A stretch of 64,000 nucleotides of DNA, taken from assembly GCA_963736895.1 (NCBI GenBank), contig CAVTQU010000011.1, positions 21,153 to 85,152 on the forward strand, read 5' to 3'. Position 1 is the stretch's first letter. Every line of letters starts with the position of its first letter. The position numbers were made by a program, and so were the translations under genes. The notes beneath the pieces are model-generated. The model was not told the origin of the DNA. It saw only the letters and a list, made by a program, of their open reading frames with translations, and made no database searches. Positions 1-64,000 of the stretch are shown here, in pieces. The stretch is from an uncultured Chloroflexia bacterium. Its GTDB lineage: Bacteria; Chloroflexota; Limnocylindria; Limnocylindrales; CSP1-4.

Positions 1-782
1 CAACGAGCCTGGTCGGCGTCAACTCCGTGGGCGAGGCTGACTGTGTCGCGCCGTGCCGGGCCGCGGCGGTTGATATCGGCCACGTGGGCGTAGTACGCCG
101 GGTATTTGCCGAGGCGCTCCTGCATCAACCGCCTGAACGCATCGCTGTCCGCGACCTGCAGAAATGGGTTACGCCTGCGCTCGATCCCGATCGTCGACTC
201 CCGCTCCGGGCGGGCCGGACCGGTCACGCAGAACGAGCCGGCGCCGTGGGTTGGCAGGATCCGAACGTGATCCGGGAGCGAGGCCAGGCGCTGGACGGAG
301 TGGAACTGGTCCTCCGCGAGCTCGGGCATCCGCGTCGGACCGAGCAGGTCCGATCGACCGGCACTTCCCACGAGCAGGCTGCCGCCGGTCAGCACCGCTG
401 TTGGTTCGGTTGAGCCGACGGGCACGATCTGCCAAGACAGGTGCTCGGGCGTGTGGCCGGGCGTGGCCGCGGCAACGAGGTTCAGGTTGCCTATCGCCAC
501 CGAATAGCCGTCGTCGGCTTTTCGCCACGGGAACTCATATGCCCCGCGTGCCGGAGCGACGATTTCCGCGCCCGTGGCTTCGCGAATTTGCGTGGCGCCG
601 CTCACGTAGTCGTTGTGAACGTGCGTCTCCAGGACATGGGTAATGCGCCAGCCCCAGCGCTCGGCCGCGTCAACGAACCGCCACCAATCGCGCTGCGGGT
701 CGATCAGCGCCGCTTCACCGTCCGACGCGACGAGATAGGTCGCGTCACCGAGTCCGGGCGTCAGGAAGGTCTCGATATCCAT
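1..782 (-). CDS. MBL-fold metallo-hydrolase (persulfide-dioxygenase-like), 3' end runs off the window
   Basis: Own minus-strand translation from ATG at 782: MDIETFLTPGLGDATYLVASDGEAALIDPQRD...GWRITHVLETHVHNDYVSGA, with an HxHxDY metal motif near 605-625. The frame stays open to position 1, so it is missing from the ORF track. Confidence 0.8.
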   Translation of the reverse strand, partial: MDIETFLTPGLGDATYLVASDGEAALIDPQRDWWRFVDAAERWGWRITHVLETHVHNDYVSGATQIREATGAEIVAPARGAYEFPWRKADDGYSVAIGNLNLVAAATPGHTPEHLSWQIVPVGSTEPTAVLTGGSLLVGSAGRSDLLGPTRMPELAEDQFHSVQRLASLPDHVRILPTHGAGSFCVTGPARPERESTIGIERRRNPFLQVADSDAFRRLMQERLGKYPAYYAHVADINRRGPARRDTVSLAHGVDADQAR

Positions 783-818
783 CAAATTCAGTCCTCTGTC
801 GTTGTGTTCTTGCATGAG

Positions 819-1319
819 TCAGGCGACCCGGTGGATTGCAGGAACCTCGAGGCGGTTCCCGTCCGACCGGCGGAAAAGGGTTGCGAACACTGAGGGCACC
901 CACCAGCGCATGAAATAGAGGCGGCAACCGACGCAGATGCCAGTCGCGGCCAGGAGTGTCTGCAGCGCTGCAACCGCGCCCGTCAAGAGCCAGCCAACTG
1001 GCTCGAGACCGAGCAGGAAGAAGACCGCAGCGAGTCCCAGGAAGGTCGCGCCCAGGGCTTGGGCGAATCGGGGTGGATATTCGTGCTCGAGCTCGGTCGG
1101 TCCCAGCCTCAGGAGATTGCGAACGACGGGCCAGGCACGTCCGGGCAGGAAGAAACGCGTCCCGAAGGCCGCCGAGATCGCGAGATTCAGACCGACCAGC
1201 ATGGCCAGCCAGGGCAGGTTTGCGAGGAAGGCGACCGCGAGCACTACGACCGACACGCCGGCACCAAAACGCTGGCCGCGGGGATCGACCTGCCGGGCAG
1301 GAGGCGTCAGGTTTGACAC
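819..1319 (-). CDS. DUF4395-like small membrane protein
   Basis: Last 166 codons of track ORF 819..1670. GTG at 1319 lies 9 nt after AAGGAG, which overlaps the stop of the upstream gene. Four hydrophobic helices and a CVGC motif near the C-terminus. The family name is from memory. Confidence 0.65.
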   Translation of the reverse strand: MSNLTPPARQVDPRGQRFGAGVSVVVLAVAFLANLPWLAMLVGLNLAISAAFGTRFFLPGRAWPVVRNLLRLGPTELEHEYPPRFAQALGATFLGLAAVFFLLGLEPVGWLLTGAVAALQTLLAATGICVGCRLYFMRWWVPSVFATLFRRSDGNRLEVPAIHRVA

Positions 1320-1332
1320 GTGGACCAGCTCC

Positions 1333-2727
1333 TTATCGGTAGTTGAGGGGAAGCGCCCCGACGTCGAGCGGACCAAGCCAGGGCGAGGTCGGCTGACTGC
1401 GGAGCAGGTCTGCCGCGAGGTCGCGGGCCTGGACACGGATCTCGGGTATGGCCGTGGACTCCCACTCGGCACCCTTGCGCAGCGGACCAACGGCCCAGAG
1501 AGTTGGCCACGCCGAGCCGTCCGGTCTGCGAATGGCACCGACCGAATTGACGTCCAGCCCGATCCCGAGCGGATGACGGACGGCGACGCCGGAATCCAAC
1601 ATGCTGGCCAGCAGTGGATGGCTTTGCGGGTCGCTGCTTGGGCCGATGCAGCTGATGACCGCGTCGACATCCCTGGTCCTGGTGTCGCGAGCGTGACGCG
1701 TCGTCACTCGTAGCGACTTGCCAACGGGCTCGACGCTCACGATACGGCCGCGTTCCGAGGTGAGCCGGCCGGCCTCGCGCAAATCGGCAATTGCGGCAGC
1801 CACCTGTGGCGGCATCCGATGGCGGCCGACCTCCCACTGGCGCGACGCGTGGCGCAGGAAACGTTTGCGCTCCTTGAGCGGGAGGCCGCGCCACAGTTCC
1901 ACCGTCAACGGACGAATCGAGTCGACGGCCTGGCGCCAATCGGTCGCGAGCGCGGCGTCCGCGCGCATGCCGCGAACCAGGGAGCGAGCGGTGAGTGGCT
2001 CGCCGTCGGGAGGAGTGATGGCGGCCCGCCAGCTCGGCAGCGGCGTGTCGCTGTGACTTGCCGGGAAGAGGCAGTGCGTCGAGACGAGATGGACGGTGCC
2101 CTTGAAGCCTGAGTCGCGCATGGTCAGGACCGTGTCAACGGCGGTCAGACCCGTGCCGGCGATCAGAACGTTGCGGGCATCTCGGAGCGCTTCCACCGCG
2201 CCGGGCCGCCACGGGTCTCCGACCGCACCAGGATGGTCCGGCAACCAGGCTGGTGGCGCAAACGTGTTGCCCGTGGCCAGGACCACCTGATCGGCCCGCA
2301 CGTCAGAGCCATCGTCGAGTGTCAGCACCAGCTGGTCCCCTCGCTCGGCCGGCCGGACCTGTGTGACGGTGCCGCGCATGTGCTCGAAGGTTGCGTTCAG
2401 CGGCGCGGACGCTATGGCCGACAGGAGCGTGTCGCGCAGGTAGCGGCCGTAGTGCAGCCGCGGCACGAACTCGTCGCCGCTCTCCGCTATGCCATGGCTT
2501 CGTGCCCACGCGAGGAAGTGGCCGGGATCATCCGCGATCGCCGACATCTTCGAAGCACGAACGTTCAACAGGTGAGAGGCGTTTTCGGTGCCGTACGCCA
2601 CACCGTCGCCCAGGCGCGTCGATGGCTCTACAACGACCACGCGCCTGGGCTGCACCGACGGCTGCCGGAGGATCGAGATGGCGGTGACTGCCCCAGCAGC
2701 ACCGCCACCGACGATCGCGATGATCAT
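1333..2727 (-). CDS. FAD/NAD(P)-binding oxidoreductase
   Basis: N-terminal dinucleotide fold MIIAIVGGGAAGAV and a second Rossmann motif IAGTGLTAVD. Its start abuts the stop of the rhodanese gene (2727/2728). Confidence 0.8.
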   Translation of the reverse strand: MIIAIVGGGAAGAVTAISILRQPSVQPRRVVVVEPSTRLGDGVAYGTENASHLLNVRASKMSAIADDPGHFLAWARSHGIAESGDEFVPRLHYGRYLRDTLLSAIASAPLNATFEHMRGTVTQVRPAERGDQLVLTLDDGSDVRADQVVLATGNTFAPPAWLPDHPGAVGDPWRPGAVEALRDARNVLIAGTGLTAVDTVLTMRDSGFKGTVHLVSTHCLFPASHSDTPLPSWRAAITPPDGEPLTARSLVRGMRADAALATDWRQAVDSIRPLTVELWRGLPLKERKRFLRHASRQWEVGRHRMPPQVAAAIADLREAGRLTSERGRIVSVEPVGKSLRVTTRHARDTRTRDVDAVISCIGPSSDPQSHPLLASMLDSGVAVRHPLGIGLDVNSVGAIRRPDGSAWPTLWAVGPLRKGAEWESTAIPEIRVQARDLAADLLRSQPTSPWLGPLDVGALPLNYR

Positions 2728-3570
2728 TTAGCGCTCCACCGGCACGTCGACGAGGCTGCCGTACTCAGTCCAGGAGCCGTCGTAGTTGCTCACGCCGGGA
2801 AAGCCGAGCAGCCGGTCGAGCACGAACCACGTGTGACTGGCGCGCTCGCCGATGCGGCAGTAGGTGACGATGGGTCCGTTAGCGACCACGCCGGCCGAGG
2901 AGTAGAGCTCGCGCAGCTCGTCGGCAGTCTTGAAGGTGCCGTCCTCGTTCGCCGCGCGCGACCAGGGAATGTTGGCAGCGCCGGGAATGTGGCCCGGGAT
3001 CTGCGCGCCCTCGTTTGGCAGGTGGTCGGGAGTGATCCGCTCACCGCGAAACTCCTCGGGCGAGCGCACATCGACGAACCTGGCGTGACCGTGATCAAGC
3101 ATCGTCAGGACGGCGTCACGCTGCTTCCGCAGCTCGGGCCGCTCCGATCCAAGCTTGAACTTGGTGGGCGTGGTGGCGGGCACGTCCTTCGTCAGCGGAC
3201 GGCCTTCGAGCTCCCACTTCTTGCGCCCGCCATCCAGCACCGTGACGTTCTCGATGCCGCGCAGGCTGAAGAGCCAGTAGGCGTAGGTGGCGAACCAGTT
3301 GTTGTTGCCGCCGTAGAGAACGATCTCCTGGTCGCTGGACACGCCCTTGCGACCGAGCAGCTCGCCCAACGCCTCGCGCTCGATGAAGTCACGGCGAGTC
3401 CCGCTGCGAAGCTCTGTCACCCAATTCAGGCTGATGGCGCCCGGAATGTGGCCCGCTTCGTAGGCACCCGGGTCCTCATCGACCTCAATCACCGCAAACA
3501 GGCCGCTATCGAGAGCTGCCTCAAGGTCGGCCGTGCTGAGGAGTGCCTCGGGATGGGCGTACGTCGTCAT
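2728..3570 (-). CDS. thiosulfate/3-mercaptopyruvate sulfurtransferase (tandem rhodanese, SseA/CysA-like)
   Basis: Two rhodanese domains with active-site loop YCRIGERASHTW. SD GGACGGAGG lies upstream of the ATG at 3570. Confidence 0.9.
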   Translation of the reverse strand: MTTYAHPEALLSTADLEAALDSGLFAVIEVDEDPGAYEAGHIPGAISLNWVTELRSGTRRDFIEREALGELLGRKGVSSDQEIVLYGGNNNWFATYAYWLFSLRGIENVTVLDGGRKKWELEGRPLTKDVPATTPTKFKLGSERPELRKQRDAVLTMLDHGHARFVDVRSPEEFRGERITPDHLPNEGAQIPGHIPGAANIPWSRAANEDGTFKTADELRELYSSAGVVANGPIVTYCRIGERASHTWFVLDRLLGFPGVSNYDGSWTEYGSLVDVPVER

Positions 3571-3681
3571 GTTGATGAGCCTCCGTCCTGGTATCTGTCC
3601 ATTGTCTAGTAAGTCTATTAGGTTGATGGACTATACCGAAGACGGGCCGACTCTCGCTGCGTGTTACGCCGCTGACGTACA

Positions 3682-3718
3682 TAAAGAAAAGAGCCGCCCG
3701 CATCCATCGCGGACGGCT
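3682..3718 (-). terminator. rho-independent terminator after the RidA-family gene
   Basis: Minus strand reads AGCCGTCCGC-GATGGAT-GCGGGCGGCT followed by CTTTTCTTTAT. Confidence 0.6.
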
Positions 3719-3764
3719 ATGAGTGGGACGCGGCTGGTCTCGAGGACCGCCGTCATCTCTGCGA

Positions 3765-4196
3765 CTACTCAGGGACGACGGCGATCGCGTCCATCTCGAC
3801 GAGGTACTCGGGGCGAGCCAGGGACTTGACGAACGCCGCGGTGATGACCGGCGGCGGGGTGGACTGCTTGCCCCACGCCGTCTGGAATGCCGCGTAGCCA
3901 GCCGTGATGTCCTGGCCCTCGACCACGAAGAGGTTCCACTTCACGACGTGCTCGGGACCTGCGCCGGCCGCCGCCAGTGCCGTCTTGATGTTCGTGAGGA
4001 CCTGTGCGGTCTGCGCAGCGAGGTCGCCCTCGCCGACCACCTTGCCCTCGGCATCCACGGCGTCCTGGCCGCCAACGTAGATCGTCCGCACCGGGCCCGA
4101 AACGACGGCCACGTTGCTGAACGCCGGGCTCTGCACCAGGCCATCAGGGCTGAGCAATTCGACGCGGCCACGCTGCGCCGCACGTTCATTCGTCAT
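3765..4196 (-). CDS. RidA/YjgF family reactive-intermediate deaminase
   Basis: 143 aa with typical YjgF pattern (SPAFSNVAVVSGPVRTIYVGGQ...EGDLAAQTAQVLTNIKTAL...VEMDAIAV). Confidence 0.85.
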   Translation of the reverse strand: MTNERAAQRGRVELLSPDGLVQSPAFSNVAVVSGPVRTIYVGGQDAVDAEGKVVGEGDLAAQTAQVLTNIKTALAAAGAGPEHVVKWNLFVVEGQDITAGYAAFQTAWGKQSTPPPVITAAFVKSLARPEYLVEMDAIAVVPE

Positions 4197-4871
4197 GAGG
4201 TACTCCCCTTTCCTAGATCCATGTAGCGCTTCCTCTCCGCTGGGCTGAGCTTCTCGATCGCGTAGCGCAGCATCACACGCGGCATGGTCGCCGCGTGCTT
4301 CTCGAGGAACGCGGCGTGGCGCTGCGGATCCTTCTTGCCGACTTCCCGAAGCATCCAGCCGACCGCCTTCTGCACGAGCTCGTCGTCGTCATCCACCAGT
4401 AGCTCCGCGATCCGGAGGCTGTCGTCCACCTCGCCGCGGCGGATGAAGGCGAACGTGCTGAGGATTGCCGTCCGGCGCTCCATCGGGCGGTCTGATCGCG
4501 CGAGGTCGTAGAGAACGTCACGCGGCTTGTCGACGAGGTACTCGCCCACGACCCAGATCGCGCTCCGGTCGACGAGGTCCCACGTGTCGATCCGGTCGTG
4601 GCGGCGGATGTACAGCTCGAACAGCTCGCGGCGTCTTTCGTCGGTGGTCTTCTTGCTGCGTGCCTGCCAGTCCATGATGCTGACGGCCCCGACGCGAACC
4701 TCATGGTCAGGGCTGTCCAGCAGCTCGCTCGATCTCGACCGGGTCCATGTTCATCAGCTCCTTGGCGAGCGCGAAGATCTGGCCCATGCCGATGCCGCCA
4801 TCGGCCGCACGCAGCCCATCCAGCCTCTCTTCGAATTGGACCGCGGTCCATCCCAAGGGTTCTTCAGACAT
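4193..4871 (-). pseudogene. DNA alkylation repair protein (AlkD-like HEAT repeats), one frameshift
   Basis: Own translation from ATG 4871 gives MSEEPLGWTAVQFEERLDGLRAADGGIGMGQIFALAKELMNMDPVEIER. It continues in the frame of track ORF 4193..4675 as LLDSPDHEVRVGAVSIMDWQARS...GWMLREVGKK. One extra base near 4724 breaks the frame. Confidence 0.75.
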
Positions 4872-4874
4872 CGG

Positions 4875-5297
4875 TCAGATCGTCCCGCGGCGAACTCCGC
4901 TGAAGCGTGCGAAGTCGGTATCGAAGGAAACGATGGTGGCATCGTGCTCGACTGCCAGAGCGGCCAGATGGGCGTCGTTGACGAGGTTGCCGCCCGAGCC
5001 AATCTCAGCGAGAAAGCCGGCGAGCACGTCCGCGTGTCGCGCGGTTGCATCCAGGACGATCGATGTTGGCTGAGCGAGCCAGTCTCGGACGATGTCCGTG
5101 GCATCGGTGACATCGAGTGGTCTTGGGAAGACGGCGGGGTGCGTGGCCAAGCGCAGGAAAGCGAGTAACGCGACCCACGCAAAGCCAACCTGTTCGTCCC
5201 CGTTGAGCGCGGCGTCCAGCCAGCTGCGGGCTCGTTCGTGCAGTTCCGACGACTCGTTCACGGCGTAGATCAGGACGTTCGCGTCGACGAGCTGCAT
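4875..5297 (-). CDS. vapC: PIN-domain ribonuclease toxin VapC
   Basis: MQLVDANVLIYA... N-terminal acidic PIN motif and the C-terminal pattern NDAHLAALAVEHDATIVSFDTDF. Confidence 0.85.
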   Translation of the reverse strand: MQLVDANVLIYAVNESSELHERARSWLDAALNGDEQVGFAWVALLAFLRLATHPAVFPRPLDVTDATDIVRDWLAQPTSIVLDATARHADVLAGFLAEIGSGGNLVNDAHLAALAVEHDATIVSFDTDFARFSGVRRGTI

Positions 5298-5311
5298 GGC
5301 GCCGAAAACTG

Positions 5312-5566
5312 CTACTTCCTGACTGCAAGCTTGCGGATCAGCTCGTCGTCCTCGAGTTCCCCTGCGATGCGCAGAGCCTTGCCCAGCGCGATTGCCGGAC
5401 GACCCAGATCCACTGTCCGCGTTCGGAACTTTGGCGACACCGTGCGCTTCGCTGTGCCGGCACGTATTGCCTCGTTGAGCGCCTGCTTGAACGTCAAGCC
5501 GCGCTCGCGCATCAAGCGGCGCACGATCGCGTTGGTGTCAGGCTCCAGGCTCACCGTTGTCCTCAC
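5312..5566 (-). CDS. vapB: type II antitoxin (VapB-like)
   Basis: 84-aa ORF 15 bp upstream of vapC. Begins MRTTVSLEPDTNAIVRRLMRERGLTFKQALNEAI, a ribbon-helix-helix-like N-terminus. Confidence 0.7.
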   Translation of the reverse strand: MRTTVSLEPDTNAIVRRLMRERGLTFKQALNEAIRAGTAKRTVSPKFRTRTVDLGRPAIALGKALRIAGELEDDELIRKLAVRK

Positions 5567-5693
5567 AGGCGCATCATAGCATCACTTGTGGTGACATCAC
5601 TGCATCATCGCGCGTCTCGCCCGTGTCAGAGGTATCGGTCGCGATTCCGACGGTGTTGAGGGCGCCGGGCCCGCTTGGTTGCGCCTCGGGCCA

Positions 5694-6356
5694 CTATGGC
5701 CAGCCTACAGAGCGGCGCCAATCTTCGAACTGCCGCCGATAAGCCTTCAGATCTTCAGGCGCACCAGGCGACCCCTTGAATTGAGCGACCTTTTGCGCCA
5801 ACGGTCCGAGGCCGACCTCGGCTCGCCATTCGTCGACATGCTCGGGATCTTCGAGCGTCCATGGCTCGAGCTCACCGTCGTCTCCCCAGTCGAACTGGCT
5901 GCCGTAGCGCTGCGGCCGCCGTTCCATGAACGCGATCTTGTCCTCGAGCATTGCCGCCATGGCCGGGTCCGCGTCGCCGCGTGAGACCGCGTCTTGGAGG
6001 AGCGGCAGGGCGCGGCGCTGAAAGTCGGGCAGCCCGATGGCGTGGATTGCAGTGAACCACGCGGCATGGGCGCCGTCTGCGTCGACCACCGATCGGCCCG
6101 GCCAGCCCTGCTCGTCGATGATCTCCGCCAGCCGGTTCGCCTGTCGCGCGTTGAGTTCGGCCAGACGCGGGTGATAGCCGCCGTAGATCTCGCCCGAATC
6201 GCTGAGCTCGGTATGCAGGTCCTGCTCTGCCTGAACCATCTGCAGGAGCTCGCTGCGAAGAGTTTCGTCCACGGCAATCACTCTATCCACGTGAAATTGG
6301 AACAAACGGGCATCGCCAACCCCCAGACTGAGTAGCGCGGCCACCAGGCCGCCCAT
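5694..6356 (-). CDS. hypothetical protein
   Basis: Coding-like 220-codon ORF with no family recognised. The true start may be internal (MVQAEQ...). Confidence 0.45.
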   Translation of the reverse strand: MGGLVAALLSLGVGDARLFQFHVDRVIAVDETLRSELLQMVQAEQDLHTELSDSGEIYGGYHPRLAELNARQANRLAEIIDEQGWPGRSVVDADGAHAAWFTAIHAIGLPDFQRRALPLLQDAVSRGDADPAMAAMLEDKIAFMERRPQRYGSQFDWGDDGELEPWTLEDPEHVDEWRAEVGLGPLAQKVAQFKGSPGAPEDLKAYRRQFEDWRRSVGWP

Positions 6357-6391
6357 TAGATCGGTGCCACATCAACACGCAGCGAGATCTG

Positions 6392-6934
6392 GTGGTTCGG
6401 GCTCAGGGTGGGGATGTCGAAGCGTATTCGGCACTGACCTCGGGCCGCGTCGATCGCCTCTTCTCCGTCGCACGGCTGATCGTCGGTAACGACGACCGGG
6501 CAGCCGACGCGGTTCAGGACGCGCTCCTCAACGCCTGGTTGGACCTTCGCGCCCTGCGCGATCCCGACCGATTCGACGCCTGGCTTCACCGCGTCCTGGT
6601 TCGTACCTGCTACGCGGCCGCGAAACGAAATCGAACGCGGAATGTCGTCGAAATAAAGCTAGCGACGATCGGCGAACCGAGCACGGGCGATAGCCAGGCG
6701 GCGATTGCAATGCATGACCAGCTGGACCGCGCCTTCGCGCGGTTATCCACGGAGCATCGGACGGTGATCGTGCTCGTCCATTACCTGGGTCTATCGCTGG
6801 TGGAAGCGGCAGATGCAATCGGCGTGCCGTTGGGCACGGTGCAGTCGCGCCTCAGCCGTGCAACTCAGGCAATGCGCGGGGCGCTGGAAGCAGACGAACG
6901 ATTGATGACGCCAGAACCGGGGGTTGCGCGATGA
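6392..6934 (+). CDS. ECF (sigma-70 family) RNA polymerase sigma factor
   Basis: Region 2 (DAVQDALLNAWLDLRALRDPDRFDAWLHRVLVRTC) and region 4 (LVHYLGLSLVEAADAIGVPLGTVQSRLSRA). GTG start. Confidence 0.85.
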   Translation: MVRAQGGDVEAYSALTSGRVDRLFSVARLIVGNDDRAADAVQDALLNAWLDLRALRDPDRFDAWLHRVLVRTCYAAAKRNRTRNVVEIKLATIGEPSTGDSQAAIAMHDQLDRAFARLSTEHRTVIVLVHYLGLSLVEAADAIGVPLGTVQSRLSRATQAMRGALEADERLMTPEPGVAR

Positions 6935-8439
6935 CTTCGGATCGCTTCGAAAACACGATGCACGAGTGGCTGGCCGAGCGCGGCGCTGGTAGAGCACCCG
7001 ATCGTCTCCATGCCAACACCATGACCGTCATCGGCGCGCGGCGGCAGCGCGTTGGGTGGTGGGCAAGGCTTCGCGCCGGCTCGGCAGGTGCGCAGACGCT
7101 GCCGGGAACGCGGACGGGATCTGCTCTCCGCCCATTCGCTGTGCTCGCGCTGACGCTGCTGCTGGGAGCAGCGCTTGGCTACGCAGTGGCGAGCCGTCCG
7201 GCCGTTCTGCCGGTGTCCAGCGAGTCACCCCAGCCGACGTCTCAAGTACCTACGCCGACGCCGTGGGCCCTCTCAGCTCCGGTTGAAACCAGCAAGTTCA
7301 TCAAACCGTTCTCCTACCAGCTTCCGATGGATACGTCCTCCGGGTTCCACCTGATCATGGACGAAGGGGACCTTCAGACGTTTGGCTTTGAGACGGGCCG
7401 TGTGCCTGGGCCAGTGAATTACTTGAATTGGCAGTTCGAATCGCCTCGCGGAGTCGCGGTCTTCGCACTCGGCACGCAAGAGACCAACGCGTGCTGGACG
7501 GGAGGGGCCGCGACCACGCCCTCGAAGTTCCTCGAGCTTCTCGGCACGGTTGTAGGGACGCACCCAGGCATTGGGCCAATCACGCCCACGACCGTTGATG
7601 GGCGCCCAGCGCTAACAACCTCGTTCCGAACCCCCGACTCCACTTGCTCCGCCGCCATTAATTACGACCTGGGACATCTTCCGAGCAAGTTCCTTCGGAC
7701 CACAATCCCATCGAAGTTCATCGCGTTCGAGCTAGGTGATCAGACGATCGTGATCGACATCTCGGCCCAGGACGACGCCGAATTCGACGCCTGGCTTCCG
7801 TTCGCCACTCAGTTCGTGGACTCGATCCACTTCGAGGAGACCCCGCCTGCCAGCCCCGAGGCGATCCCGCAGAACTTTGTCACCTCGAACTTCACCCAGC
7901 CTTTCGAGTACACCTTTTCTTCCTATCCCGAATGGAGGACGGACGAGCCGGCGCTGTACGCGTTCGTCGATTCGCGCGAAGGCTTACCAGTGCAAGGCTA
8001 CGGAGCACTGCAGGCAAGCGCGCCTCGAGGCATCGCAGTCATGCCGCTGGATCGCCTCTGGATATGGCCCTATGTCTGCCTTGAGACAGAGCAGTCGCCT
8101 GTGCAAATTAGGACTACAGCCGCGGGCTTCATCGAAGACCTGCACAACGTCGGTCGTCTCTCGTTTGATCTGACCACGCAATTGCATGTCGATGGGCGGC
8201 CCGCGCTGGGCACACGGGTGCTGACTGAACGCTCGCAATGTACGGCCGACTTCTGGTTTGACGAAGCGGTTGGTGGTTTCGATCAGAGCTACGTCGATAC
8301 GGGGTTGCCGTCGCAGTTCTTCGTGGTCGAACTCTCGAATAGGACCGTCCTGATCGACGTTTGGGCTCAGACCGATCTCGAGCTCGACTCGTGGCTTCCG
8401 ACTGCCCAGGAGTTCGTGAATTCGATCCACTTCATATAA
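6931..8439 (+). CDS. putative anti-sigma-type membrane protein with two tandem copies of an uncharacterised ~190-aa domain
   Basis: ATGA overlap with the sigma gene. One TM helix (FAVLALTLLLGAALGYAVA). Two homologous halves end ...FIAFELGDQTIVIDISAQDDAEFDAWLPFATQFVDSIHF and ...FFVVELSNRTVLIDVWAQTDLELDSWLPTAQEFVNSIHF. Confidence 0.6.
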   Translation: MTSDRFENTMHEWLAERGAGRAPDRLHANTMTVIGARRQRVGWWARLRAGSAGAQTLPGTRTGSALRPFAVLALTLLLGAALGYAVASRPAVLPVSSESPQPTSQVPTPTPWALSAPVETSKFIKPFSYQLPMDTSSGFHLIMDEGDLQTFGFETGRVPGPVNYLNWQFESPRGVAVFALGTQETNACWTGGAATTPSKFLELLGTVVGTHPGIGPITPTTVDGRPALTTSFRTPDSTCSAAINYDLGHLPSKFLRTTIPSKFIAFELGDQTIVIDISAQDDAEFDAWLPFATQFVDSIHFEETPPASPEAIPQNFVTSNFTQPFEYTFSSYPEWRTDEPALYAFVDSREGLPVQGYGALQASAPRGIAVMPLDRLWIWPYVCLETEQSPVQIRTTAAGFIEDLHNVGRLSFDLTTQLHVDGRPALGTRVLTERSQCTADFWFDEAVGGFDQSYVDTGLPSQFFVVELSNRTVLIDVWAQTDLELDSWLPTAQEFVNSIHFI

Positions 8440-8488
8440 CGGTAGGCATCCAGTCAGGTCCGTTCCGTCATAGCCCTGAGGAGGAACC

Positions 8489-10275
8489 GTGCACCGTCAC
8501 ATCGTCACACAAGCAGTTCTTGCGGCAGCGCTTCTGGCCCTCGCCGGCTGCGCCAGCACGAGCCCACCGACACCGATGCCGTCGGTCACGACTCCTTCGC
8601 CAGCTCCGACGCCCGAACGAACCACGCCTCCGCCGACTAATGCGGCAACGCCGTCCGCCATTTCGGTGGCCGGCGCTTGGACTGCGTCAGGACGGATGCA
8701 CGAAGAACGGGTGGACACGTCGGTTTCGACTCTGATGGCCGACGGCACCGTCCTTGTTGTGGGCGGTGAGAACGGCACGGCTGAGATCTACGACCCAGCT
8801 ACAGGAGAGTTTTCCGATGCGCCGAGCATGACAGTGGCCACCGGCAGGCGCCAACCGCGACCCTGCTCAACGACGGCAAGGTGCTGGTCGCCGGCGGCTT
8901 CGATGGCAACGTCGGTCTGGCCTCCGCGGAGCTGTACGACCCGGACTCGCAGTCCTGGACGGCGACCGGGCCTATGCTCGAAGCCCGATATGGGCATACA
9001 GCAACCCTGTTGAACGATGGCCGCGTGCTGGTGGTTGCCGGCTGGAAGACTGATACCGACTATCTCGCGACCGCAGAGATTTATGACCCCGCCCAGGGCT
9101 CGTGGTCGCCGGCCGGCAGCATGCAAAACGCTCGCGCGACGCACAACGCCGTTCTGCTGTCGGACGGTAGGGTGCTCGTCGCCGGTGGCTCGAATTCGGA
9201 TCAAGCCCTCGCCTCGGCTGAGGTCTTCGATCCGGTGCTCGGGTCGTGGACCCAGGTCGACAGCATGGCCAGCGCACGTTCGTACGCCGCAGCAGCGCTT
9301 CTCGAGGATGGCACGGTTCTCGTCGCCGGCGGAGGCGGCGGCGATACCCGTCTGCAAAGCGCCGAGCTCTTCGATCCGAATGACGGGACATGGACTGCAG
9401 CCGGGGATATGACCGAGCCCCGTGGGCAGAACGTCGGAGTGGGTCTGTTGGACGGCAGAGTCCTCGTCGCCGGTGGTGGACAGTCGCACAACCCGACTGC
9501 CGAAATTTACGATCCGCACACCGATAGCTGGTCCCCCACGGGGCCCATGACTACCTGGCGCGCGTCGCCGATGATCACTCTTCTGGCGGACGGAACCGTC
9601 TTCCTCGGCGGTGGCTTCGCGGACGACGCGACGACCACCGAGCTGTTCAACCCGCAGGCCGGAGGACCGGCGGCAACCGTCCCACCGTGGATTACGCGCT
9701 GCGACGCTGGCTGCCAGGGGCCTATTCAGGCCGGGTCGTTCACATCGCAGGGTCTCCTGCCGGGCATGGAGATGACAGTCGGCGACTCCTGGTTCAACTC
9801 GGCCGACAACCTGGAGGAGCTCCAACTCGACCAATCCGACAACGCCCTGCGATTCTGGCGAAATCCTGGGGCGTCTTCACCGACTGGGGAACTGCTGGCC
9901 GATGTGCCACGGACGCCACAGGGGCTGACCGAATGGCTGGTGAGCAACCCCAACGTCGATGTATCGGCACCCGAGCAGACGACCGTGGGAGGCGTCCCGG
10001 CAACAACGCTCGAGGTCACGATCTCACCCGACAACGTCAACGTGGATCCCGGGTGTCCATCTGATGTCCGTTCGTGCCTGCGCCTGCTGTGGATCGCTCC
10101 GCACCACGACCTGGCAATCGGCTACGGCGAGGCAATCCGGCTTTACATGTTCAACGTCGAAACTGGTGGAGCAGACGAGATGATGGTTGTCTCGCTCGAC
10201 TCGCCATCGAGCCAGTCGCTTGCGCAGCTGACGACCCTCGTCGAGCCGATCCTCGCCAGCGTCCGCTTCCCGTAG
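8489..10275 (+). pseudogene. Kelch-repeat lipoprotein, one frameshift
   Basis: Lipobox LALAGCAS, then 7 blades of the DGxVLVxGG...AExYDP type. Track ORFs 8489..9013 and 8881..10275 join by a -1 shift near 8845-8860. Ends in a ~190-aa non-Kelch C-terminal domain. Confidence 0.75.
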
Positions 10276-10427
10276 CCATCGGCAACTGACGCAGCGATTA
10301 CGGCTGCAACGGCAATGACAGGCTCGTGCCTGTCGCGGCATGCCTGGCGTCGCCGCGCGGCGGGTAGGTTCGGGTTGCCTAGCCCAAACCCGTTCGTACC
10401 TGGCTTCGCCAGTAAGGGAGAGATGGA

Positions 10428-11300
10428 ATGAACCTGGTCGACACTCTGGTCGCAAGCTTCAACGAGGTGGTCAATGACCTCGTTCTGGCTCTGCCGGCCA
10501 TCATCGGCGCGCTGATCATCCTGCTCGTCGGCTACATCGTGGCCAAGATCGTCAGCGGCATCGTTCGCCGACTGCTGGTCCGCGTCGGAGCCGATCGCAC
10601 GTTCGCTCAGCATGGCTCGGATGTCTACGGACAGAACGCCAACACGATGAAACCCAGCACCATCGGCGCATCGGTGGTCTTCTGGGTGCTGATCCTGGTC
10701 TTCGTTATCGCCGCCGCCAACTTCCTTGGTTGGCCGCAGGTGAGCCAGCTCATCAACGACTTCCTGGCGTGGCTGCCCAACCTGATCGTCGCGATCATCA
10801 TCCTCGTCGCGGCCCCGATCGTCGGACGCATCGTTCGTCGCGCCGTCGAGGGCGGATCGGAGCAGCTCGGGATGTCGAGCGGTCGAATGCTCGGCCGCAT
10901 CGCCGAGATCGCGGTCATCGCGTTCGCGGTCCTGATCGCGATCAACCAGGTGGGCATCGCGACGGATCTCGTGAACATCCTGTTCATCGGCATCGTGGCT
11001 GCGCTCGCGATCGCCCTCGGCCTGGCTTTCGGCCTCGGCGGCCGAGAGGTCGCCGCGCAGGTGACCCAGGATTGGTACGACCGATCCAAGGAGGTCTCCG
11101 CACGCGCCCAGGCACAGATGGCCAAGGGATCTTCGAGCCAAGTCGAAGGCGACATCGAGCGAGTCGACCGGGACGTCCCGCCCGAGCTCTGCCCCGGAGA
11201 CCTCCCCCACCGGAGGCTGAACCACCCGACGCTTCAATGCGACAATCTTGCCCGGTGCCGGACTTGTTCGGCGCCGGGCATTTTCAGTTCTCGCGCGTGA
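10428..11300 (+). CDS. multi-pass membrane protein (conserved TM-helix repeat, MscS-associated type)
   Basis: SD GGGAGAG before the ATG and repeated hydrophobic helix pairs. The last ~45 codons look non-native and overlap the convergent hydrolase gene, so the true C-terminus may be hidden by an indel. Confidence 0.55.
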   Translation: MNLVDTLVASFNEVVNDLVLALPAIIGALIILLVGYIVAKIVSGIVRRLLVRVGADRTFAQHGSDVYGQNANTMKPSTIGASVVFWVLILVFVIAAANFLGWPQVSQLINDFLAWLPNLIVAIIILVAAPIVGRIVRRAVEGGSEQLGMSSGRMLGRIAEIAVIAFAVLIAINQVGIATDLVNILFIGIVAALAIALGLAFGLGGREVAAQVTQDWYDRSKEVSARAQAQMAKGSSSQVEGDIERVDRDVPPELCPGDLPHRRLNHPTLQCDNLARCRTCSAPGIFSSRA

Positions 11301-11848
11301 CCACTTGCGCGAATGTCGGTGATCAGCGCCGGCAGATTCGTGAAGGAGTGCTCCTGACCGTCGATCGAGCGTGACTTCGCGTTCGGGAGACGCTCTTCGT
11401 AGAGCGCCAGATGGTCGTAGGGGACGTGTGGGTCTTCGCGGCTGTGGTAGAGAAATATCGGGATGGCTGGCAACTTCGACGCGAAGTCGTCGGGCAAGGC
11501 GTATTCGTCGTACGCCCAGCCTTCGGGACCCCACCACGGCACCGAAACCAGGAAGAGGCCCACGATCGACGTCGGCGGAGGGCCTTCAGCCAGGTATTTC
11601 AGCAGCACGGACCCGCCGAACGAATGCCCCACGAGGATGACGGGCCCATCGATGGCGCGGAGCTCGGTATCGATCCGGTCGCGCCACGGGAGGTAGTGCG
11701 GTCCGATCGCGGCATCCGGCATCTCCGGCGCCATGACCTCGAAGTCGGGACCGAGTGCTGTCTTCAGGTAGTTCGCCAGGATGCCGCTGCCTTCAGGCGC
11801 CCACATGTCACCGGCACCCTGAATGAATAACACTGCCTGTTTGGTCAT
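11234..11848 (-). CDS. alpha/beta hydrolase (YdeN/RBBP9-like serine hydrolase)
   Basis: Start taken at MTKQAVLFIQGAGD. Nucleophile elbow VGHSFGG and C-terminal LYHSREDPHVP...GQEHSF. Confidence 0.7.
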   Translation of the reverse strand: MTKQAVLFIQGAGDMWAPEGSGILANYLKTALGPDFEVMAPEMPDAAIGPHYLPWRDRIDTELRAIDGPVILVGHSFGGSVLLKYLAEGPPPTSIVGLFLVSVPWWGPEGWAYDEYALPDDFASKLPAIPIFLYHSREDPHVPYDHLALYEERLPNAKSRSIDGQEHSFTNLPALITDIRASGHARELKMPGAEQVRHRARLSH

Positions 11849-11900
11849 ACCCGCAGATTTTGAACATGTTCCCGTGGCGTAAGGTCTCAACGAGTCGCAA

Positions 11901-12254
11901 ATGCATGCTGAGCTTGTGTCTTTTGGTCGGCTGGAGCTCGATGGCGAGGTCCTGGATCACGATGTGGTGATCGAGCGCGGCATCGCGCGAAAGCGCAAGA
12001 AGGGGCCGTCGAAGCCACTTCGTGACCAATATGGCCACACGCCGCTCTCCGTCGAGGAGCAGATCCCGTGGTCAGCGAGCGTCCTGGTGATCGGGACTGG
12101 CGCTAACGGGCAGCTACCCGTCATGGACGAAGTCGTCGAGGAGGCTCGGCGCCGCGGGGTTCGATTGATAACGCTGCCCACTGCGGAGGCCTGTCGCCTG
12201 CTCAACGAGTCGGCCGACGGTGATATCGCGGCGATCCTTCACGTGACGTGCTGA
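11901..12254 (+). CDS. Mth938-like (DUF498) domain protein
   Basis: 117 aa with VLVIGTGANGQLPV...AEACRLLNE...AAILHVTC, the typical family C-terminus. Confidence 0.6.
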   Translation: MHAELVSFGRLELDGEVLDHDVVIERGIARKRKKGPSKPLRDQYGHTPLSVEEQIPWSASVLVIGTGANGQLPVMDEVVEEARRRGVRLITLPTAEACRLLNESADGDIAAILHVTC

Positions 12255-12284
12255 GACTGCCAAGCCGATAACGGTTTCGTTATC

Positions 12285-12620
12285 ATGACCCAAATGAACG
12301 TGGGACGGGTGCTTCGCTACGCGCGCCGCCAAGCTGGTCTGAGCCAAAGGGACCTGGCCGCGAAGACGGGCGTGCCACAACCGCAGATCGCGCGAATCGA
12401 GAGTGGCGCCGTATCGCCCAGGATGGACACGCTGGAACGCCTCATGGCCGGCACCGGCGTCACGCTCGAGGTGTCGCCGCGCATCGGCGACGGGGTCGAC
12501 CGCAGCCTCATCCGGGCGTCACTCGGGCGCAGCCCGGAGAAACGCGTCCAAGCGGCCGAAACAGCCGCGCGCAATCTTGCGACCTATCTGGCGGCCATCC
12601 GAGATGGATCCGATCGCTGA
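12285..12620 (+). CDS. XRE-family HTH transcriptional regulator (antitoxin-like)
   Basis: HTH_3 pattern VLRYARRQAGLSQRDLAAKTGVPQPQIARIESG. Overlaps the start of the following nucleotidyltransferase gene. Confidence 0.8.
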   Translation: MTQMNVGRVLRYARRQAGLSQRDLAAKTGVPQPQIARIESGAVSPRMDTLERLMAGTGVTLEVSPRIGDGVDRSLIRASLGRSPEKRVQAAETAARNLATYLAAIRDGSDR

Positions 12621-13113
12621 CTTCCAGCCTGAGAGCGTCATCCGGCTGCTGGGTCGGCATGGCGTCCGATACGTGTTGATCGGCGGTCTCGCCGCCGTCA
12701 CCCACGGCGCTCCCCTCGTGACCCAGGATGTCGATCTTTGTTACGCCCGGGACGCCGACAACGTCGACCGACTCGTGGCCGCCCTGCGCGAGGTAAATGC
12801 GAGCGCTCCGCGGAGCCGATCCAACGCTCCCTTTCCGACTCGATGCGCAGACGATCCAAAAGGGCGATGCGTTCACGTTTCACCAGCGACATCGGCTGGG
12901 TGGACGTCATGGCCACCGCCAGCCGGAACGTCGGGCTACGAGGATCTCGCCCGCACAGCGGACGCGTTCGACCTCTTCGGATATCGCGTGCTGGTCGCCG
13001 CCGTCGACGACCTCATCCGGATGAAACGCGCTGCAGGTCGTCCAAAGGACCTATTGGCGGTCGAGGAGCTAGGCGCGCTGCGCGACGAGCTCGATCGCCG
13101 CGCTGAGAGATGA
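12604..13113 (+). pseudogene. nucleotidyltransferase-domain protein (TA-type partner of the XRE gene), three frameshifts
   Basis: MDPIADFQPESVIRLLGRHGVRYVLIGGLAAVTHGAPLVTQDVDLCYA... The reading hops frames near 12797, 12881 and 12925: ...RALRGADPTLPFRLDAQTIQKGDAFTF / TSDIGWVDVMATAS / GTSGYEDLARTADAF...MKRAAGRPKDLLAVEEL. Confidence 0.6.
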
Positions 13114-13120
13114 TCACCTC

Positions 13121-14620
<1,500 letters not shown>

Positions 14621-15501
14621 CGACGAAGCGGCTAGTTCTGACCTGCCTTCGGTAGAAGCGGCCGCTGTTCGCGCCGCGCCGTCTCGACGTGGCTCTTCTG
14701 GACCGGTTCGGCTGCCCGTGGCGTCTGCGGCAGCCTGCCAGTCGGACTTTCGGTCGATCGTCCGCAGCTCGCGCAGCTTCTGGTGGACCCACAGGTAGCG
14801 GTCGGCGTCCGTCTTGAACGAGTACAGCTCTGGGAGCGCCGTGTTGGCGATCGCTTTCTGGGCCGGCGCCCAGCACGTCTCGTACCACAGCGCCGTCGCC
14901 TCGGGCATGCTGACGAACTGGCCGCGCTTGGCGCTCTCCTCGTACGCGTACGCCTCGAGGAGGTCCGTCAGCTCCCAGTAGCCGATCGGTCGCGAGAACT
15001 CGATCTGGAGCTCCGGATGGCTCGCCGCGAGCCCGCTGCGCTCCATGAATTGGCGGTTCTGCTCGGTGTGGACCAGCTGCAGCAGGTCCACGTCCGGAGT
15101 AATGGCGTGCGACAGCTTGAGCGCGGTGACGTCGGCATCGATGAACTCGCCGCCGTCCTGGCGCGCGACCGCAACGCGATGGTGGCCGTCGCTGACGAAG
15201 TAAAGGCCACTGGCCTCGTAGACGGAGATCGGCGGCATGGGTCGGTCGGCGAACGCCTTACGCAGTGACTTGAGGCGCTGGTTGAGATCACCGCGCTTGC
15301 GGGGCTTGAAGAAGCGATCGAAGTCGACCGCCCGATCGACCGATCCGACGATCTGCTTGATCGGGATCGTGCGAATGCCCACGTAGGACTGGCCCACGAT
15401 GCGCAGTCGGTCCGTGACTTCGCCCAGCGGCAGCAAGGTCTCGGTGCTCACCAGATCACGGTAATACGAACGGCAACCCTCGGCTCTGAAGCAGGCTGCG
15501 G

Positions 15502-15530
15502 TTGACCCATCGTCCTCCGTCTTGTATAAC
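15502..15530 (+). promoter_or_regulatory. sigma-70-like promoter giving a (near-)leaderless folE transcript
   Basis: TTGACC-N17-TATAAC ends 6 nt before the ATG at 15537. Confidence 0.4.
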
Positions 15531-15536
15531 TAGCGA

Positions 15537-16245
15537 ATGCTAGCGATAGAACGGCGGAATGAAGTCGACCGCCCACACTCCGGCGACGGTCACCACCACT
15601 CCCCGGACATCGACGAGATCCTTCCCAGCCAGACGCGAGACATCTCCGACGAGGACCGCGAGCGCTTCGAGGCGAACATGGCCGAGATCTTTGGCGCTCT
15701 CGGCATGGACCTTGACTCTCCGGGCACGCAGCGACACGCCGCGACGGTTCGTCCAGGCGCTGATCGACGCGACCAACGGCTACGACGGCGACCCCAAGCT
15801 GGTCACCGTCTTCCCCACCGAGTGCCACGGCGACGCGAGCTGCGAGCTCGCCCAGATCGTCGAGGGGCCGATCCCCTTCTTTGCCCTCTGCGAGCACCAC
15901 GCATTGCCGTTCTACGGCCATGCCTATGTCGGCTACGTGGCGCACGACCAGATCATCGGCGTCAGCAAGCTCACCCGGCTCGTGCGCGTGCTCACGCAGC
16001 GCTTCGGCGTCCAGGAGCGCATGACGCACGAGATCGCGCGAACGCTTGAGGGGCTGCTCAACGCCCACGGCGTCGCGGTCTACATGGAAGCCGATCACAT
16101 GTGCACCCAGATGCGCGGCGTCCGCGAGGACGCGGCGATCACCCGAACCACCGGCTACCGCGGCGTCTACGAGCGCGACGCAAGCCTGCGGTCCGAGTTC
16201 TTCACGCTCTCCGGGATTGGCGCCGGGAGCCCAACTCGCCGATGA
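15537..16245 (+). pseudogene. folE: GTP cyclohydrolase I, one frameshift
   Basis: FFALCEHHALPFYGHAYVGYV, IIGVSKLTRLV, RFGVQERMTHEIA and GVAVYMEADHMCTQMRGV. The N-terminal part is in the 15537 frame and the rest in the 15559..16245 frame. The shift is near 15729. Confidence 0.85.
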
Positions 16246-16345
16246 CGCGACGACTCGATACGACGGCGGCCATGCGACATTCCAGCTCGAGCCGCTGCTC
16301 ACGCACAGTTCCGACGCAAGGTCCGCTCCGCGGCGGCCAACTGCC

Positions 16346-17140
16346 GATGGCTCTCCACGAGGCCTACGGCAGCGATATCTCCATCCCGCTGCGGACGGAC
16401 CGACCAACCGTCATCGCCAATTTCGTCTCGACGATCGACGGCGTCGTCTCGTTCAACGTCCCCGGCCAGGCCGGTGGCGGCGAGGTGAGCGGCTTCTTCG
16501 AGCCCGATCGCTTCGTGATGGGCCTCCTCCGCTCGCTCTCCGACGCGGTCCTGGTCGGCGCCGGCACGCTCCGCGACACGAAGAAGCACGTCTGGAAGCC
16601 ATCTCACGTGCACCCGGCCAGCGCGGCCGATTACGCGCAGGCTCCGCGAGCAGCTCGGCCTCGCCGCCGAGCCGACGACGGTGGTCGTCACCTCGAACGG
16701 CGACATCGACCTCAGCCAGCGCGGCCTCGCCGATCCCAGCGTCCCGGTGATCGTCGTCACGACCGACCGCGGCCACGCTCGCCCTGCAACGCCAGGCACC
16801 CTTCGCCACCCACGTCGAGGTCGTCACCGTCGGCGCGGCTGAGCACGTCGAGCCCGACCGCACTCATGGAGCATCCTGCGCGACCGCGGCTTCCAGCTCG
16901 TCCTGACCGAAGGCGGTCCGCACCTGTTCGGCCAGCTGGTCGGCGCCCACCTGGTCGACGAGCTCTTCCTGACGCTTGCTCCGCAGATGGCGGGTCGATC
17001 GGACGAAACCCCGCGCCTTGGCTCTCGTCGAAGGCACCGCGTTCACCGTCGCCGGCGCGCCGTGGTCGCAATTGGTCGACCTGCGCAGGTCGGGCAACCA
17101 CCTCTTCGCTCGCTACAGATTTCAGGAGTCAGCGGCATGA
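16346..17140 (+). pseudogene. RibD C-terminal/dihydrofolate-reductase-like protein, about 5 frameshifts
   Basis: MALHEAYG...VIANFVSTIDGVVSF...LVGAGTLRD, then LREQLGLAAEPTTVVVTSNGDIDL, VEVVTVGA, GFQLVLTEGGPHLFGQLVGAHLVDELFLTLAPQMAG and NHLFARYRF. These segments are spread over all three frames. Confidence 0.7.
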
Positions 17141-18345
17141 ACAACAACGGCAGGGCACCGAGGTCAAATCGGTCGTCATCGTCGGCGGCGGAGTCGCCGG
17201 CGCGAGCGCGGCATTCGAGCTGCGCAAGCTCGGCTTCGACGGCAGCGTCACCCTGGTCACCAACGAGCAGCATCTCCCCTACAAGCGCCCGCCGATGTCC
17301 AAGGAATACCTGCGCGGCGAGCAGCCGATCGAGAAGGCGTACGTCAAGCCGGCCGATCAATACGCCGAGCAGAACGTCCAGCTGATCCAGGGCAAGCGGG
17401 TGGAGTCGATCGACACGGACAGTCGAACCATCACGCTCGACGACAGGTCCACCCTCCCCTACGACGCCTTGCTCCTGGCGACGGGCTCGGCTGCCCGACG
17501 GCTGGAGATTCCCGGGGCCGATCTGTCGGGCGTCCACTACCTCCGCAACGTCGAGGACGCCGACGCAATTCGAGCCGCAGCCATGGAGGCCGAGGCGATC
17601 GTCGTCATCGGCGGCGGCTGGATCGGGACCGAGGTGGCCGCTTCGCTGCGGCAGCTCGGACGCAACGTGACGCTGATCGCGCCGCCGCCGCAGCCGCTCG
17701 AGAACATCCTTGGCGCCGAGGTGGCCGGCGTCTACCGCAGGCTGCACGAGGAGAACGGCACGAAGCTGGTCATCGGCCGCGTTGCGCGAGCTCGAAGGCG
17801 ACGGCCGCGTCACGGAAGTCGTTCTGGCTGACGGCACGCGCATCCCCACCGACATGGTCGTGGCCGGCGTTGGCGCCGCGCCGCGCCTCCGCCTCGCTCG
17901 AAACGCCGGCCTGACTCTCCGCCACGGCGGCGTCGACGTCGATGCGTTCCTGCAGACGTCGGCGCCCGGCGTCTACGCGGCCGGCGACATCGCCACCGCG
18001 TGGCATCCACGGTTCGGGCGCCACGTCCGCGTCGAGCACTGGGACAACGCCAAGGAACAGGGCAAGACGGTCGCCGCCAACATCATGGGCGCGGGCAAGG
18101 CGTACGACCGCTCGCCGTACTTCTACTCGGACCAGTTCGACCTCGGCATGGAGTACCGCGGCATGGCCCACGGCTGGGACGACGTCGTCATCCGTGGCAA
18201 CCTCGAGGCGCGCGAGTTCGATGCTTTCTGGCTCAAGGACGGCCGAGTCGTCGCGGCGATGAACGCCAACCGCTGGGACGACGCCGCCGAGCTGCAGGAC
18301 CTGGTCGACCGCCAGGCCGAGCTAGAGGTGGCGACGGCCAGCTAG
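17137..18345 (+). pseudogene. FAD-dependent pyridine nucleotide-disulfide oxidoreductase (ferredoxin/rubredoxin reductase-like), two frameshifts
   Basis: VVIVGGGVAGASAA, IVVIGGGWIGTEVAA and YAAGDIA...VEHWDNA. ATGA overlap with the previous gene. Shifts are near 17160 and 17775. Confidence 0.8.
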
Positions 18346-19638
18346 ACCCGGCGTTCCCGCGGATGATCGTCAGGCCGCGGCCGCCTGCGCTGACCGTCCG
18401 CACGCCGTCCGAGGAGATACCAGGTCTCCATGTCGCCCTTGCCCTTGATCGCGACGGGCCCACGGTGTTCGCACTCGAACTCGTCCTTGAGCAGCTCGTA
18501 GGTCGATTCGGAGATCTGGATGCGACCGGGCGTTCCGTGTGACTCCATGCGGCTGGCGATGTTCACCGCGTCGCCCCACAGGTCGTAGAGGAACCGCTTT
18601 CGGCCGATGACGCCGGCGACGACCGGGCCGGAGTTGATGCCGATTCGGAGCTCGAAACCGAGGTTGCCAACGGCGCCGCCGGAGCTCACCGCGTCGAGCA
18701 TGTCCAGGGCGAGGAGTGCCAGCGCGCGGGCGTGATCCGGCCGCGGCGTGGGGATTCCGGAAGCAACCATGTAGGCGTCGCCGATGGTCTTGATCTTCTC
18801 GAGCCCGCGCTGCTCGACAAGCGTGTCGAACTGGCCGAACAGCTGATCGAGCATGCCGACCACCTCGGCGGGCGTCCGCTGTTCCATCTGCGGGGTGAAG
18901 TCGACCACGTCGGCGAAGAGGATCGACGCCGCGCTGAACTGGTCGGCAATGGTCTGGGGCCGGTCCTTCAGCTTCTCGGCGATCGACCGCGGCAGGATGT
19001 TGAGCAGCAGGTTCTCTGACTTCGCCTGTTCGATCCGCAGGGCACCGAGCGCGTCCTGCCGCTGCTTCACGAAGATGGCCAGCAGCGTGAAGAAGATCGT
19101 GCCGCCCACTGTGATGTTGAGCGCGAGCATCGTGCTCGTGAACCACGTTGGCACGATCGAGACGGAGCCCAGGATCTCGCCGGCGATGCCGGAGGCGAGA
19201 AAGACGATCACGAAGGCGACGTACCACTTGACGGCGGAGCCGAAGCCCAATGAACACGAGCGCCCCCAACGGCGCCAGGATTCCCCACAGGCCAACGCCG
19301 CCCGATCCCAGGAACCCACCCAGGAAGGCCATCGAGATCGTCGGCGCGAGAAGGATGTCGGTGAGGTTCACGCGAAGCAGGAAGTTGGCGTCGCGCGTTC
19401 GCGAGAAGATGACGATCGCCGAGAACAGGATCAGCGCGTACAGCAGCGGCAGATAGCCGACTGGCGAACCGAGGGCCAGGTACAGCCCGCCCCACACCAA
19501 CGAGATGGGCAGGATCAGCAACGAGATGAGAACGAGCAGCGACCTGCTCTGACGCGCGTCCTCATCGTCACGCGGGTCGGCGCCGATCCTCGCCAGTCGC
19601 GCGACGACACGCTCAAGCACGTTCATCTGGCCGCCCAC
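18342..19638 (-). pseudogene. membrane-anchored class III adenylate/guanylate cyclase, one frameshift
   Basis: Six predicted TM helices followed by FADVVDFTP...KTIGDAYMVASG...RIGINSGPVVAGVIG...YDLWGDAVNIASRMES. Track ORFs 18370..19638 and 18342..19319 join near 19250. Confidence 0.8.
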
Positions 19639-19682
19639 AGTAGCCGAACTGCTGTGGGACGAGTCAGTGGCGGTCGCTCTGC

Positions 19683-21428
19683 TCAGCGGGACGTCGACTC
19701 GATAGGCATCGGCTCACCGAGGGCTCGCTCGCTCTTGAATTCGTCCGCCTCGTTGTGCGCGCGATAGCGCATGACCTGCTGAACAGCGGCTGAGCCCTCG
19801 CCGACGGCCGCGGCGACTCGCTTGACGGAGCCGGCCCGAACGTCGCCCAGGGCGAATACGCCCGGGAGGGTCGTCTCGAAGGGGAACCGGAATTGCTCCG
19901 GACCCTGCGGCCGAGGCCCGTCTTCGCCGGTCAGCACGAATCCCAGGCTGTCGCGGACCAGCTCTTCGGGGAGCCACTCGGTTCGCGGCACGGCGCCGAT
20001 CAGGATGAACAGGCCACCGACCGCCAGCTCGCTCGTCTCGCTGCTAGTCCTGTCGCGGAGGATCACGGTCCGAAGCTGCTGCTCGTCCTTTGCCTCGGCG
20101 ACCTCGCTGTTGAGGTGCACGCTCGCGTTGGACAGGGCTTCGATCTGCTCGATCAGGTAGTCGGAAGCGCTGTGTGCCAGCGTGGCGCCACGAACGACCA
20201 GGTGGACGGAGCGGGCGTAGCGAGCGAGGTGAACGGCCGCCTGGACGGCCGAGTTGGCACCGCCGACCACCGCGACATCGACGCCGGACATGGCCTGCGC
20301 GTCAGCGGCACTGAAGCCGTAGAAGACGCCGCGACCGAGCAGCCGATCCACACTCGGGACGCCGATTCGGCGGTAATCCACGCCAATGGCGAGCATCACG
20401 ACGTCCGTGTTCACCTCGGAACCGTCGTCCAGCAGCACGATGTTGCGGTCGCCCTGCCGACGAAGGCCGGTGGCTCGCCGGCCGATGCGCGCCACGGCGC
20501 CGAACATCAGGGCCTGCGTCCAGGCACGCCTCATCAGCTCGGCGCCGCTGACCCCCGCCGGAAATCCGAGGTAGTTCCTGATCATCGGGCTGGAGCTCGC
20601 CTGGCTGAACGTGTCGTTGATCAGGATGACCCGCAAGCCTTCTGATGCGGCGTTCACCGCGGCCGAAAAGCCGGCCGGTCCGAGTCCCACCACAGCGACG
20701 TCGTAGGTCGTCGAGCTGGCGTCGGCCCCAGCGCCAACCATGTCCGACACCTTGGTCACGTTCGCTCCTGTCAAAGACCTGCCGTCCGAAAGGGCCACGA
20801 TCGGGAGGGGGCCGTCAATGTCGTGCTCGGCCAGGAACTTGTCCGCCTCCGGCGTTCCGGCATCCAACATGGAGACGGGATAGGTCTGCCAGCGCTGGAG
20901 AACCTCGCCGAGGAGATTGAAGTCCGGATCGCCGCGCTCGCCGATGATGGTCATTCGAGCGTCGCCGCGACTGTTATCGCTCGACCAGTCGGCGAGGATG
21001 CCGCCGATGGCGGCGAGGAAGTGCTCGTCGTTCGCGCCCCACGGCAGGTACTCGAAATGATCGACCTGCCCGAGCGTGGAAGCCCGCCGCTATCGATTGC
21101 ATGACCCAGTTGTCGCCGAAGTCGGCGAGCACGAGACGTCGAGCAGTCGGATAGATGTCACGCGTCGAGGCCAGGAATTCGGTGCCCGAGCCGGACGTAA
21201 GGTGCTCATTTGCCACGATCAGTGCGGTATCAGCTCCTGCGCTGTGCAACCGCTGCAGCTCGGCCTTGGCATCCTGCGGATTTTCGGAGGCAACGACGTC
21301 GTAGTCAGGTCCGAATCGCCGTCGAAGGGCTTTCGTGACCATGCTGCGGGTGGGTCGTGGTCGTCGACAACGATCAGAACCGGACGCATGCCCCCCGGCA
21401 CGGCTTGATTGGCGTCCATCGACGTCAT
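19683..21428 (-). pseudogene. fused response-regulator receiver / thioredoxin-disulfide reductase-like flavoprotein, two frameshifts
   Basis: N-terminus MRPVLIVVDD... in the 21219..21428 frame, then VTKALRRRFGPDYDVVASENPQDA..., then YDVAVVGLGPAGFSAA...VAVVGGANSAVQAA...VFALGDV. Shifts are near 21345 and 21083. Confidence 0.75.
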
Positions 21429-21532
21429 ACGTCACCTCCGTTTCCGGCACGTTCCCATATCACGGGTATCAAACAGGTGACCCGCGCCATCAGATCGAGG
21501 TAACAAATGTCTGCCGTTAGGGCGACGCGATC

Positions 21533-22407
21533 CTAGGTGGACGGCTCCTGGGCGGAGGGTTCGACCAGGTAGACGCGACGTGGTTCCGCCAGACCCTTCA
21601 TCTCCTGGAGGCCACGATCGACGAAGGTGACGGTCGAGCCGGCGAGCAGCTCACGGGTCGCCCAGGAGGCGTAGACCTCGCCGGGGCCCGCCAGGCCCAT
21701 TACCCGTGCCGCGATGTGGACGTTCAGTCCGCGGACGTCGTCGCCCTCCAGCTCGAGCTCGCCCGTGTGCACTCCGGCACGAATCTCCAGGCCGAGCTCC
21801 GCGACGGCGCGGCCGATCTCCAGAGCCTGCGCGGATGGCCCGCTCGGCGCCGTCGAAGGTCGCCACGAACCCGTCGCCGGTCGTTGTCACCTCGCGGCCG
21901 CGGAACCGCTCGAGCAGGCCGCGCACGACCATGTTGTGTCGCCCAAGCAGCTCGCGCCAGCGAGCATCGCCAAGCTCGCGAGCCCGCGGCGTTGAGTCCA
22001 CGATGTCGGTCATCAGCAGCGTCGCGACGACGCGGTCGAAGTCGCCGCCCTTCGAACTCGCCCAATCCTGGGCTGGGATTCCAGTTGATGGTGATGTACG
22101 GCTCGTCGCCGATGACCTCGATGTCGTGGAAGGCCGGGATCTCGTAGAGCTGACCGGCCTCGATCAGCATCTCGGCCCCTTCGCGCATCGTGACGCGAGC
22201 AGATCCGGCCATGCACAGGCCAAAGTGGTGGTACTCGCACCACTCGGTCCGCGAGATCGGCTTGATCGAGTTGCTCCAGCGCCAGCCGGGTTCCAGGACC
22301 GATCGACCGACGCGCAAATCTCCAAGGTCGTAGGTCTCCAGCGATCCGTACGGGACCGCCCGCACGTTGTCCGCCTCACCGAATGCCCTGCGCTGTAGCT
22401 TTGCCAT
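21533..22407 (-). pseudogene. cupin-domain / class III nucleotide cyclase fusion, two frameshifts
   Basis: Cupin part: WCEYHHFGLCMAGSARVTMREGAEMLIEAGQLYEIPAFHD. Cyclase part: LLMTDIVDSTP...TTGDGFVATFDG...IRAGVHTGELE...GLNVHIAARV. Shifts are near 22060 and 21830. Confidence 0.75.
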
Positions 22408-22452
22408 GCCGTTTCACCATACCGGCCCGGCCCAACATGGGCCGCTCGGCCA

Positions 22453-22782
22453 TCAGGAATTCGGTGGGATTGTCCGGAACTCGAGCTCGATGCCGCCCAG
22501 GCGACCAGCTATCAAGTTGTAGAGAGCGCAGCCGATCGCGATCGCAATCCAAATCGAGATCGTTGCGACCGCCCACGCAGCAAAGACGCCTGACAACATC
22601 GTTAAGCCGATGAATCCCGACGTCTGACCGGTACCGGTTGCCATCACCCACCACGTGCCGAGGACGAGCCCGAAGACAAGTAGCACGATCCCGTAGGGAA
22701 TCGCGATGGTCAGCGTCAGCACATTCGCTGCTCGGATCGCTGGAATACGCCGCAGACGAACCATTCGATTCGCTCCTTCCAT
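22453..22782 (-). CDS. small membrane protein (DUF3566-like)
   Basis: 109 aa with 3 hydrophobic helices and the C-terminal pattern YNLIAGRLGGIELEF. The family name is from memory. Confidence 0.5.
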   Translation of the reverse strand: MEGANRMVRLRRIPAIRAANVLTLTIAIPYGIVLLVFGLVLGTWWVMATGTGQTSGFIGLTMLSGVFAAWAVATISIWIAIAIGCALYNLIAGRLGGIELEFRTIPPNS

Positions 22783-23026
22783 CGCACAACTGTGGTGATC
22801 CCATCATCGGCTGCTGGCCAATCGAAGTAACCTATCGCCGATGATCGCTCTCGGAAGCTCGAGCCTGGGACGCCTGGTTCGCCACCATCTCCAGACAGAA
22901 CGGCTGATCGGCCCCTTCCGCTAACAGCGTCGAAGGAAGGGGCAGGACGGACGCACGCCGCACCCGCAGCCGATCGAGGCTGCCCGCGTCAGTGCCCTCC
23001 TGCGTGATCGTCGAAGGAGATGAGAG

Positions 23027-23959
23027 ATGCCGATGCCGCATCGGACGTTCGCCCAGGTGGCGAAACGTCGGCTGGTAGGCAAAGAGGGCAAGGAACGCAT
23101 TCGTGAGGTCCGCGCGCTCATCAGCGAGCTGCCGGACTACAAGAACGGGCCGTACGCCGACCTGCGCAAGTCGTTGCTTGCCGAGATCGAGGACACGCGG
23201 GTGCGATCGAGCGCCGTCCACCGTGACTCGATCGCCGTGCGCCGTGAGGGCGCGGCCCAGATCAGCGCTGGTCGGCCCGCCGAACGTGGGCAAGTCGTCC
23301 ATCCTGCAGGCCCTGTCGGAGATCCAGATCAAGACCGGCGACTACCCGTTCACCACGCTGCGCCCGGTCCCTGCCCTGACTCGGATCAAGGGCGTGCTCG
23401 TCCAGCTGGTGGAGATCCCCGGCCTGATCGGCGGCGCTTCCGACGACCGCGGTGGTGGTCGAGCCCTGTTGGGCGTGCTTCGTTCGGCGGACGCGATCGT
23501 CTTCTGCGCGCGAGCCTCATACCCGTCCGACGAGCTGGAGACCGTCCGCGCGGAGCTGGCCTCGGCCGAGATCGACAAGCCGGCGATCCTCGCGGTCACG
23601 CGAGCCGACGAGGCAACCGATGCAGAGGTCGACCGACTGCGAGCAGCCTTCCCCGACCTCGAGATGGTGCGCGTGTCGATCCTCGATCCGGAGACGCTGG
23701 ACAGCCTGCGCGATGCGATCTGGAGCATGACCGGCCTGATCCGCATCTACCTGCGAAGCAACGGCTCGACCGATGCCGAGCCTCTCGCGCTGCCGGACGG
23801 CGCGACGGTTGCCGACGTCGCGGAGTCGGTGCACAGCGACCTCGCTTCGACGTTCACCGGCGCGCAGGATCTGGGGTCCATCGGCGCGGTTCGACGGCCA
23901 GCGCGTCGGTCGCGAGCACGTCGTCGCAGGACACCGACGTCGTCGAGGTGCTCACCTAG
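23027..23959 (+). pseudogene. OBG/DRG-like GTP-binding protein with C-terminal TGS domain, two frameshifts
   Basis: G1 LVGPPNVGKSS, G2 DYPFTTL, G3 VEIPGLI, and a TGS-like end ...VVEVLT. Track ORFs 23027..23959 and 23103..24164 interleave. Shifts are near 23265 and 23870. Confidence 0.8.
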
Positions 23960-24162
23960 CGACCAAATCAGCGACCGACCAGGTCTCAGGTGTAACCGCA
24001 CAGATACAACTGAGCGGATTCTTGGGCTTCGCCGACCCAATGACGGTCGAATTGGTATCTCGCCAGAGACATTTGGGGATCGAGGCCCTCGAAATGTCTC
24101 CATCAATCGACATTCGAAGGTCGAGAGCCTTCGAGTTGTCTCTTTGGATATACCATGGGCAT

Positions 24163-24195
24163 GAAAAAGCCGCCCGCATTGCTGCGAGCGGCTTT
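24163..24195 (-). terminator. rho-independent terminator of csp copy 1
   Basis: Minus strand reads GCCGCTCGCA-GCAA-TGCGGGCGGC followed by TTTTTC. Confidence 0.65.
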
Positions 24196-24213
24196 ACGTG
24201 TAGCGGAGTGAGC

Positions 24214-24417
24214 CTAGGCGGCGTGAACTCGGTTCGCGCGCGGGCCCTTGTCGCTCTGCTCGATCTCGAACTCGACCTTCTCCCCGCCGACGAGGCGGTC
24301 GAAGTCGAGCGTGGAATCGAGCGAGTTACGGTGGAAGAAGTACTCGTTCGCGTCCGTCGCGGTGATGAAGCCGAAGCCGCGATCAGCGACGATCTTCTTG
24401 ATTGTTCCGGTGGCCAC
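24214..24417 (-). CDS. cold-shock protein (CspA family), copy 1
   Basis: GTG at 24417 lies 5 nt after GGAGGG. Sequence: VATGTIKKIVADRGFGFITATDANEYFFHRNSL... Confidence 0.9.
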   Translation of the reverse strand: MATGTIKKIVADRGFGFITATDANEYFFHRNSLDSTLDFDRLVGGEKVEFEIEQSDKGPRANRVHAA

Positions 24418-24530
24418 AATGACCCTCCAAATCTTCTCGAACACAGACTGCAAGCGCACGATCTGTTCGAGAAGAAGTCGATCACACGGGGCCACCGCAC
24501 AAGGCGGCGAGCACCCACCCTACTCCATTT
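24418..24530 (-). promoter_or_regulatory. conserved csp promoter and structured 5' UTR (copy 1)
   Basis: The -10-like TAGGGT, the block CCGTGTGATCG and a 10-bp stem CTTCTCGAAC/GTTCGAGAAG (24433-24474) just before the SD are all shared with copy 2 at 40820-40930. Confidence 0.5.
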
Positions 24531-24553
24531 GCAGCCATACCCACACGAATTGG

Positions 24554-24996
24554 TCAGGCCGCCGGCCACCGCTGGAGCACGATTTCGGCGTCTGCGGGGT
24601 CCATTCGGTAGCCCCGGACATCCGCGTCCCAGGTGACCAGGTCGCGCCGCGCGATGCGTCGCATCACCTTGTTGGGGCCAGCGACGATGCCAGCGAACGC
24701 GGTGTCTGTCTTCTTGCCGTAGCGAGCGGTGAGATCGGCGTCGAGAACGAGAGCCGAATTCTGGAGAGACAGCTCGGCGACCTCTCGCAGCAGCTTCGGC
24801 GGCTGTCGCTGCCACGGATTGCGTTGAGGGCTTCACCCAGCTGGCGGCGACGCAGATCGACTTGATCAACGAGGTCGGCGACGGTGCCGCCGGTTTCACG
24901 CTGCGGCCCCATCACCCAGCGCCACGCAAGCGTCAGCAGCTGCTCCTCTGTATCCGCCTCGAACTCAATTCTAGGCACCTGAAACACCTCGTACAT
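24554..24996 (-). pseudogene. hypothetical protein, one frameshift
   Basis: MYEVFQVPRIEFEADTEEQLLTLAWRWVMGPQRETGGTVADLVDQVDLRRRQLGEALNAI. It continues in another frame from ~24822 as WQRQPPKLLREVAELSLQNSALVLDADLTARYGKK...AEIVLQRWPAA, with a stop at 24554. No family recognised. Confidence 0.4.
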
Positions 24997-25165
24997 ATTC
25001 GTAACTAGCCTGCGACGACTATACACGAGAGGTTGCTGGTGGTACAGTTCCTTCATCGACTGCTAGGCAGCGAACCGCTTGATCCTTTGGCCCCTCGAGA
25101 GACGGCGAGCCACGGGCGAACCCGCTTCGTGTCGAATGAGCCGCATTCAAGCCAAAGGAGAACCA

Positions 25166-25488
25166 ATGCGTTACACGCGTATTTCCACCTACGACATCGT
25201 CAAGGGCACCTTTCCCGAGCTGACCGGCATTTTCGGCAAGGGCATGCTGCCGATCTTCAACAGGGAGCCCGGCTTCGTCGACTACGGACTGGTCGATGCG
25301 GGCGACAACAAGGTCGTCGCGATCTCCATCTGGGAGACCCGCGATGAGCTCCGAAGTCCGTCGTCACTGCGGCGACCTGGATCAAGGAGAACGTCGCCGA
25401 CCGAGTCAATCTCGTGACGACGGCTGTCGGCGACATGGCGCTCTTTCACGGAACGCCCGTGACCCACGGGACGCCCGTAACCGCATAA
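25166..25488 (+). pseudogene. small ABM-like (dimeric alpha-beta barrel) protein, one frameshift
   Basis: SD AAAGGAG before ATG 25166. MRYTRISTYDIVKGTFPELTGIFGKGMLPIFNREPGFVDYGLVDAGDNKVVAISIWETRDE, then a -1 shift near 25347 to APKSVVTAATWIKENVADRVNLVTTAVGDMALFHGTPV... Confidence 0.5.
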
Positions 25489-25667
25489 ATCCCACTTTCT
25501 GAGGGGACGCAAGCGCGTCAGGGCGGCTTAACCGTGGCCAATGGCTCGCTCGTGGCAACTGCCGCTCCGGTCTTGGCCGGGGCGGCTTTTGCGTGTTTGG
25601 CGAGATCCCCTAACGGGCGCGCGCATAATGCCCGCGGTCGCGATGGTGAGCTTGGCGATCCCGCGAA

Positions 25668-26810
25668 TTGGCAGAGGGAGTGGTTGTGATGAACCGATAC
25701 ATGACGCGTGGCGCGACCATTGCGCTTGCGGGAATGTTGAGCATCGCCCTCTACGTGCCGTCGCCAGTCGCGGCTGGAGAGATCGGATCCACATTCAACG
25801 TGACGAAGACCGCCGATACAGCGGACGGTTCTTGCGCCGTTGACGACTGCTCACTGCGCGAGGCAGTCATCGCGTCGAACCTGACAGTCGACTACGACGT
25901 GATCAACCTGCCGAAGGGTCATTACACGCTGTCGATTGCCGGGACGGGCGAGCAGTCCTCGGCGACGGGCGACCTGGATATCCGCGGCGGAGTGGACATT
26001 CGTGGTTCGGGGGCCCGGAAGACGATCATCGACGGCGGCGGGATCGACCGCGTGATCAACGTCCCCTACACCGGTACCGGGACGCCGTTCCACGTGTGGA
26101 TCGAAAACGTGACGATCACCGGCGGCTTCATCGAGAACGAGATTGGTGGCGGAATCTGGACCCAGGAACCCGCGGGAACGACCCACCTGGTCAACAGTGC
26201 GGTGCGCGGCAATCGCGCCAACCAGGGTGGCGGGATCGGCAATGGTTACCCGTTCGAGACGACCATGATCATCGACCGCAGCACAGTCAGCGGTAATCGC
26301 GCACCCAACGGCCAGGGCGGCGCCATTCAGAACGTGGGCACGCTGACGATCATCAACAGCACCATCAGCAGCAACAGGAGCAGGTTCGCCGGCGGGCTGA
26401 TAAATCACCAGGGATCGACTGACATCCAGTACAGCACCATCGCCTACAACACTGCCCAGCAACCTGGGGGCGGGATCTTTCTCAACTCGGGCGACGTGAC
26501 CGTCGAGGGCTCGATCATCGCCAAGAACAGCTCCAACTTCGACTACGGGCGCAACTGCAGCGCGGCCGTCATCTCGCACGGACACAACCTCGAGAACGGC
26601 GACACCTGTGGAATGGACGAGACCTCCGACGTGCACGCTAAGCCGCGGCTGGACCCGCTCGACTACTACGGCGGTACAACGAAAACGCACAGGTTGGGGG
26701 CGACCAGCCCCGCCGTTGACGCGGGGGGCGATACGTTTCCGCCAACCGATCAGCGCGGTGTCAACCGACCGCGCAACCTGGTTCCCGATATCGGTTCGTT
26801 CGAGCGCTGA
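25668..26810 (+). CDS. secreted right-handed beta-helix protein (choice-of-anchor Q / CSLREA-type)
   Basis: Signal peptide, then DGSCAVDDCSLREAVIASN and repeated GGGI/GGAI beta-helix rungs. Ends DQRGVNRP...DIGSFE. The start could be M at 25689. Confidence 0.75.
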   Translation: MAEGVVVMNRYMTRGATIALAGMLSIALYVPSPVAAGEIGSTFNVTKTADTADGSCAVDDCSLREAVIASNLTVDYDVINLPKGHYTLSIAGTGEQSSATGDLDIRGGVDIRGSGARKTIIDGGGIDRVINVPYTGTGTPFHVWIENVTITGGFIENEIGGGIWTQEPAGTTHLVNSAVRGNRANQGGGIGNGYPFETTMIIDRSTVSGNRAPNGQGGAIQNVGTLTIINSTISSNRSRFAGGLINHQGSTDIQYSTIAYNTAQQPGGGIFLNSGDVTVEGSIIAKNSSNFDYGRNCSAAVISHGHNLENGDTCGMDETSDVHAKPRLDPLDYYGGTTKTHRLGATSPAVDAGGDTFPPTDQRGVNRPRNLVPDIGSFER

Positions 26811-26840
26811 CGGGCCTGGCGGGATGAAGTCCGAGGCCAG

Positions 26841-27059
26841 CTAGTGGCGCTTGGCTACCTGCGCGCTGCAATCCGAACAAAGCTCGGGTAGACCCTCGAC
26901 CGCAGGCCGCTCGTCGGTGTCCGGATAGTTCCGGCCGCAGTACGTCCGATGCCCGATCACGTGGCCATCGCTCCACCGTTCGGCCAACGCTATGTGCCAG
27001 ATGTTCTCGTATTGCCCGCGCAGTCCAAACGGCGCTTCGTCGACCAGCTCTTCACCCAT
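26841..27059 (-). CDS. small hypothetical Cys-containing protein
   Basis: 72-codon ORF with coding-like composition and spaced Cys residues (YCGRNYP...LCSDCS). No family recognised. Confidence 0.35.
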   Translation of the reverse strand: MGEELVDEAPFGLRGQYENIWHIALAERWSDGHVIGHRTYCGRNYPDTDERPAVEGLPELCSDCSAQVAKRH

Positions 27060-27085
27060 TCGTCGAGTCTAGCCCCGCGCCAACA

Positions 27086-27321
27086 TCAGCCGTTAGCCGG
27101 GTCAGGATGCTGGAACGAGGCGGATGCGAGCAGCTTGCGCAGAAGGTTGGCCAGTTTTTCACGCTCGTTGGCCGACAGAGAGCTGAGCAGCTGACCTGCG
27201 CTAGGACATTGGCCTGGCGTTGGCGCTCTTCGCTGTGGCAGGCGCGGCTCCGTTGGTCGAGCCAACGAGTAGACAAGGCGGCTATAGCCTCACCCGACCT
27301 CGATATCAGCGCGGTGGCCAC
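27086..27321 (-). pseudogene. MarR-family regulator remnant (N-terminus missing, one frameshift)
   Basis: ISRSGEAIAALSTRWLDQRS...EERQRQANVLAQV, then in another frame LLSSLSANEREKLANLLRKLLASASFQHPDPANG, with a stop at 27086. There is no room for the ~50 N-terminal residues. Confidence 0.4.
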
Positions 27322-27383
27322 CCTCTACGGCGACTAAGCGAGTGCCGACGAGTACCCGGGATCGGTAGGCCTTTCCGCCAACC

Positions 27384-28618
27384 ATGGACACGTTCGGCCA
27401 ATTCAGGAATTGGTTCTGGCGACCACCGAGGGCGCACGGCGAGGTGGTGCGCGATCGGGTAGTCAGCCCGGTCGAACTGTTGTACGACCTCGTCTACGTG
27501 GCGGCCATCTCGCAGGCGGCTCATCAGCTGGCGCTCGAGGTTTCGCCGGTTCGTCTCTTCGATTTCGCGTGGTGTTCTCGATGATCGTGCTGGCCTGGAT
27601 CAACGGATCGCTGTACCTGGAGCTCCACGGTCGCGACGACGGCCGCACCAGGTCGTACGTATTCGTCCAGATCGGGATCCTTGCCCTGCTGTCGGTCTTC
27701 ACTGCCGGAGCCGCGGGCACCGACGGCGCCGCATTCGCTGTGGTCTACGCAGCGTTCCTGGCGGTGATGACCTGGTTGTGGCAATCGGTCCGCGGCCAGG
27801 ATTCGCCCGAGTTTCTGGCAGTCACACGGCGGTACGTGCTGGTCATGCTGGCGTCCACCATCACGATCGGAATTAGCGCCATCCTGCCCTCGGATATCCG
27901 AATCGCGGTCTGGGCTGCCTACTGTGTGGCATTTGTCAGCTTCTTCGTGGCGCTCGGCTTCAGCCGGACCTTCGGCCGCGGCGTCGTACCCACCCACGCG
28001 ATGACCGAGCGCTTCGGACTGTTCACGATCATCGTCCTGGGCGAGGTCATCATCGGCATCGTCGACGGGCTTTCCCACACGGAGCGTGACCCCTTGACGA
28101 TCGTGACCGGCGTGATCGCCCTGGGGATCGGGTTCGGCTTCTGGTGGGTCTACTTCGACATCATCGGCGGCAGGCTGCCACGCCATACCAGCCTGTCGGT
28201 AGTGGGTTGGACCCTGATCCATCTGCCCATCACCCTCGCAATCGCCGCCGCCGGGGCCGCGATGGTCAGCCTGCTCGAGCACGCGCATGACGCTCACACG
28301 CCGGCACCAACGGCATGGCTGATGAGCGGCAGTGTGGCGCTGGAGATGGTCTCGGTCATCGTTGCGGCGTGGATCCTTGTTCTCTTTGATCAGGTTGGCG
28401 TATGTCTATCGTCGGCTTGCCGTCGCCGTGTCGATCGCCGCCGTCGCCTCACTATCGTCCTCGGCTATCTCGCACCTCCGCCGTGGCTTCTCGTGTCCGG
28501 GCTCGGCGCGATCCTGACGGTGACGTGGCTCCTGGCGGTGCGCTGGTACATCCAGGCCCATGCCTGGCCACCCACACAGCTCACCGAATCCGACGAAGAG
28601 GCGACCGAATCGAGCTAG
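27384..28618 (+). pseudogene. low-temperature-requirement A (LtrA) family membrane protein, at least one frameshift
   Basis: VSPVELLYDLVYVAAISQAAHQL in the 27384 frame, then ~10 TM helices in the 27410..28618 frame (shift near 27570). A compensating pair near 28390/28470 is likely, because LAVAVSIAAVASL appears in the alternative frame. Confidence 0.7.
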
Positions 28619-28625
28619 CATCCAC

Positions 28626-28671
28626 TTGACAGATTGTTGTATAAGTCATACATTCTGACTTATTCACAACA
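28626..28671 (+). promoter_or_regulatory. promoter with overlapping inverted-repeat operator for the membrane-protein/XRE operon
   Basis: TTGACA (28626-31), 17-nt spacer, TACATT (28649-54). Inverted repeat TGTTGTATAAGTCA (28635-48) / TGACTTATTCACAACA (28656-71) brackets the -10. AT-rich island in a GC-rich genome. Confidence 0.55.
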
Positions 28672-28695
28672 TTATCTGACGAGCGGAGACAACCG

Positions 28696-29190
28696 ATGAC
28701 TGCCAACCTTGCGCCCAGTCGCCTTGGGCGAATCGACCGCATGACCCAGCGGACACGGCGCATCCTCGCCGTCGTCACGCTTCTCGGCCTGCCCCTGATG
28801 TTCGTCTGGTCCTCGTACTGGATGACCACGTCAGTGTCCACCGTTCTGTGGGGGCCTATCAGCTTCGTCCTGATAGGGCTCACGGTCTTCGGTTCGCTGA
28901 TCCTTTATCGGTTCGCCAGGGACCGCGCCAACCTGCCTGCGCCGAATCTGGACGAGCGGCAACGAATGCTGCGCGACCGAGCGTGGATCCTGAGCTACCA
29001 GATCCTGTCGACGGTGGTCATCGTGGCCATCGTGGTCGTAGGCATCTACGCGTTCATCCTCGAACGGCCCATCACCCTGGACGCGGGACTCGTCAACGCG
29101 CTCGTCCTGTGCGTCGGAGTCCTACTGCCGGTCCTACCCATCGCCGCGCTGGCGTGGATCGAGCCTGATCCTGTGCGGGACGACGAATAG
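28696..29190 (+). CDS. hypothetical 4-TM membrane protein
   Basis: 164 aa with four hydrophobic helices. Its stop overlaps the GTG of the downstream XRE gene (TAGTG). Confidence 0.6.
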   Translation: MTANLAPSRLGRIDRMTQRTRRILAVVTLLGLPLMFVWSSYWMTTSVSTVLWGPISFVLIGLTVFGSLILYRFARDRANLPAPNLDERQRMLRDRAWILSYQILSTVVIVAIVVVGIYAFILERPITLDAGLVNALVLCVGVLLPVLPIAALAWIEPDPVRDDE

Positions 29191-29462
29191 TGCCCAGGAA
29201 CAACGAGCGCACCGAGCCGATCCTGCACAACCGGCTCGCTGTCCTCCGTGCTGAGCGAAGGTTGTCTCGCCAGGAGCTGGCCGACGCGCTGAGCGTGAAC
29301 TACCAGACGATCGGCTACCTGGAGCGCGGCGAGTACAACCCAAGCCTGGACCTCGCCCTCCGCGCGGCTGAATATTTCGGACTCCCCGTGGAGGCGATAT
29401 TCAGCCGGCAGCCGTTCGAACCCATGTCCATACAGCTCTACCCGGAGCGAGCCGCCTCCTAG
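29190..29462 (+). CDS. XRE-family HTH transcriptional regulator
   Basis: NRLAVLRAERRLSRQELADALSVNYQTIGYLERGEYNPSLDLALRAAEYFGLPVEAIF. Confidence 0.85.
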   Translation: MPRNNERTEPILHNRLAVLRAERRLSRQELADALSVNYQTIGYLERGEYNPSLDLALRAAEYFGLPVEAIFSRQPFEPMSIQLYPERAAS

Positions 29463-29522
29463 GACCGAGCGTATGCTCCGCCAGAGGTTGCCGGTCGCGT
29501 TTCTTCGAGGAGGAGTCGGGTA

Positions 29523-30956
29523 ATGGCGCATCGTTCGCTTTCGACCGTGGTTCGCGCGGCGGTGATGGCCGGCTTCGCACTCATGTTTGCCGCCCAAACC
29601 GCGGCCGCGGCAACCCCTTCCCGGGTCCGCGTCACGACAAGCAACCCGTATGCGAGCTGCACGATTGGCGCCGGACCGCCCGAGTGGGGCACGGTCAACT
29701 ATCCCAACGCGGAGGTTGAGCCGATGGTCGCGGTGAACCCCCACAACGAGCGCAACATCATCGGCGTGGTCCAGCAGGACCGCTGGAACGACGGCGGCGC
29801 CCACGGGCTCGTCGCGTTCTCATCCAGGGACGGCGGCGACACCTTCAAGGTCGTGCCACTGCCCTTCAGCTCGTGCGCGCCGAACGGCCTGCCCTATGAG
29901 CGCGCCAGCGACCCGTGGGTCTCGATCGGCCCCGACGGCACGGCGTACGCCGTCGGCCTGTCGTTCGACGAGAACTCGACGCGCAACGCGATCGCCGCGG
30001 CCACATCGACGGACGGCGGCAGGACGTGGAAGCACGTCACGGCAATTGGTCATACGACGGCCTTCTACCACGACAAGGAGTCGGTGACGGCTGATCCGGT
30101 CCACGCGGGAACGGCCTACATCGTGTGGGATCGAAGCCCCGTGTGCTGCGCTTATCCAGCACCGTCGTTCATGTCCAAGACGACTGACTACGGCCACACC
30201 TGGAGCGCGCCGCAACAGATCACAGGGACGAACTCCAACTCCGCGGACCTCGGCAACGTCATCGTGATCGACCCGCGGACGGGCACGATGTACGACTTCA
30301 TGGATCGGTTCTTCAAGTCGAGCGGGCTGGCCCGCTACATCATGATCAAGTCGACCGATGGCGGCGCCCACTGGTCCAGTCCGGTCGCAATCGCTCTCGA
30401 CCGGGGAATCCAGGACGTGGACCCACACGGTGGCGATCGGCCGCAAATTCGGGATGGCTGGGAGATCATCAGCGCGGCGATCGATCCAGCCAGCGGTCGG
30501 CTCTACGCGGTGTGGCAGGACGCCCGCCATACGAGCGGCCAACTGAACCAGGTCCTGATCTCAACGTCGGCCGATGGATCGTCGTGGAGCACGCCGGCCA
30601 CTGTCAGCACCATCCAGGGCCAGGCGGCGTTCACGGGCACCGTCGCGGTCAACGATGTGGGTCAGGTCGCGGTGACGTACTACGACTTCCGCACCTTTGA
30701 CCCGAACCGCGAGCGACTGCCGACGAGCTACTGGATGCGCATCTCTCCTGCGGGCGGGACCGCGTTTGGGCCGGACATCGCGATGTTGAAAGAGCCATTC
30801 AACATGCACAACGCCCCGGACGCGGCTGGGCTGTTCACGGGCGACTACCAGGGCCTCGCGGCGCGCGGGTCAACGTTCGTGTCGATCTACTGCGCCACCA
30901 AGCAGCATCTGCAGAACAGAACCGACTGTTACGTGTCGCAGGTGCCGTCGCCTTAG
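29523..30956 (+). CDS. secreted BNR/Asp-box repeat protein (sialidase-like beta-propeller)
   Basis: Signal peptide (AAQTAAAA). Asp-boxes SRDGGDTF, STDGGRTW, STDGGAHW and SADGSSWS. Confidence 0.75.
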   Translation: MAHRSLSTVVRAAVMAGFALMFAAQTAAAATPSRVRVTTSNPYASCTIGAGPPEWGTVNYPNAEVEPMVAVNPHNERNIIGVVQQDRWNDGGAHGLVAFSSRDGGDTFKVVPLPFSSCAPNGLPYERASDPWVSIGPDGTAYAVGLSFDENSTRNAIAAATSTDGGRTWKHVTAIGHTTAFYHDKESVTADPVHAGTAYIVWDRSPVCCAYPAPSFMSKTTDYGHTWSAPQQITGTNSNSADLGNVIVIDPRTGTMYDFMDRFFKSSGLARYIMIKSTDGGAHWSSPVAIALDRGIQDVDPHGGDRPQIRDGWEIISAAIDPASGRLYAVWQDARHTSGQLNQVLISTSADGSSWSTPATVSTIQGQAAFTGTVAVNDVGQVAVTYYDFRTFDPNRERLPTSYWMRISPAGGTAFGPDIAMLKEPFNMHNAPDAAGLFTGDYQGLAARGSTFVSIYCATKQHLQNRTDCYVSQVPSP

Positions 30957-30982
30957 GCGCTGCCAGCGCTAGTTGGAGGACA

Positions 30983-30998
30983 TCGAACAAACGTTCGT
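30983..30998. promoter_or_regulatory. LexA (Cheo/SOS-box)-like palindrome
   Basis: TCGAAC-AAAC-GTTCGT matches the Gram-positive/actinobacterial GAAC-N4-GTTC consensus. It lies ~155 bp upstream of the helicase ATG. Confidence 0.4.
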
Positions 30999-31151
30999 CT
31001 ATCTGTTACGCTCCGAGTACGAACTGTTCGTTGAGGGCGCTTATCCGGTCTGCGCCCCGGTTCACACCCGATCGACAGCGATCCACCATCAAGCGCCCTG
31101 ACCGGGCCCCGCAAGAAGCGGGTGGGCCCGAAATCAGGAGCCAAACCACTC

Positions 31152-32541
31152 ATGTCTTTTGACGAACTCGGGTTAGAGCCCGAACTCCTTCGCGCAGTCG
31201 CCGCGCAGGGCTACACAGAGCCCACGCCAGTGCAGCGCGAAGCCATCCCGCTGGTGCTCGAGGGCCGCGACGTCCTCGCCGCCGCCCAGACAGGCACCGG
31301 CAAGACCGCAGCATTCGTGCTGCCCATCCTCCAGCGCCTCTTCCTGAACCCGGCATACGCCCAGACCAGCGGCCGTCGTCCCGTGCGCGTGCTGGTCGTC
31401 ACCCCCACGCGTGAGCTCTGCCTCCAGGTCGAGGAGAGCGTCCGCACCTACAGCAAGCTGCGCCCGGTTCGTTCAACCGCGATCTACGGCGGTGTGCCCT
31501 TCGACCCACAGCTGCGCAAGCTCCTCCAGGCACCGGAGATCGTCGTCGCCACCCCGGGCCGGCTCCTCGACCACGTGGAGCAGAAGACCATCGACCTGTC
31601 ACGCGTCGAGGTGCTCGTCCTCGATGAGGGTGACCGCATGCTCGACATGGGCTTCATCCCCGATGTTCGCCGGATCATCGACCTGCTGCCCAAGAACCGG
31701 CAGACACTCATGTTCTCGGCTACGTTCTCGCCCCAGGTGCGCAAGCTGGCGGCGGATTTCCAGAAGCAGCCGGTCTTCGTCCAGATCGAGCCCGAGCAGA
31801 CGTCGGCGGAAATGGTCCACCAGGTGGTCATCCCGGTCGACCAGCGACGCAAGCGCGATTTGCTGGCCCAGCTGATCAAGTCCGGCCGAATTGAGCAGGC
31901 ATTGGTCTTCACACGCATGAAGCACGCCGCCGGCCGGCTGGCCGAGCAGCTGGAGCGCGACGGCATCCGCGCGACGGCCATCCACGGCGACAAGAGCCAG
32001 ATCCAGCGCAATCGTGCGCTGTCCGACTTCAAGGAAGGCAAGGTTGACATCCTCGTCGCCACCGACGTCGCGGCACGCGGGCCTGGATATCGACGCCCTC
32101 CCCCACGTCGTCAATTACGAGATGCCGACGGTCGCCCAGGACTACATCCACCGCATCGGCCGCACGGGTCGTGCGGGCATGGCCGGCGACGCAATCTCGC
32201 TGGTCGCGCCCGAAGAGGAAGAGCTGCTGATCGACATCGAGCGCTTGCTCAAGCACGAGATCGAGATTGAGGTCATCCGCGAGTTCCTGCCGGCGCCCAC
32301 CAATGAGCGCCACTCCCCGGAGCCGCGGATGCGCGGCTTCCGTGAGCCTCGCGCCAGCAGCCGCGGTGGCAGCTATGGCAGCGGCCGTCCGTCAGGTCGT
32401 GGCGGTCGTCCGGACTCAGATCGTGCCCCTCGTTCTTATCCACAGACTCAGGCCGCGCCGCGCCAGTCGCAGCCGTCTTCCAACGGCACCGGCCGAGCAC
32501 TTACCGCACTCCCCGGAGAGCGCCTCTCCCGCTCCGCCTAG
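31152..32541 (+). pseudogene. DEAD-box ATP-dependent RNA helicase (RhlE-like) with RG-rich tail, one frameshift
   Basis: AQTGTGKTAAF, PTRELC, VLDEGDRML, MFSATF, IHGDKSQ and [12 protein letters not shown]. An extra G in a GGG run near 32079 splits VAARG|[15 protein letters not shown]. Confidence 0.85.
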
Positions 32542-33239
32542 CGTCTTCAGGGCGGCCTAGCGCATATCCGTTCTAGACTCGCGACCGACTCGCGAACGAG
32601 CCACAACCGTGGTATGCCGGCCGTCGCAACTCGCCGAGCGCCACTTGAGGACCTCTCGAGCTTCGTATCCACGCCAGGTCGCTCACGCACCTGGGCGTTC
32701 TCGGACGGCGAAGACAACCTCAGTTGATGCGCCGAAAAGCTGCATCGCAGGTCGGGCACGATCTTCTGGCTAGCCCACGAGCAGGATCACCTTGGGTCAC
32801 CCGCCGCGTACGGATCGAGCCGACTCGCGTCGCAGAGGCTGAGACCAGCGATCCCGTCCTCGGTCAGGGCGGCATCGCTGCTGGCGCGAAGTCGGGCCCG
32901 GCAGCCAGCTCGCGGATCTCGCGGCCCTGGCGTGCGCGGTCCATGTCGATGAGGCGAGCGCGAATCTGAGTCGTACCGACCGGACTCGAACAGAGACTCG
33001 GCGTACAGGCGGACGTCGACCAGCGTCTTCGACTTGCCGGAGTAGATCTCGGCGCCATCTGGAATCGAACTCGAGCACGGAATCGCCCTCGCTTCGACGG
33101 CCGTGTCGAACGACGATCACCACGATGCTGTGGCTGCGGACGCGTCGACAGCGTGCGTCAGCGCATCGACTTGCGTGTCGATCAAGTGCAACCCTACCTC
33201 GGTTACGTGGCCGAGGCTGGCCAGCGCGGCTGGCTGAGG

Positions 33240-33269
33240 TTGACAGACTTACTTAGTACTCACTAAGAT
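33240..33269 (+). promoter_or_regulatory. promoter/operator of the TetR gene (near-leaderless)
   Basis: TTGACA (33240-45), 18-nt spacer, TAAGAT (33264-69), and the ATG at 33278. Inverted repeat CTTAGT-ACTC-ACTAAG at 33252-67. The half-site CTTAGTGAG recurs at ~33878-86 upstream of the MFS gene. Confidence 0.5.
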
Positions 33270-33277
33270 GCGCCGCT

Positions 33278-33848
33278 ATGAGCGCAGCGACGACGAGAAT
33301 CAGCGCCGACGAACGCCGCGAGGCCGTGATCCTGGCCGCGACCAAGAGAGTTTGGCGCGCGCGGATACGCCGGCACGTCAACCCAAGCGATCGCCGAGCA
33401 GGTGGGTGTCTCGCAGCCGTACCTCTTCCAGCTGTTCGACACCAAGAAGGACATCTTCATCGCGGCCGTGCAGGCGTGCTTCCAGCGTGCGACGTCGGTG
33501 TTCGAGTCCGCGGCCCGCGAAGCGCGGAAGGAAACCAGCGATCCGATCGCGATCCTCGACGCGATGGGCCACAAGTACCTCGACATGCTGCGCGACCGCG
33601 ACATGCTCAGGCTCCAGCTCCAGGCATACGCCGCCTGTGACGACCCCGACATCCAGCGCGTGGTGCGCGACGAGTGGACCCATCTCTACGAGACGGTCGC
33701 CAATGTTTCGGGCGCCGACGAAGCGGCTCTGCACGCCTGGTTCGCCGAAGGGATGCTCCTCAACGTGGCGGCATCGATCGGCGACCTCGACTCGGCCATC
33801 TCGCTCAAGCTTGCAACCCATCACTCGGGAGAACATGCCAAGCGCTGA
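33278..33848 (+). pseudogene. TetR-family transcriptional regulator, one frameshift
   Basis: Removing one base at ~33347 restores AATKEFGARGYAGTSTQAIAEQVGVSQPYLFQLFDTKKDIF, the TetR HTH. Confidence 0.8.
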
Positions 33849-33911
33849 TCAGCCGTGCCCCTTTTTTGCCGTGCGTACTTAGTGAGCAATAATAGTCAGG
33901 AGGATCGTGAA

Positions 33912-35427
33912 GTGACCCGCCAACGCAGCTCGGCTGCATGGATCTTCGCAATTACCGCCATAGCGCTGTTCATGGTGGCGCTCGACAACCTTGTCGTGAC
34001 CACGGCCCTGCCGGTCATCCGCGCCGAGCTTGGCTCCTCGCTCCAGGAGCTGGAGTGGATGGTCAACGCCTACACGCTGACCTTCGCTGTCCTGCTGCTG
34101 ACCGGGCGCGGCCCTGGGCGATCGATTCGGCCGCCGGCGCGTGTTCATCATCGGCCTGCTCATCTTCACGGCCGGCTCCGCCCTCGCCGCGCTCGCACCG
34201 TCGAGCTCGGTGCTGATCCTCGCTCGAGCGATCCAGGGCATCGGCGGCGCGATCGTGACGCCGCTGACGCTGACGATCCTGTCGGCGGGCGTCTCGCCCG
34301 AACGCCGACCGCTCGCGCTTGGCGCGTGGGGTGGCATCGGCGGTCTCGCGATCGCAATCGGTCCGCTGGTCGGTGGCGCGATCGCGCAGGGCGTCAACTG
34401 GCACTGGATCTTCTGGCTCAACGTCCCGGTGGGGATCGTCGCGATCTTCCTGGCCTATGCCCGCCTGCCTGAGACGTATGGACCGGAGGGTCGATTGGAC
34501 CTCACGGGTCTCGCCCTGTCGGGCGTCGGCCTGCTGGCGCTGGTGTGGGCTGTCATCAACGGCAACGAGCGTGGGTGGTCGGATCCGCAGATCGTCGGCG
34601 GCCTGGTCGTCGGCGCAGTCCTGCTCGTCGCCTTCGCTCTGTGGGAGCGTCGTGCCAAGGCGCCGATGCTCCCGCCGGACATGTTCCGCAGCCGGGGCTT
34701 CACGGTCGCGAACCTCGTCTCGATGCTGATGTACTTCGGGATGTTCGGGTCGATCTTCCTGCTGTCCCAGTTCTTCCAGGTCGTCCAGGGCCTCAATCCG
34801 TTCGAGGCCGGACTCCGCGTCCTTCCCTGGACGGCGATGCCGGCCATCGTGGCGCCCATCGCAGGCGTGCTCACCGGCCGGTTCGGCGCTCGGCCGTTCC
34901 TGGTCGTCGGTCTCGCACTGATGTCGATCGGTCTCGGCTGGCTCGCCGCGATCAGCAGCCCCACGGCTGCCTACGCGGCGTTCGTGCCCGCGTTCATCGT
35001 CAGCGGTATCGGCATGGGCATGTTCTTCGCGCCGATCGCCAACGTGGTGCTCTCGGCCGTCCGTCGCGACGAGGAGGGCAAGGCATCGGGCGCCAACAAC
35101 GCAATACGTGAGGTCGGCGGCGTATTCGGTGTCGCTGTCCTCGCATCCGTGTTCTCCGCCAACGGCTCGTACGCGTCACCGCAGGCGTACGTCGACGGGA
35201 TGGTCCCGGCTATCTGGATCGGGGCGGTGGTCGTCGGCATCGCTGCCGTGACGGCTCTTGCCCTCCCCGGCCGCTTGGCGATCAGCCACGCGGACGAGGC
35301 GGCCGAAGCCGCCACCCGGCCCAGCAGATGGCGCTCGAAGGAGAGCCCGCGGGCTAACCCCATCGGGTGGAACCGCATCGTTAGAGTCGGCAGTCTCCGG
35401 CCTTTCAAAACAGGAGACTGCCGATGA
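33912..35427 (+). pseudogene. MFS drug:H+ antiporter (DHA2/EmrB-QacA type, 14 TM), one frameshift
   Basis: GTG at 33912 lies 8 nt after AGGAGG. LDNLVVTTALPVIRAELG...WMVNAYTLTF, then LGDRFGRRRVFIIGLLIF in the 34141..35427 frame. The shift is near 34100. Confidence 0.8.
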
Positions 35428-35478
35428 CCGACGTCGAGGTCCAGCAGCTGGCGACCGCGCAAACTCCCGCTCGGGAGA

Positions 35479-36190
35479 TTGCTCGCCCTATTCCTGATCC
35501 CGGGCGCCCTCACGACGCTGGTGTACGTTCTGATCGCTCCGCTGATCGAGAACCTGGGATTTCCTCCGATCGCAGCGTTACTGGTGGCGATCGTCCTGGT
35601 CCTGGTGCCGTTTGAGCTCGCCGTCATCTACCGCGCGCGCGCCGCCCAGCGAGCTCGAAACCGCGCCAATCGACCCGGTGATTCCCTACCGCAGGCCGCT
35701 CCCCCTCCGCGACTGGGTGTGGCTCGTGCCCGTGCTAGTCGTCGCCGCGTTCGTGGGATTCGGGCTGTCCATGCTGATCGAGCCACAGATCATCGATTCG
35801 CTGTTCGGCTGGGTGCCCGATTGGTTCGTCAAGCCGATCGATGCCGACAGAGTTGGTGAATACAGCCGCGAGGCGTGGCTTCTCACTCTTGCGGCGTACC
35901 TGGTGCTGAATGGCTTCGTGGGACCGATCGTCGAGGAACTGTATTTCCGGGGATACCTGCTGCCGCGCATGGAATGGATGGGTCGCTGGGCGCCACTCGT
36001 CAACGTGAGCCTTTTCTCGCTCTACCACTTCTGGTCGCCGTGGCAGATCGCCGGCCGAATCCTCGGCTTCGGCCCAACGGTCTATGCCGTGCGCTGGAAG
36101 GAGAACGTGTATCTGGGCATGGTGGTCCACTGCACCCTGAATACGCTGGGCATCATCATCGTCGCGAACCTCGTTCTCAGCCGCCTCTAG
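35479..36190 (+). pseudogene. CPBP-family intramembrane glutamic endopeptidase (CAAX protease-like), at least one frameshift
   Basis: Motifs GPIVEELYFRGY and FSLYHFWSP...VVHCTLN. Frames 35479 and 35612 join near 35645. An alternative ATG at 35424 (ATGA overlap with the MFS stop) would need one more shift. Confidence 0.7.
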
Positions 36191-36203
36191 CGCGCAGACG
36201 CCT

Positions 36204-37379
36204 CTAGCCGCTCAGCCGGTGAGGCGAGGGACCGCTCGAGGTTGACGCGGCGAACAGCCCCCATTCGCCGGGAATGCCGCGCAGGCTGACCTGTCCGAGT
36301 GGACTAAAGCTCAGGTCGGTTCCCGAGGCGAGGTCGCGCACGGTGCGCGTGACAACCACGCCTCCATCTTCGGCAGAATCCAGCGCCCGTGAGGCAATGT
36401 GCAGCGCGATTCCGCCCAGGTCGCCGCCGCGCAGCTCGACCTCGCCGGTGTGGATGGCAGCCCGGATGCTCAGGTCGATCGCGGCCAGGCCGTCGACCAG
36501 GCCGAAGGCGCAGCGTAGCGCTCGAGTCGGCGTGTCGAAGGTGGCCAGGATGCCATCGCCGGTTGACTTCACCAGCTCGCCGTGCCAGCGGGCGACCTCG
36601 GCGCGAGCTATCTCGTCGTGGCGATCGAGAACCACGCGCCAGTGCCTGTCCCCAATGGCTGCAGCCTTCGCCGAGGACCCGACGATGTCGGTGAACAGGA
36701 CGGTGGCCAGGATCCGGTTGACGTCCTCGGCCGCGTGCAGCGCCCGAACCTGCTCGTCGGTCCACGAATAGCGCTCCTCGTAGACACTGGCGGGCGGGGC
36801 CTCGCGGCGCGGTTCGTAGCTCAGCACCACGACTCCGTCACCAAAGACCTGCGTGTCGGTGAGCTTCATGTAGTGCGTCGGTATGGCGTCGCGAAACAGG
36901 TGCTTGCCACTACCCAGAACCAGCGGGAAGAGCATCAGCTGGTACAGGTCGACGAGGTGGTGCTCCATCAAACCATTGACGACGTCGGCGCTGCCATTGA
37001 CCAGGATGTCCGCGCCCGGTTGCTCCTTGATCTCGGCGATGCGTTCAGCCCAGTCTTCCCCGAGGATCTCGGTGTTCTCCCACGTGGCCTCGCGCAGGCT
37101 CGTGGACACCACGTACTTCTTAGTCGCGTTCATGCGCTTCGTGAACTCTGGGTCCTGATCGTTAGTGGGCCAGAACGCGGCCCAGATCAGGTATGTCGTG
37201 CGCCCTAGTAGGAAGGCATCGACCTGCGCGAATTGACCGAAGAGGAAGCGTTGGAGCTCCTCAGATCGGCCCCTTAGCGCCCAGGCGTTCTTGCCCGGAT
37301 CGCGATGCTCCTCGAAGCCGGGAGCCTCCATAACGCCATCGAGCGTGACGAACTCGGAGACGATCAGCCGGCGGGTCAA
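36204..37379 (-). CDS. RibD_C/DHFR-like domain fused to a class III adenylate/guanylate cyclase domain
   Basis: N-terminal half: RRLIVSEFVTLDGVMEAPG...FLLGRTTYLIWAAFWP...KKYVVSTSL...ILVNGSADVVNGL. C-terminal half: VLFTDIVGSS...STGDGILATFD...IRAAIHTGEVE...GIALHIASR. Intact 391-codon ORF. Confidence 0.8.
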   Translation of the reverse strand: MTRRLIVSEFVTLDGVMEAPGFEEHRDPGKNAWALRGRSEELQRFLFGQFAQVDAFLLGRTTYLIWAAFWPTNDQDPEFTKRMNATKKYVVSTSLREATWENTEILGEDWAERIAEIKEQPGADILVNGSADVVNGLMEHHLVDLYQLMLFPLVLGSGKHLFRDAIPTHYMKLTDTQVFGDGVVVLSYEPRREAPPASVYEERYSWTDEQVRALHAAEDVNRILATVLFTDIVGSSAKAAAIGDRHWRVVLDRHDEIARAEVARWHGELVKSTGDGILATFDTPTRALRCAFGLVDGLAAIDLSIRAAIHTGEVELRGGDLGGIALHIASRALDSAEDGGVVVTRTVRDLASGTDLSFSPLGQVSLRGIPGEWGLFAASTSSGPSPHRLSG

Positions 37380-37403
37380 GCCTCCGTAGGCTCCGCTCGA
37401 CGC

Positions 37404-37772
37404 CTAGATCGCGTCGGGATCGTTCGCCTTGTCAGCCGCGCGCCGATAGTTGTCGCGGGCCAGCATTTCGTCGACATCGGCAAGCGCCGACTCTGCCCCG
37501 GCGTCGGAAAGATCTGCCATGGTCGACTCAACGATGATGCGTGCCGCAGCCGCGGTCTTCGTAGCCGAGGTCTCCGCCAGGCTGGCTGCTGCGAGGGCAG
37601 CCTTCGCGGCGGTGGCGGTCGCCAGTGCTGCCTCGGCGGCTTCCTCTGCAGCCGCGGCCGCAGTCTGAGCCGCCAGCTTCCCACGACGAGCGACGGCAGC
37701 AGACCGCTCGGCGGCGCGCCACTGCTCCAGCGTCTGGGCGGTCGTTGCGGTCGATTTGTTTTCGGTCATCAC
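37404..37772 (-). CDS. hypothetical Ala-rich (coiled-coil-like) protein
   Basis: 122-codon ORF, about 40 percent Ala, no family recognised. It could still be a composition artefact. Confidence 0.4.
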
Positions 37773-37822
37773 GGAGCGATCATACGCGCCCTTTGGCTGG
37801 ACTCCAGGGGCATCATGGTGTC

Positions 37823-38557
37823 GTGATCATCGTTCGGCGCGACCGTGACATCTACGAGACCGATGGAGGCTGGTTCCACGCGCGCTGGCACTTCTCGTTT
37901 GACCAGTACCGCGACCCCGAGAACGACAGCTTTGGCGCAATGCGCGTGTTCAACGACGACCGCCTGGTGCCCGGCGCGGTATGGCCGCTCCACCCTCATC
38001 GCGACGTCGAAGGGCTGACGTACGTCGTCGAGGGGCTTTTTGGGCACGAGGACAACGTTGGCGGCCCTCCTGGCCCGCTGCCCGCGGGCTCCGTCCAGCG
38101 CATGACGCTCGGCTCAGGCGCCCTCCATTCCGAGCGCAACGCCTCGCAGACCGAGCCGATGCGCTTCATCCAGATCTGGATCCTCCCTGATACGCCCGAT
38201 CTTCCGCCGGCGGTCGAACAGAGGGTCTTCTCCACGGATGAACGAACCAACACGCTGCTACGCGTGATGGGCCCTGAGGGCGCCGTAGTCAAGATCCACC
38301 AGGACGCCAGCGTTCACGTCGCGCGGCTCGACTCCGGCGTGGAGGTCAGTCACGAGCTTGGCTCAGGCCGCGGTGCGTATGTCTACCTGATCGACGGCGC
38401 CCTGTCCGTCGATGCCGAGGAGCTCGCCACGGGCGATGCGGCCAAGGTCACCGATCAACGAGGCCTTTCCATCCGCGCGACATCGCCCAGCGAGCTGATC
38501 CTGGTCGAGGTGCCGATGGAGTTCGAGGCCGTCGGAATCTGGGGAGGCCGGATCTAG
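37823..38557 (+). CDS. pirin-family (bicupin) protein
   Basis: GTG at 37823. WHFSFDQY...GAMRVFNDD...[15 protein letters not shown]...[11 protein letters not shown]. Confidence 0.85.
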
Positions 38558-39478
38558 CCTTCGTCGGGAGTCGCGTCGTCAACTCGCTCGCTAATGCCGA
38601 ACTCCGCCAATCGGTCCGCCGAGGGAATGACGTAGTAGGCGCCCGTCAGCGCCCGCGTGAACTTCGTCAGATCGTCGCGCGGTCCGCCATCGGTGCCGAT
38701 CATCGCCTTGAGCATCTGGTCCAGGACTTCCTGGCGCGCGCAGAAACCGACGAACATCGTTCCGTGCACGTCGACCGATCCATAGGCCACGTTGCGCCGG
38801 AATATCTTGCCCAGCCGGTCCTGGTCCGTGCGGCCGACATGTGACGCTGGCGGCATCGGCTCGAGCTCGGCGCTGTCCGACTTGCGTCGGCCGAGAACGC
38901 GCTCCTGCAGCTCGGTCGGAAGACCCTCCCACGCGAGCGCGTCGTGATCCCACTGTTGCAGCAGCAGAATCGTGCCGCCTTCGCCGCGCTGACCCGGCGG
39001 AAATCAACGCGATCTCGGTTGCCTCCACGAGTGACGGGTTTTCCGAGCCGTCGATGAACCCGGTCAGGTCGCGGTCGTGGTGGTACTGCCAACCCACGGT
39101 CTCGCGACCAAGCTTCGCGAACGACGACACTGCCTTGACGATCTGTCGCGAGAGGTCAAACACGACGTCGTACTCCGCACCGGCCAGCCACATGACGATG
39201 TCGTGTTGCGTTGCCGGAAGCGTGTAGCCGTCCGGGCCGGCCAGCGGCTGGTTGAAGCCACTGACTTCCTCTGGCGCCGCATCCGGCGCAACCGACGCCC
39301 ACAATTCGGGGCGAAAGCCAGTTACGAGATTTACGCCACCGATCGTAGTGCGCGGCTCGCGCAGACCGGCGGCCAAGGCCACGGCCGCCGATTGGTCGGC
39401 ATCCGCCAGGAGGTCGAACTCAAGGTATGCGTGTGAGTCGGTACCCAGCGCAAAGATGCCCGGCTGTGGCATTGCCAT
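38554..39478 (-). pseudogene. Dyp-type peroxidase, one frameshift
   Basis: MAMPQPGIFALGT...DLTGFIDGSENP in the 38591..39478 frame, then RRNVAYGS...GTMFVGF...YYVIPS in the 38554..38856 frame. The shift is near 38990. Confidence 0.8.
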
Positions 39479-39559
39479 GTGCGAAGCATCGCGCGACGGT
39501 CAAGCCGTGACATCGGCTTTTTGCCCATTTCGCGAGTTACTAGTAAATTGCTAGTTACC

Positions 39560-40524
39560 ATGCTTCCCTCGCAACCGAACACCGAACCATCACCACTGGA
39601 CTCGTATTCCCAGGTCGTCACCGGCGTGGCCGATCACCTTTTGCCGCGCGTCGTCCGACTGGAGGTCGGCGGACGGACGCCCGGTCGCCGTGGCGGCGGC
39701 AGCGGCTCAGCCGTGGTGATCACGCCCGATGGATTCCTGCTGACCGCGGCGCACGTGGTGGACCGGCACAAGACGGCCACCGCGGAGTTCACGGATGGGC
39801 GCGTGAAGCGTGCAGAGATCGTTGGGCGCGATCCCTTTCCGATCTCGCCGTCTGTCGCGTGGATGACTCTTCGACGGCCCTCGACTACGCCGTTCTTGGC
39901 TCGGCGGATTCGCTGCGTGTTGGCCAGCTGGTTGTCGCCGTTGGCAGTCCACTCGGCTTCTCCGGAAGCGTGACCGCGGGCGTCGTCAGCGGCCTGGGAC
40001 GATCGCTCTTCGCAGGCGACAACAGGGCCGCGCGCATGATCGAGAACGTCATCCAGACCGACGCGGCGCTCAATCCGGGCAACTCGGGTGGAGCGTTGTC
40101 CAACGCGCAGGGCATGGTGGTGGGCATCAACACGGCCATCGCCGGCATCGGCCTGGGACTGGCGGTCCCCATCAACGACGCCACGCGCCGGATCATCGTG
40201 GAGCTGATGCGCGATGGCCGCGTTCGCCGAGCGTGGCTTGGTGTCGCCGGCGGCAGCCAGCCGTTGGCGCCGCGTCTGGCCCGGCAAGTTGGACAGCCAT
40301 CAGGCATCTCCGTCGCTGAAGTGGTGCCGGACAGCCCAGCCGCGCGAAGTGGTATTCAGCCCGGTGACGTGATCCTGCAGGTCGACGACCATCCAGTGGG
40401 AGATGCGGGCGATCTCCAGCGGCTGATGATCGCCGAGGCGATCGGCAAGCCGATGGCGCTCCACGTCCTGCGTGGCGGCACCGAACTCGATTTGCGCGCC
40501 GTTCCGGATGAGCTGGCGGCCTAG
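39560..40524 (+). pseudogene. HtrA/DegP-family trypsin-like serine protease with PDZ domain, one frameshift
   Basis: LTAAHVV (His), DLAVVRV after a shift near 39835 (Asp), GNSGGAL (Ser), and PDZ GISVAEVVPDSPAARSGIQPGDVIL. Confidence 0.8.
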
Positions 40525-40564
40525 CTTCTGGCTAGCCGCGCAGCCTGCAGCTCGCGCAGGGCAT

Positions 40565-40596
40565 GAAAAAACCGCCCGCATTTCTGCGGGCGGTTT
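40565..40596. terminator. bidirectional rho-independent terminator between htrA-like and csp copy 2
   Basis: AAAAAACCGCCCGCA-TTTC-TGCGGGCGGTTTCCTTT: a perfect stem flanked by an A-run and a T-run. Confidence 0.7.
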
Positions 40597-40615
40597 CCTT
40601 TAAGACCGTTAGGTC

Positions 40616-40819
40616 CTACAGGCTGCGCACCGAGCTCGCGCGAGGCCCCTTGGGGCTCTGCTCGATCTCGAACTCCACCTTCTCGCCACCGACCAGGCGG
40701 TCGAAGTCGAGGGATGAATCGAGTGCGTTGCGGTGGAAGAAGTAATCCTTCTCGTCATCCGCAGTGATGAAGCCGAATCCGCGATCGGAAACGACTTTCT
40801 TGATGGTACCGGTGGTCAC
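40616..40819 (-). CDS. cold-shock protein (CspA family), copy 2
   Basis: VTTGTIKKVVSDRGFGFITADDEKDYFFHRNALDSSLDFDRLVGGEKVEFEIEQSPKGPRA. GGAGGG SD. Confidence 0.9.
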   Translation of the reverse strand: MTTGTIKKVVSDRGFGFITADDEKDYFFHRNALDSSLDFDRLVGGEKVEFEIEQSPKGPRASSVRSL

Positions 40820-40930
40820 TGTGACCCTCCAACGTCTTCTCGAACTACTGCCACAAACGCACGATCTGTTCGAGAAGAGCGATCACACGGCGGCGCCACA
40901 CGACGCGGCGAGTCACCACTATACCCCGGA
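40820..40930 (-). promoter_or_regulatory. conserved csp promoter and structured 5' UTR (copy 2)
   Basis: The -10-like TATAGT, the block CCGTGTGATCG and the stem CTTCTCGAAC/GTTCGAGAAG (40836-40877) align with copy 1. Confidence 0.5.
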
Positions 40931-41007
40931 ATCAAGCTATTTGGTCGTGGTGGCACCCTTGGAGGATCGGCCTGGACTGTGATTTGACGCAGTTTTCCAC
41001 GCGTCAC

Positions 41008-41042
41008 AGACAAAAGGCAGGCGCCACGAGAGCGCCTGCCTT
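41008..41042 (-). terminator. rho-independent terminator of the secreted-protein gene
   Basis: Minus strand reads AAGGCAGGCGC-TCTCGTG-GCGCCTGCCTT followed by TTGTCTGT. Confidence 0.6.
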
Positions 41043-41066
41043 GGTTTGGGTCTGTGCTAACGCGGG

Positions 41067-41630
41067 TTACAGGCGGAGCACGCCGAGCACCGCGTTGAGG
41101 AGGTCGCGCAGCACGCCGTTCAGGTTCAGTCCCTGATCCAGCAGGCCTGCGATGGCGCACAACAGGTTGCCCAGCAGATTGCCGGGGCCGGGCGCAGCGG
41201 TGATGTCCAGCTTGACACGGTCCAGGTGAACCACGAGACCCAGCAGGTCGAGGTCCAGAGGGCCAAGCGTCAGGTGCAGGATGTCGCAGCTACTGGCTGC
41301 GCCAATCGCTACCGGCAGGCGGACCGTTCGGTCGATCGTTCCGATCACGTCCCCAAGCGCGGTCCGCAGCGTGCCAGTCAGATTGCCGACCGCCACGAGC
41401 TGACCGTTCCGAACGCGGAACCTGTTGATGTCGAGCTGACCGCGGAACACGTCCCCTGCGGCCGTCGTGCCGCGGACAGGGATGTTGGCGATCTTGTTCG
41501 TCGCTTGCGTCGCAGCCGCGGCGGCCGTCGGAACGGCTGCGGTGGTTCGAGGCGCAGCCGAGACCGCCACGGGCACGCTGATTGCAAAAAGGACGGCCAA
41601 AACCAGGGCCATCCATCTGGATGGATTCAT
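41067..41630 (-). CDS. secreted hypothetical protein
   Basis: Signal peptide MNPSRWMALVLAVLFAISVPVAVSAA. Leu/Gly-rich C-terminal half. No family recognised. Confidence 0.6.
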   Translation of the reverse strand: MNPSRWMALVLAVLFAISVPVAVSAAPRTTAAVPTAAAAATQATNKIANIPVRGTTAAGDVFRGQLDINRFRVRNGQLVAVGNLTGTLRTALGDVIGTIDRTVRLPVAIGAASSCDILHLTLGPLDLDLLGLVVHLDRVKLDITAAPGPGNLLGNLLCAIAGLLDQGLNLNGVLRDLLNAVLGVLRL

Positions 41631-41806
41631 GTCGGTATCTCCATAAGAGCTCGTCCCCGACCGGGCCTCGGGGACGTTTCGGGCTGACCACGGAGCCCGT
41701 TAACAACTGCGTACACCTTCGCCCGATCAGCGGGCCACTCAGCCGAAACTTTTGATGGGTGAACGTTTCACCCATGTGTAAACCGCTGATTGACCGCCGG
41801 AGATTT

Positions 41807-42688
41807 TCAGCCGTCGAGTACGGTCAGGTCCATCCGTGCCAGCCGGTCCGGGTCGCCCAGGATGTCGATCTCGACGATCCGCCCCTTCCGAACGGTGAAG
41901 GCGACGACGGCGTAGGGCCGCTCTCCGGCGAAAACAACGAATCCCGCGCCGCCGTTGACCATCGCCGGGCGCGCTCCCTTGGCCAGCGCCCGGAACGAGA
42001 GCGCCTGCTCGAGGACATCGGCGGCCCCGTGCACCTCGGCCCTGCCCAGCGGGAGACGTCCGAAGTCGGCCCGCGCAACGACCTCGGGATCGAGGATGGC
42101 GAGGAGTGCGTCGAAGTCGCCTGCGCGCGACGCAGCCAGGAAGGCGTCGCCGACTTCGCGCTGTTGCCGTATGTCGGCGTCCGACTCCGGTGCGCCCTGC
42201 ACGCGGCGGCGAGCGCGGCTGGCCAGCTGGCGCGTGGCGGTGGGCGTGCGGTCGACGATCGGGGCGATCTCTTCGAACGGAACGGCGAAGACGTCGTGCA
42301 GCACGAATGCCAGCCGCTCGGCCGGCGTCAGCGTCTCGAGCACGATCAGCATCGCCAGGCCGATCGAGTCGGCGAGCAGGGCTTCCTGTTCGGGATCCAT
42401 CCCGCCAGGGCCGCTGACAATCGGCTCGGGGAGCGTGAAGCCGGTGAAATCCTCGCGCCGCGCCTTGCGCGACCGCAATGCGTCAAGGCACAGGCGCGCG
42501 ACAACGGTCGTCAGCCAGCCGCGCAGGTTCTGCACCTCGCTCGTGTCGGAGCGACTCAGCCGCAGCCACGCGTCCTGGATGACGTCGTCCGCCTCGGCGA
42601 CGGAACCGAGCATCCGGTAGGCAACCGCGCGCAGACGCGGCCGCATCTCCTCGAACTGTTCGGCCAGGCCGTCGGTCGTGTCGCTCAT
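41807..42688 (-). CDS. ECF41/SigJ-type sigma factor with C-terminal SnoaL-like extension
   Basis: Start at MSDTTDG. FEEMRPRLRAVAYRMLGSVAEADDVIQDAWLRL...WLTTVVARLCLDALRS...LTPAERLAFVLHDVF. About 100-aa C-terminal extension. Confidence 0.8.
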   Translation of the reverse strand: MSDTTDGLAEQFEEMRPRLRAVAYRMLGSVAEADDVIQDAWLRLSRSDTSEVQNLRGWLTTVVARLCLDALRSRKARREDFTGFTLPEPIVSGPGGMDPEQEALLADSIGLAMLIVLETLTPAERLAFVLHDVFAVPFEEIAPIVDRTPTATRQLASRARRRVQGAPESDADIRQQREVGDAFLAASRAGDFDALLAILDPEVVARADFGRLPLGRAEVHGAADVLEQALSFRALAKGARPAMVNGGAGFVVFAGERPYAVVAFTVRKGRIVEIDILGDPDRLARMDLTVLDG

Positions 42689-42793
42689 TGCGTCGGTCAC
42701 GTTCTCAATGTTGGTTCCGTCAATCAATTGACGAAACAAATGGGCTGCAACGTGACAGCCGTGGATACGTCCGTAAATCCTGGAGGTGCCTTC

Positions 42794-43303
42794 GTGGCCC
42801 ACTCACCGACTCAAAGACCACTCACTCGCGTCCCGGCCTTCATCCGGTTCCCGGGACCCATCATCAACCGTTTGCTTGGACTTGGTCTGCGCATCGGCCC
42901 CAACTGGCTGCTCACTGTGCGCGGCCGGAAGACTGGAGAGCTGCGTACCCAGCCTCTGGCCGTGGTTGAGGTCTCCGGCAGCAAGTACGTGATCGGCACG
43001 TTCGGCGAGGTGAACTGGTGCCGCAACCTGCGGGCAAACCCAGACGCCGAGATCAGTCGCGGCAACCGACACGAGCAGGTGGAGGCGGTCGAGCTAACAG
43101 CCGATGAAGCAGCCGCGTTCTTCCGCGACGGCCTCGTCCCAGAGCTGCCGCACATGTCGTTCGTGTCGCAATTCGCGACCAAGGTGTTCATCGGCTCGGT
43201 TGCACCCGATATCTATACCGACCCGGATGGCGCTGCCCTGCGGCGCCCGGTTTTCCGGCTCGAGCCTCGAGAGGTTGGAGTCGGACAAGAACTGAGCCTC
43301 TAA
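42794..43303 (+). CDS. deazaflavin (F420)-dependent nitroreductase family protein (Ddn-like)
   Basis: GTG at 42794 follows GGAGG. LLTVRGRKTGELRTQPLAVVEVSGSKYVIGTFGEVNWCRNLRANPDAEI. Only the last 170 codons of track ORF 41759..43303 are used. Confidence 0.7.
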   Translation: MAHSPTQRPLTRVPAFIRFPGPIINRLLGLGLRIGPNWLLTVRGRKTGELRTQPLAVVEVSGSKYVIGTFGEVNWCRNLRANPDAEISRGNRHEQVEAVELTADEAAAFFRDGLVPELPHMSFVSQFATKVFIGSVAPDIYTDPDGAALRRPVFRLEPREVGVGQELSL

Positions 43304-43320
43304 AGCCCGGCGGGGCCGTG

Positions 43321-43939
43321 CTAGGACGCTCCGTCCGGCCGGTAGGGCTCGCGGGGTGCGTAGTTGAGGATCACGCCGTCCTTGCCGGGCGTCGAATTCG
43401 ACCAGCTCCCACTTCTGCGCGCCCAGCCCATCACGGAACAGCCGCTTGCCGGTGCCCAGGACCAGCGGGTGAACGATAAGGGCTAGCTCGTCGACGAGGT
43501 TGTTCTTGATCAGTGTCTGGACGAGGTCGCCGCTGCCCAGGACCGAGATCGTGCCACCGTCCTGGTTCTTGAGCTCGCGCAGGCGCTCGACGACGTTGTC
43601 GTTGATCAGCTGAGAGTTCTGCCAGGTGAGAGGCTCGCTCAGCGTTCGGGAGACGACATACTTCGGGCGCGGGTTGAGCACGGCGGCAAACATGTCCGTG
43701 TCCGGTTGGCTTGGCCAGTGGGCGGCCATGATCTCGTAGGTCCTGCGGCCGAACAGGTATGCGTCGGTCGACTGCATCCCTTCGCCGATCTTCTTCATCT
43801 GGGCGTCATCGAATGAGAACTGGCGCTGCCAGCCGCCGTATGGAAAGCCACCGTCACGGTCCTCATCGGGACTTCCCGGTGCCTGCATGACACCGTCCAG
43901 CGTGAGGAACTCACTCACCACGATCTTGCGCACGGGCAA
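43321..43939 (-). pseudogene. RibD_C/dihydrofolate-reductase-like protein, one frameshift
   Basis: RKIVVSEFLTLDGVMQAPG...YLFGRRTYEIMAAHWP...KYVVSRTL...ISVLGSGDLVQTL. A shift near 43405 restores the end STPGKDGVILNYAPREPYRPDGAS, with a stop at 43321. Confidence 0.75.
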
Positions 43940-44052
43940 TTACCTCCAATCAAGCACGATTGTGGGGCCAAAAAGCGCGATCGAGGCCTTAGCCGGTAGG
44001 CATCGACCTATCAGATGGCTCTGGGGTGGCCCGCTCTGGCGGAGCCAGCCGT

Positions 44053-45366
44053 TCAGCTGCCGGCGGTGACTGGCTTGCCCAGTGCCTCGCGGGTCAGGTT
44101 GTAGGCCCTCTCGTGGTCGCCGTCGCTCGCGGCGAGCTCGGCCAGCTCACCAAGGACCTCGGCGAGGCTGTTCTGCGGGCCGTGCTCCCGCAAAAGGGCC
44201 ACGGCACGGTCGTACAGCTGAGCCGCCTCGGCCGCGTCGCCGGCCTGCGCGGAAGCGCGCGCCATGGTGACCAGCGCATCAGTGAGTGCCTTGTGGTTGT
44301 CCGTGGCCTCGGCGCTCTCGACAGCCTGGCCGGCGAGGTCCAGTGCTGACTGGGTGTCGCCGCGCGCGAGCTCGATGCGCGCCTCCGTATCGAGGACGCT
44401 TGCCAGCTCCGTGCCGCCGCGATTGCCTTCCTGGTCGCGGCGCGCTTCGGCGACGAGCTCTGACGCGCGCGTCAGGTTGCCGATTGCCAGATACGCGTTG
44501 GCCAGATTGTTCGCGACGAGCGCGGCTTCGTGGTCGGCGTCGAACGCATGGAACAGCGCGAGGCTCTGGTTGCCTGCCTTGACCGCGGCCTCCACGTCTC
44601 CGCTGCTGAAGTACGCCGTTGCCAGCGCAGAAAGGAACGCCGCACGGCGGCGCCCATCCATGTCGGTGGTCAGCGCCCGCGCTTCCTCGAGGTACGCGAC
44701 CGCCGCCTGGTGCTTGCCCTCCCACGCCTCAACGTACGAGGCCGCGGTCAGCAGACGCATCTCCAGATCCGGGTCGATCTGCATCCCGGCACGCACCCGG
44801 TCGAGCAGGCTGCGCAGGATGCTGCGCGCCTCGGCCATGTTCTCCGACAGGTACTGGGCGTAGGCAAGCCAGTAGCCCGCAAGCATCGAGTCGTGGTCGT
44901 GCTTGGTCAGCTGGAAGATTTCGACCGCCTCGGTGGCTGGCTTGATCGCCTCGAGCCCACGTCCCAGGCGGCACAAGGCTTCGGCCTTGCCGCGCAGCAG
45001 CTCGGCGAGAGCAACCCGCTCGGTTGTGGTTGAGATGAGTGATTCGTAGGCATCGTTGGCGTCCTGCCATTTCCCGGAAGCGGCGAGCAGGTCCGCCTCA
45101 AGCCGCGACCAGCGCGCATCCTCACCGGCGAGGAAGTAGGCGGCGGGCATGTGCAGGCGCTCGGCGATGAAGTTCAAGGCTGCAACTGACGGCTTGGCGT
45201 GGCCCTTCTCGAGCGCGCTCATGTACGCCTTGGTGTAGCGGCCTTCCGCAAGCTGCATCTGGGTCAGGCCGGCGTTGTGGCGCGCGACGCGGATGCGTTC
45301 GCCGATCCTGATGGCGAGCGGGGTTTCGTCAACTACGGTTCGATGGCGCTTGACTATGGGCATCAA
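44053..45366 (-). CDS. XRE-HTH + TPR-repeat transcriptional regulator (RRNPP-like architecture)
   Basis: IGERIRVARHNAGLTQMQLAEGRYTKAYMSALEKGHAKPSVAALNFIAERL, followed by ~350 aa of TPR-like helical repeats. Intact 437 codons. Confidence 0.8.
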   Translation of the reverse strand: MMPIVKRHRTVVDETPLAIRIGERIRVARHNAGLTQMQLAEGRYTKAYMSALEKGHAKPSVAALNFIAERLHMPAAYFLAGEDARWSRLEADLLAASGKWQDANDAYESLISTTTERVALAELLRGKAEALCRLGRGLEAIKPATEAVEIFQLTKHDHDSMLAGYWLAYAQYLSENMAEARSILRSLLDRVRAGMQIDPDLEMRLLTAASYVEAWEGKHQAAVAYLEEARALTTDMDGRRRAAFLSALATAYFSSGDVEAAVKAGNQSLALFHAFDADHEAALVANNLANAYLAIGNLTRASELVAEARRDQEGNRGGTELASVLDTEARIELARGDTQSALDLAGQAVESAEATDNHKALTDALVTMARASAQAGDAAEAAQLYDRAVALLREHGPQNSLAEVLGELAELAASDGDHERAYNLTREALGKPVTAGS

Positions 45367-45475
45367 GCGGGAGTGTATACGGCTGCCACGCGTGTGCTGT
45401 GCTCAGGTGCAACGAATTTCGACGCGGCCTCCGAGGCGGGACCAACGGGTCCAGCCGTGTGGGATTTACGAATAC

Positions 45476-45503
45476 TTGACACCCCCAAGCACCACCCTAC
45501 GAT
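45476..45503 (+). promoter_or_regulatory. sigma-70-like promoter upstream of the 36-codon ORF
   Basis: TTGACA (45476-81), 16-nt spacer, TACGAT (45498-503). Confidence 0.4.
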
Positions 45504-45563
45504 CGGATAATCGAGGTTCGGCCGTGACCGGACGCCGTGATAGGGGGTCAGAAAGGGGAAGCC

Positions 45564-45674
45564 ATGGGCAGGCTTCAGCTGCGCGGCTTGATTGCCGCGG
45601 TGACCGCATTGGTCGCGAGCCTCTGGTTCGCAGCGGTTGCGTTCGCCGGCACCGGCGTGGGTCCCTGGCCTTAG
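45564..45674 (+). CDS. candidate secreted pro-peptide (36 aa), below the ORF-track size cutoff
   Basis: Own translation: MGRLQLRGLIAAVTALVASLWFAAVAFAGTGVGPWP. SD GAAAGGGGAAG lies just upstream. It has a basic n-region, a 20-residue hydrophobic core and an AFA|G cleavage-type site. Confidence 0.35.
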   Translation: MGRLQLRGLIAAVTALVASLWFAAVAFAGTGVGPWP

Positions 45675-45805
45675 GCCAAACCCCGGCGCCAATTCGGCTC
45701 CGATCCATAAGTAAATATCTGCTGTACCAACGGGTTGCTTGGTGCTAGGCTCCGGCCGCCGGACTGATTGATTCACGCCGCTCCGGCGGACGAGGAGGGA
45801 ATGCC

Positions 45806-47326
45806 GTGGCTACGGTTTCCTACATCCCAAACGACCCGATGGCGGTCGGTGGCCCGCCCGTGCACAACGTGCGCGCCGCGGCACTGCCGAGATCCAGCGC
45901 GGGCTTCGACATCCAACCGGCCGCCGACCCAGGCGTCTACCCGAGCCAAACGCCCGAGTTCGATTTCTGGCAGGTACGGGAAGCCCTGATCAAGGGCCTG
46001 AAGCTGTGGCGCGCCGTCGACGGCGCGTACCCGCCTGCGTGGTTTGGTGGGCAGGCTCGATTGAAGGTCCTGACCGATGCCGGCGACGACCTGAACGCCT
46101 TCTACGACAGGCGCAGCCTGCAGTTCTTCCACCACACCTTCGACGGTCAAAAGGTCCACTCGGGCGAGAGCGTCGACGTCGCGGTGCACGAGGAAGGTCA
46201 CGCACTACTCGACATGATCAGGCCCGACTTCTTCGAAGTGCCGTTCATCGAGGTCGGCGCGCTCCACGAGGCGTTCGGCGATTGTGTGGCCATCCTGACG
46301 GCGCTGAGCGACCGGTCGATCCGCGAGGCGGTGCTCAGCACGTCGGCGGACCTGTCATCGAAGCACTTCGTCCAGGCGATGGCCGAGGAGCTGGGCGATG
46401 CCATCCGGCGCGAGTACGGCAATGCCGCGGTGGAAGACGGCGCGCTCCGGAACGCCTCCAATACGCTCAGCTGGTCCGATCCGACAGCATTGCCGCCTGG
46501 TGGCCCGGCGACCACTCTGAGCGGCGAAGTCCACTCGTTTTCGCGCGTTTTCACAGGCGCGTTGTATGACTCGCTGCGCAACATGTACAACGACGGCGGC
46601 ACGGGCTCGGCCGCGAAGCTCGGCCGCGTGACGAAGACCCTGGGCAAGCTCCTGATCGCGGGCGTCCGTGCCGTTCCGGCCACGCCGCGGACGTTCGAGG
46701 GTGTCGGTCGGCGAATGGTCGAGGCCGACGTCACCTCGAACGGTGGCGTCAACGCGGCGGCCATCCGAGCTGCATTCGGAGCGCACGGGATGACACTCCC
46801 CGCGCCGAGAGTGGAGATGGCGGTGCCGGTGAAGCGGCGTACGCGTGGCGGCAGCAGCGCTCAGCTGCGCGAGGAGCTCAACGTTCCGGCAGGCACGCCA
46901 TTGAGCTTCACCCCCGTATCGACGGACGTGAATGGCGACATCTCCCACGTCGTTGCGTACCGGCCGTTGCAGCTGACCGAGGGCGAGCTGAGCGGCGTAC
47001 GGCTGATGGTGCCCGCCACTGCCGCGGTACGCACTCGCGGTCGAACGGTGACCGGCGTAATCGGCGCCATAAAACCGGCCGACCAGGACGTCGAACGTGA
47101 AGGCCGGGCATTCGCGCGAGCCCTGCTCGCCAACGGCGACATTCGAGGAACGGCCGAGCCAACCGGTGCGGCGGGTCGTCGACGGACACGCGGCGCATCT
47201 CCGGTGGGCGTAATCGCGCCGCAACCGCGGCCGGCGTACGCGCCCTTCCCGCCGACCCACGAGGTGAAGATCGTGGGCGGCGAGCCGACGCTGAGTCGCA
47301 TCGGATTTTCCGGCCGCCGGCGCTAG
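45806..47326 (+). CDS. putative cytoplasmic zinc metallopeptidase (HExxH + downstream Glu, thermolysin-like spacing)
   Basis: GTG at 45806 lies 6 nt after GGAGGG. VAVHEEGHALLD...GALHEAFGD, with the third-ligand Glu 27-28 residues after the first His. No signal peptide. Carries a ~175-aa C-terminal extension. Confidence 0.65.
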   Translation: MATVSYIPNDPMAVGGPPVHNVRAAALPRSSAGFDIQPAADPGVYPSQTPEFDFWQVREALIKGLKLWRAVDGAYPPAWFGGQARLKVLTDAGDDLNAFYDRRSLQFFHHTFDGQKVHSGESVDVAVHEEGHALLDMIRPDFFEVPFIEVGALHEAFGDCVAILTALSDRSIREAVLSTSADLSSKHFVQAMAEELGDAIRREYGNAAVEDGALRNASNTLSWSDPTALPPGGPATTLSGEVHSFSRVFTGALYDSLRNMYNDGGTGSAAKLGRVTKTLGKLLIAGVRAVPATPRTFEGVGRRMVEADVTSNGGVNAAAIRAAFGAHGMTLPAPRVEMAVPVKRRTRGGSSAQLREELNVPAGTPLSFTPVSTDVNGDISHVVAYRPLQLTEGELSGVRLMVPATAAVRTRGRTVTGVIGAIKPADQDVEREGRAFARALLANGDIRGTAEPTGAAGRRRTRGASPVGVIAPQPRPAYAPFPPTHEVKIVGGEPTLSRIGFSGRRR

Positions 47327-47379
47327 GGCGAGCGGCGAGAGAGTCGGGTATCGGGGCCGGCGACCGCAACCGGCGGACG

Positions 47380-47853
47380 TCAGTAGGCGGAGAAACCAAT
47401 TCGACGCAACACGCGGCGGCCGCTGGCATCGTCCACGATCTCGTGCGTCGGCCGCGTCGGCGGGCCGTACGAGGCTGCCGTGGCCGCGACACCACGCACC
47501 GCGCCCGATGCGATGAGATTTCGCGCCCACGCCTGGACTTCGCGCGTGATGTCGTCATCCATGGGCGGAGCGGATTCGGCTGTGTCGTCTGTGGCCAGAT
47601 TGACGTGACCGGTCCACGGGACGGGCACGTAAACGTCCGCCAGGGCCGAATCTTCGGACCCGAGCGGCACCAATCGCGACGCGCTGACCTCGTACCCCTC
47701 GTCGGAGGAAGTCGGGCTGGCGGAATCGACCACCTCGACGGGTCCGTCGGCGTCAGGGACGGCGGCCATGAGGCTCCTCTGAAGCTCGTCTTCGGGCGTG
47801 CCGGTCTCATCGGCCGTGTCGGCCCGACGATCCGAGTCGCTGGACGAATCCAT
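47380..47853 (-). CDS. hypothetical acidic protein sharing the C-terminal module of the 45806 metallopeptidase
   Basis: ...DITREVQAWARNLIASGAVRG...PPTRPTHEIVDDASGRRVLRRIGFS aligns with DVEREGRAFARALLANGDIRG...FPPTHEVKIVGGEPTLSRIGFS. The start is uncertain: MDSSS at 47853 or MAAVP at 47769. Confidence 0.5.
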   Translation of the reverse strand: MDSSSDSDRRADTADETGTPEDELQRSLMAAVPDADGPVEVVDSASPTSSDEGYEVSASRLVPLGSEDSALADVYVPVPWTGHVNLATDDTAESAPPMDDDITREVQAWARNLIASGAVRGVAATAASYGPPTRPTHEIVDDASGRRVLRRIGFSAY

Positions 47854-47868
47854 CCCGAGGCATCGTAG

Positions 47869-48990
47869 ATGTTCGAGCTGCAGGTGGTTCAGGCCGAGTT
47901 CGGTGACTGTCTCCTGGTCCGCTACGGAACGTCGACCAGCAACCGCTCGATCCTCATTGACGGCGGCCCGTCGGGGAACTACGAGGCTCATCTCCGCCGC
48001 GTGCTGCGGGACGTGGCGTCGGCGGGCCTGCGGCTGGACCTCGTGGTCCTGAGCCACATCGATAACGATCACGTGAAGGGCTTGCTCGACTTCTTCACCG
48101 AGCTCCAGGACGACGCTGTCGATCCTGTCGCGGCGGCTCGCAGCGGCCTGCCAGTGGTGGCCGAGCTGTGGCATAACACGTTCTCCGTGAGTGCCGGCGG
48201 CGCGGACATCGCCCCGCGCATTCGCGAGGCGCTGGCCATGGCCGGCGGCGGCGCGACCCAGCTAAGGACGCTCACAGGCACGCTGATGGGCGTCGGCGAG
48301 GGCGACGCGCTCGGGGTGGCGGCCGTGGCCCTCGGCGTGCCCATAAATCCGCGCTTTGCCACAGGGTCAGTCCTGCTGGACGACTCCCCCACCATTCGCA
48401 TGTCCGGGCTGCGCATCGACGTCCTCGGACCCAGCACGACGAGCCTTGGGCGGCTGCGCGACGAGTGGCTGACCTGGCTGGCCGCCCACGGCCGCGGTGT
48501 GGCCGCTGGTCGGGGCCTCAGCGCAGCCGCCGCCATCACTGCCGACAACACGATTCCCAACCTGAGCAGCATCGTTCTGCTGGTTCGCGCGCGCGGGCAC
48601 TCAATGCTGCTGACCGGCGACGGGCGCGGCGATCACATCGTCGACGGGATGCGCGAGCGCGGCCTGCTCCCCGCGCAGGGCGGCAACTTCCACGTCGATC
48701 TGCTTAAGGTGCCGCACCACGGCAGTGCGCGCAATGCGACAGAGGAGTTCTTCGCGACCGTAACCGCCGATCGATACGTCATCTCCGCCAACGGCCGCTA
48801 CGGCAACCCGGATCTGCCGTGCCTGATTTCGATCGTCGATGCCGCGGCCGGCCGGCCGATCGAGCTCGTCTGCACCAACAAGACCGATTCGCTGCGCGAT
48901 CTAGTCAAGGAGAGACCAGCGGCCAAACACGGCTACAGGATCACCACGATGAAGTCCAAGTCCAACGTGATGACGGTCGCCCTCGATTAG
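47869..48990 (+). CDS. MBL-fold metallo-hydrolase (ComEC/Rec2 C-terminal-domain type), soluble
   Basis: ILIDGGP...LVVLSHIDNDHVKG...MLLTGDG...LLKVPHHGS. 373 codons, intact. Confidence 0.75.
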   Translation: MFELQVVQAEFGDCLLVRYGTSTSNRSILIDGGPSGNYEAHLRRVLRDVASAGLRLDLVVLSHIDNDHVKGLLDFFTELQDDAVDPVAAARSGLPVVAELWHNTFSVSAGGADIAPRIREALAMAGGGATQLRTLTGTLMGVGEGDALGVAAVALGVPINPRFATGSVLLDDSPTIRMSGLRIDVLGPSTTSLGRLRDEWLTWLAAHGRGVAAGRGLSAAAAITADNTIPNLSSIVLLVRARGHSMLLTGDGRGDHIVDGMRERGLLPAQGGNFHVDLLKVPHHGSARNATEEFFATVTADRYVISANGRYGNPDLPCLISIVDAAAGRPIELVCTNKTDSLRDLVKERPAAKHGYRITTMKSKSNVMTVALD

Positions 48991-49061
48991 CACCTGCCCC
49001 ACACGCCTGAGCACTGGTGGGAGCCGGCGTGGCGGAGAGAGGTGGAGTATCGGCGCCGCTG

Positions 49062-50966
49062 TCAGAACGGGGTGGGGGTTGCGAGAATCTCTGACACGGT
49101 GAAGTAGATGAAGGTCTCATCCTGGTTCGGCAGGCCCTCGTTCGTGTACGCGTAGATGCGTTTGAGCCCACCCCTGGCTCGCTGCACGCGAGTGGGAACG
49201 CTGATGAACTCGCCCGATCCGTTTGTGGTCCCGCTCGTGATGAAGTCATCGCTCTCCCACCGCAGCACGACCGGTGTATTCGGTGGGAAAGCCAGCAGAT
49301 GGAACGTAACCAAGTCTCCGATCCGGGCGGATGGTGGGTCGACCGTGATGACGCGGTCGAAGGGCGGTACGGTCGCGGGCGCCTGCGTCGCCGATCCGGT
49401 AGGAATGGGCGAGAGCGCGGGCGACGGAGAGCTGGTGGCACCGCCACCGAAGGCCAGCACCAGCATGAACAGCAAGCCGGCTGCGACAACGGCAATCAAC
49501 GCCGCCACTCCCACCTTGCCGATCATGCCCTTGTTGTGTTCCCACTGGGCCTTGATCCCTCCCGCGTCGGACGGGACGGCCGTGATAGGTGGGGCCTGAC
49601 CGGCAGGCAGCGCAGCGCCGTCACTCGCGGACGCCGGGGCTGGCGGGGCTGGCGGAGGGCCGCCACCGGCTACAGGTGTGGTTCTCGCGCCGCCGGCGCC
49701 TGCCACCGCAGCGGCAGCAGCGGCTCCGGCAATCGGAGCTGCTGCATCGTGCCTGTCGGCAGACCCCTCCGTTGATTCGACCTTGGCTGTCCCGGCTGCG
49801 GCGACGCCCGTGGCAGCAGCTGCTGCGATGTCGACTGGTGCCGCCGCGCGTACCTCTTTCGGCAGGTTGAAAAGAATTCCGTCTGGCGAACGCATGAAGA
49901 GAACCGGAGTGCCCCATTCGTAGGTGTTCGCAACCTGCAGCGCAACCGATTTGCGCGCCTCCGCCACGGCTGTGTCGACCGCCATGCCGCGCGCAATGGC
50001 GGTGTAGAAGACGCGACTGAACTGGATGGCAGCGTCGTCGGTGATCTCGAACTGCATCGCAACAACCGCGGGCGTGCCACGGCGCACCAATGCGGCGGCA
50101 GTGCTCGAGAAGATGTCCGTCTGGGTGCCCTGTGCCGTCTCGCATGAATTGAGGAGAGCCAGGCGGAGCGGCTCGTGGTCGCCCAGCAGCACCGCCAGAT
50201 CCTTGGCCGCGAGCTCGTGCGCCTTGCCGTCGTCACCCGTCAGGTAGATGACGCCCGACTGCAGCCGCTCACTGAATCCACCGTGGCCAACGAAATGGAA
50301 GATGTGCCACGGACCGTCCCATAGCGTCTGTTGGAGATCCTCCCATGTCTCGCCGGCGACCCAGTGGACCTCGACGAGTCCCTTTTGCCGGACCTTCTCG
50401 AGGGCCATGTCGAGCCTTTGCCGTTCGCGCTGGGCGTCGAGCGTGCCCAGATCGCTGGGGCCGGCGGCCATGGCCAGGATCCGCAGCGGCGGTGATACCT
50501 CGAGCGGCTGAATGGGTTGGGCCAGAGGCAGGTAGCGGACGACCGGGGTCGATGTGCCGAGGGCAAGGTAGTTCCCGCGAGCCGCGTCATACAGGTATTC
50601 CCACGGCAATCCGGCCAGCTCAGGCGCGGAGATGCGCAGCTTTATGCGCACTCCCTTGCCGCCGCTCTGGGCGATGGTTCGGCTAACGTCCAGCCGGCTG
50701 CCAACCTCGCCCTTGAACAGTGACGCGAAGAGGTCGGTGCCGAGCTCCTCTACGGACTTGTCTTCAACCGAAGCGGCGCGACGTGTCCCACCGGACCGGA
50801 GCAGGGCGATCTGCAGTGCCTGGATCTTGTTCTGGAGCGCCAGCCGGTCGTACGGGAACGTCATCTCGCCGTGCGCTTCGCCAGCCGGCGACTGAACGAC
50901 CGATACCTCGTAGGTGCCGCTCGTTCCTGCCTCAACCGCGATGTCGAAGTCCAGGTAATCCATCAC
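49062..50966 (-). CDS. CHAT-domain (caspase-like) protease: N-terminal CHAT, one TM helix, C-terminal extracytoplasmic domain
   Basis: WHIFHFVGHGGF (His) and LALLNSCETA (Cys), an Ala/Pro-rich linker, TM helix IGKVGVAALIAVVAAGLLFMLVLAFGG, then ~120 aa that are beta-rich. Confidence 0.8.
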   Translation of the reverse strand: MMDYLDFDIAVEAGTSGTYEVSVVQSPAGEAHGEMTFPYDRLALQNKIQALQIALLRSGGTRRAASVEDKSVEELGTDLFASLFKGEVGSRLDVSRTIAQSGGKGVRIKLRISAPELAGLPWEYLYDAARGNYLALGTSTPVVRYLPLAQPIQPLEVSPPLRILAMAAGPSDLGTLDAQRERQRLDMALEKVRQKGLVEVHWVAGETWEDLQQTLWDGPWHIFHFVGHGGFSERLQSGVIYLTGDDGKAHELAAKDLAVLLGDHEPLRLALLNSCETAQGTQTDIFSSTAAALVRRGTPAVVAMQFEITDDAAIQFSRVFYTAIARGMAVDTAVAEARKSVALQVANTYEWGTPVLFMRSPDGILFNLPKEVRAAAPVDIAAAAATGVAAAGTAKVESTEGSADRHDAAAPIAGAAAAAAVAGAGGARTTPVAGGGPPPAPPAPASASDGAALPAGQAPPITAVPSDAGGIKAQWEHNKGMIGKVGVAALIAVVAAGLLFMLVLAFGGGATSSPSPALSPIPTGSATQAPATVPPFDRVITVDPPSARIGDLVTFHLLAFPPNTPVVLRWESDDFITSGTTNGSGEFISVPTRVQRARGGLKRIYAYTNEGLPNQDETFIYFTVSEILATPTPF

Positions 50967-51130
50967 CGCTCACCGCGTGACCTATCGGCCCCAACCCGCA
51001 CGCTAAGCCTGAGCATTGACCTCCGCTAGCGGGAAGTCAACTAAATAGAGATCGGATCGACGACAAGAACCGAGTCGCAAGGCGGACAGAATCGGCGGTA
51101 TGACGGTGCCGGCGAAGCCGTGCTTACTCG

Positions 51131-51580
51131 TCAGAGCGAGGTCTGCCGCCGGGCGTCGGAGTCTGCACCCCGACGCCCTGCAGCCCGTGCGTCCACCGTG
51201 GTGGCATCACGGGTAAGGGCACCGATTTCACCGGTCCGCAGTGGACCGCCGAGGATGGCAACCCGATCGCGAATGATCTCGCAATGGGTCAGCCGGGCGT
51301 CGTAGCTGGCCGCATCCGTCCGTCCCGGAGCGGCCACGATCGCCACTTCATCCTCGACCTCGAGTGCCCGTAGTCCGCCACCGCCGGCCGCCCCAGCGAC
51401 CGGCGCGTCGGCAGCGGTGTTGATGTTTACTCGGAAGCACGGCTGCGGCGGCACGCCCAGCGCCTGCCACAGCCGCACTCCCGGTGGATCGGGCGCGCCG
51501 CACGGAGGGTCGAAAGAGATTCCGGCGTCAGTGACGCCGCCTACCCAGGCCCCTGGTGGAACCCGGGAGTCGCTTCCCAT
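51131..51580 (-). pseudogene. contractile-tail sheath-like N-terminal fragment (gene remnant)
   Basis: PPGAWVGG...CFRVNIN...GLRALEVEDEVAIVAAPG...THCEIIRDRVAILGGP follows the sheath N-domain pattern PGVYxEE...CYxV...LddVxLLVaaG...C...FAxxDgP. It covers only ~150 of the ~400+ residues, and no other tail genes are nearby. Confidence 0.4.
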
Positions 51581-51650
51581 TCGCGCGCCCCTCCATGCGC
51601 CCGGGTTAACGGATGTCCGGGCGTGGACGCCATCATCTACCGCGGATGAC

Positions 51651-51675
51651 GAAAGTCAATAGTTATTTGACTTTC
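51651..51675 (-). terminator. perfect 9-bp hairpin just after the GMC gene (possible terminator or protein-binding site)
   Basis: GAAAGTCAA-TAGTTAT-TTGACTTTC lies 19 nt past the stop at 51694. No U-tract follows. Confidence 0.3.
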
Positions 51676-51693
51676 GGTTCATTGACGTTTTCC

Positions 51694-53376
51694 CTAAGAC
51701 GGCCAGTCCTCGTTCGACGCTGTCTCAAGGATTCGCGTTGCGAAGCGGTCAGACAGGGCGGCGATTGTCAGGCTGGGATTGGGCCCAACGGGCCCCGGCA
51801 TGACCGAGCCGTCGGCCACGAAGAGCCCGGGCTGGCCGAACACGCGTCCCCATGGATCGACCACACCCTCGTCCCGGTTGCGACCCATCGGGCAGCCGCC
51901 GAGCGGGTGGACGGTGATCACGCGCCTTCCGAAATGCCACAGCGGGTTGTCCATGAAACGGGCGCCCATCTCGACGGCCATGCGCTCCATCTCCTGCCGG
52001 GCACGCAGGAAGTAGGGCGCCGACCGATCGATCGCCCACGTTGAAGTGAGGCGGCCACCGTCCATGCGCAGCGTTCCGTCGGGCACGTCTCGTCCCATGG
52101 CGCCGATCGGCATCAACGAGGACGAGCGTCGCGCTGTGCCGAGAATCGCGGCGAACTCGGCGCCGAGATCCGTGTCGCGGTCGCGGCCGATGAGTCCCAT
52201 CAGCAGCCGTGCAAACGTATGCCGGGCACGCCACAGGATGCCTGGCGTGTCCGTGGCCTCGATCACCCAATCGAGGAAGCCCGGGTAGCCGACGTCCTCC
52301 ATGTAGAAGCCGCGGCCCGCAGGACCATCGGGAAAACGTATTGCCGCCGCGATGGAGGGCCCGCGACTGGCTTCGATGCGCAGCGGCACCTTGCGGCCGT
52401 CACGCTTGACGCTCGCATCCATGGCCAGCGTCAGGAGGTCGCCGTTGCCGGAGAACCTGTTGCCCAGCATCGGGCTGACGCCGGGCAGGTTCTTGAGCAT
52501 CAGGAACGTGGAGCCGAACGTGCCCGCGGAGAGGATCAGGCGATCGGCCGTCGCCGACTCGACCGGCAGCGCCACCGTCCGCGTCGAGTGACCTTCGCGG
52601 CCCAGATGGTGGCGCACGAAGTCGACTCGCCAGCCATCGTCCTGCCGAGCGAAGCTCCGCACCTCGGAAAGCGTCCGGATGTCCGCGCCGTGGCGCTTGG
52701 CCGCCGACAGGTAGTTGAAGTCGAGCGAGTTCTTGGCGCCGATGTTGCAGCCGATGTCACATTCGCCGAGCAGGCGGCAGGTCTCGCGCGGGCGGTCGTG
52801 AAGGTTAGGCTCCTCCTCGGCGATCGGCTCACCGACGGCCGGTTCGCGGCCCTCGTTGGCAAACGTTATGGCCAGCTTCGGCAGGTAAGGATCCCAACCC
52901 AGCCGCTTGCCGGCCGCGATGAAAGTTCGCGTCCGGGGCGTCCGGAACGACGGGTGATCGAGCGGATAGACCTGGCCGTTGAGCATCTTCTCGGCCCGCT
53001 CGTAGTGCGGATCGAGCTCCTCGCGCGTCACTGGCCAGGTTTCGACGTTGGGCTCGTCGACAAACGTGTCGGCGTCCTTGCGGATCATCACGTTGGCGTA
53101 GATGAGCGATCCGCCGCCCAGCCCACTCGAAACCACCGCGCCGAAGTGGGGGAACGACCAGATGTTGTACATGCCGTAGCCGCCCGCACTTGGATCCCAG
53201 AACGCTTTTCGGAAGCCTCGTGGCGAACGTGGGAAGTCACCCGGGCCAAAAGCCTGGCCGCGCTCCAGCAGAAGCACGCGTTTGCCGGCATCGCTCAACC
53301 GCTCGGTCATCACAGAGCCACCGAAGCCGGAGCCTATGACTATCGCGTCGAAATGCTCGACCGCCTGGTCGGTCAT
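51694..53376 (-). CDS. GMC-family FAD oxidoreductase (cholesterol-oxidase-like)
   Basis: Start MTDQAVEHFDAIVIGSGFGGSV. C-terminal VHPLGGCPMG...LFVADGSVMPG. ATGA overlap with the upstream gene. Confidence 0.8.
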   Translation of the reverse strand: MTDQAVEHFDAIVIGSGFGGSVMTERLSDAGKRVLLLERGQAFGPGDFPRSPRGFRKAFWDPSAGGYGMYNIWSFPHFGAVVSSGLGGGSLIYANVMIRKDADTFVDEPNVETWPVTREELDPHYERAEKMLNGQVYPLDHPSFRTPRTRTFIAAGKRLGWDPYLPKLAITFANEGREPAVGEPIAEEEPNLHDRPRETCRLLGECDIGCNIGAKNSLDFNYLSAAKRHGADIRTLSEVRSFARQDDGWRVDFVRHHLGREGHSTRTVALPVESATADRLILSAGTFGSTFLMLKNLPGVSPMLGNRFSGNGDLLTLAMDASVKRDGRKVPLRIEASRGPSIAAAIRFPDGPAGRGFYMEDVGYPGFLDWVIEATDTPGILWRARHTFARLLMGLIGRDRDTDLGAEFAAILGTARRSSSLMPIGAMGRDVPDGTLRMDGGRLTSTWAIDRSAPYFLRARQEMERMAVEMGARFMDNPLWHFGRRVITVHPLGGCPMGRNRDEGVVDPWGRVFGQPGLFVADGSVMPGPVGPNPSLTIAALSDRFATRILETASNEDWPS

Positions 53377-54161
53377 CTGATCGAAACCTCCTTCGCGCTG
53401 GTCGGCTGCGGTGGCGCGAGTCGGGAGCGAATCGCGAACGCACCCGCCGGGACGGACGGCTGGGCATGGCCTTCGTCGGGCCGGGCTCCCGCGCGCAATG
53501 CGATCGCAGCGGATTCCCGGTAGTAGTCGGTCCACCAGCGGGCCGACTGCCAGATCGCGTCAGGGCAGCTGGAGGTCGACTCGAGTCCGGGCGTCAGCTC
53601 GATGCCCGCGATGGCATGACACAGTTCGACCAGCGCGGCGCCGGGCATTCCGCGGCCCTCGCGCAGCGGAGCATCGAGATCCGCGACTCCCCAAATGGAA
53701 GCCAGCCACGCCGCGGTCAGAGCAGGGATGTCCAGCACGGCTCTCCCTGACACGACATCGTCGAGTGCACCCAGGACCGGTGCGAACGTGGAGCTGAACA
53801 GGAGGATGGCGATGTTGGGGTAGGCGACAGGATCGTCGTAGCGATCAAGCGGGACGCGGGTTACGCCGTTCCTGGCCGCGAACTCGCCCGGATCGCCGAT
53901 GGCATCGAGAGGCACTGTTGTCGCCTCGCCGGCGTTGAGCAGCGCGGCCACGGACCAATGACTGGGCGTCAGGTCGGACCGCAGCCGCGACTGCGCGACC
54001 CGCAGCCGCAGGTCGGTGAGCGCGGCACCGCCGATCAGCAGCACGCCCTGCGAGATCTCGGACCGTTTCAGCCACGCGACGTTGCCCTCGCTTCGTTTTG
54101 GCTTCGCCTCGCGCACCTGCGGGTTGGGTGAGCGGGCGCCAGAGTGGCGCATCGCGAACAT
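53373..54161 (-). CDS. hypothetical protein
   Basis: 262-codon ORF translationally coupled (ATGA) to the GMC gene. No family recognised. Confidence 0.5.
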   Translation of the reverse strand: MFAMRHSGARSPNPQVREAKPKRSEGNVAWLKRSEISQGVLLIGGAALTDLRLRVAQSRLRSDLTPSHWSVAALLNAGEATTVPLDAIGDPGEFAARNGVTRVPLDRYDDPVAYPNIAILLFSSTFAPVLGALDDVVSGRAVLDIPALTAAWLASIWGVADLDAPLREGRGMPGAALVELCHAIAGIELTPGLESTSSCPDAIWQSARWWTDYYRESAAIALRAGARPDEGHAQPSVPAGAFAIRSRLAPPQPTSAKEVSIR

Positions 54162-54179
54162 CTGTCCCTCCCCTTCGAG

Positions 54180-55517
54180 CTAGTTGAGGCGGCCGGAGAA
54201 GCCGGCAATTGGTTGTGGAGATGAGCCGTCGACGCCGACGAGCCACGCCGTGTGGTCAAGGCGAACCGATCCACCCTCCGCCCAGAGGGCGAGCGTCGCA
54301 AAGTGGTTCTCGTATGTCTGCAGCGGCCCAACCGTGACCGGCGCGCTGACGACACCGGGTACCGGAAAAGCCGGGAAGGTTTGAGGCGGCGCCTTCCACT
54401 TGCGCCCGGCGCGATCGTCAACGAGCGCCATGGGCGAGGCAATGATCTCGACGATGCGCCTGCCGTTCGGCAGCCGCACCTCGGCGACGCGCCCGAAGTG
54501 GACGTCTCCGGTCACGATCACCACGTCGTGCGTGGCCGCGTTCAGCGCCCGCACCAGGTCCGCGTACTGCGCGTAGTCGGGGAGCGTCCAGTCGGACACG
54601 TACCCGCGCCACCCGGTGCGCGGTGACAGGATCGGCTGACCCAGCGTCAGAATCGCGGGCCCCGTCAGCGACTGCAACCACGTCGCCAACTCGGCCAGCG
54701 TGGCGGGATCCATGAACTGGCCTCGGTCGGCGGTGCGCGAGAAACGTGTGTCGACGATGCGCATCGACAGCGGCGGGAGCTCGATCGCGTGCAGCCGTAG
54801 CGGCGTCTGGTAGGCATCGAAGAGCTGCTCAGCCAGTGTGGTCCATGTCTGACGGCCCATGTGAGTCCATGTGTCGGGCAGATGCGGCGCGACGTTGGGA
54901 GCGTTGTTCCAGAGCTCGTGGTCGTCGCCCGAGAGGAACGCGCCGACGTTAGAGGCAAGCGCACCGAAGCCGCCGTCGGGCATGCGCTGTCCAAACGTCA
55001 GGCCGTAGTTGGACGCGAATTCGGCCGCCAGCTGAAAGGGCGAGTGGAAGCTGAACAAGAAGTGGGCGATTGGCGTGTCGAGATACACCTGGTCACCAGT
55101 GAGCACGGCAAATTGAGGCTGGAAGGCCTGTGGCAGGCGCAGGAATGCGCGACCGAGGGCGCCTGACGTGTCGCGCAGGACGCTGAAACACGAGGCGGTC
55201 AGCATCATCAACGGCGAAGCGATCGTTGGCAGTGCCTCGGGAAGTGTCGATAGCCGGCACTCAGCCATGGGCTGTCCTGCCTCTGCCAGCACGAGCTGGT
55301 AGCCGCTGCCGGGGCTCAGACCGGTCAGCTCGACGCGCTGCTGCCACGCGAAAATAGTGCCGAAACCCTGTGGCACACCGGTCCAATTGCCCGGCACGGG
55401 AACTGGAATAGGTGCTCCCCGTATCTCGGCCGACACCGGCGGAGACGGCGACGGCCAGACTACGGAGAGCCACGCGTTCCGGCTCCCTACCTCGCGTGGC
55501 AGCATCAATGGCGTCAC
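54180..55517 (-). CDS. PhoD-like/calcineurin-type metallophosphoesterase
   Basis: VLTGDQVYLD, LSGDDHELWNN and VIVTGDVHFGRV. The GTG at 55517 overlaps the upstream stop (GTGA). The upstream 186 codons of the track ORF are not used. Confidence 0.65.
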   Translation of the reverse strand: MTPLMLPREVGSRNAWLSVVWPSPSPPVSAEIRGAPIPVPVPGNWTGVPQGFGTIFAWQQRVELTGLSPGSGYQLVLAEAGQPMAECRLSTLPEALPTIASPLMMLTASCFSVLRDTSGALGRAFLRLPQAFQPQFAVLTGDQVYLDTPIAHFLFSFHSPFQLAAEFASNYGLTFGQRMPDGGFGALASNVGAFLSGDDHELWNNAPNVAPHLPDTWTHMGRQTWTTLAEQLFDAYQTPLRLHAIELPPLSMRIVDTRFSRTADRGQFMDPATLAELATWLQSLTGPAILTLGQPILSPRTGWRGYVSDWTLPDYAQYADLVRALNAATHDVVIVTGDVHFGRVAEVRLPNGRRIVEIIASPMALVDDRAGRKWKAPPQTFPAFPVPGVVSAPVTVGPLQTYENHFATLALWAEGGSVRLDHTAWLVGVDGSSPQPIAGFSGRLN

Positions 55518-56998
55518 GAGCTCTCGTCCGACTCGAGCGTGGCGCGGTAGTCGCGAACCTGGCGCAACGCAGCGCGCAGACGCTTCTCCACCTGGGTCAG
55601 GTACCCGAGCTCCTCGGCGCGCACGGCGGCTTCGATGCGCGCGACCTCGTCCGGGCCGAGCGTGCGCTCCAGGAGCAGCATGGGCACGCCGCCGCCAGGC
55701 CAATTCGCGCCGCCGCCACCACCACCCGCAGACACCGTTCCGGCCACGCCGGCCACGCCGGCCGTGACGCCAGGCGGAGTAGGCGGCACAGCCTCTGGGG
55801 AGAGCCCGATGAGCTGGCACACCAGTGGAACGGCGGAGCAGAACTTCCGGTAGTCGAAGAGCCCGGCATCCGACGTGTCGTCCAGGATCCCGTCGCTGTT
55901 GGCGTCGCGCCAGCCGAGGTGAATCGGCGTCTGGGGGCACATGGCCCACGTGTTGGCGCTCATCAGGCAGTCGACCTGCGGATTGGCGCAGGTCTGGCAG
56001 TTGGCGTTCGGCTCGCGCCACCAGCCGAACTTTGCCGAGCACGAGCAGTTGCTCGAGGCGTACTCGTCCGGGCAACCGAAGATGTGGCCCGTTTCGTGGG
56101 TGAAGACGCGGTCGATGTTGTCGGGTCCCCAGCCGTCGTTGTCGTACTGCATCACGAGCTTGGGCTTCAGCGCATAAGCGAAATGGGCGAGCGGGTACTT
56201 CGTGAAGAAGGCCACGTACGCCCAGCGAGTGGCCAGGTCGCGCCGGATCTTCTCGGCGTGCTGCTTCGCGCCGAGGACGTTCCCCATGTAGCCGAGGCTG
56301 ATCAGTGCCGGGTCACGCCAGTGCGCCTCGAGCTGCTCATAGCCGGACTTGTTCGGGTCAGGTGGGTTGGCGATCTGTACGCTCCTGATGTCGTAGGCAA
56401 AGCTGACGCTTGCTCGTGGCTCGCGTTGCGCCAACCAGCCCAGGCCTTCCTGCACCTCGGCGACGACCTTGGTCTTCTCTTCGTCGGAGAACTTGAGATC
56501 GGGCGTTGGTCCGTCGACGATCACCAGGCCAACGGCAACGCTGCCGATGAGGTACGGGCTGAGGTCGCTGCCGATGAAGCCATGCGGCTCCGCCGGTCCG
56601 GCCTCGGTCACGTGGGTCATGCCCGGTCCGTCGGGCGCTTCCGGTGTCCCGCCGGTCTGATCCCAGGCAACTCCTTCGCGCGGCCGCTCGGCCTTGGCCG
56701 CGGCGAAATCCTTCGATCGGCGCAGATTCCACGCCTCGATTCCCAGCTCCTCTGCTGCGGTCGCACCACGAGGGGCACGCCGTACTGGTGCGGCATGGAC
56801 GGCCTTTACCGTCTTGAGCGCGTTGACCGCCTCGGCAGATTTGGGTCCGGCCGCGCAGATCAGGACGCGATCTCCGTAGCGCTGCAGGACCTGGGCACCG
56901 CGCGCCTCGATCGCACCCATTGCTCGGTGGGTGTTTGGTCCGTCACCGTCGGTCAGGATGACCAGCTGCTGGCCGTTGTCCGAAGCTCTGCTAGGCAT
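55514..56998 (-). CDS. putative zinc metallopeptidase with HExxHxxGxxD (snapalysin/metzincin-like) motif and a Cys-rich insert
   Basis: AGGAGG SD. FTHETGHIFGCPDEYASSNCSCSAKFGWWREPNANCQTCANPQVDCLM. It has a ~105-aa N-terminal domain, a Gly-rich stretch and a C-terminal helical tail. No signal peptide. Confidence 0.6.
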   Translation of the reverse strand: MPSRASDNGQQLVILTDGDGPNTHRAMGAIEARGAQVLQRYGDRVLICAAGPKSAEAVNALKTVKAVHAAPVRRAPRGATAAEELGIEAWNLRRSKDFAAAKAERPREGVAWDQTGGTPEAPDGPGMTHVTEAGPAEPHGFIGSDLSPYLIGSVAVGLVIVDGPTPDLKFSDEEKTKVVAEVQEGLGWLAQREPRASVSFAYDIRSVQIANPPDPNKSGYEQLEAHWRDPALISLGYMGNVLGAKQHAEKIRRDLATRWAYVAFFTKYPLAHFAYALKPKLVMQYDNDGWGPDNIDRVFTHETGHIFGCPDEYASSNCSCSAKFGWWREPNANCQTCANPQVDCLMSANTWAMCPQTPIHLGWRDANSDGILDDTSDAGLFDYRKFCSAVPLVCQLIGLSPEAVPPTPPGVTAGVAGVAGTVSAGGGGGGANWPGGGVPMLLLERTLGPDEVARIEAAVRAEELGYLTQVEKRLRAALRQVRDYRATLESDESS

Positions 56999-57016
56999 CG
57001 GCGTAACCTCCTACCC

Positions 57017-57382
57017 GTGAACGAGGTGCTGATCGTGCTGAGCACCGCGGCGCGGCTGACAACGCGAGACCTGGCCGCCCAGGCGCCGATCTCCAACGCC
57101 GGGGCGCAGCTGTTCGGGGATCGCGTGCTGATCGCGCGGCTTGAGCCACCCGACTGCGAGGCCGTGTCCGCGATCGACGGCGTCAGCGGCGTCTTCGAAG
57201 GCCCGGTGCCCGTGGATGTCGAGCCCGTTGACGATCTCGCGGGAAAGCTCGCAGTCGACGCCTGGAACTCGCGCAAGGTCGCGTCCGCGACGGCGAAGGA
57301 GAGGATCGGCGACGGCGCGGCGTGGGACGATCCGCGGTTCGAGCGCGAGGGAAGCCAGGATCCATCGGGCGAGGACGGCTGA
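57017..57382 (+). CDS. stand-alone paralog of the N-terminal domain of the 55514-56998 metallopeptidase
   Basis: The last 121 codons of track ORF 55412..57382 lie where no minus-strand gene exists. AGAQLFGDRVLIARL...CEAVSAIDGV...AVDAWNSRK...AKERIGDGAAWDD aligns with RGAQVLQRYGDRVLICAA...AEAVNALKTV...GIEAWNLRR...AKAERPREGVAWDQ. GTG start with no obvious SD. Confidence 0.5.
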   Translation: MNEVLIVLSTAARLTTRDLAAQAPISNAGAQLFGDRVLIARLEPPDCEAVSAIDGVSGVFEGPVPVDVEPVDDLAGKLAVDAWNSRKVASATAKERIGDGAAWDDPRFEREGSQDPSGEDG

Positions 57383-57398
57383 GGCGGTCGCGGGCATA

Positions 57399-59939
57399 TC
57401 AGGGGGTCGTCCGCGCGATCGTCATGTGTGGATGCCCGAAATACTGGTAGGCCAGGTATGTCGATGAGATCGTGGACGGGTCGTTCTTGAACGCGGCTCG
57501 TTCCTCGCGCAGGATGTCCGCTGGCGTGCGTCCGGTGAGCGCCTTCTCGTAGAAGCGCAGGGCCAGCTCGCGGGCCATAACGTCGTCGATCGACCACAGT
57601 GGGGCGATGACACCCGATGCACCGGCAAAGAGGAACGCTTCGGCCATGCCGGCGTAGTCACCGAGGACCTGTTCGCCGCTGCCCACCTGGCACGCGTTCA
57701 GGAATACGAATGGGCGCGATCGCAGCGGGCTCCCGCGGATCTGCATGGGATCGAGAGTCAGGCCGTCGACCAGGACGATGCCGTCGATCTCCCCATTGGG
57801 GTCGTACTGCCCGTGGACAGCGAAGTGCAGCAGCTCCGCCTCGGGGTTGCCGCTCACAAGTCGCAGCACGTCCTGGCTTGCCGCGTTCACCTTGGTCGCG
57901 TCGTAGAGCTTGGCCAGCTCGTCGGCCTCCTGCTCGGCGTCGAGCAGCCGATCCCAGCCAGGCAGCTCATAGACGCCCGAGACGACCGCCATCTTGTGCA
58001 CGGACAGGGTCGCTGGCGGCGGCAGCTTGGGCCGATGCTGGCCCAACACCCACCGACCAACTGACGCCTGTGCCGCCAGGAACGGCGGCACAGCATCGTC
58101 CAGTGGCGGGTCCATGACCGCCAGCTCCCACGGCACGTACGGTTCCGCGGACAGGAAAAGGATCGTCGGCGGCCGGTCCGGGATGGTCTTTGCGACTTCC
58201 CGGATAACGTTCCAGAACTCGTCGGGCAGCTGGTCGGCGATGGTCAGGCCGATCCCCATGAGTGCGGCGTACATGCCCGGCTGCCCCTCGGCAGCATTCA
58301 TCTTGCGGATGATGTCGCGCAGGAAGAGGCCCGGCTCGTTGCCGATGTCCACCTCCATTGGGTCACTCGGGATCTTGATCTCCTGGTCGGATGCCAGCAT
58401 CTGGAGCAGCAGCCGGCCGGCAGGCTGACCCACGTCGACGCGGATCGTGAGGTCGGGCGGCACCGCATCGGTCGGCAGGACGATGTCCACCGGCTCTTCT
58501 TGCGGAGGCGGTTCGCTTGTCGCCAGCAACGCCGCATCCCTGGCGACCGCAATGGGGCGTGCAGCGAGCCCCACGGCCTGGCCCTCGATCGAATACATCG
58601 CCCGCACGGTGCGGGCCACGATCGGACGGGTCTGCGCCTCCGCGGCGAGATGGAGCACGCCCGTCGGGTACGGCGCCTCGCTTGTCACACGCAGGTCGAC
58701 GCGCCAGCTCTCGTTCGGGCGGACGAGTCGAAAGCCATCGGCGATGACCTGGATCGTCATCGTGTAGGCACCAACGATCCGCTCCGGCACGATCAACGGG
58801 CCGCCCACCACCTCGCTGTCCGCTTCCTGGGCGAGTCCGACGACCAGCTCGAACTGCTCCTCGGCAACGACCGCCTCCGGGCATTCGATGTGGGCGTAGC
58901 TCGAACGCGGCGGCGCTACCGCCGCGGCCGGCGGCGCGTCAGCCTCATGATCGGGCGGTTTCGCGTGGGTCGGATGGCCGCCCCTGGTCGTGTGGTGTTC
59001 GGGGATGGACTCCGGCTCCGGCTCCGGCGGTGGGGTCGATCCGTCGATTGCGCCGACACCCGCAATGATCGGCGGAGGCGGAAGCGGCATCGTTTCGGGC
59101 GGAGGCGAGGCAATCGTGATGGGCGGAGGGGGCGGGATGTATTCAGGAGGCGGGATGTATTCAGGAGGCGGGGGCGGCTGCTGCCCGTAAGTCGGCTGTC
59201 CGTAGGCACCTGGCCCGTAGCCGGGGCCGGTCGGCTGCTGGCTCGGCCGCCGCACAATGAATCCACCCAGCAGGACATGGCTCAGACCGCCGAGTCCGCC
59301 GGGCACGACGGTCCAGACGGCGAGGTTTCCTCCATCGGCAGGGACCCATCCTTGTTGTTGGGCGAGGATCAGGGCACCCGCACCAAGCGCCGCTCCGCCA
59401 ACCACCGACCTCCCCAAACCTCCGCCGCCACGGGCCCCGGCCAACAAGCCGGTTCCTGCCGCGACTACGCCAACACCGGCGAGGACCAGGCCAACGATGT
59501 CTGCAATGGTGATTCCGGCTCCGGTGACGTTGACCCAGACGGTCATCGGGGGACAGTCGTCAATCGTTGCTACAACCTGATAGAGCCCGGCTCCGTATGT
59601 CGCGTACTGGCCAATCGGGAGCGGTCCGGTCCAATGCTCCTGCCCCGTAGCGTCAGGCAGGTCCCTCGTGATTGGCAACGGTCCGAGCATCGCGGTCACG
59701 GACGCGTTTTCGATCGATCCGACGGTGTCGAGCGTCACCGTCGATGTTCCGTCGGCCGAGACCGATATCGGCTTGTCTGAAGTGGAGTGTCCGTTGATGC
59801 TCTGGTTATCGATTTGGATGCTGCATTGCGCTGCAGCGGCACGGGCCGCAGGCGGGCGAGCCAGTAACAGAAGCGGCATCACGATCAGGGCGGCGACGAG
59901 CAGACGCAGATAGAAGACTGGCCCCTCGTTTCGCGCCAT
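57399..59939 (-). CDS. CHAT-domain (caspase-like) protease: extracytoplasmic N-domain, 3 Gly-rich TM helices, Pro-rich linker, C-terminal CHAT
   Basis: Signal/anchor LRLLVAALIVMPLLLLA. LLHFAVHGQY (His) and FVFLNACQVG (Cys). 846 codons, intact. Confidence 0.8.
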   Translation of the reverse strand: MARNEGPVFYLRLLVAALIVMPLLLLARPPAARAAAAQCSIQIDNQSINGHSTSDKPISVSADGTSTVTLDTVGSIENASVTAMLGPLPITRDLPDATGQEHWTGPLPIGQYATYGAGLYQVVATIDDCPPMTVWVNVTGAGITIADIVGLVLAGVGVVAAGTGLLAGARGGGGLGRSVVGGAALGAGALILAQQQGWVPADGGNLAVWTVVPGGLGGLSHVLLGGFIVRRPSQQPTGPGYGPGAYGQPTYGQQPPPPPEYIPPPEYIPPPPPITIASPPPETMPLPPPPIIAGVGAIDGSTPPPEPEPESIPEHHTTRGGHPTHAKPPDHEADAPPAAAVAPPRSSYAHIECPEAVVAEEQFELVVGLAQEADSEVVGGPLIVPERIVGAYTMTIQVIADGFRLVRPNESWRVDLRVTSEAPYPTGVLHLAAEAQTRPIVARTVRAMYSIEGQAVGLAARPIAVARDAALLATSEPPPQEEPVDIVLPTDAVPPDLTIRVDVGQPAGRLLLQMLASDQEIKIPSDPMEVDIGNEPGLFLRDIIRKMNAAEGQPGMYAALMGIGLTIADQLPDEFWNVIREVAKTIPDRPPTILFLSAEPYVPWELAVMDPPLDDAVPPFLAAQASVGRWVLGQHRPKLPPPATLSVHKMAVVSGVYELPGWDRLLDAEQEADELAKLYDATKVNAASQDVLRLVSGNPEAELLHFAVHGQYDPNGEIDGIVLVDGLTLDPMQIRGSPLRSRPFVFLNACQVGSGEQVLGDYAGMAEAFLFAGASGVIAPLWSIDDVMARELALRFYEKALTGRTPADILREERAAFKNDPSTISSTYLAYQYFGHPHMTIARTTP

Positions 59940-60009
59940 CGGCGCGAGTGAACGACTTTAGAGGTGGCTAGTCAAGTCAGATTTGACTCAATGCCTGGTA
60001 GCAGGGCGA

Positions 60010-60492
60010 CTAAGCAGGGGTGGCGGCCGTCTCCGACGCAATGCCCGCCTTCTTTGCCCAAGCCGTGCAAAGTGCCTCGACGGATGCCGGAGCCACCTTG
60101 CCGATCGCGAGCGCGGCGACGACGCCGGCGATGGCGGGCGCGAAGCCGACCTGGGCTACCAACAATGTCGCGAGGCCGGCGGTGATCGTCATGCGGTTGC
60201 CGCCCAGGGTGGCGATGAACGCATCGAACCTGCCGCCCTGCATTCCGCTGCACACGAGTCCGTACCCCGCGCGCGAGAGCGTCGAGAACGCCTTTCGGCC
60301 GGCTTCGACCATGTCACCGAGAGCGATTCCCTTCGGCTCGAGCATTGACCGCGGTGGCGCGAACTGTCCCGCGATCGTGGGATCGCGTTGGATGGCCGAG
60401 ATACGCAGGCCAAGCTGTCGGTAAAGCTCGTCGTCGTCGGTGTCCTCAAGCTCTTGCGCAGCTTGCAGGGCCGACTCCATCAGCTCAGGCAT
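60010..60492 (-). CDS. hypothetical protein (first gene of the CHAT operon)
   Basis: GGGAGG SD, acidic N-terminus and hydrophobic Gly/Ala-rich C-terminal half. No family recognised. Confidence 0.5.
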   Translation of the reverse strand: MPELMESALQAAQELEDTDDDELYRQLGLRISAIQRDPTIAGQFAPPRSMLEPKGIALGDMVEAGRKAFSTLSRAGYGLVCSGMQGGRFDAFIATLGGNRMTITAGLATLLVAQVGFAPAIAGVVAALAIGKVAPASVEALCTAWAKKAGIASETAATPA

Positions 60493-60613
60493 GGCACCTC
60501 CCTGGCCAAAGCCGCGCGCCGTCAGGCGTGACTCGGCTCGACCGAACTATCGGCGGGAGTGTACTCAGCGGGCCACTATTAGTTAACCCACCAAATCAAA
60601 AAAAGAGGAGCGA

Positions 60614-61060
60614 CTAGACCGGAAGTAGAACGGCCAGCACGCCGACTGCCAGACCGATCAGGCCTGAGCCGATGCTGATCTGATAGGCACGCGCCTTGTC
60701 CCTGGCACGAGCCGCCTCATCCGCAACGTGCTCCGTGGTTCCAGGTCCCTCGAAGTTGAAGACGCCCAACTGTCCGAAGCCTGCACAGAACTTCAGGTAA
60801 GCCTGCATGTAACCGGATGCCGACACGGCGGCGGGCAGGGCGATCAGGAGCCGGGCGAGCGGCGGTGCATGCAGGGCGAGCAGGACGAGGAGCGCCCCAA
60901 TCGTGATCGCAGCTCCGACATGGCCGGCGCGGCGGCGCTTGGCGATCTCGGCAGGGCCGATGTTGCAGACGCCCGGCTGGTAGCGCGGCTCTTCGAACGA
61001 AATCGGTGGCGAGCCGGGGTTGGTCGGTGCCGACAGGTGAGCGGTGACGGTTGTTGCCAT
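60614..61060 (-). CDS. hypothetical 3-4 TM membrane protein with conserved Cys residues
   Basis: Start at MATTVTAHL. PGVCNIGPAEIAKRRRAGHVGA resembles the YgaP/DUF2892 NxGxxERxxR motif (from memory). Also YLKFCAGFG. Confidence 0.5.
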   Translation of the reverse strand: MATTVTAHLSAPTNPGSPPISFEEPRYQPGVCNIGPAEIAKRRRAGHVGAAITIGALLVLLALHAPPLARLLIALPAAVSASGYMQAYLKFCAGFGQLGVFNFEGPGTTEHVADEAARARDKARAYQISIGSGLIGLAVGVLAVLLPV

Positions 61061-61123
61061 GTGTGCGACAGGTATAGCCCAATTCGTCCCAGTTGACCTA
61101 CGACGAGTCCTCACTCGAATCAG

Positions 61124-62086
61124 CTAGTCAGAGTCGTCGCCACCGTGTCCGCTACTGCCGTCGCCACCACCAGTGTTTCCGACGTCCGCGCCGTCGTCGT
61201 TTCCAGGGCCGCTGTTGTCGTCGGCGGTGTCTCCGTCACCTTTGCCGGGGCCGCTGTTGTCGTCGGCGGTGTCTCCGTCACCGTTTCCGGGGCCGCTGTT
61301 GTCGTCGGCCTGGCCATCGTCACCATTGTCCTCGTCGGCATCATCACCCCCGCCGTTGTCGGCCGGGTCGCCGTCCGCCTCGTCGCCGGGGCCTTCGTTG
61401 TCGTCGTCGCCTCCGGTGCCGTGGTGGCCGTTATCCGAATCGCCGTCAGTTGCGCCACCATCGTCAGTGTCACCGTCGTGACCGTCGTGGTGCTGGCCAT
61501 TGTTTGCATCACCGTCGTCGTTTGCATCGCCGTCATCGTTGGTATCGCCGTCGTCGCGGGTGTCGCCGGGGTTGTCTGAGTCGGTGTCGTCGGGGGCCGG
61601 ATGGTCAACCACCGGCGTTTTGGTGCCGCGCGGGCTGACTGGCGGCGCAGGCGGCGTTGGCGGCAGGCCGTTGTGCTGCCCGTCGGGCGCGCTTGTTTCG
61701 CCTGACACGGGGACGAGACCGTGATTGTTAGCCGGGCCAGGATCCGGCGCGGTTGCCGGCGCAGCTTGACCGGAGCGCGCATGTTGCGTGACAGCTGTAT
61801 GAACGACGACTGCCGCCCCAGCCGCCGCCAGCGACGTCCCGATTGCAAGCAGCATCGCAACGACAGCCAGCAGCACCGCCGACTGGATGCGGACGCGCCG
61901 ACGGACGGTCGTGCCGCGAACAGTGGCCAGGTGCCAGGCAGACCAAACGGCACCGGATGCCATGGCGGCGTCGAGATTGCGAACGGCGGTGCGCAGCGAC
62001 CTGGCCGGCGACGGCACGGGCTCCTGCGCCACGCGGGCCATCACCAGGTCGGTGAATGCGCGATCGTTGAAAGCGAAGTCGGTCAT
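61124..62086 (-). CDS. anti-sigma-type membrane protein with an extreme Asp/Gly/Asn-rich extracytoplasmic tail
   Basis: ATGA overlap with the ECF sigma gene. One TM helix (AVLLAVVAMLLAIGTSLAAAGAAVVV). The ~170-aa tail is dominated by D/G/N/T. Confidence 0.65.
   Translation of the reverse strand: MTDFAFNDRAFTDLVMARVAQEPVPSPARSLRTAVRNLDAAMASGAVWSAWHLATVRGTTVRRRVRIQSAVLLAVVAMLLAIGTSLAAAGAAVVVHTAVTQHARSGQAAPATAPDPGPANNHGLVPVSGETSAPDGQHNGLPPTPPAPPVSPRGTKTPVVDHPAPDDTDSDNPGDTRDDGDTNDDGDANDDGDANNGQHHDGHDGDTDDGGATDGDSDNGHHGTGGDDDNEGPGDEADGDPADNGGGDDADEDNGDDGQADDNSGPGNGDGDTADDNSGPGKGDGDTADDNSGPGNDDGADVGNTGGGDGSSGHGGDDSD
61199..61312. repeat. 42-bp in-frame tandem repeat (~2.7 copies) inside the anti-sigma tail
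   Basis: GGCCGCTGTTGTCGTCGGCGGTGTCTCCGTCACC... recurs with a 42-nt period. It encodes GDGDTADDNSGPG(N/K). Confidence 0.75.
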
Positions 62087-62661
62087 GACGCAGACCTCAG
62101 GTCACCCTGGTCGCGCAGCCGTGCCAGTGCGCGATGCAGGCGCGACTTGACCGTTCCGAGCGGCGTGCCGGTGGTCAGGGCGATCTGCTCGAGCGGCATC
62201 TCCTGGTAGAACCGCAGCTCCACCACATGTCGCTGGTCAGCCGGCAGGTCACGGATGGCCTGGCGAACCGCGCTGGCGTTCTCGAGCATCAGGATCTCGC
62301 GCTCGGGGTTGGCGTGATCATCGAATGAGGGCTGATCGGACACGCTGGCCGCAGCGGTCTGCTCGTTCTTGATGGCGACCGCGCGAGCGATAGCCAGCCG
62401 AGTTGCGATGCGGCCGATCCAGGCTCCGAACGTGCCGTCCCCGCGATACGTGGCAAGTGATCGGTAGGCGCGAACGAATGCTTCCTGGGCGACGTCCTGG
62501 GCGTCGTCAGCATCGCGAAGAATGCCCAGGCACGTGCCGATCACCGAACGGGACTCCCGATCGACCAGCGTGCGGTAAGCCTCGACTTCCCCTGCCAGCA
62601 CAGCATCAACCAGCTCTCGATCGTTGGCGCGATTTAGGGCGCGATCGGGCTGAGTGGGCAT
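62083..62661 (-). CDS. ECF (sigma-70 family) RNA polymerase sigma factor
   Basis: DAQDVAQEAFVRAYRSLATYRGDGTFGAWIGRIATRLAI (region 2) and VVELRFYQEMPLEQIALTTGTPLGTVKSRLHRA (region 4). Confidence 0.85.
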   Translation of the reverse strand: MPTQPDRALNRANDRELVDAVLAGEVEAYRTLVDRESRSVIGTCLGILRDADDAQDVAQEAFVRAYRSLATYRGDGTFGAWIGRIATRLAIARAVAIKNEQTAAASVSDQPSFDDHANPEREILMLENASAVRQAIRDLPADQRHVVELRFYQEMPLEQIALTTGTPLGTVKSRLHRALARLRDQGDLRSAS

Positions 62662-62819
62662 TCAGGGATGCTGTTCGTGGCTGTTGGTCACGGCAATGAC
62701 CATGTGTAGTGTCGGGCACCGCCATAAAGTCCGGTTGGTCAACGAGCAACGGAAAGCGGGCCGGCCCTGTCGCCAGCCCGCCATCCGCGGCCGTTGAGAG
62801 GGGCGCGTCTCAGCGCTGG

Positions 62820-63563
62820 TTAGTTCACTCCCGGCTGATCGCCGTCATCGCCGTCGTCGCCGTCGTCGTTGTCGCAGTCGGGATCGTCCTCATCCTGGTC
62901 GTCCTCTGCGTCATCGTTGTCGCCGTCGTCGTTAGCGTCTTCGTCGTCGCCGTCGTTCTCACCGTCGTTGTCGGAGTCCTCGTCGTCGACGTCAGAACCG
63001 TGGTCCTGCTCATCGCCGTTCGAGACGCCGTCGTGGTCGCTGTCCTCATCGCCATCCTTGGTGCCGTCGTTGTCCGTGTCGGCATCGGTCGGGTTCAGGC
63101 GAGCGTTCGCTGACGTCTCGGTGCCATTGGACAGACCGTCGCAATCTTGGTCGTCGTTCTCATCCTCGACACCGTCGTTATCCGAATCGCCATCTTCGGG
63201 ATTCGTGTGTGACTCGAACTCGTCCTCGTCATCAAGGCCGTCGTGGTCCGAATCCTCGTCGCCATCATCGACATCGTCGTTATCGGTATCGGCATCCTGC
63301 GGATCGTCACTGACGGTCTGTTCCTGCCTGTTGGTCAGTCCATCGCGATCGGGATCTTCCTTGCCATCACGGACGCCGTCGTGGTCGCTGTCCGCACGAT
63401 TGGGATTGGTATGAGTCCAGTTACGCTCGAACCCGTTGCGGAGGCCGTCGCCGTCGCTGTCACGGTTGCCGGCTGCGGCCATGCCTGGCGCAGCGAGAGC
63501 ACCCACAAGAGCGCCCGCGACGACCGCGGCACGCAGCAGGTGGAACACCTTCATCGATTTCAT
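62820..63563 (-). CDS. secreted protein built from thrombospondin type-3-like Ca-binding repeats
   Basis: Start MKSMKVFHLLRAAVVAGALVGALAAPGMAAA (signal peptide). At least 8 DxDxDGxxDxxE/D units (DSDGDGLRNGFE, DSDHDGVRDGKED, DPDRDGLTN, DSDNDGVEDEND...). Poly-acidic C-terminus. Confidence 0.75.
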   Translation of the reverse strand: MKSMKVFHLLRAAVVAGALVGALAAPGMAAAGNRDSDGDGLRNGFERNWTHTNPNRADSDHDGVRDGKEDPDRDGLTNRQEQTVSDDPQDADTDNDDVDDGDEDSDHDGLDDEDEFESHTNPEDGDSDNDGVEDENDDQDCDGLSNGTETSANARLNPTDADTDNDGTKDGDEDSDHDGVSNGDEQDHGSDVDDEDSDNDGENDGDDEDANDDGDNDDAEDDQDEDDPDCDNDDGDDGDDGDQPGVN

Positions 63564-63727
63564 GTGGGCACTTCCCTCCGTGGCCAACTCGTCTTGTGAC
63601 GCCTCTGGTGGGCGCTTACCTAATCGAGCGGCATCGGGCGCGGAAGGTTCCGGCGCGAACCCATCCATTGGTCATGGAAGTTGGCACTGGAAGTTCGTAC
63701 TGTCCGTGGCTGGATGGCCGTGGAGGT

Positions 63728-64000
63728 CTAGCGCGGACCCTCGGCGAGGAATGCCAGGACGACGGGGGCGAGCTTCGGCGAGCCACCCACCGAGTAATGC
63801 GTCTCCCCTGGGATGATGGCCAGCTCGTGAATAGGCAGGCCTGAACGGTCCCAGCCGCCATCCTGCTTGCCGCCACCCAGTGCCTCGTACATCTCGGCCG
63901 CGTGGCTGGGCGGAGACATGTCGCCGTCGGCGAAGACGATCAGTGTCGGCATCTGGAGCTTGGGCAGGTCCGCTGAGTAATCGAAGCCGCCAGCCATCGA
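63728..64000 (-). CDS. alpha/beta hydrolase, C-terminal part only (5' end off window)
   Basis: ...LQMPTLIVFADGDMSPPSHAAEMYEAL...IPGETHYS... is the typical Asp/His end of the fold. The frame is open to the window edge. Confidence 0.6.
   Translation of the reverse strand, partial: SMAGGFDYSADLPKLQMPTLIVFADGDMSPPSHAAEMYEALGGGKQDGGWDRSGLPIHELAIIPGETHYSVGGSPKLAPVVLAFLAEGPR

Follow-up and report, generated by a model that had tools for sequence, protein, structure and literature searches.

In 2025, the MBL genes that occur in Lamassu, AVAST and DRT loci were shown to encode gated pro-nucleases, in which two insertions occlude the MBL active site and carry cleavage sites, and which an adjacent protease usually cuts open to give a DNase (PMC12642450, PMC12799240). 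The cognate protease, which can be trypsin-like, caspase-like or of the S8 family, is usually encoded upstream in the MBL operon and is fused or linked to a sensor, namely STAND, Hachiman, ABC3C or RT, or CanB in the case of canu (PMC12642450, PMC12799240). Known modules are Avs1/Avs2/Avs4-MBL, Hachiman HamMAB, the Lamassu hydrolase-protease pair, DRT-MBL and canu CanABC (Tuck et al. 2025, PMC12799240; Evans et al. 2025, PMC12642450), and protease-gated effectors of the MBL, hydrolase and metallophosphoesterase types have been described or predicted (PMC12642450, PMC12799240). Concerning CHAT proteases, the closest described systems are Craspase TPR-CHAT, CBASS CHAT-SAVED and the NTPase-centred CHAT/caspase conflict systems of multicellular bacteria (Kaur et al. 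2020, PMC7159879). A third point of comparison is the contractile injection system (CIS). Toxins and accessory genes of eCIS usually lie at either end of the gene cluster, metallopeptidases (DUF4157) are a known theme of eCIS (PMC8213781), and CisA of Streptomyces is a bitopic membrane protein whose gene follows the baseplate genes (PMC12237407).

Gene content and protein families of the locus

The window, a 64-kb stretch of DNA from a Limnocylindria-like member of the Chloroflexota, contains a 15-kb locus that the initial annotation had described as one candidate proteolytic signalling or conflict system. As for its gene content, that description was accurate. All listed genes were found at or near the positions given for them (Table 1), including two membrane CHAT proteases, two zinc peptidases (M36/M4-like and metzincin-like), the ComEC-type MBL hydrolase, the PhoD-like phosphoesterase, hyp262, the GMC oxidoreductase and the two small paralogues. 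Direct reading of the sequence also showed the ATGA overlap at 53373-76 (g7/g6), the GTGA overlap at 55514-17 (g9/g8) and an AT-rich stretch ahead of hyp160. The genes lie on both strands and form several transcription units.

Table 1. Features of the locus, in window coordinates, with the basis for each assignment.
Feature	Description	Coordinates	Strand	Basis
g0	HTH (XRE-type) + TPR regulator	44053..45366	-	Pfam HTH_19/HTH_31 + TPR_12
g1	Predicted M36/M4-like zinc metallopeptidase, C-terminal beta-rich module	45806..47326	+	HEEGH ... EAFGD, AF2/Foldseek
g2	Small paralogue of g1 C-terminal module	47380..47856	-	BLASTP E = 2e-8 vs g1
g3	Predicted ComEC-type MBL-fold hydrolase, protease-gated pro-nuclease family	47869..48990	+	PADLOC LmuA/Avs1a/RTasMBL; metal motifs
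g4 (CHAT1)	Bitopic; N-terminal CHAT, low-complexity linker, one TM, ~130-aa C-terminal domain	49062..50966	-	Pfam CHAT
Sheath fragment	CIS scar, 64 codons	51173..51440 (inside 149-aa ORF 51131-51580)	-	Sheath homology
g6	GMC-family FAD oxidoreductase, cholesterol-oxidase-like, last gene of operon	51694..53376	-	Pfam GMC_oxred_C/N
g7 (hyp262)	Uncharacterised family	53373..54161	-	PhoD-like gene adjacent in 82/85 loci
g8	Predicted PhoD-like metallophosphoesterase	54180..55517	-	Pfam PhoD
g9	Putative metzincin/snapalysin-like zinc peptidase, N-terminal domain, Gly-rich helical C-terminus, first gene of operon	55514..56998	-	HETGHIFGCPD
g10	Small stand-alone paralogue of g9 N-terminal domain, divergent from g9	~57020..57382	+	BLASTP E = 1e-9
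g11 (CHAT2)	N-terminal TM/signal helix, ~110-aa ectodomain, further TM helix/helices, Pro-rich linker, middle domain, C-terminal CHAT	57399..59939	-	Pfam CHAT 4e-21
g12 (hyp160)	Small, C-terminal hydrophobic helix	60010..60492	-	Hydrophobic segment 110-128

The AF2 model of g1 (pLDDT 84) matched M36 fungalysin-type proteases and M4 thermolysin-type structures, including aureolysin, with a Foldseek probability of 1.0 (7qp3, 7qfy, 1bqb, 1esp); at the sequence level the match to 7qp3 was weak. We found 438 homologues of g1, and in an alignment of 21 homologues H128, E129, H132 and E155 were invariant. The modelled fold is thermolysin-like and carries the HExxH motif plus a Glu ligand further downstream, which makes g1 a predicted gluzincin of the M36/M4 type. 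M36/M4 peptidases are accompanied by pro-peptides or protein inhibitors, and g1 resembles them in fold and in its zinc motifs (HExxH and the Glu of EAFGD). It differs from them in that neither a signal peptide nor an FTP-type pro-peptide (nor a TM helix) was detected, and in that its beta-rich module is duplicated as a convergent gene, g2, lying tail-to-tail with it. A g1-seeded search revealed a g2-like ORF directly adjoining g1 in about 50 metagenome loci. Many of these loci contain no further partner, and a clade at 35-40% identity lacks all the other genes of the set. The dN/dS of g2 is 0.09-0.34. The regulator gene g0 belongs to the conserved right-flank set, with homologues adjoining g1 in the loci L001 and L006 (both 72%), L086 (47%) and L168 (95%).

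The opposite end of the locus is occupied by an operon running from g9 to g6. Matches of g9 to Reprolysin_5, M6 and snapalysin were weak and all under the family cut-offs; its HETGHIFGCPD motif aligns to that of snapalysin (PDB 1c7k). A g9 gene was found upstream of PhoD in Limnocylindria only (L001, L006-L013). Its paralogue g10 is conserved in L001, L006 and L007 (62-65%) and in L010 and L011 (36-37%), with dN/dS of 0.25-0.38. The g8 protein resembles PhoD alkaline phosphatases/phosphodiesterases, with a partial Pfam match just over the cut-off (PF09423, 29.1 bits against 27) and metallophosphoesterase motifs (SC, GDQVYLD, DDH..WNN and TGD.H.GR) that are invariant or nearly so in 77 homologues. 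It differs from PhoD enzymes in being paired with hyp262 and in having no Tat or Sec signal, as neither a twin-arginine nor a hydrophobic N-terminal segment was found. Judged from its sequence, g8 is a predicted PhoD-domain metallophosphatase outside the Tat-exported type, and since the Tat signal is absent the PhoD-like and GMC enzymes are probably cytoplasmic. GMC cholesterol/choline oxidases share with g6 the GMC N- and C-terminal domains and the FAD-binding fold, but its score is far under any equivalog cut-off (NCBIfam cholesterol oxidase, 165 bits). Pfam, NCBIfam and PADLOC gave no family match for either hyp160 or hyp262. The AF2 model of hyp262 (pLDDT 89, pTM 0.89) resembled no fold in the PDB at E < 0.8; the hyp262 family comprises 457 representatives at 50% identity.

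The absence of a nuclease had been claimed for this locus, and here the initial annotation has to be corrected. The g3 product matched PADLOC models over its full length (174 bits), namely LmuA (8.6e-52, model positions 2-342 of 345), Avs1a (1.2e-35) and RTasMBL (3.2e-31); the NCBIfam Avs1a score, 156 bits, is under the 420-bit equivalog cut-off. With its metal-binding motifs intact, the ComEC-type HxDxDH (HIDNDH) and HHGS, g3 is a predicted member of the Avs1a/LmuA/RTasMBL (ComEC-like nuclease) family. Sequence alignment placed about 85 extra Gly/Ala-rich residues between two blocks aligning to the ComEC MBL domain, where the gating linkers would lie. As in the gated MBL modules, proteases are encoded nearby: the neighbours of g3 are g2, transcribed divergently, and CHAT1, which is convergent and lies tail-to-tail with it 72 bp off, and g1 is two genes away. 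Unlike in those modules, no protease gene immediately precedes g3 within its operon. The nearest outgroup homologues of g3 are MBL genes with 46-47% identity lying directly behind Peptidase_S8 genes, and this order is seen in the outgroup loci L057, L169 and L170, but not in the Limnocylindria relatives or the window, whose locus has no S8 gene. A further difference is that no infection sensor (STAND, Hachiman, ABC3C, RT or CanB) was found by Pfam, NCBIfam or PADLOC in any ORF between 44 and 62.7 kb, and the context of g3 is a CIS flank and not a defence island. With the usual S8 partner missing, cleavage of the MBL protein would fall to the M36-like peptidase or to one of the CHAT proteases; neither a metallopeptidase nor a membrane-anchored CHAT has been reported as an MBL activator.

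Both CHAT proteases retain the catalytic motifs, His224/Cys275 in CHAT1 (Pfam CHAT E = 1.8e-25; CHAT of PDB 8tl0, 1.5e-8) and His705/Cys750 in CHAT2. The single TM helix of CHAT1 spans residues 487-505. Homologues of CHAT1 are present in L087 (61%), L094 and L110 (41%) and L013 (38%), and those of CHAT2 lie either upstream of g9 (L006, L007, L009) or tail-to-tail with g1 (L087, L093, L094, L102, L110). Homologues of hyp160 are found beside CHAT2 (L001, L006, L007, L009) or on the other CIS flank, between g2 and g1 (L086, L087, L094, L095, L103, L110). The window shares with the described CHAT/caspase systems the clan-CD CHAT domain, intact His/Cys dyads, a Chloroflexota host and the proximity of other hydrolytic effector-like genes. 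It differs from them in that both CHATs are membrane-spanning with extracytoplasmic domains, and in the absence of Cas7-11, SAVED, cyclase, STAND or vWA-MoxR partners by Pfam, NCBIfam and PADLOC; a PADLOC SAVED_CHAT match covers the CHAT part only (model positions 103-270 of 498). These absences had been noted before and stand, and PADLOC returned no system for the locus. The broader claim that no described CHAT/caspase partner is present is outdated, as a 2025 study reported caspase-nuclease (canu) loci (PMC12799240).

Loss of a contractile injection system core

The tail-sheath remnant is genuine, with 62% identity to residues 101-164 of the intact 400-aa sheath of L010 (Pfam Phage_sheath_1/1C; tblastn E = 7e-16) and 56-58% to the sheaths of L009-L013. 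Apart from this fragment, no CIS gene was found in the 64-kb window. At the homologous site, a full CIS set (sheath, tube, spike, baseplate) is present in L009-L013, L086 and L087, with L086 and L010 on one contig and L087 and L012 on another. In L009-L013, Pvc16_N-like, sheath, gp19 tube, CIS_tube and VgrG-like genes directly follow GMC. In L086 and L087, baseplate, Tail_P2_I and fibre-like genes are followed by c_239, MBL (44-49% identical to the window), g2 (48-50%), hyp160 (45-47%) and g1 (49-57%); in L086 the HTH-TPR gene (47%) lies between hyp160 and g1, and L087 continues with CHAT2 (55-64%) and CHAT1 (61%). This type of arrangement was also found in the metagenome contigs L094, L095, L103 and L110. 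About 12.7 kb, comprising the CIS core and the membrane protein gene c_239, separates GMC from MBL in the relatives, and the lineage of the window has lost it. The loss is recent, as L168, with MBL and TPR genes 90% and 95% identical to those of the window, keeps c_239 directly after MBL; its contig ends inside c_239, and a CIS is presumed to follow.

The flank genes are under purifying selection. L001 and L006, which are CIS-less at the homologous site, keep every one of them, with dN/dS of 0.05-0.16 at dS ~0.4 (g10, 0.38), and comparison of the window with L001 or L006 gave 0.13-0.34.

Like eCIS (Afp/PVC) and the cytoplasmic CIS of Streptomyces with CisA (PMC8213781, PMC10020575, PMC12237407), the loci of the relatives have a cap-sheath-tube-spike-baseplate cluster that begins with a Cis16/Pvc16-like cap gene and is flanked by the genes considered here, with peptidases and a bitopic membrane protein at its ends. 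The window differs from CIS loci in retaining the sheath fragment only, with flanks that persist after CIS loss. CHATs, a gated MBL and a PhoD-hyp262-GMC operon are not described as CIS accessories in these three reports. The flank genes might be CIS payloads (tube-loaded toxins), firing accessories or membrane adaptors in the manner of CisA, in which case the window copies would be orphaned and functionless. Their position at the cluster ends, the metallopeptidase theme of eCIS (PMC8213781), the CisA-like bitopic architecture of CHAT1 (PMC12237407) and the presence, in L117 and L143, of an orphan gp19 tube gene 28 bp ahead of the M36-like peptidase gene are consistent with such roles, and after so recent a deletion the intactness of the window genes is no proof of use. 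Nevertheless, we regard this explanation as very unlikely. Selection has maintained the flank genes in CIS-less L001 and L006, the PhoD-hyp262 and g1-g2 pairs are widespread without CIS, CHAT2 and c_239, being polytopic membrane proteins, cannot be tube cargo, and the peptidases are M36-like and metzincin-like, neither g1 nor g9 matching DUF4157 (PF13699) at E <= 0.01 in Pfam. If a second CIS is encoded elsewhere in the genome, beyond the 64 kb of the window, the flanks might still serve it in trans.

Distribution of the modules in other genomes

A neighbourhood search seeded with hyp262 gave 85 loci, which represent at least 12 phyla. A PhoD-like gene was adjacent in 82 of them and GMC was present in 27. 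CIS genes were confined to the Limnocylindria loci, and CHAT, MBL and HExxH peptidase genes to the closest relatives; about 60 of the 85 had no detectable protease, MBL or CHAT gene nearby. In Limnocylindria, the same set surrounds the CIS in at least eight independent contigs in shuffled order, with CHAT2 and hyp160 on either CIS flank and g1/g2 in two orientations. This synteny partly reflects shared ancestry. Two divergent loci carry related sets. L117 combines a tube gene, an M36-like peptidase, g2, a C14 caspase, GMC, patatin, hyp262 and PhoD at 28-36% identity, and in L057 an operon-like S8-MBL-x291-patatin-GMC array converges on PhoD-hyp262. A looser functional link among the genes is plausible from the shuffled co-occurrence together with L117 and L057, and the recurrence in these two loci fits a tighter functional unit than the separable modules suggest.

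A chance assembly of unrelated housekeeping genes, with only the PhoD-hyp262-GMC operon functionally related, would agree with the wider distribution that every module has of its own and with an adjacency created in the window by deletion. We consider it extremely improbable, as the set recurs, rearranged, around CIS in many contigs and has analogues in L117 and L057.

The proposal of a single 12-gene system can be retained in part. The set does recur around CIS, but its modules are separable and their adjacency in the window is secondary; many neighbourhoods seeded with hyp262 or g1 lacked the rest of the set, whereas the shuffled set is kept in Limnocylindria. On this proposal, the membrane CHATs would sense a signal and start a zinc-peptidase cascade that unlocks latent effectors (the MBL DNase, PhoD-like with hyp262, and the GMC oxidase), leading to abortive infection or programmed cell death with or without a CIS. 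The cohesion of the set despite rearrangement, its survival of two independent CIS losses under purifying selection, the L117 and L057 sets and the protease-gated effectors of the literature all argue for it. We still judge it unlikely, given the PhoD-hyp262 loci and the large g1+g2 clade without partners, an ancestral layout with the CIS between the two halves, some 12 kb from each other, the use of both strands and several transcription units, and the absence of a sensor NTPase or a PADLOC system match.

A modular reading of the region

Our preferred explanation, to which we assign a probability of roughly 0.7, is that the region consists of the accessory-gene flanks of a Limnocylindria CIS whose core was deleted, and that it is built of separable modules and is not one 12-gene proteolytic machine. 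Ancestrally, one side would have carried (hyp160-CHAT2)-g9 peptidase-PhoD-like-hyp262-GMC, as relatives still show, followed by about 12 kb of CIS (cap, sheath, tubes, spike, baseplate and fibre-like genes) and, on the far side, c_239, MBL, g2, hyp160, HTH-TPR, the M36-like peptidase and the CHAT genes. The core deletion would have pushed the two flanks together, with the sheath fragment and CHAT1 now between GMC and MBL. Four modules can be distinguished. The PhoD-like + hyp262 cassette, present across many phyla, often with GMC and sometimes with patatin, probably represents a group of cytoplasmic enzymes with phosphoesters or lipids as substrates. The others are the M36-like peptidase with the small paralogue of its own C-terminal domain, the MBL of the protease-gated pro-nuclease family, and the two membrane-spanning CHATs, which could link a signal at the envelope to proteolysis in the cytoplasm. 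Regulated proteolysis, as first suggested, is reasonable for part of the locus, since protease-licensed latent effectors are established (PMC12642450, PMC12799240) and the MBL family is protease-gated, but that part belongs to the recently described protease-activated DNases and is already known.

A more far-reaching possibility, which we consider decidedly unlikely, is that the Limnocylindria CIS is genetically wired to protease-licensed latent effectors. The CHATs and/or the M36-like peptidase, held in check by its C-terminal paralogue, would unlock the MBL DNase and the PhoD-like/hyp262, GMC and patatin set, constituting a regulated cell-death programme that outlasts loss of the CIS. If so, the PhoD-like + hyp262 cassette, found in many phyla, would represent a new effector class built on a fold without a solved relative.

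Gene content of the region

The gene inventory that the initial annotation had proposed for this 15-kb region was borne out by ORF listing, translation and Pfam, NCBIfam and PADLOC scans of the window (G+C content, 64-69%). The GTGA and ATGA stop/start overlaps in the operon of the metzincin-like peptidase g9 could be read directly from the sequence, and the AT-rich stretch preceding hyp160 was also found; a GGAGG is present upstream of the hyp160 start codon. Both CHAT proteins are membrane-spanning with intact catalytic dyads. The Pfam, NCBIfam and PADLOC scans agreed with the earlier claim that SAVED, Cas and STAND partners of CHAT are absent. With PADLOC and NCBIfam, no system-level match was obtained in the window, only domain-level matches to MBL and CHAT.

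Some further features were noted outside the 15 kb. Two unannotated ORFs and an ECF sigma-70 factor, encoded on one strand downstream of hyp160, have no counterpart in the homologous loci L001 or L006 and may constitute a sigma/anti-sigma unit. A pair of paralogues with RibD_C domains is separated by 6 kb, and both ORFs run ~100-200 codons past the domain.

Features of the window
Feature	Coordinates	Strand	Description
BNR-repeat protein	29523-30956		477 aa; BNR-repeat match and weak match to the T6SS Tli3 immunity family
RibD_C paralogue	36204-37379
RibD_C paralogue	43094-43939
g1	45806-47326	+	HExxH peptidase
g2	47380-47856	-	C-terminal module in common with g1 (BLASTP E = 2e-8)
g3	47869-48990	+	ComEC-type MBL hydrolase; motifs HIDNDH and HHGS
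CHAT1	49062-50966	-	N-terminal CHAT with His/Cys motifs; one TM helix (487-505); C-terminal domain of ~130 aa
Sheath fragment	within ORF 51131-51580
g6	51694-53376		GMC oxidoreductase; operon order g9, g8, g7, g6
g7	53373-54161		hyp262; same operon
g8	54180-55517		PhoD-like; same operon
g9	55514-56998		Peptidase, motif HETGHIFGCPD; same operon
g10	~57020-57382	+	Paralogue of the g9 N-terminal domain (E = 1e-9)
CHAT2	57399-59939	-	N-terminal TM or signal helix, ectodomain, further TM helix, C-terminal CHAT
hyp160	60010-60492	-
ORFs of 166 and 320 aa, ECF sigma-70	60614-62661		ATGA-type overlap at 62083-62086

Contractile injection systems in related loci

Concerning the sheath fragment, the ORF matched a gene located ~1 kb downstream of GMC in loci L009-L013, whose hyp262 proteins are 49-58% identical to that of the window. 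In L010, GMC is followed in order by a Pvc16_N-like cap, a 400-aa sheath (Phage_sheath_1 and Phage_sheath_1C), a gp19-type tube, a 395-aa protein, a CIS_tube protein and a VgrG-like spike; together these genes make up a contractile injection system (CIS). As a scar of such a cluster, the window retains 64 sheath codons, 62% identical to residues 101-164 of the L010 sheath (E = 7e-16), and no other CIS genes were found in the 64 kb.

A search with g1 returned 438 homologues, one of which shares a 36.6-kb contig with L010. The end of this contig (L086) carries a baseplate gene (858 aa), Tail_P2_I, two fibre-like paralogues and a 159-aa protein. On the strand opposite to the baseplate block are a polytopic membrane protein (c_239) and an MBL (44% identical to g3), after which come homologues of g2 (50%), hyp160 (45%), the HTH-TPR gene (47%) and g1 (57%). 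On the contig of L012, the corresponding locus L087 comprises the CIS end, c_239, MBL, g2, hyp160 and g1, after which come homologues of CHAT2 (55-64%) and CHAT1 (61%; 903 aa, Tricorn/PD40 domains included) and one more CHAT gene. Four further loci (L094, L095, L103 and L110), obtained by using g1 as the seed of a metagenome scan, likewise have baseplate and/or fibre-like genes together with c_239, MBL, g2, hyp160 and g1; the order and orientation of g1, g2 and hyp160 vary among them. CHAT2 is placed tail-to-tail with g1 in L093, L094, L102 and L110, and relatives hold up to four CHAT genes on the CIS flank (L110). The genes of the other flank are seen in L009, which reads hyp160, CHAT2, g9, PhoD, hyp262, GMC and then the CIS.

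A gene for a ceramidase-family (PF05875) membrane protein recurs between g1 and hyp160 on the CIS flank (L093, L094, L100, L103, L110 and L115; for example L094 11770-12666) and is missing from the window. In L087, L012 (contig_80725) and L006, many genes, including MBL, g1, CHAT2, GMC and g9, are split into two to four frames; in these long-read MAG contigs, indel error is more likely than pseudogenisation.

By the coordinates of L010/L086, the cap gene through c_239 spans ~12.7 kb. In the window, the GMC and MBL stop codons are 2.7 kb apart, with only the sheath fragment and CHAT1 between them. On the 15-kb contig L168, whose HTH-TPR, g1, g2 and MBL are 87-96% identical to those of the window, c_239 still directly follows MBL. 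This makes the deletion in the window lineage a recent one, and the intact flanks of the window therefore say little about function. For the same reason dN/dS between the window and L001/L006 was dropped as a sign of selection after CIS loss, and the argument was confined to L001 versus L006. These two loci are ~74% identical to the window and 88-97% to one another, and in both MBL follows GMC with neither a CIS nor a scar. Between them, dN/dS was 0.05-0.16 for every flank gene at an unsaturated dS of ~0.4 (g10, 0.38); the flanks were thus maintained after the cis-linked CIS had been lost independently.

Separable modules of the flanks

The g3 MBL matched the PADLOC models LmuA, Avs1a and RTasMBL, which cover the MBLs encoded in Lamassu, AVAST and DRT loci. 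Work of 2025 established the MBL of these loci as a latent Zn-dependent dsDNA nuclease with two linkers that block the active site and are removed by an adjacent protease, and clades of the family are associated with trypsin, caspase or S8 proteases (PMC12642450, PMC12799240). The nearest g3 homologues outside Limnocylindria (46-47% identity) lie directly behind Peptidase_S8 genes, with MBL 3-24 bp behind a large S8 gene in L169 (5740-9107) and L170 (5056-9107); the MBL of L057 is placed likewise. No S8 gene accompanies MBL in Limnocylindria; there g2 and g1 stay beside it most persistently, and CHAT genes lie a few kilobases off. We rejected MBL and CHAT1 as a canonical caspase-nuclease (canu) locus, because the two genes are convergent and the nearest MBL relatives pair with S8 proteases, not caspases. 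The S8-MBL pair of L169 adjoins a phage-type integrase and a Toprim gene.

The g1 model (pLDDT 84) matched M36 fungalysins and M4 aureolysin or neutral protease, and residues H128, E129, H132 and E155 are invariant. A g2-like ORF stands directly beside g1 in ~50 loci, mostly tail-to-tail, including a clade (35-40% identity) in which the pair lacks any further partner. Neither g1 nor g9 had a Pfam hit to DUF4157, and both were rejected as candidates for the eCIS metallopeptidase of that family. In L117 (966-2849) and L143 (9566-10645), an M36-like g1 homologue is preceded, at a distance of 28 bp, by an orphan tail-tube gene of the gp19 type, remote from any complete CIS, an arrangement like the orphan Hcp-effector pairs of type VI secretion.

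A first search with hyp262 gave 101 homologues. A profile-based scan of one genome per species yielded 80 loci, contig look-ups added five, and all window proteins were compared with these 85 loci by tblastn. PhoD-like adjoins hyp262 in 82 of them; GMC was found in 27 and follows in ~30% of loci. The g9 peptidase occurred only in Limnocylindria loci, CHAT2 and hyp160 in three to five of the closest, and MBL, g2, g1 and HTH-TPR in the three closest (MBL also in L057). All-against-all ORF clustering over the hyp262 loci revealed no other widely conserved gene. By this comparison the 15-kb set is not a conserved unit; the unit conserved around hyp262 is PhoD-like with hyp262, with or without GMC.

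The closest hyp262 loci (74% identity) are from MAGs labelled Chloroflexia or Candidatus Limnocylindrales. Beyond these, members of the family are found in Acidobacteriota, Nitrospirota, Nitrosospira, Alpha- and Gammaproteobacteria, Myxococcota, Gemmatimonadota, Dadabacteria, Ignavibacteria/Chlorobi, Bacteroidota, Verrucomicrobiota and one Clostridia-labelled MAG. A set of 1.84 billion proteins contains 457 of its representatives at 50% identity, and no relatives were found in IMG/VR viral contigs. A patatin-like phospholipase gene is present near PhoD-like and hyp262 in ~17 loci of several phyla. In L016, L018, L019, L034, L026, L028, L030, L033, L039, L045, L070, L072 and L077, from Chloroflexia, Dadabacteria, Acidobacteriota, Gammaproteobacteria and Myxococcota, it lies within a few kilobases of the pair, with or without GMC.

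The SC, GDQVYLD, DDH..WNN and TGD.H.GR motifs of the PhoD-like proteins are (near-)invariant across 77 sequences, so these are probably active enzymes; export signals are absent from the family. hyp262 has no family annotation. Its AF2 model was confident (pLDDT 89, pTM 0.89) and found no fold match in the PDB (best E 0.84, TM ≤ 0.17), and the extra sequence of longer members was uninformative. A permuted papain-like Cys/His hydrolase (PSHWS and SSCPE motifs) was considered and rejected, the His not being conserved (Tyr, Leu or Ala in several members). In P0467, a 418-aa representative of the family, the C-terminal part of hyp262 is joined to the FAD-binding N-terminus of a GMC enzyme, either by read-through of the overlapping stop/start or as a true fusion. 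PhoD-like and hyp262 are predicted to be a cassette of cytoplasmic enzymes with phosphoesters or lipids as substrates.

We also considered whether several protease-licensed effectors might make up a CIS-linked programme able to outlive the CIS, in which PhoD-like and hyp262 would be a new effector class. L117 combines the orphan gp19 tube, g1 homologue and g2 with a PKD-domain protein, a 922-aa Peptidase_C14 caspase, GMC, patatin, hyp262 and PhoD-like, the GMC, hyp262 and PhoD-like proteins being only 28-36% identical to their window counterparts. In L057 (8504-18402 of CAZTUB010000012.1, the Clostridia-labelled MAG), co-directional genes for S8, MBL, a 291-aa protein of unknown kind (x291), patatin and GMC, 16-102 bp apart, converge on PhoD-like and hyp262; the arrangement resembles a protease-MBL module to which lipid-directed enzymes have been added. 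Taking into account L117, L057 and the shuffled co-location in Limnocylindria, licensing by proteases of several effectors, including PhoD/hyp262/GMC/patatin, was kept in consideration. However, these cases do not outweigh ~60 PhoD-hyp262 loci around which neither a protease nor an MBL was detectable, and we regard such a programme as improbable.

A probable CIS-locus remnant with fused flanks

The locus is most like, and partly belongs to, CIS loci with accessory genes and protease-gated effector modules, its membership being incomplete. The ends of eCIS loci hold the DUF4157 metallopeptidase and toxins (PMC8213781), and bitopic CisA is required for firing (PMC12237407); the window has neither a CIS nor a DUF4157 domain. 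Unlike protease-gated modules, its MBL has no protease in its operon and no sensor. In the literature searched, we found no paper tying CHAT proteases, gated MBLs or PhoD-like cassettes to CIS loci, no description of a CIS in Limnocylindria and nothing relevant on PhoD, patatin and GMC together. Concerning the single proteolytic system originally suggested, the gene set stood, and the idea of one system received partial support. We give a probability of roughly two in three to the reading that the region is a CIS-locus remnant, in which a recent ~12.7-kb deletion would have fused two accessory flanks built of separable modules, one of them a member of the protease-gated pro-nuclease family without its usual partner.

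A deletion that joins two gene neighbourhoods can thus produce a tidy-looking "system" as an artefact, and a tempting over-reading is corrected here. hyp262 offers a confident predicted fold without a solved relative, and cultured Myxococcota, Nitrosospira and Roseibium carry the PhoD-like and hyp262 cassette, which makes it directly testable. The protease-gated pro-nuclease family is extended to a context without the usual partner protease and sensor, raising the question of what licenses the nuclease in Limnocylindria. These little-studied soil bacteria harbour CIS loci with an unusual, conserved accessory set of CHAT proteases, a gated MBL nuclease and M36-like and metzincin-like peptidases, a set that outlasts the CIS in two lineages.
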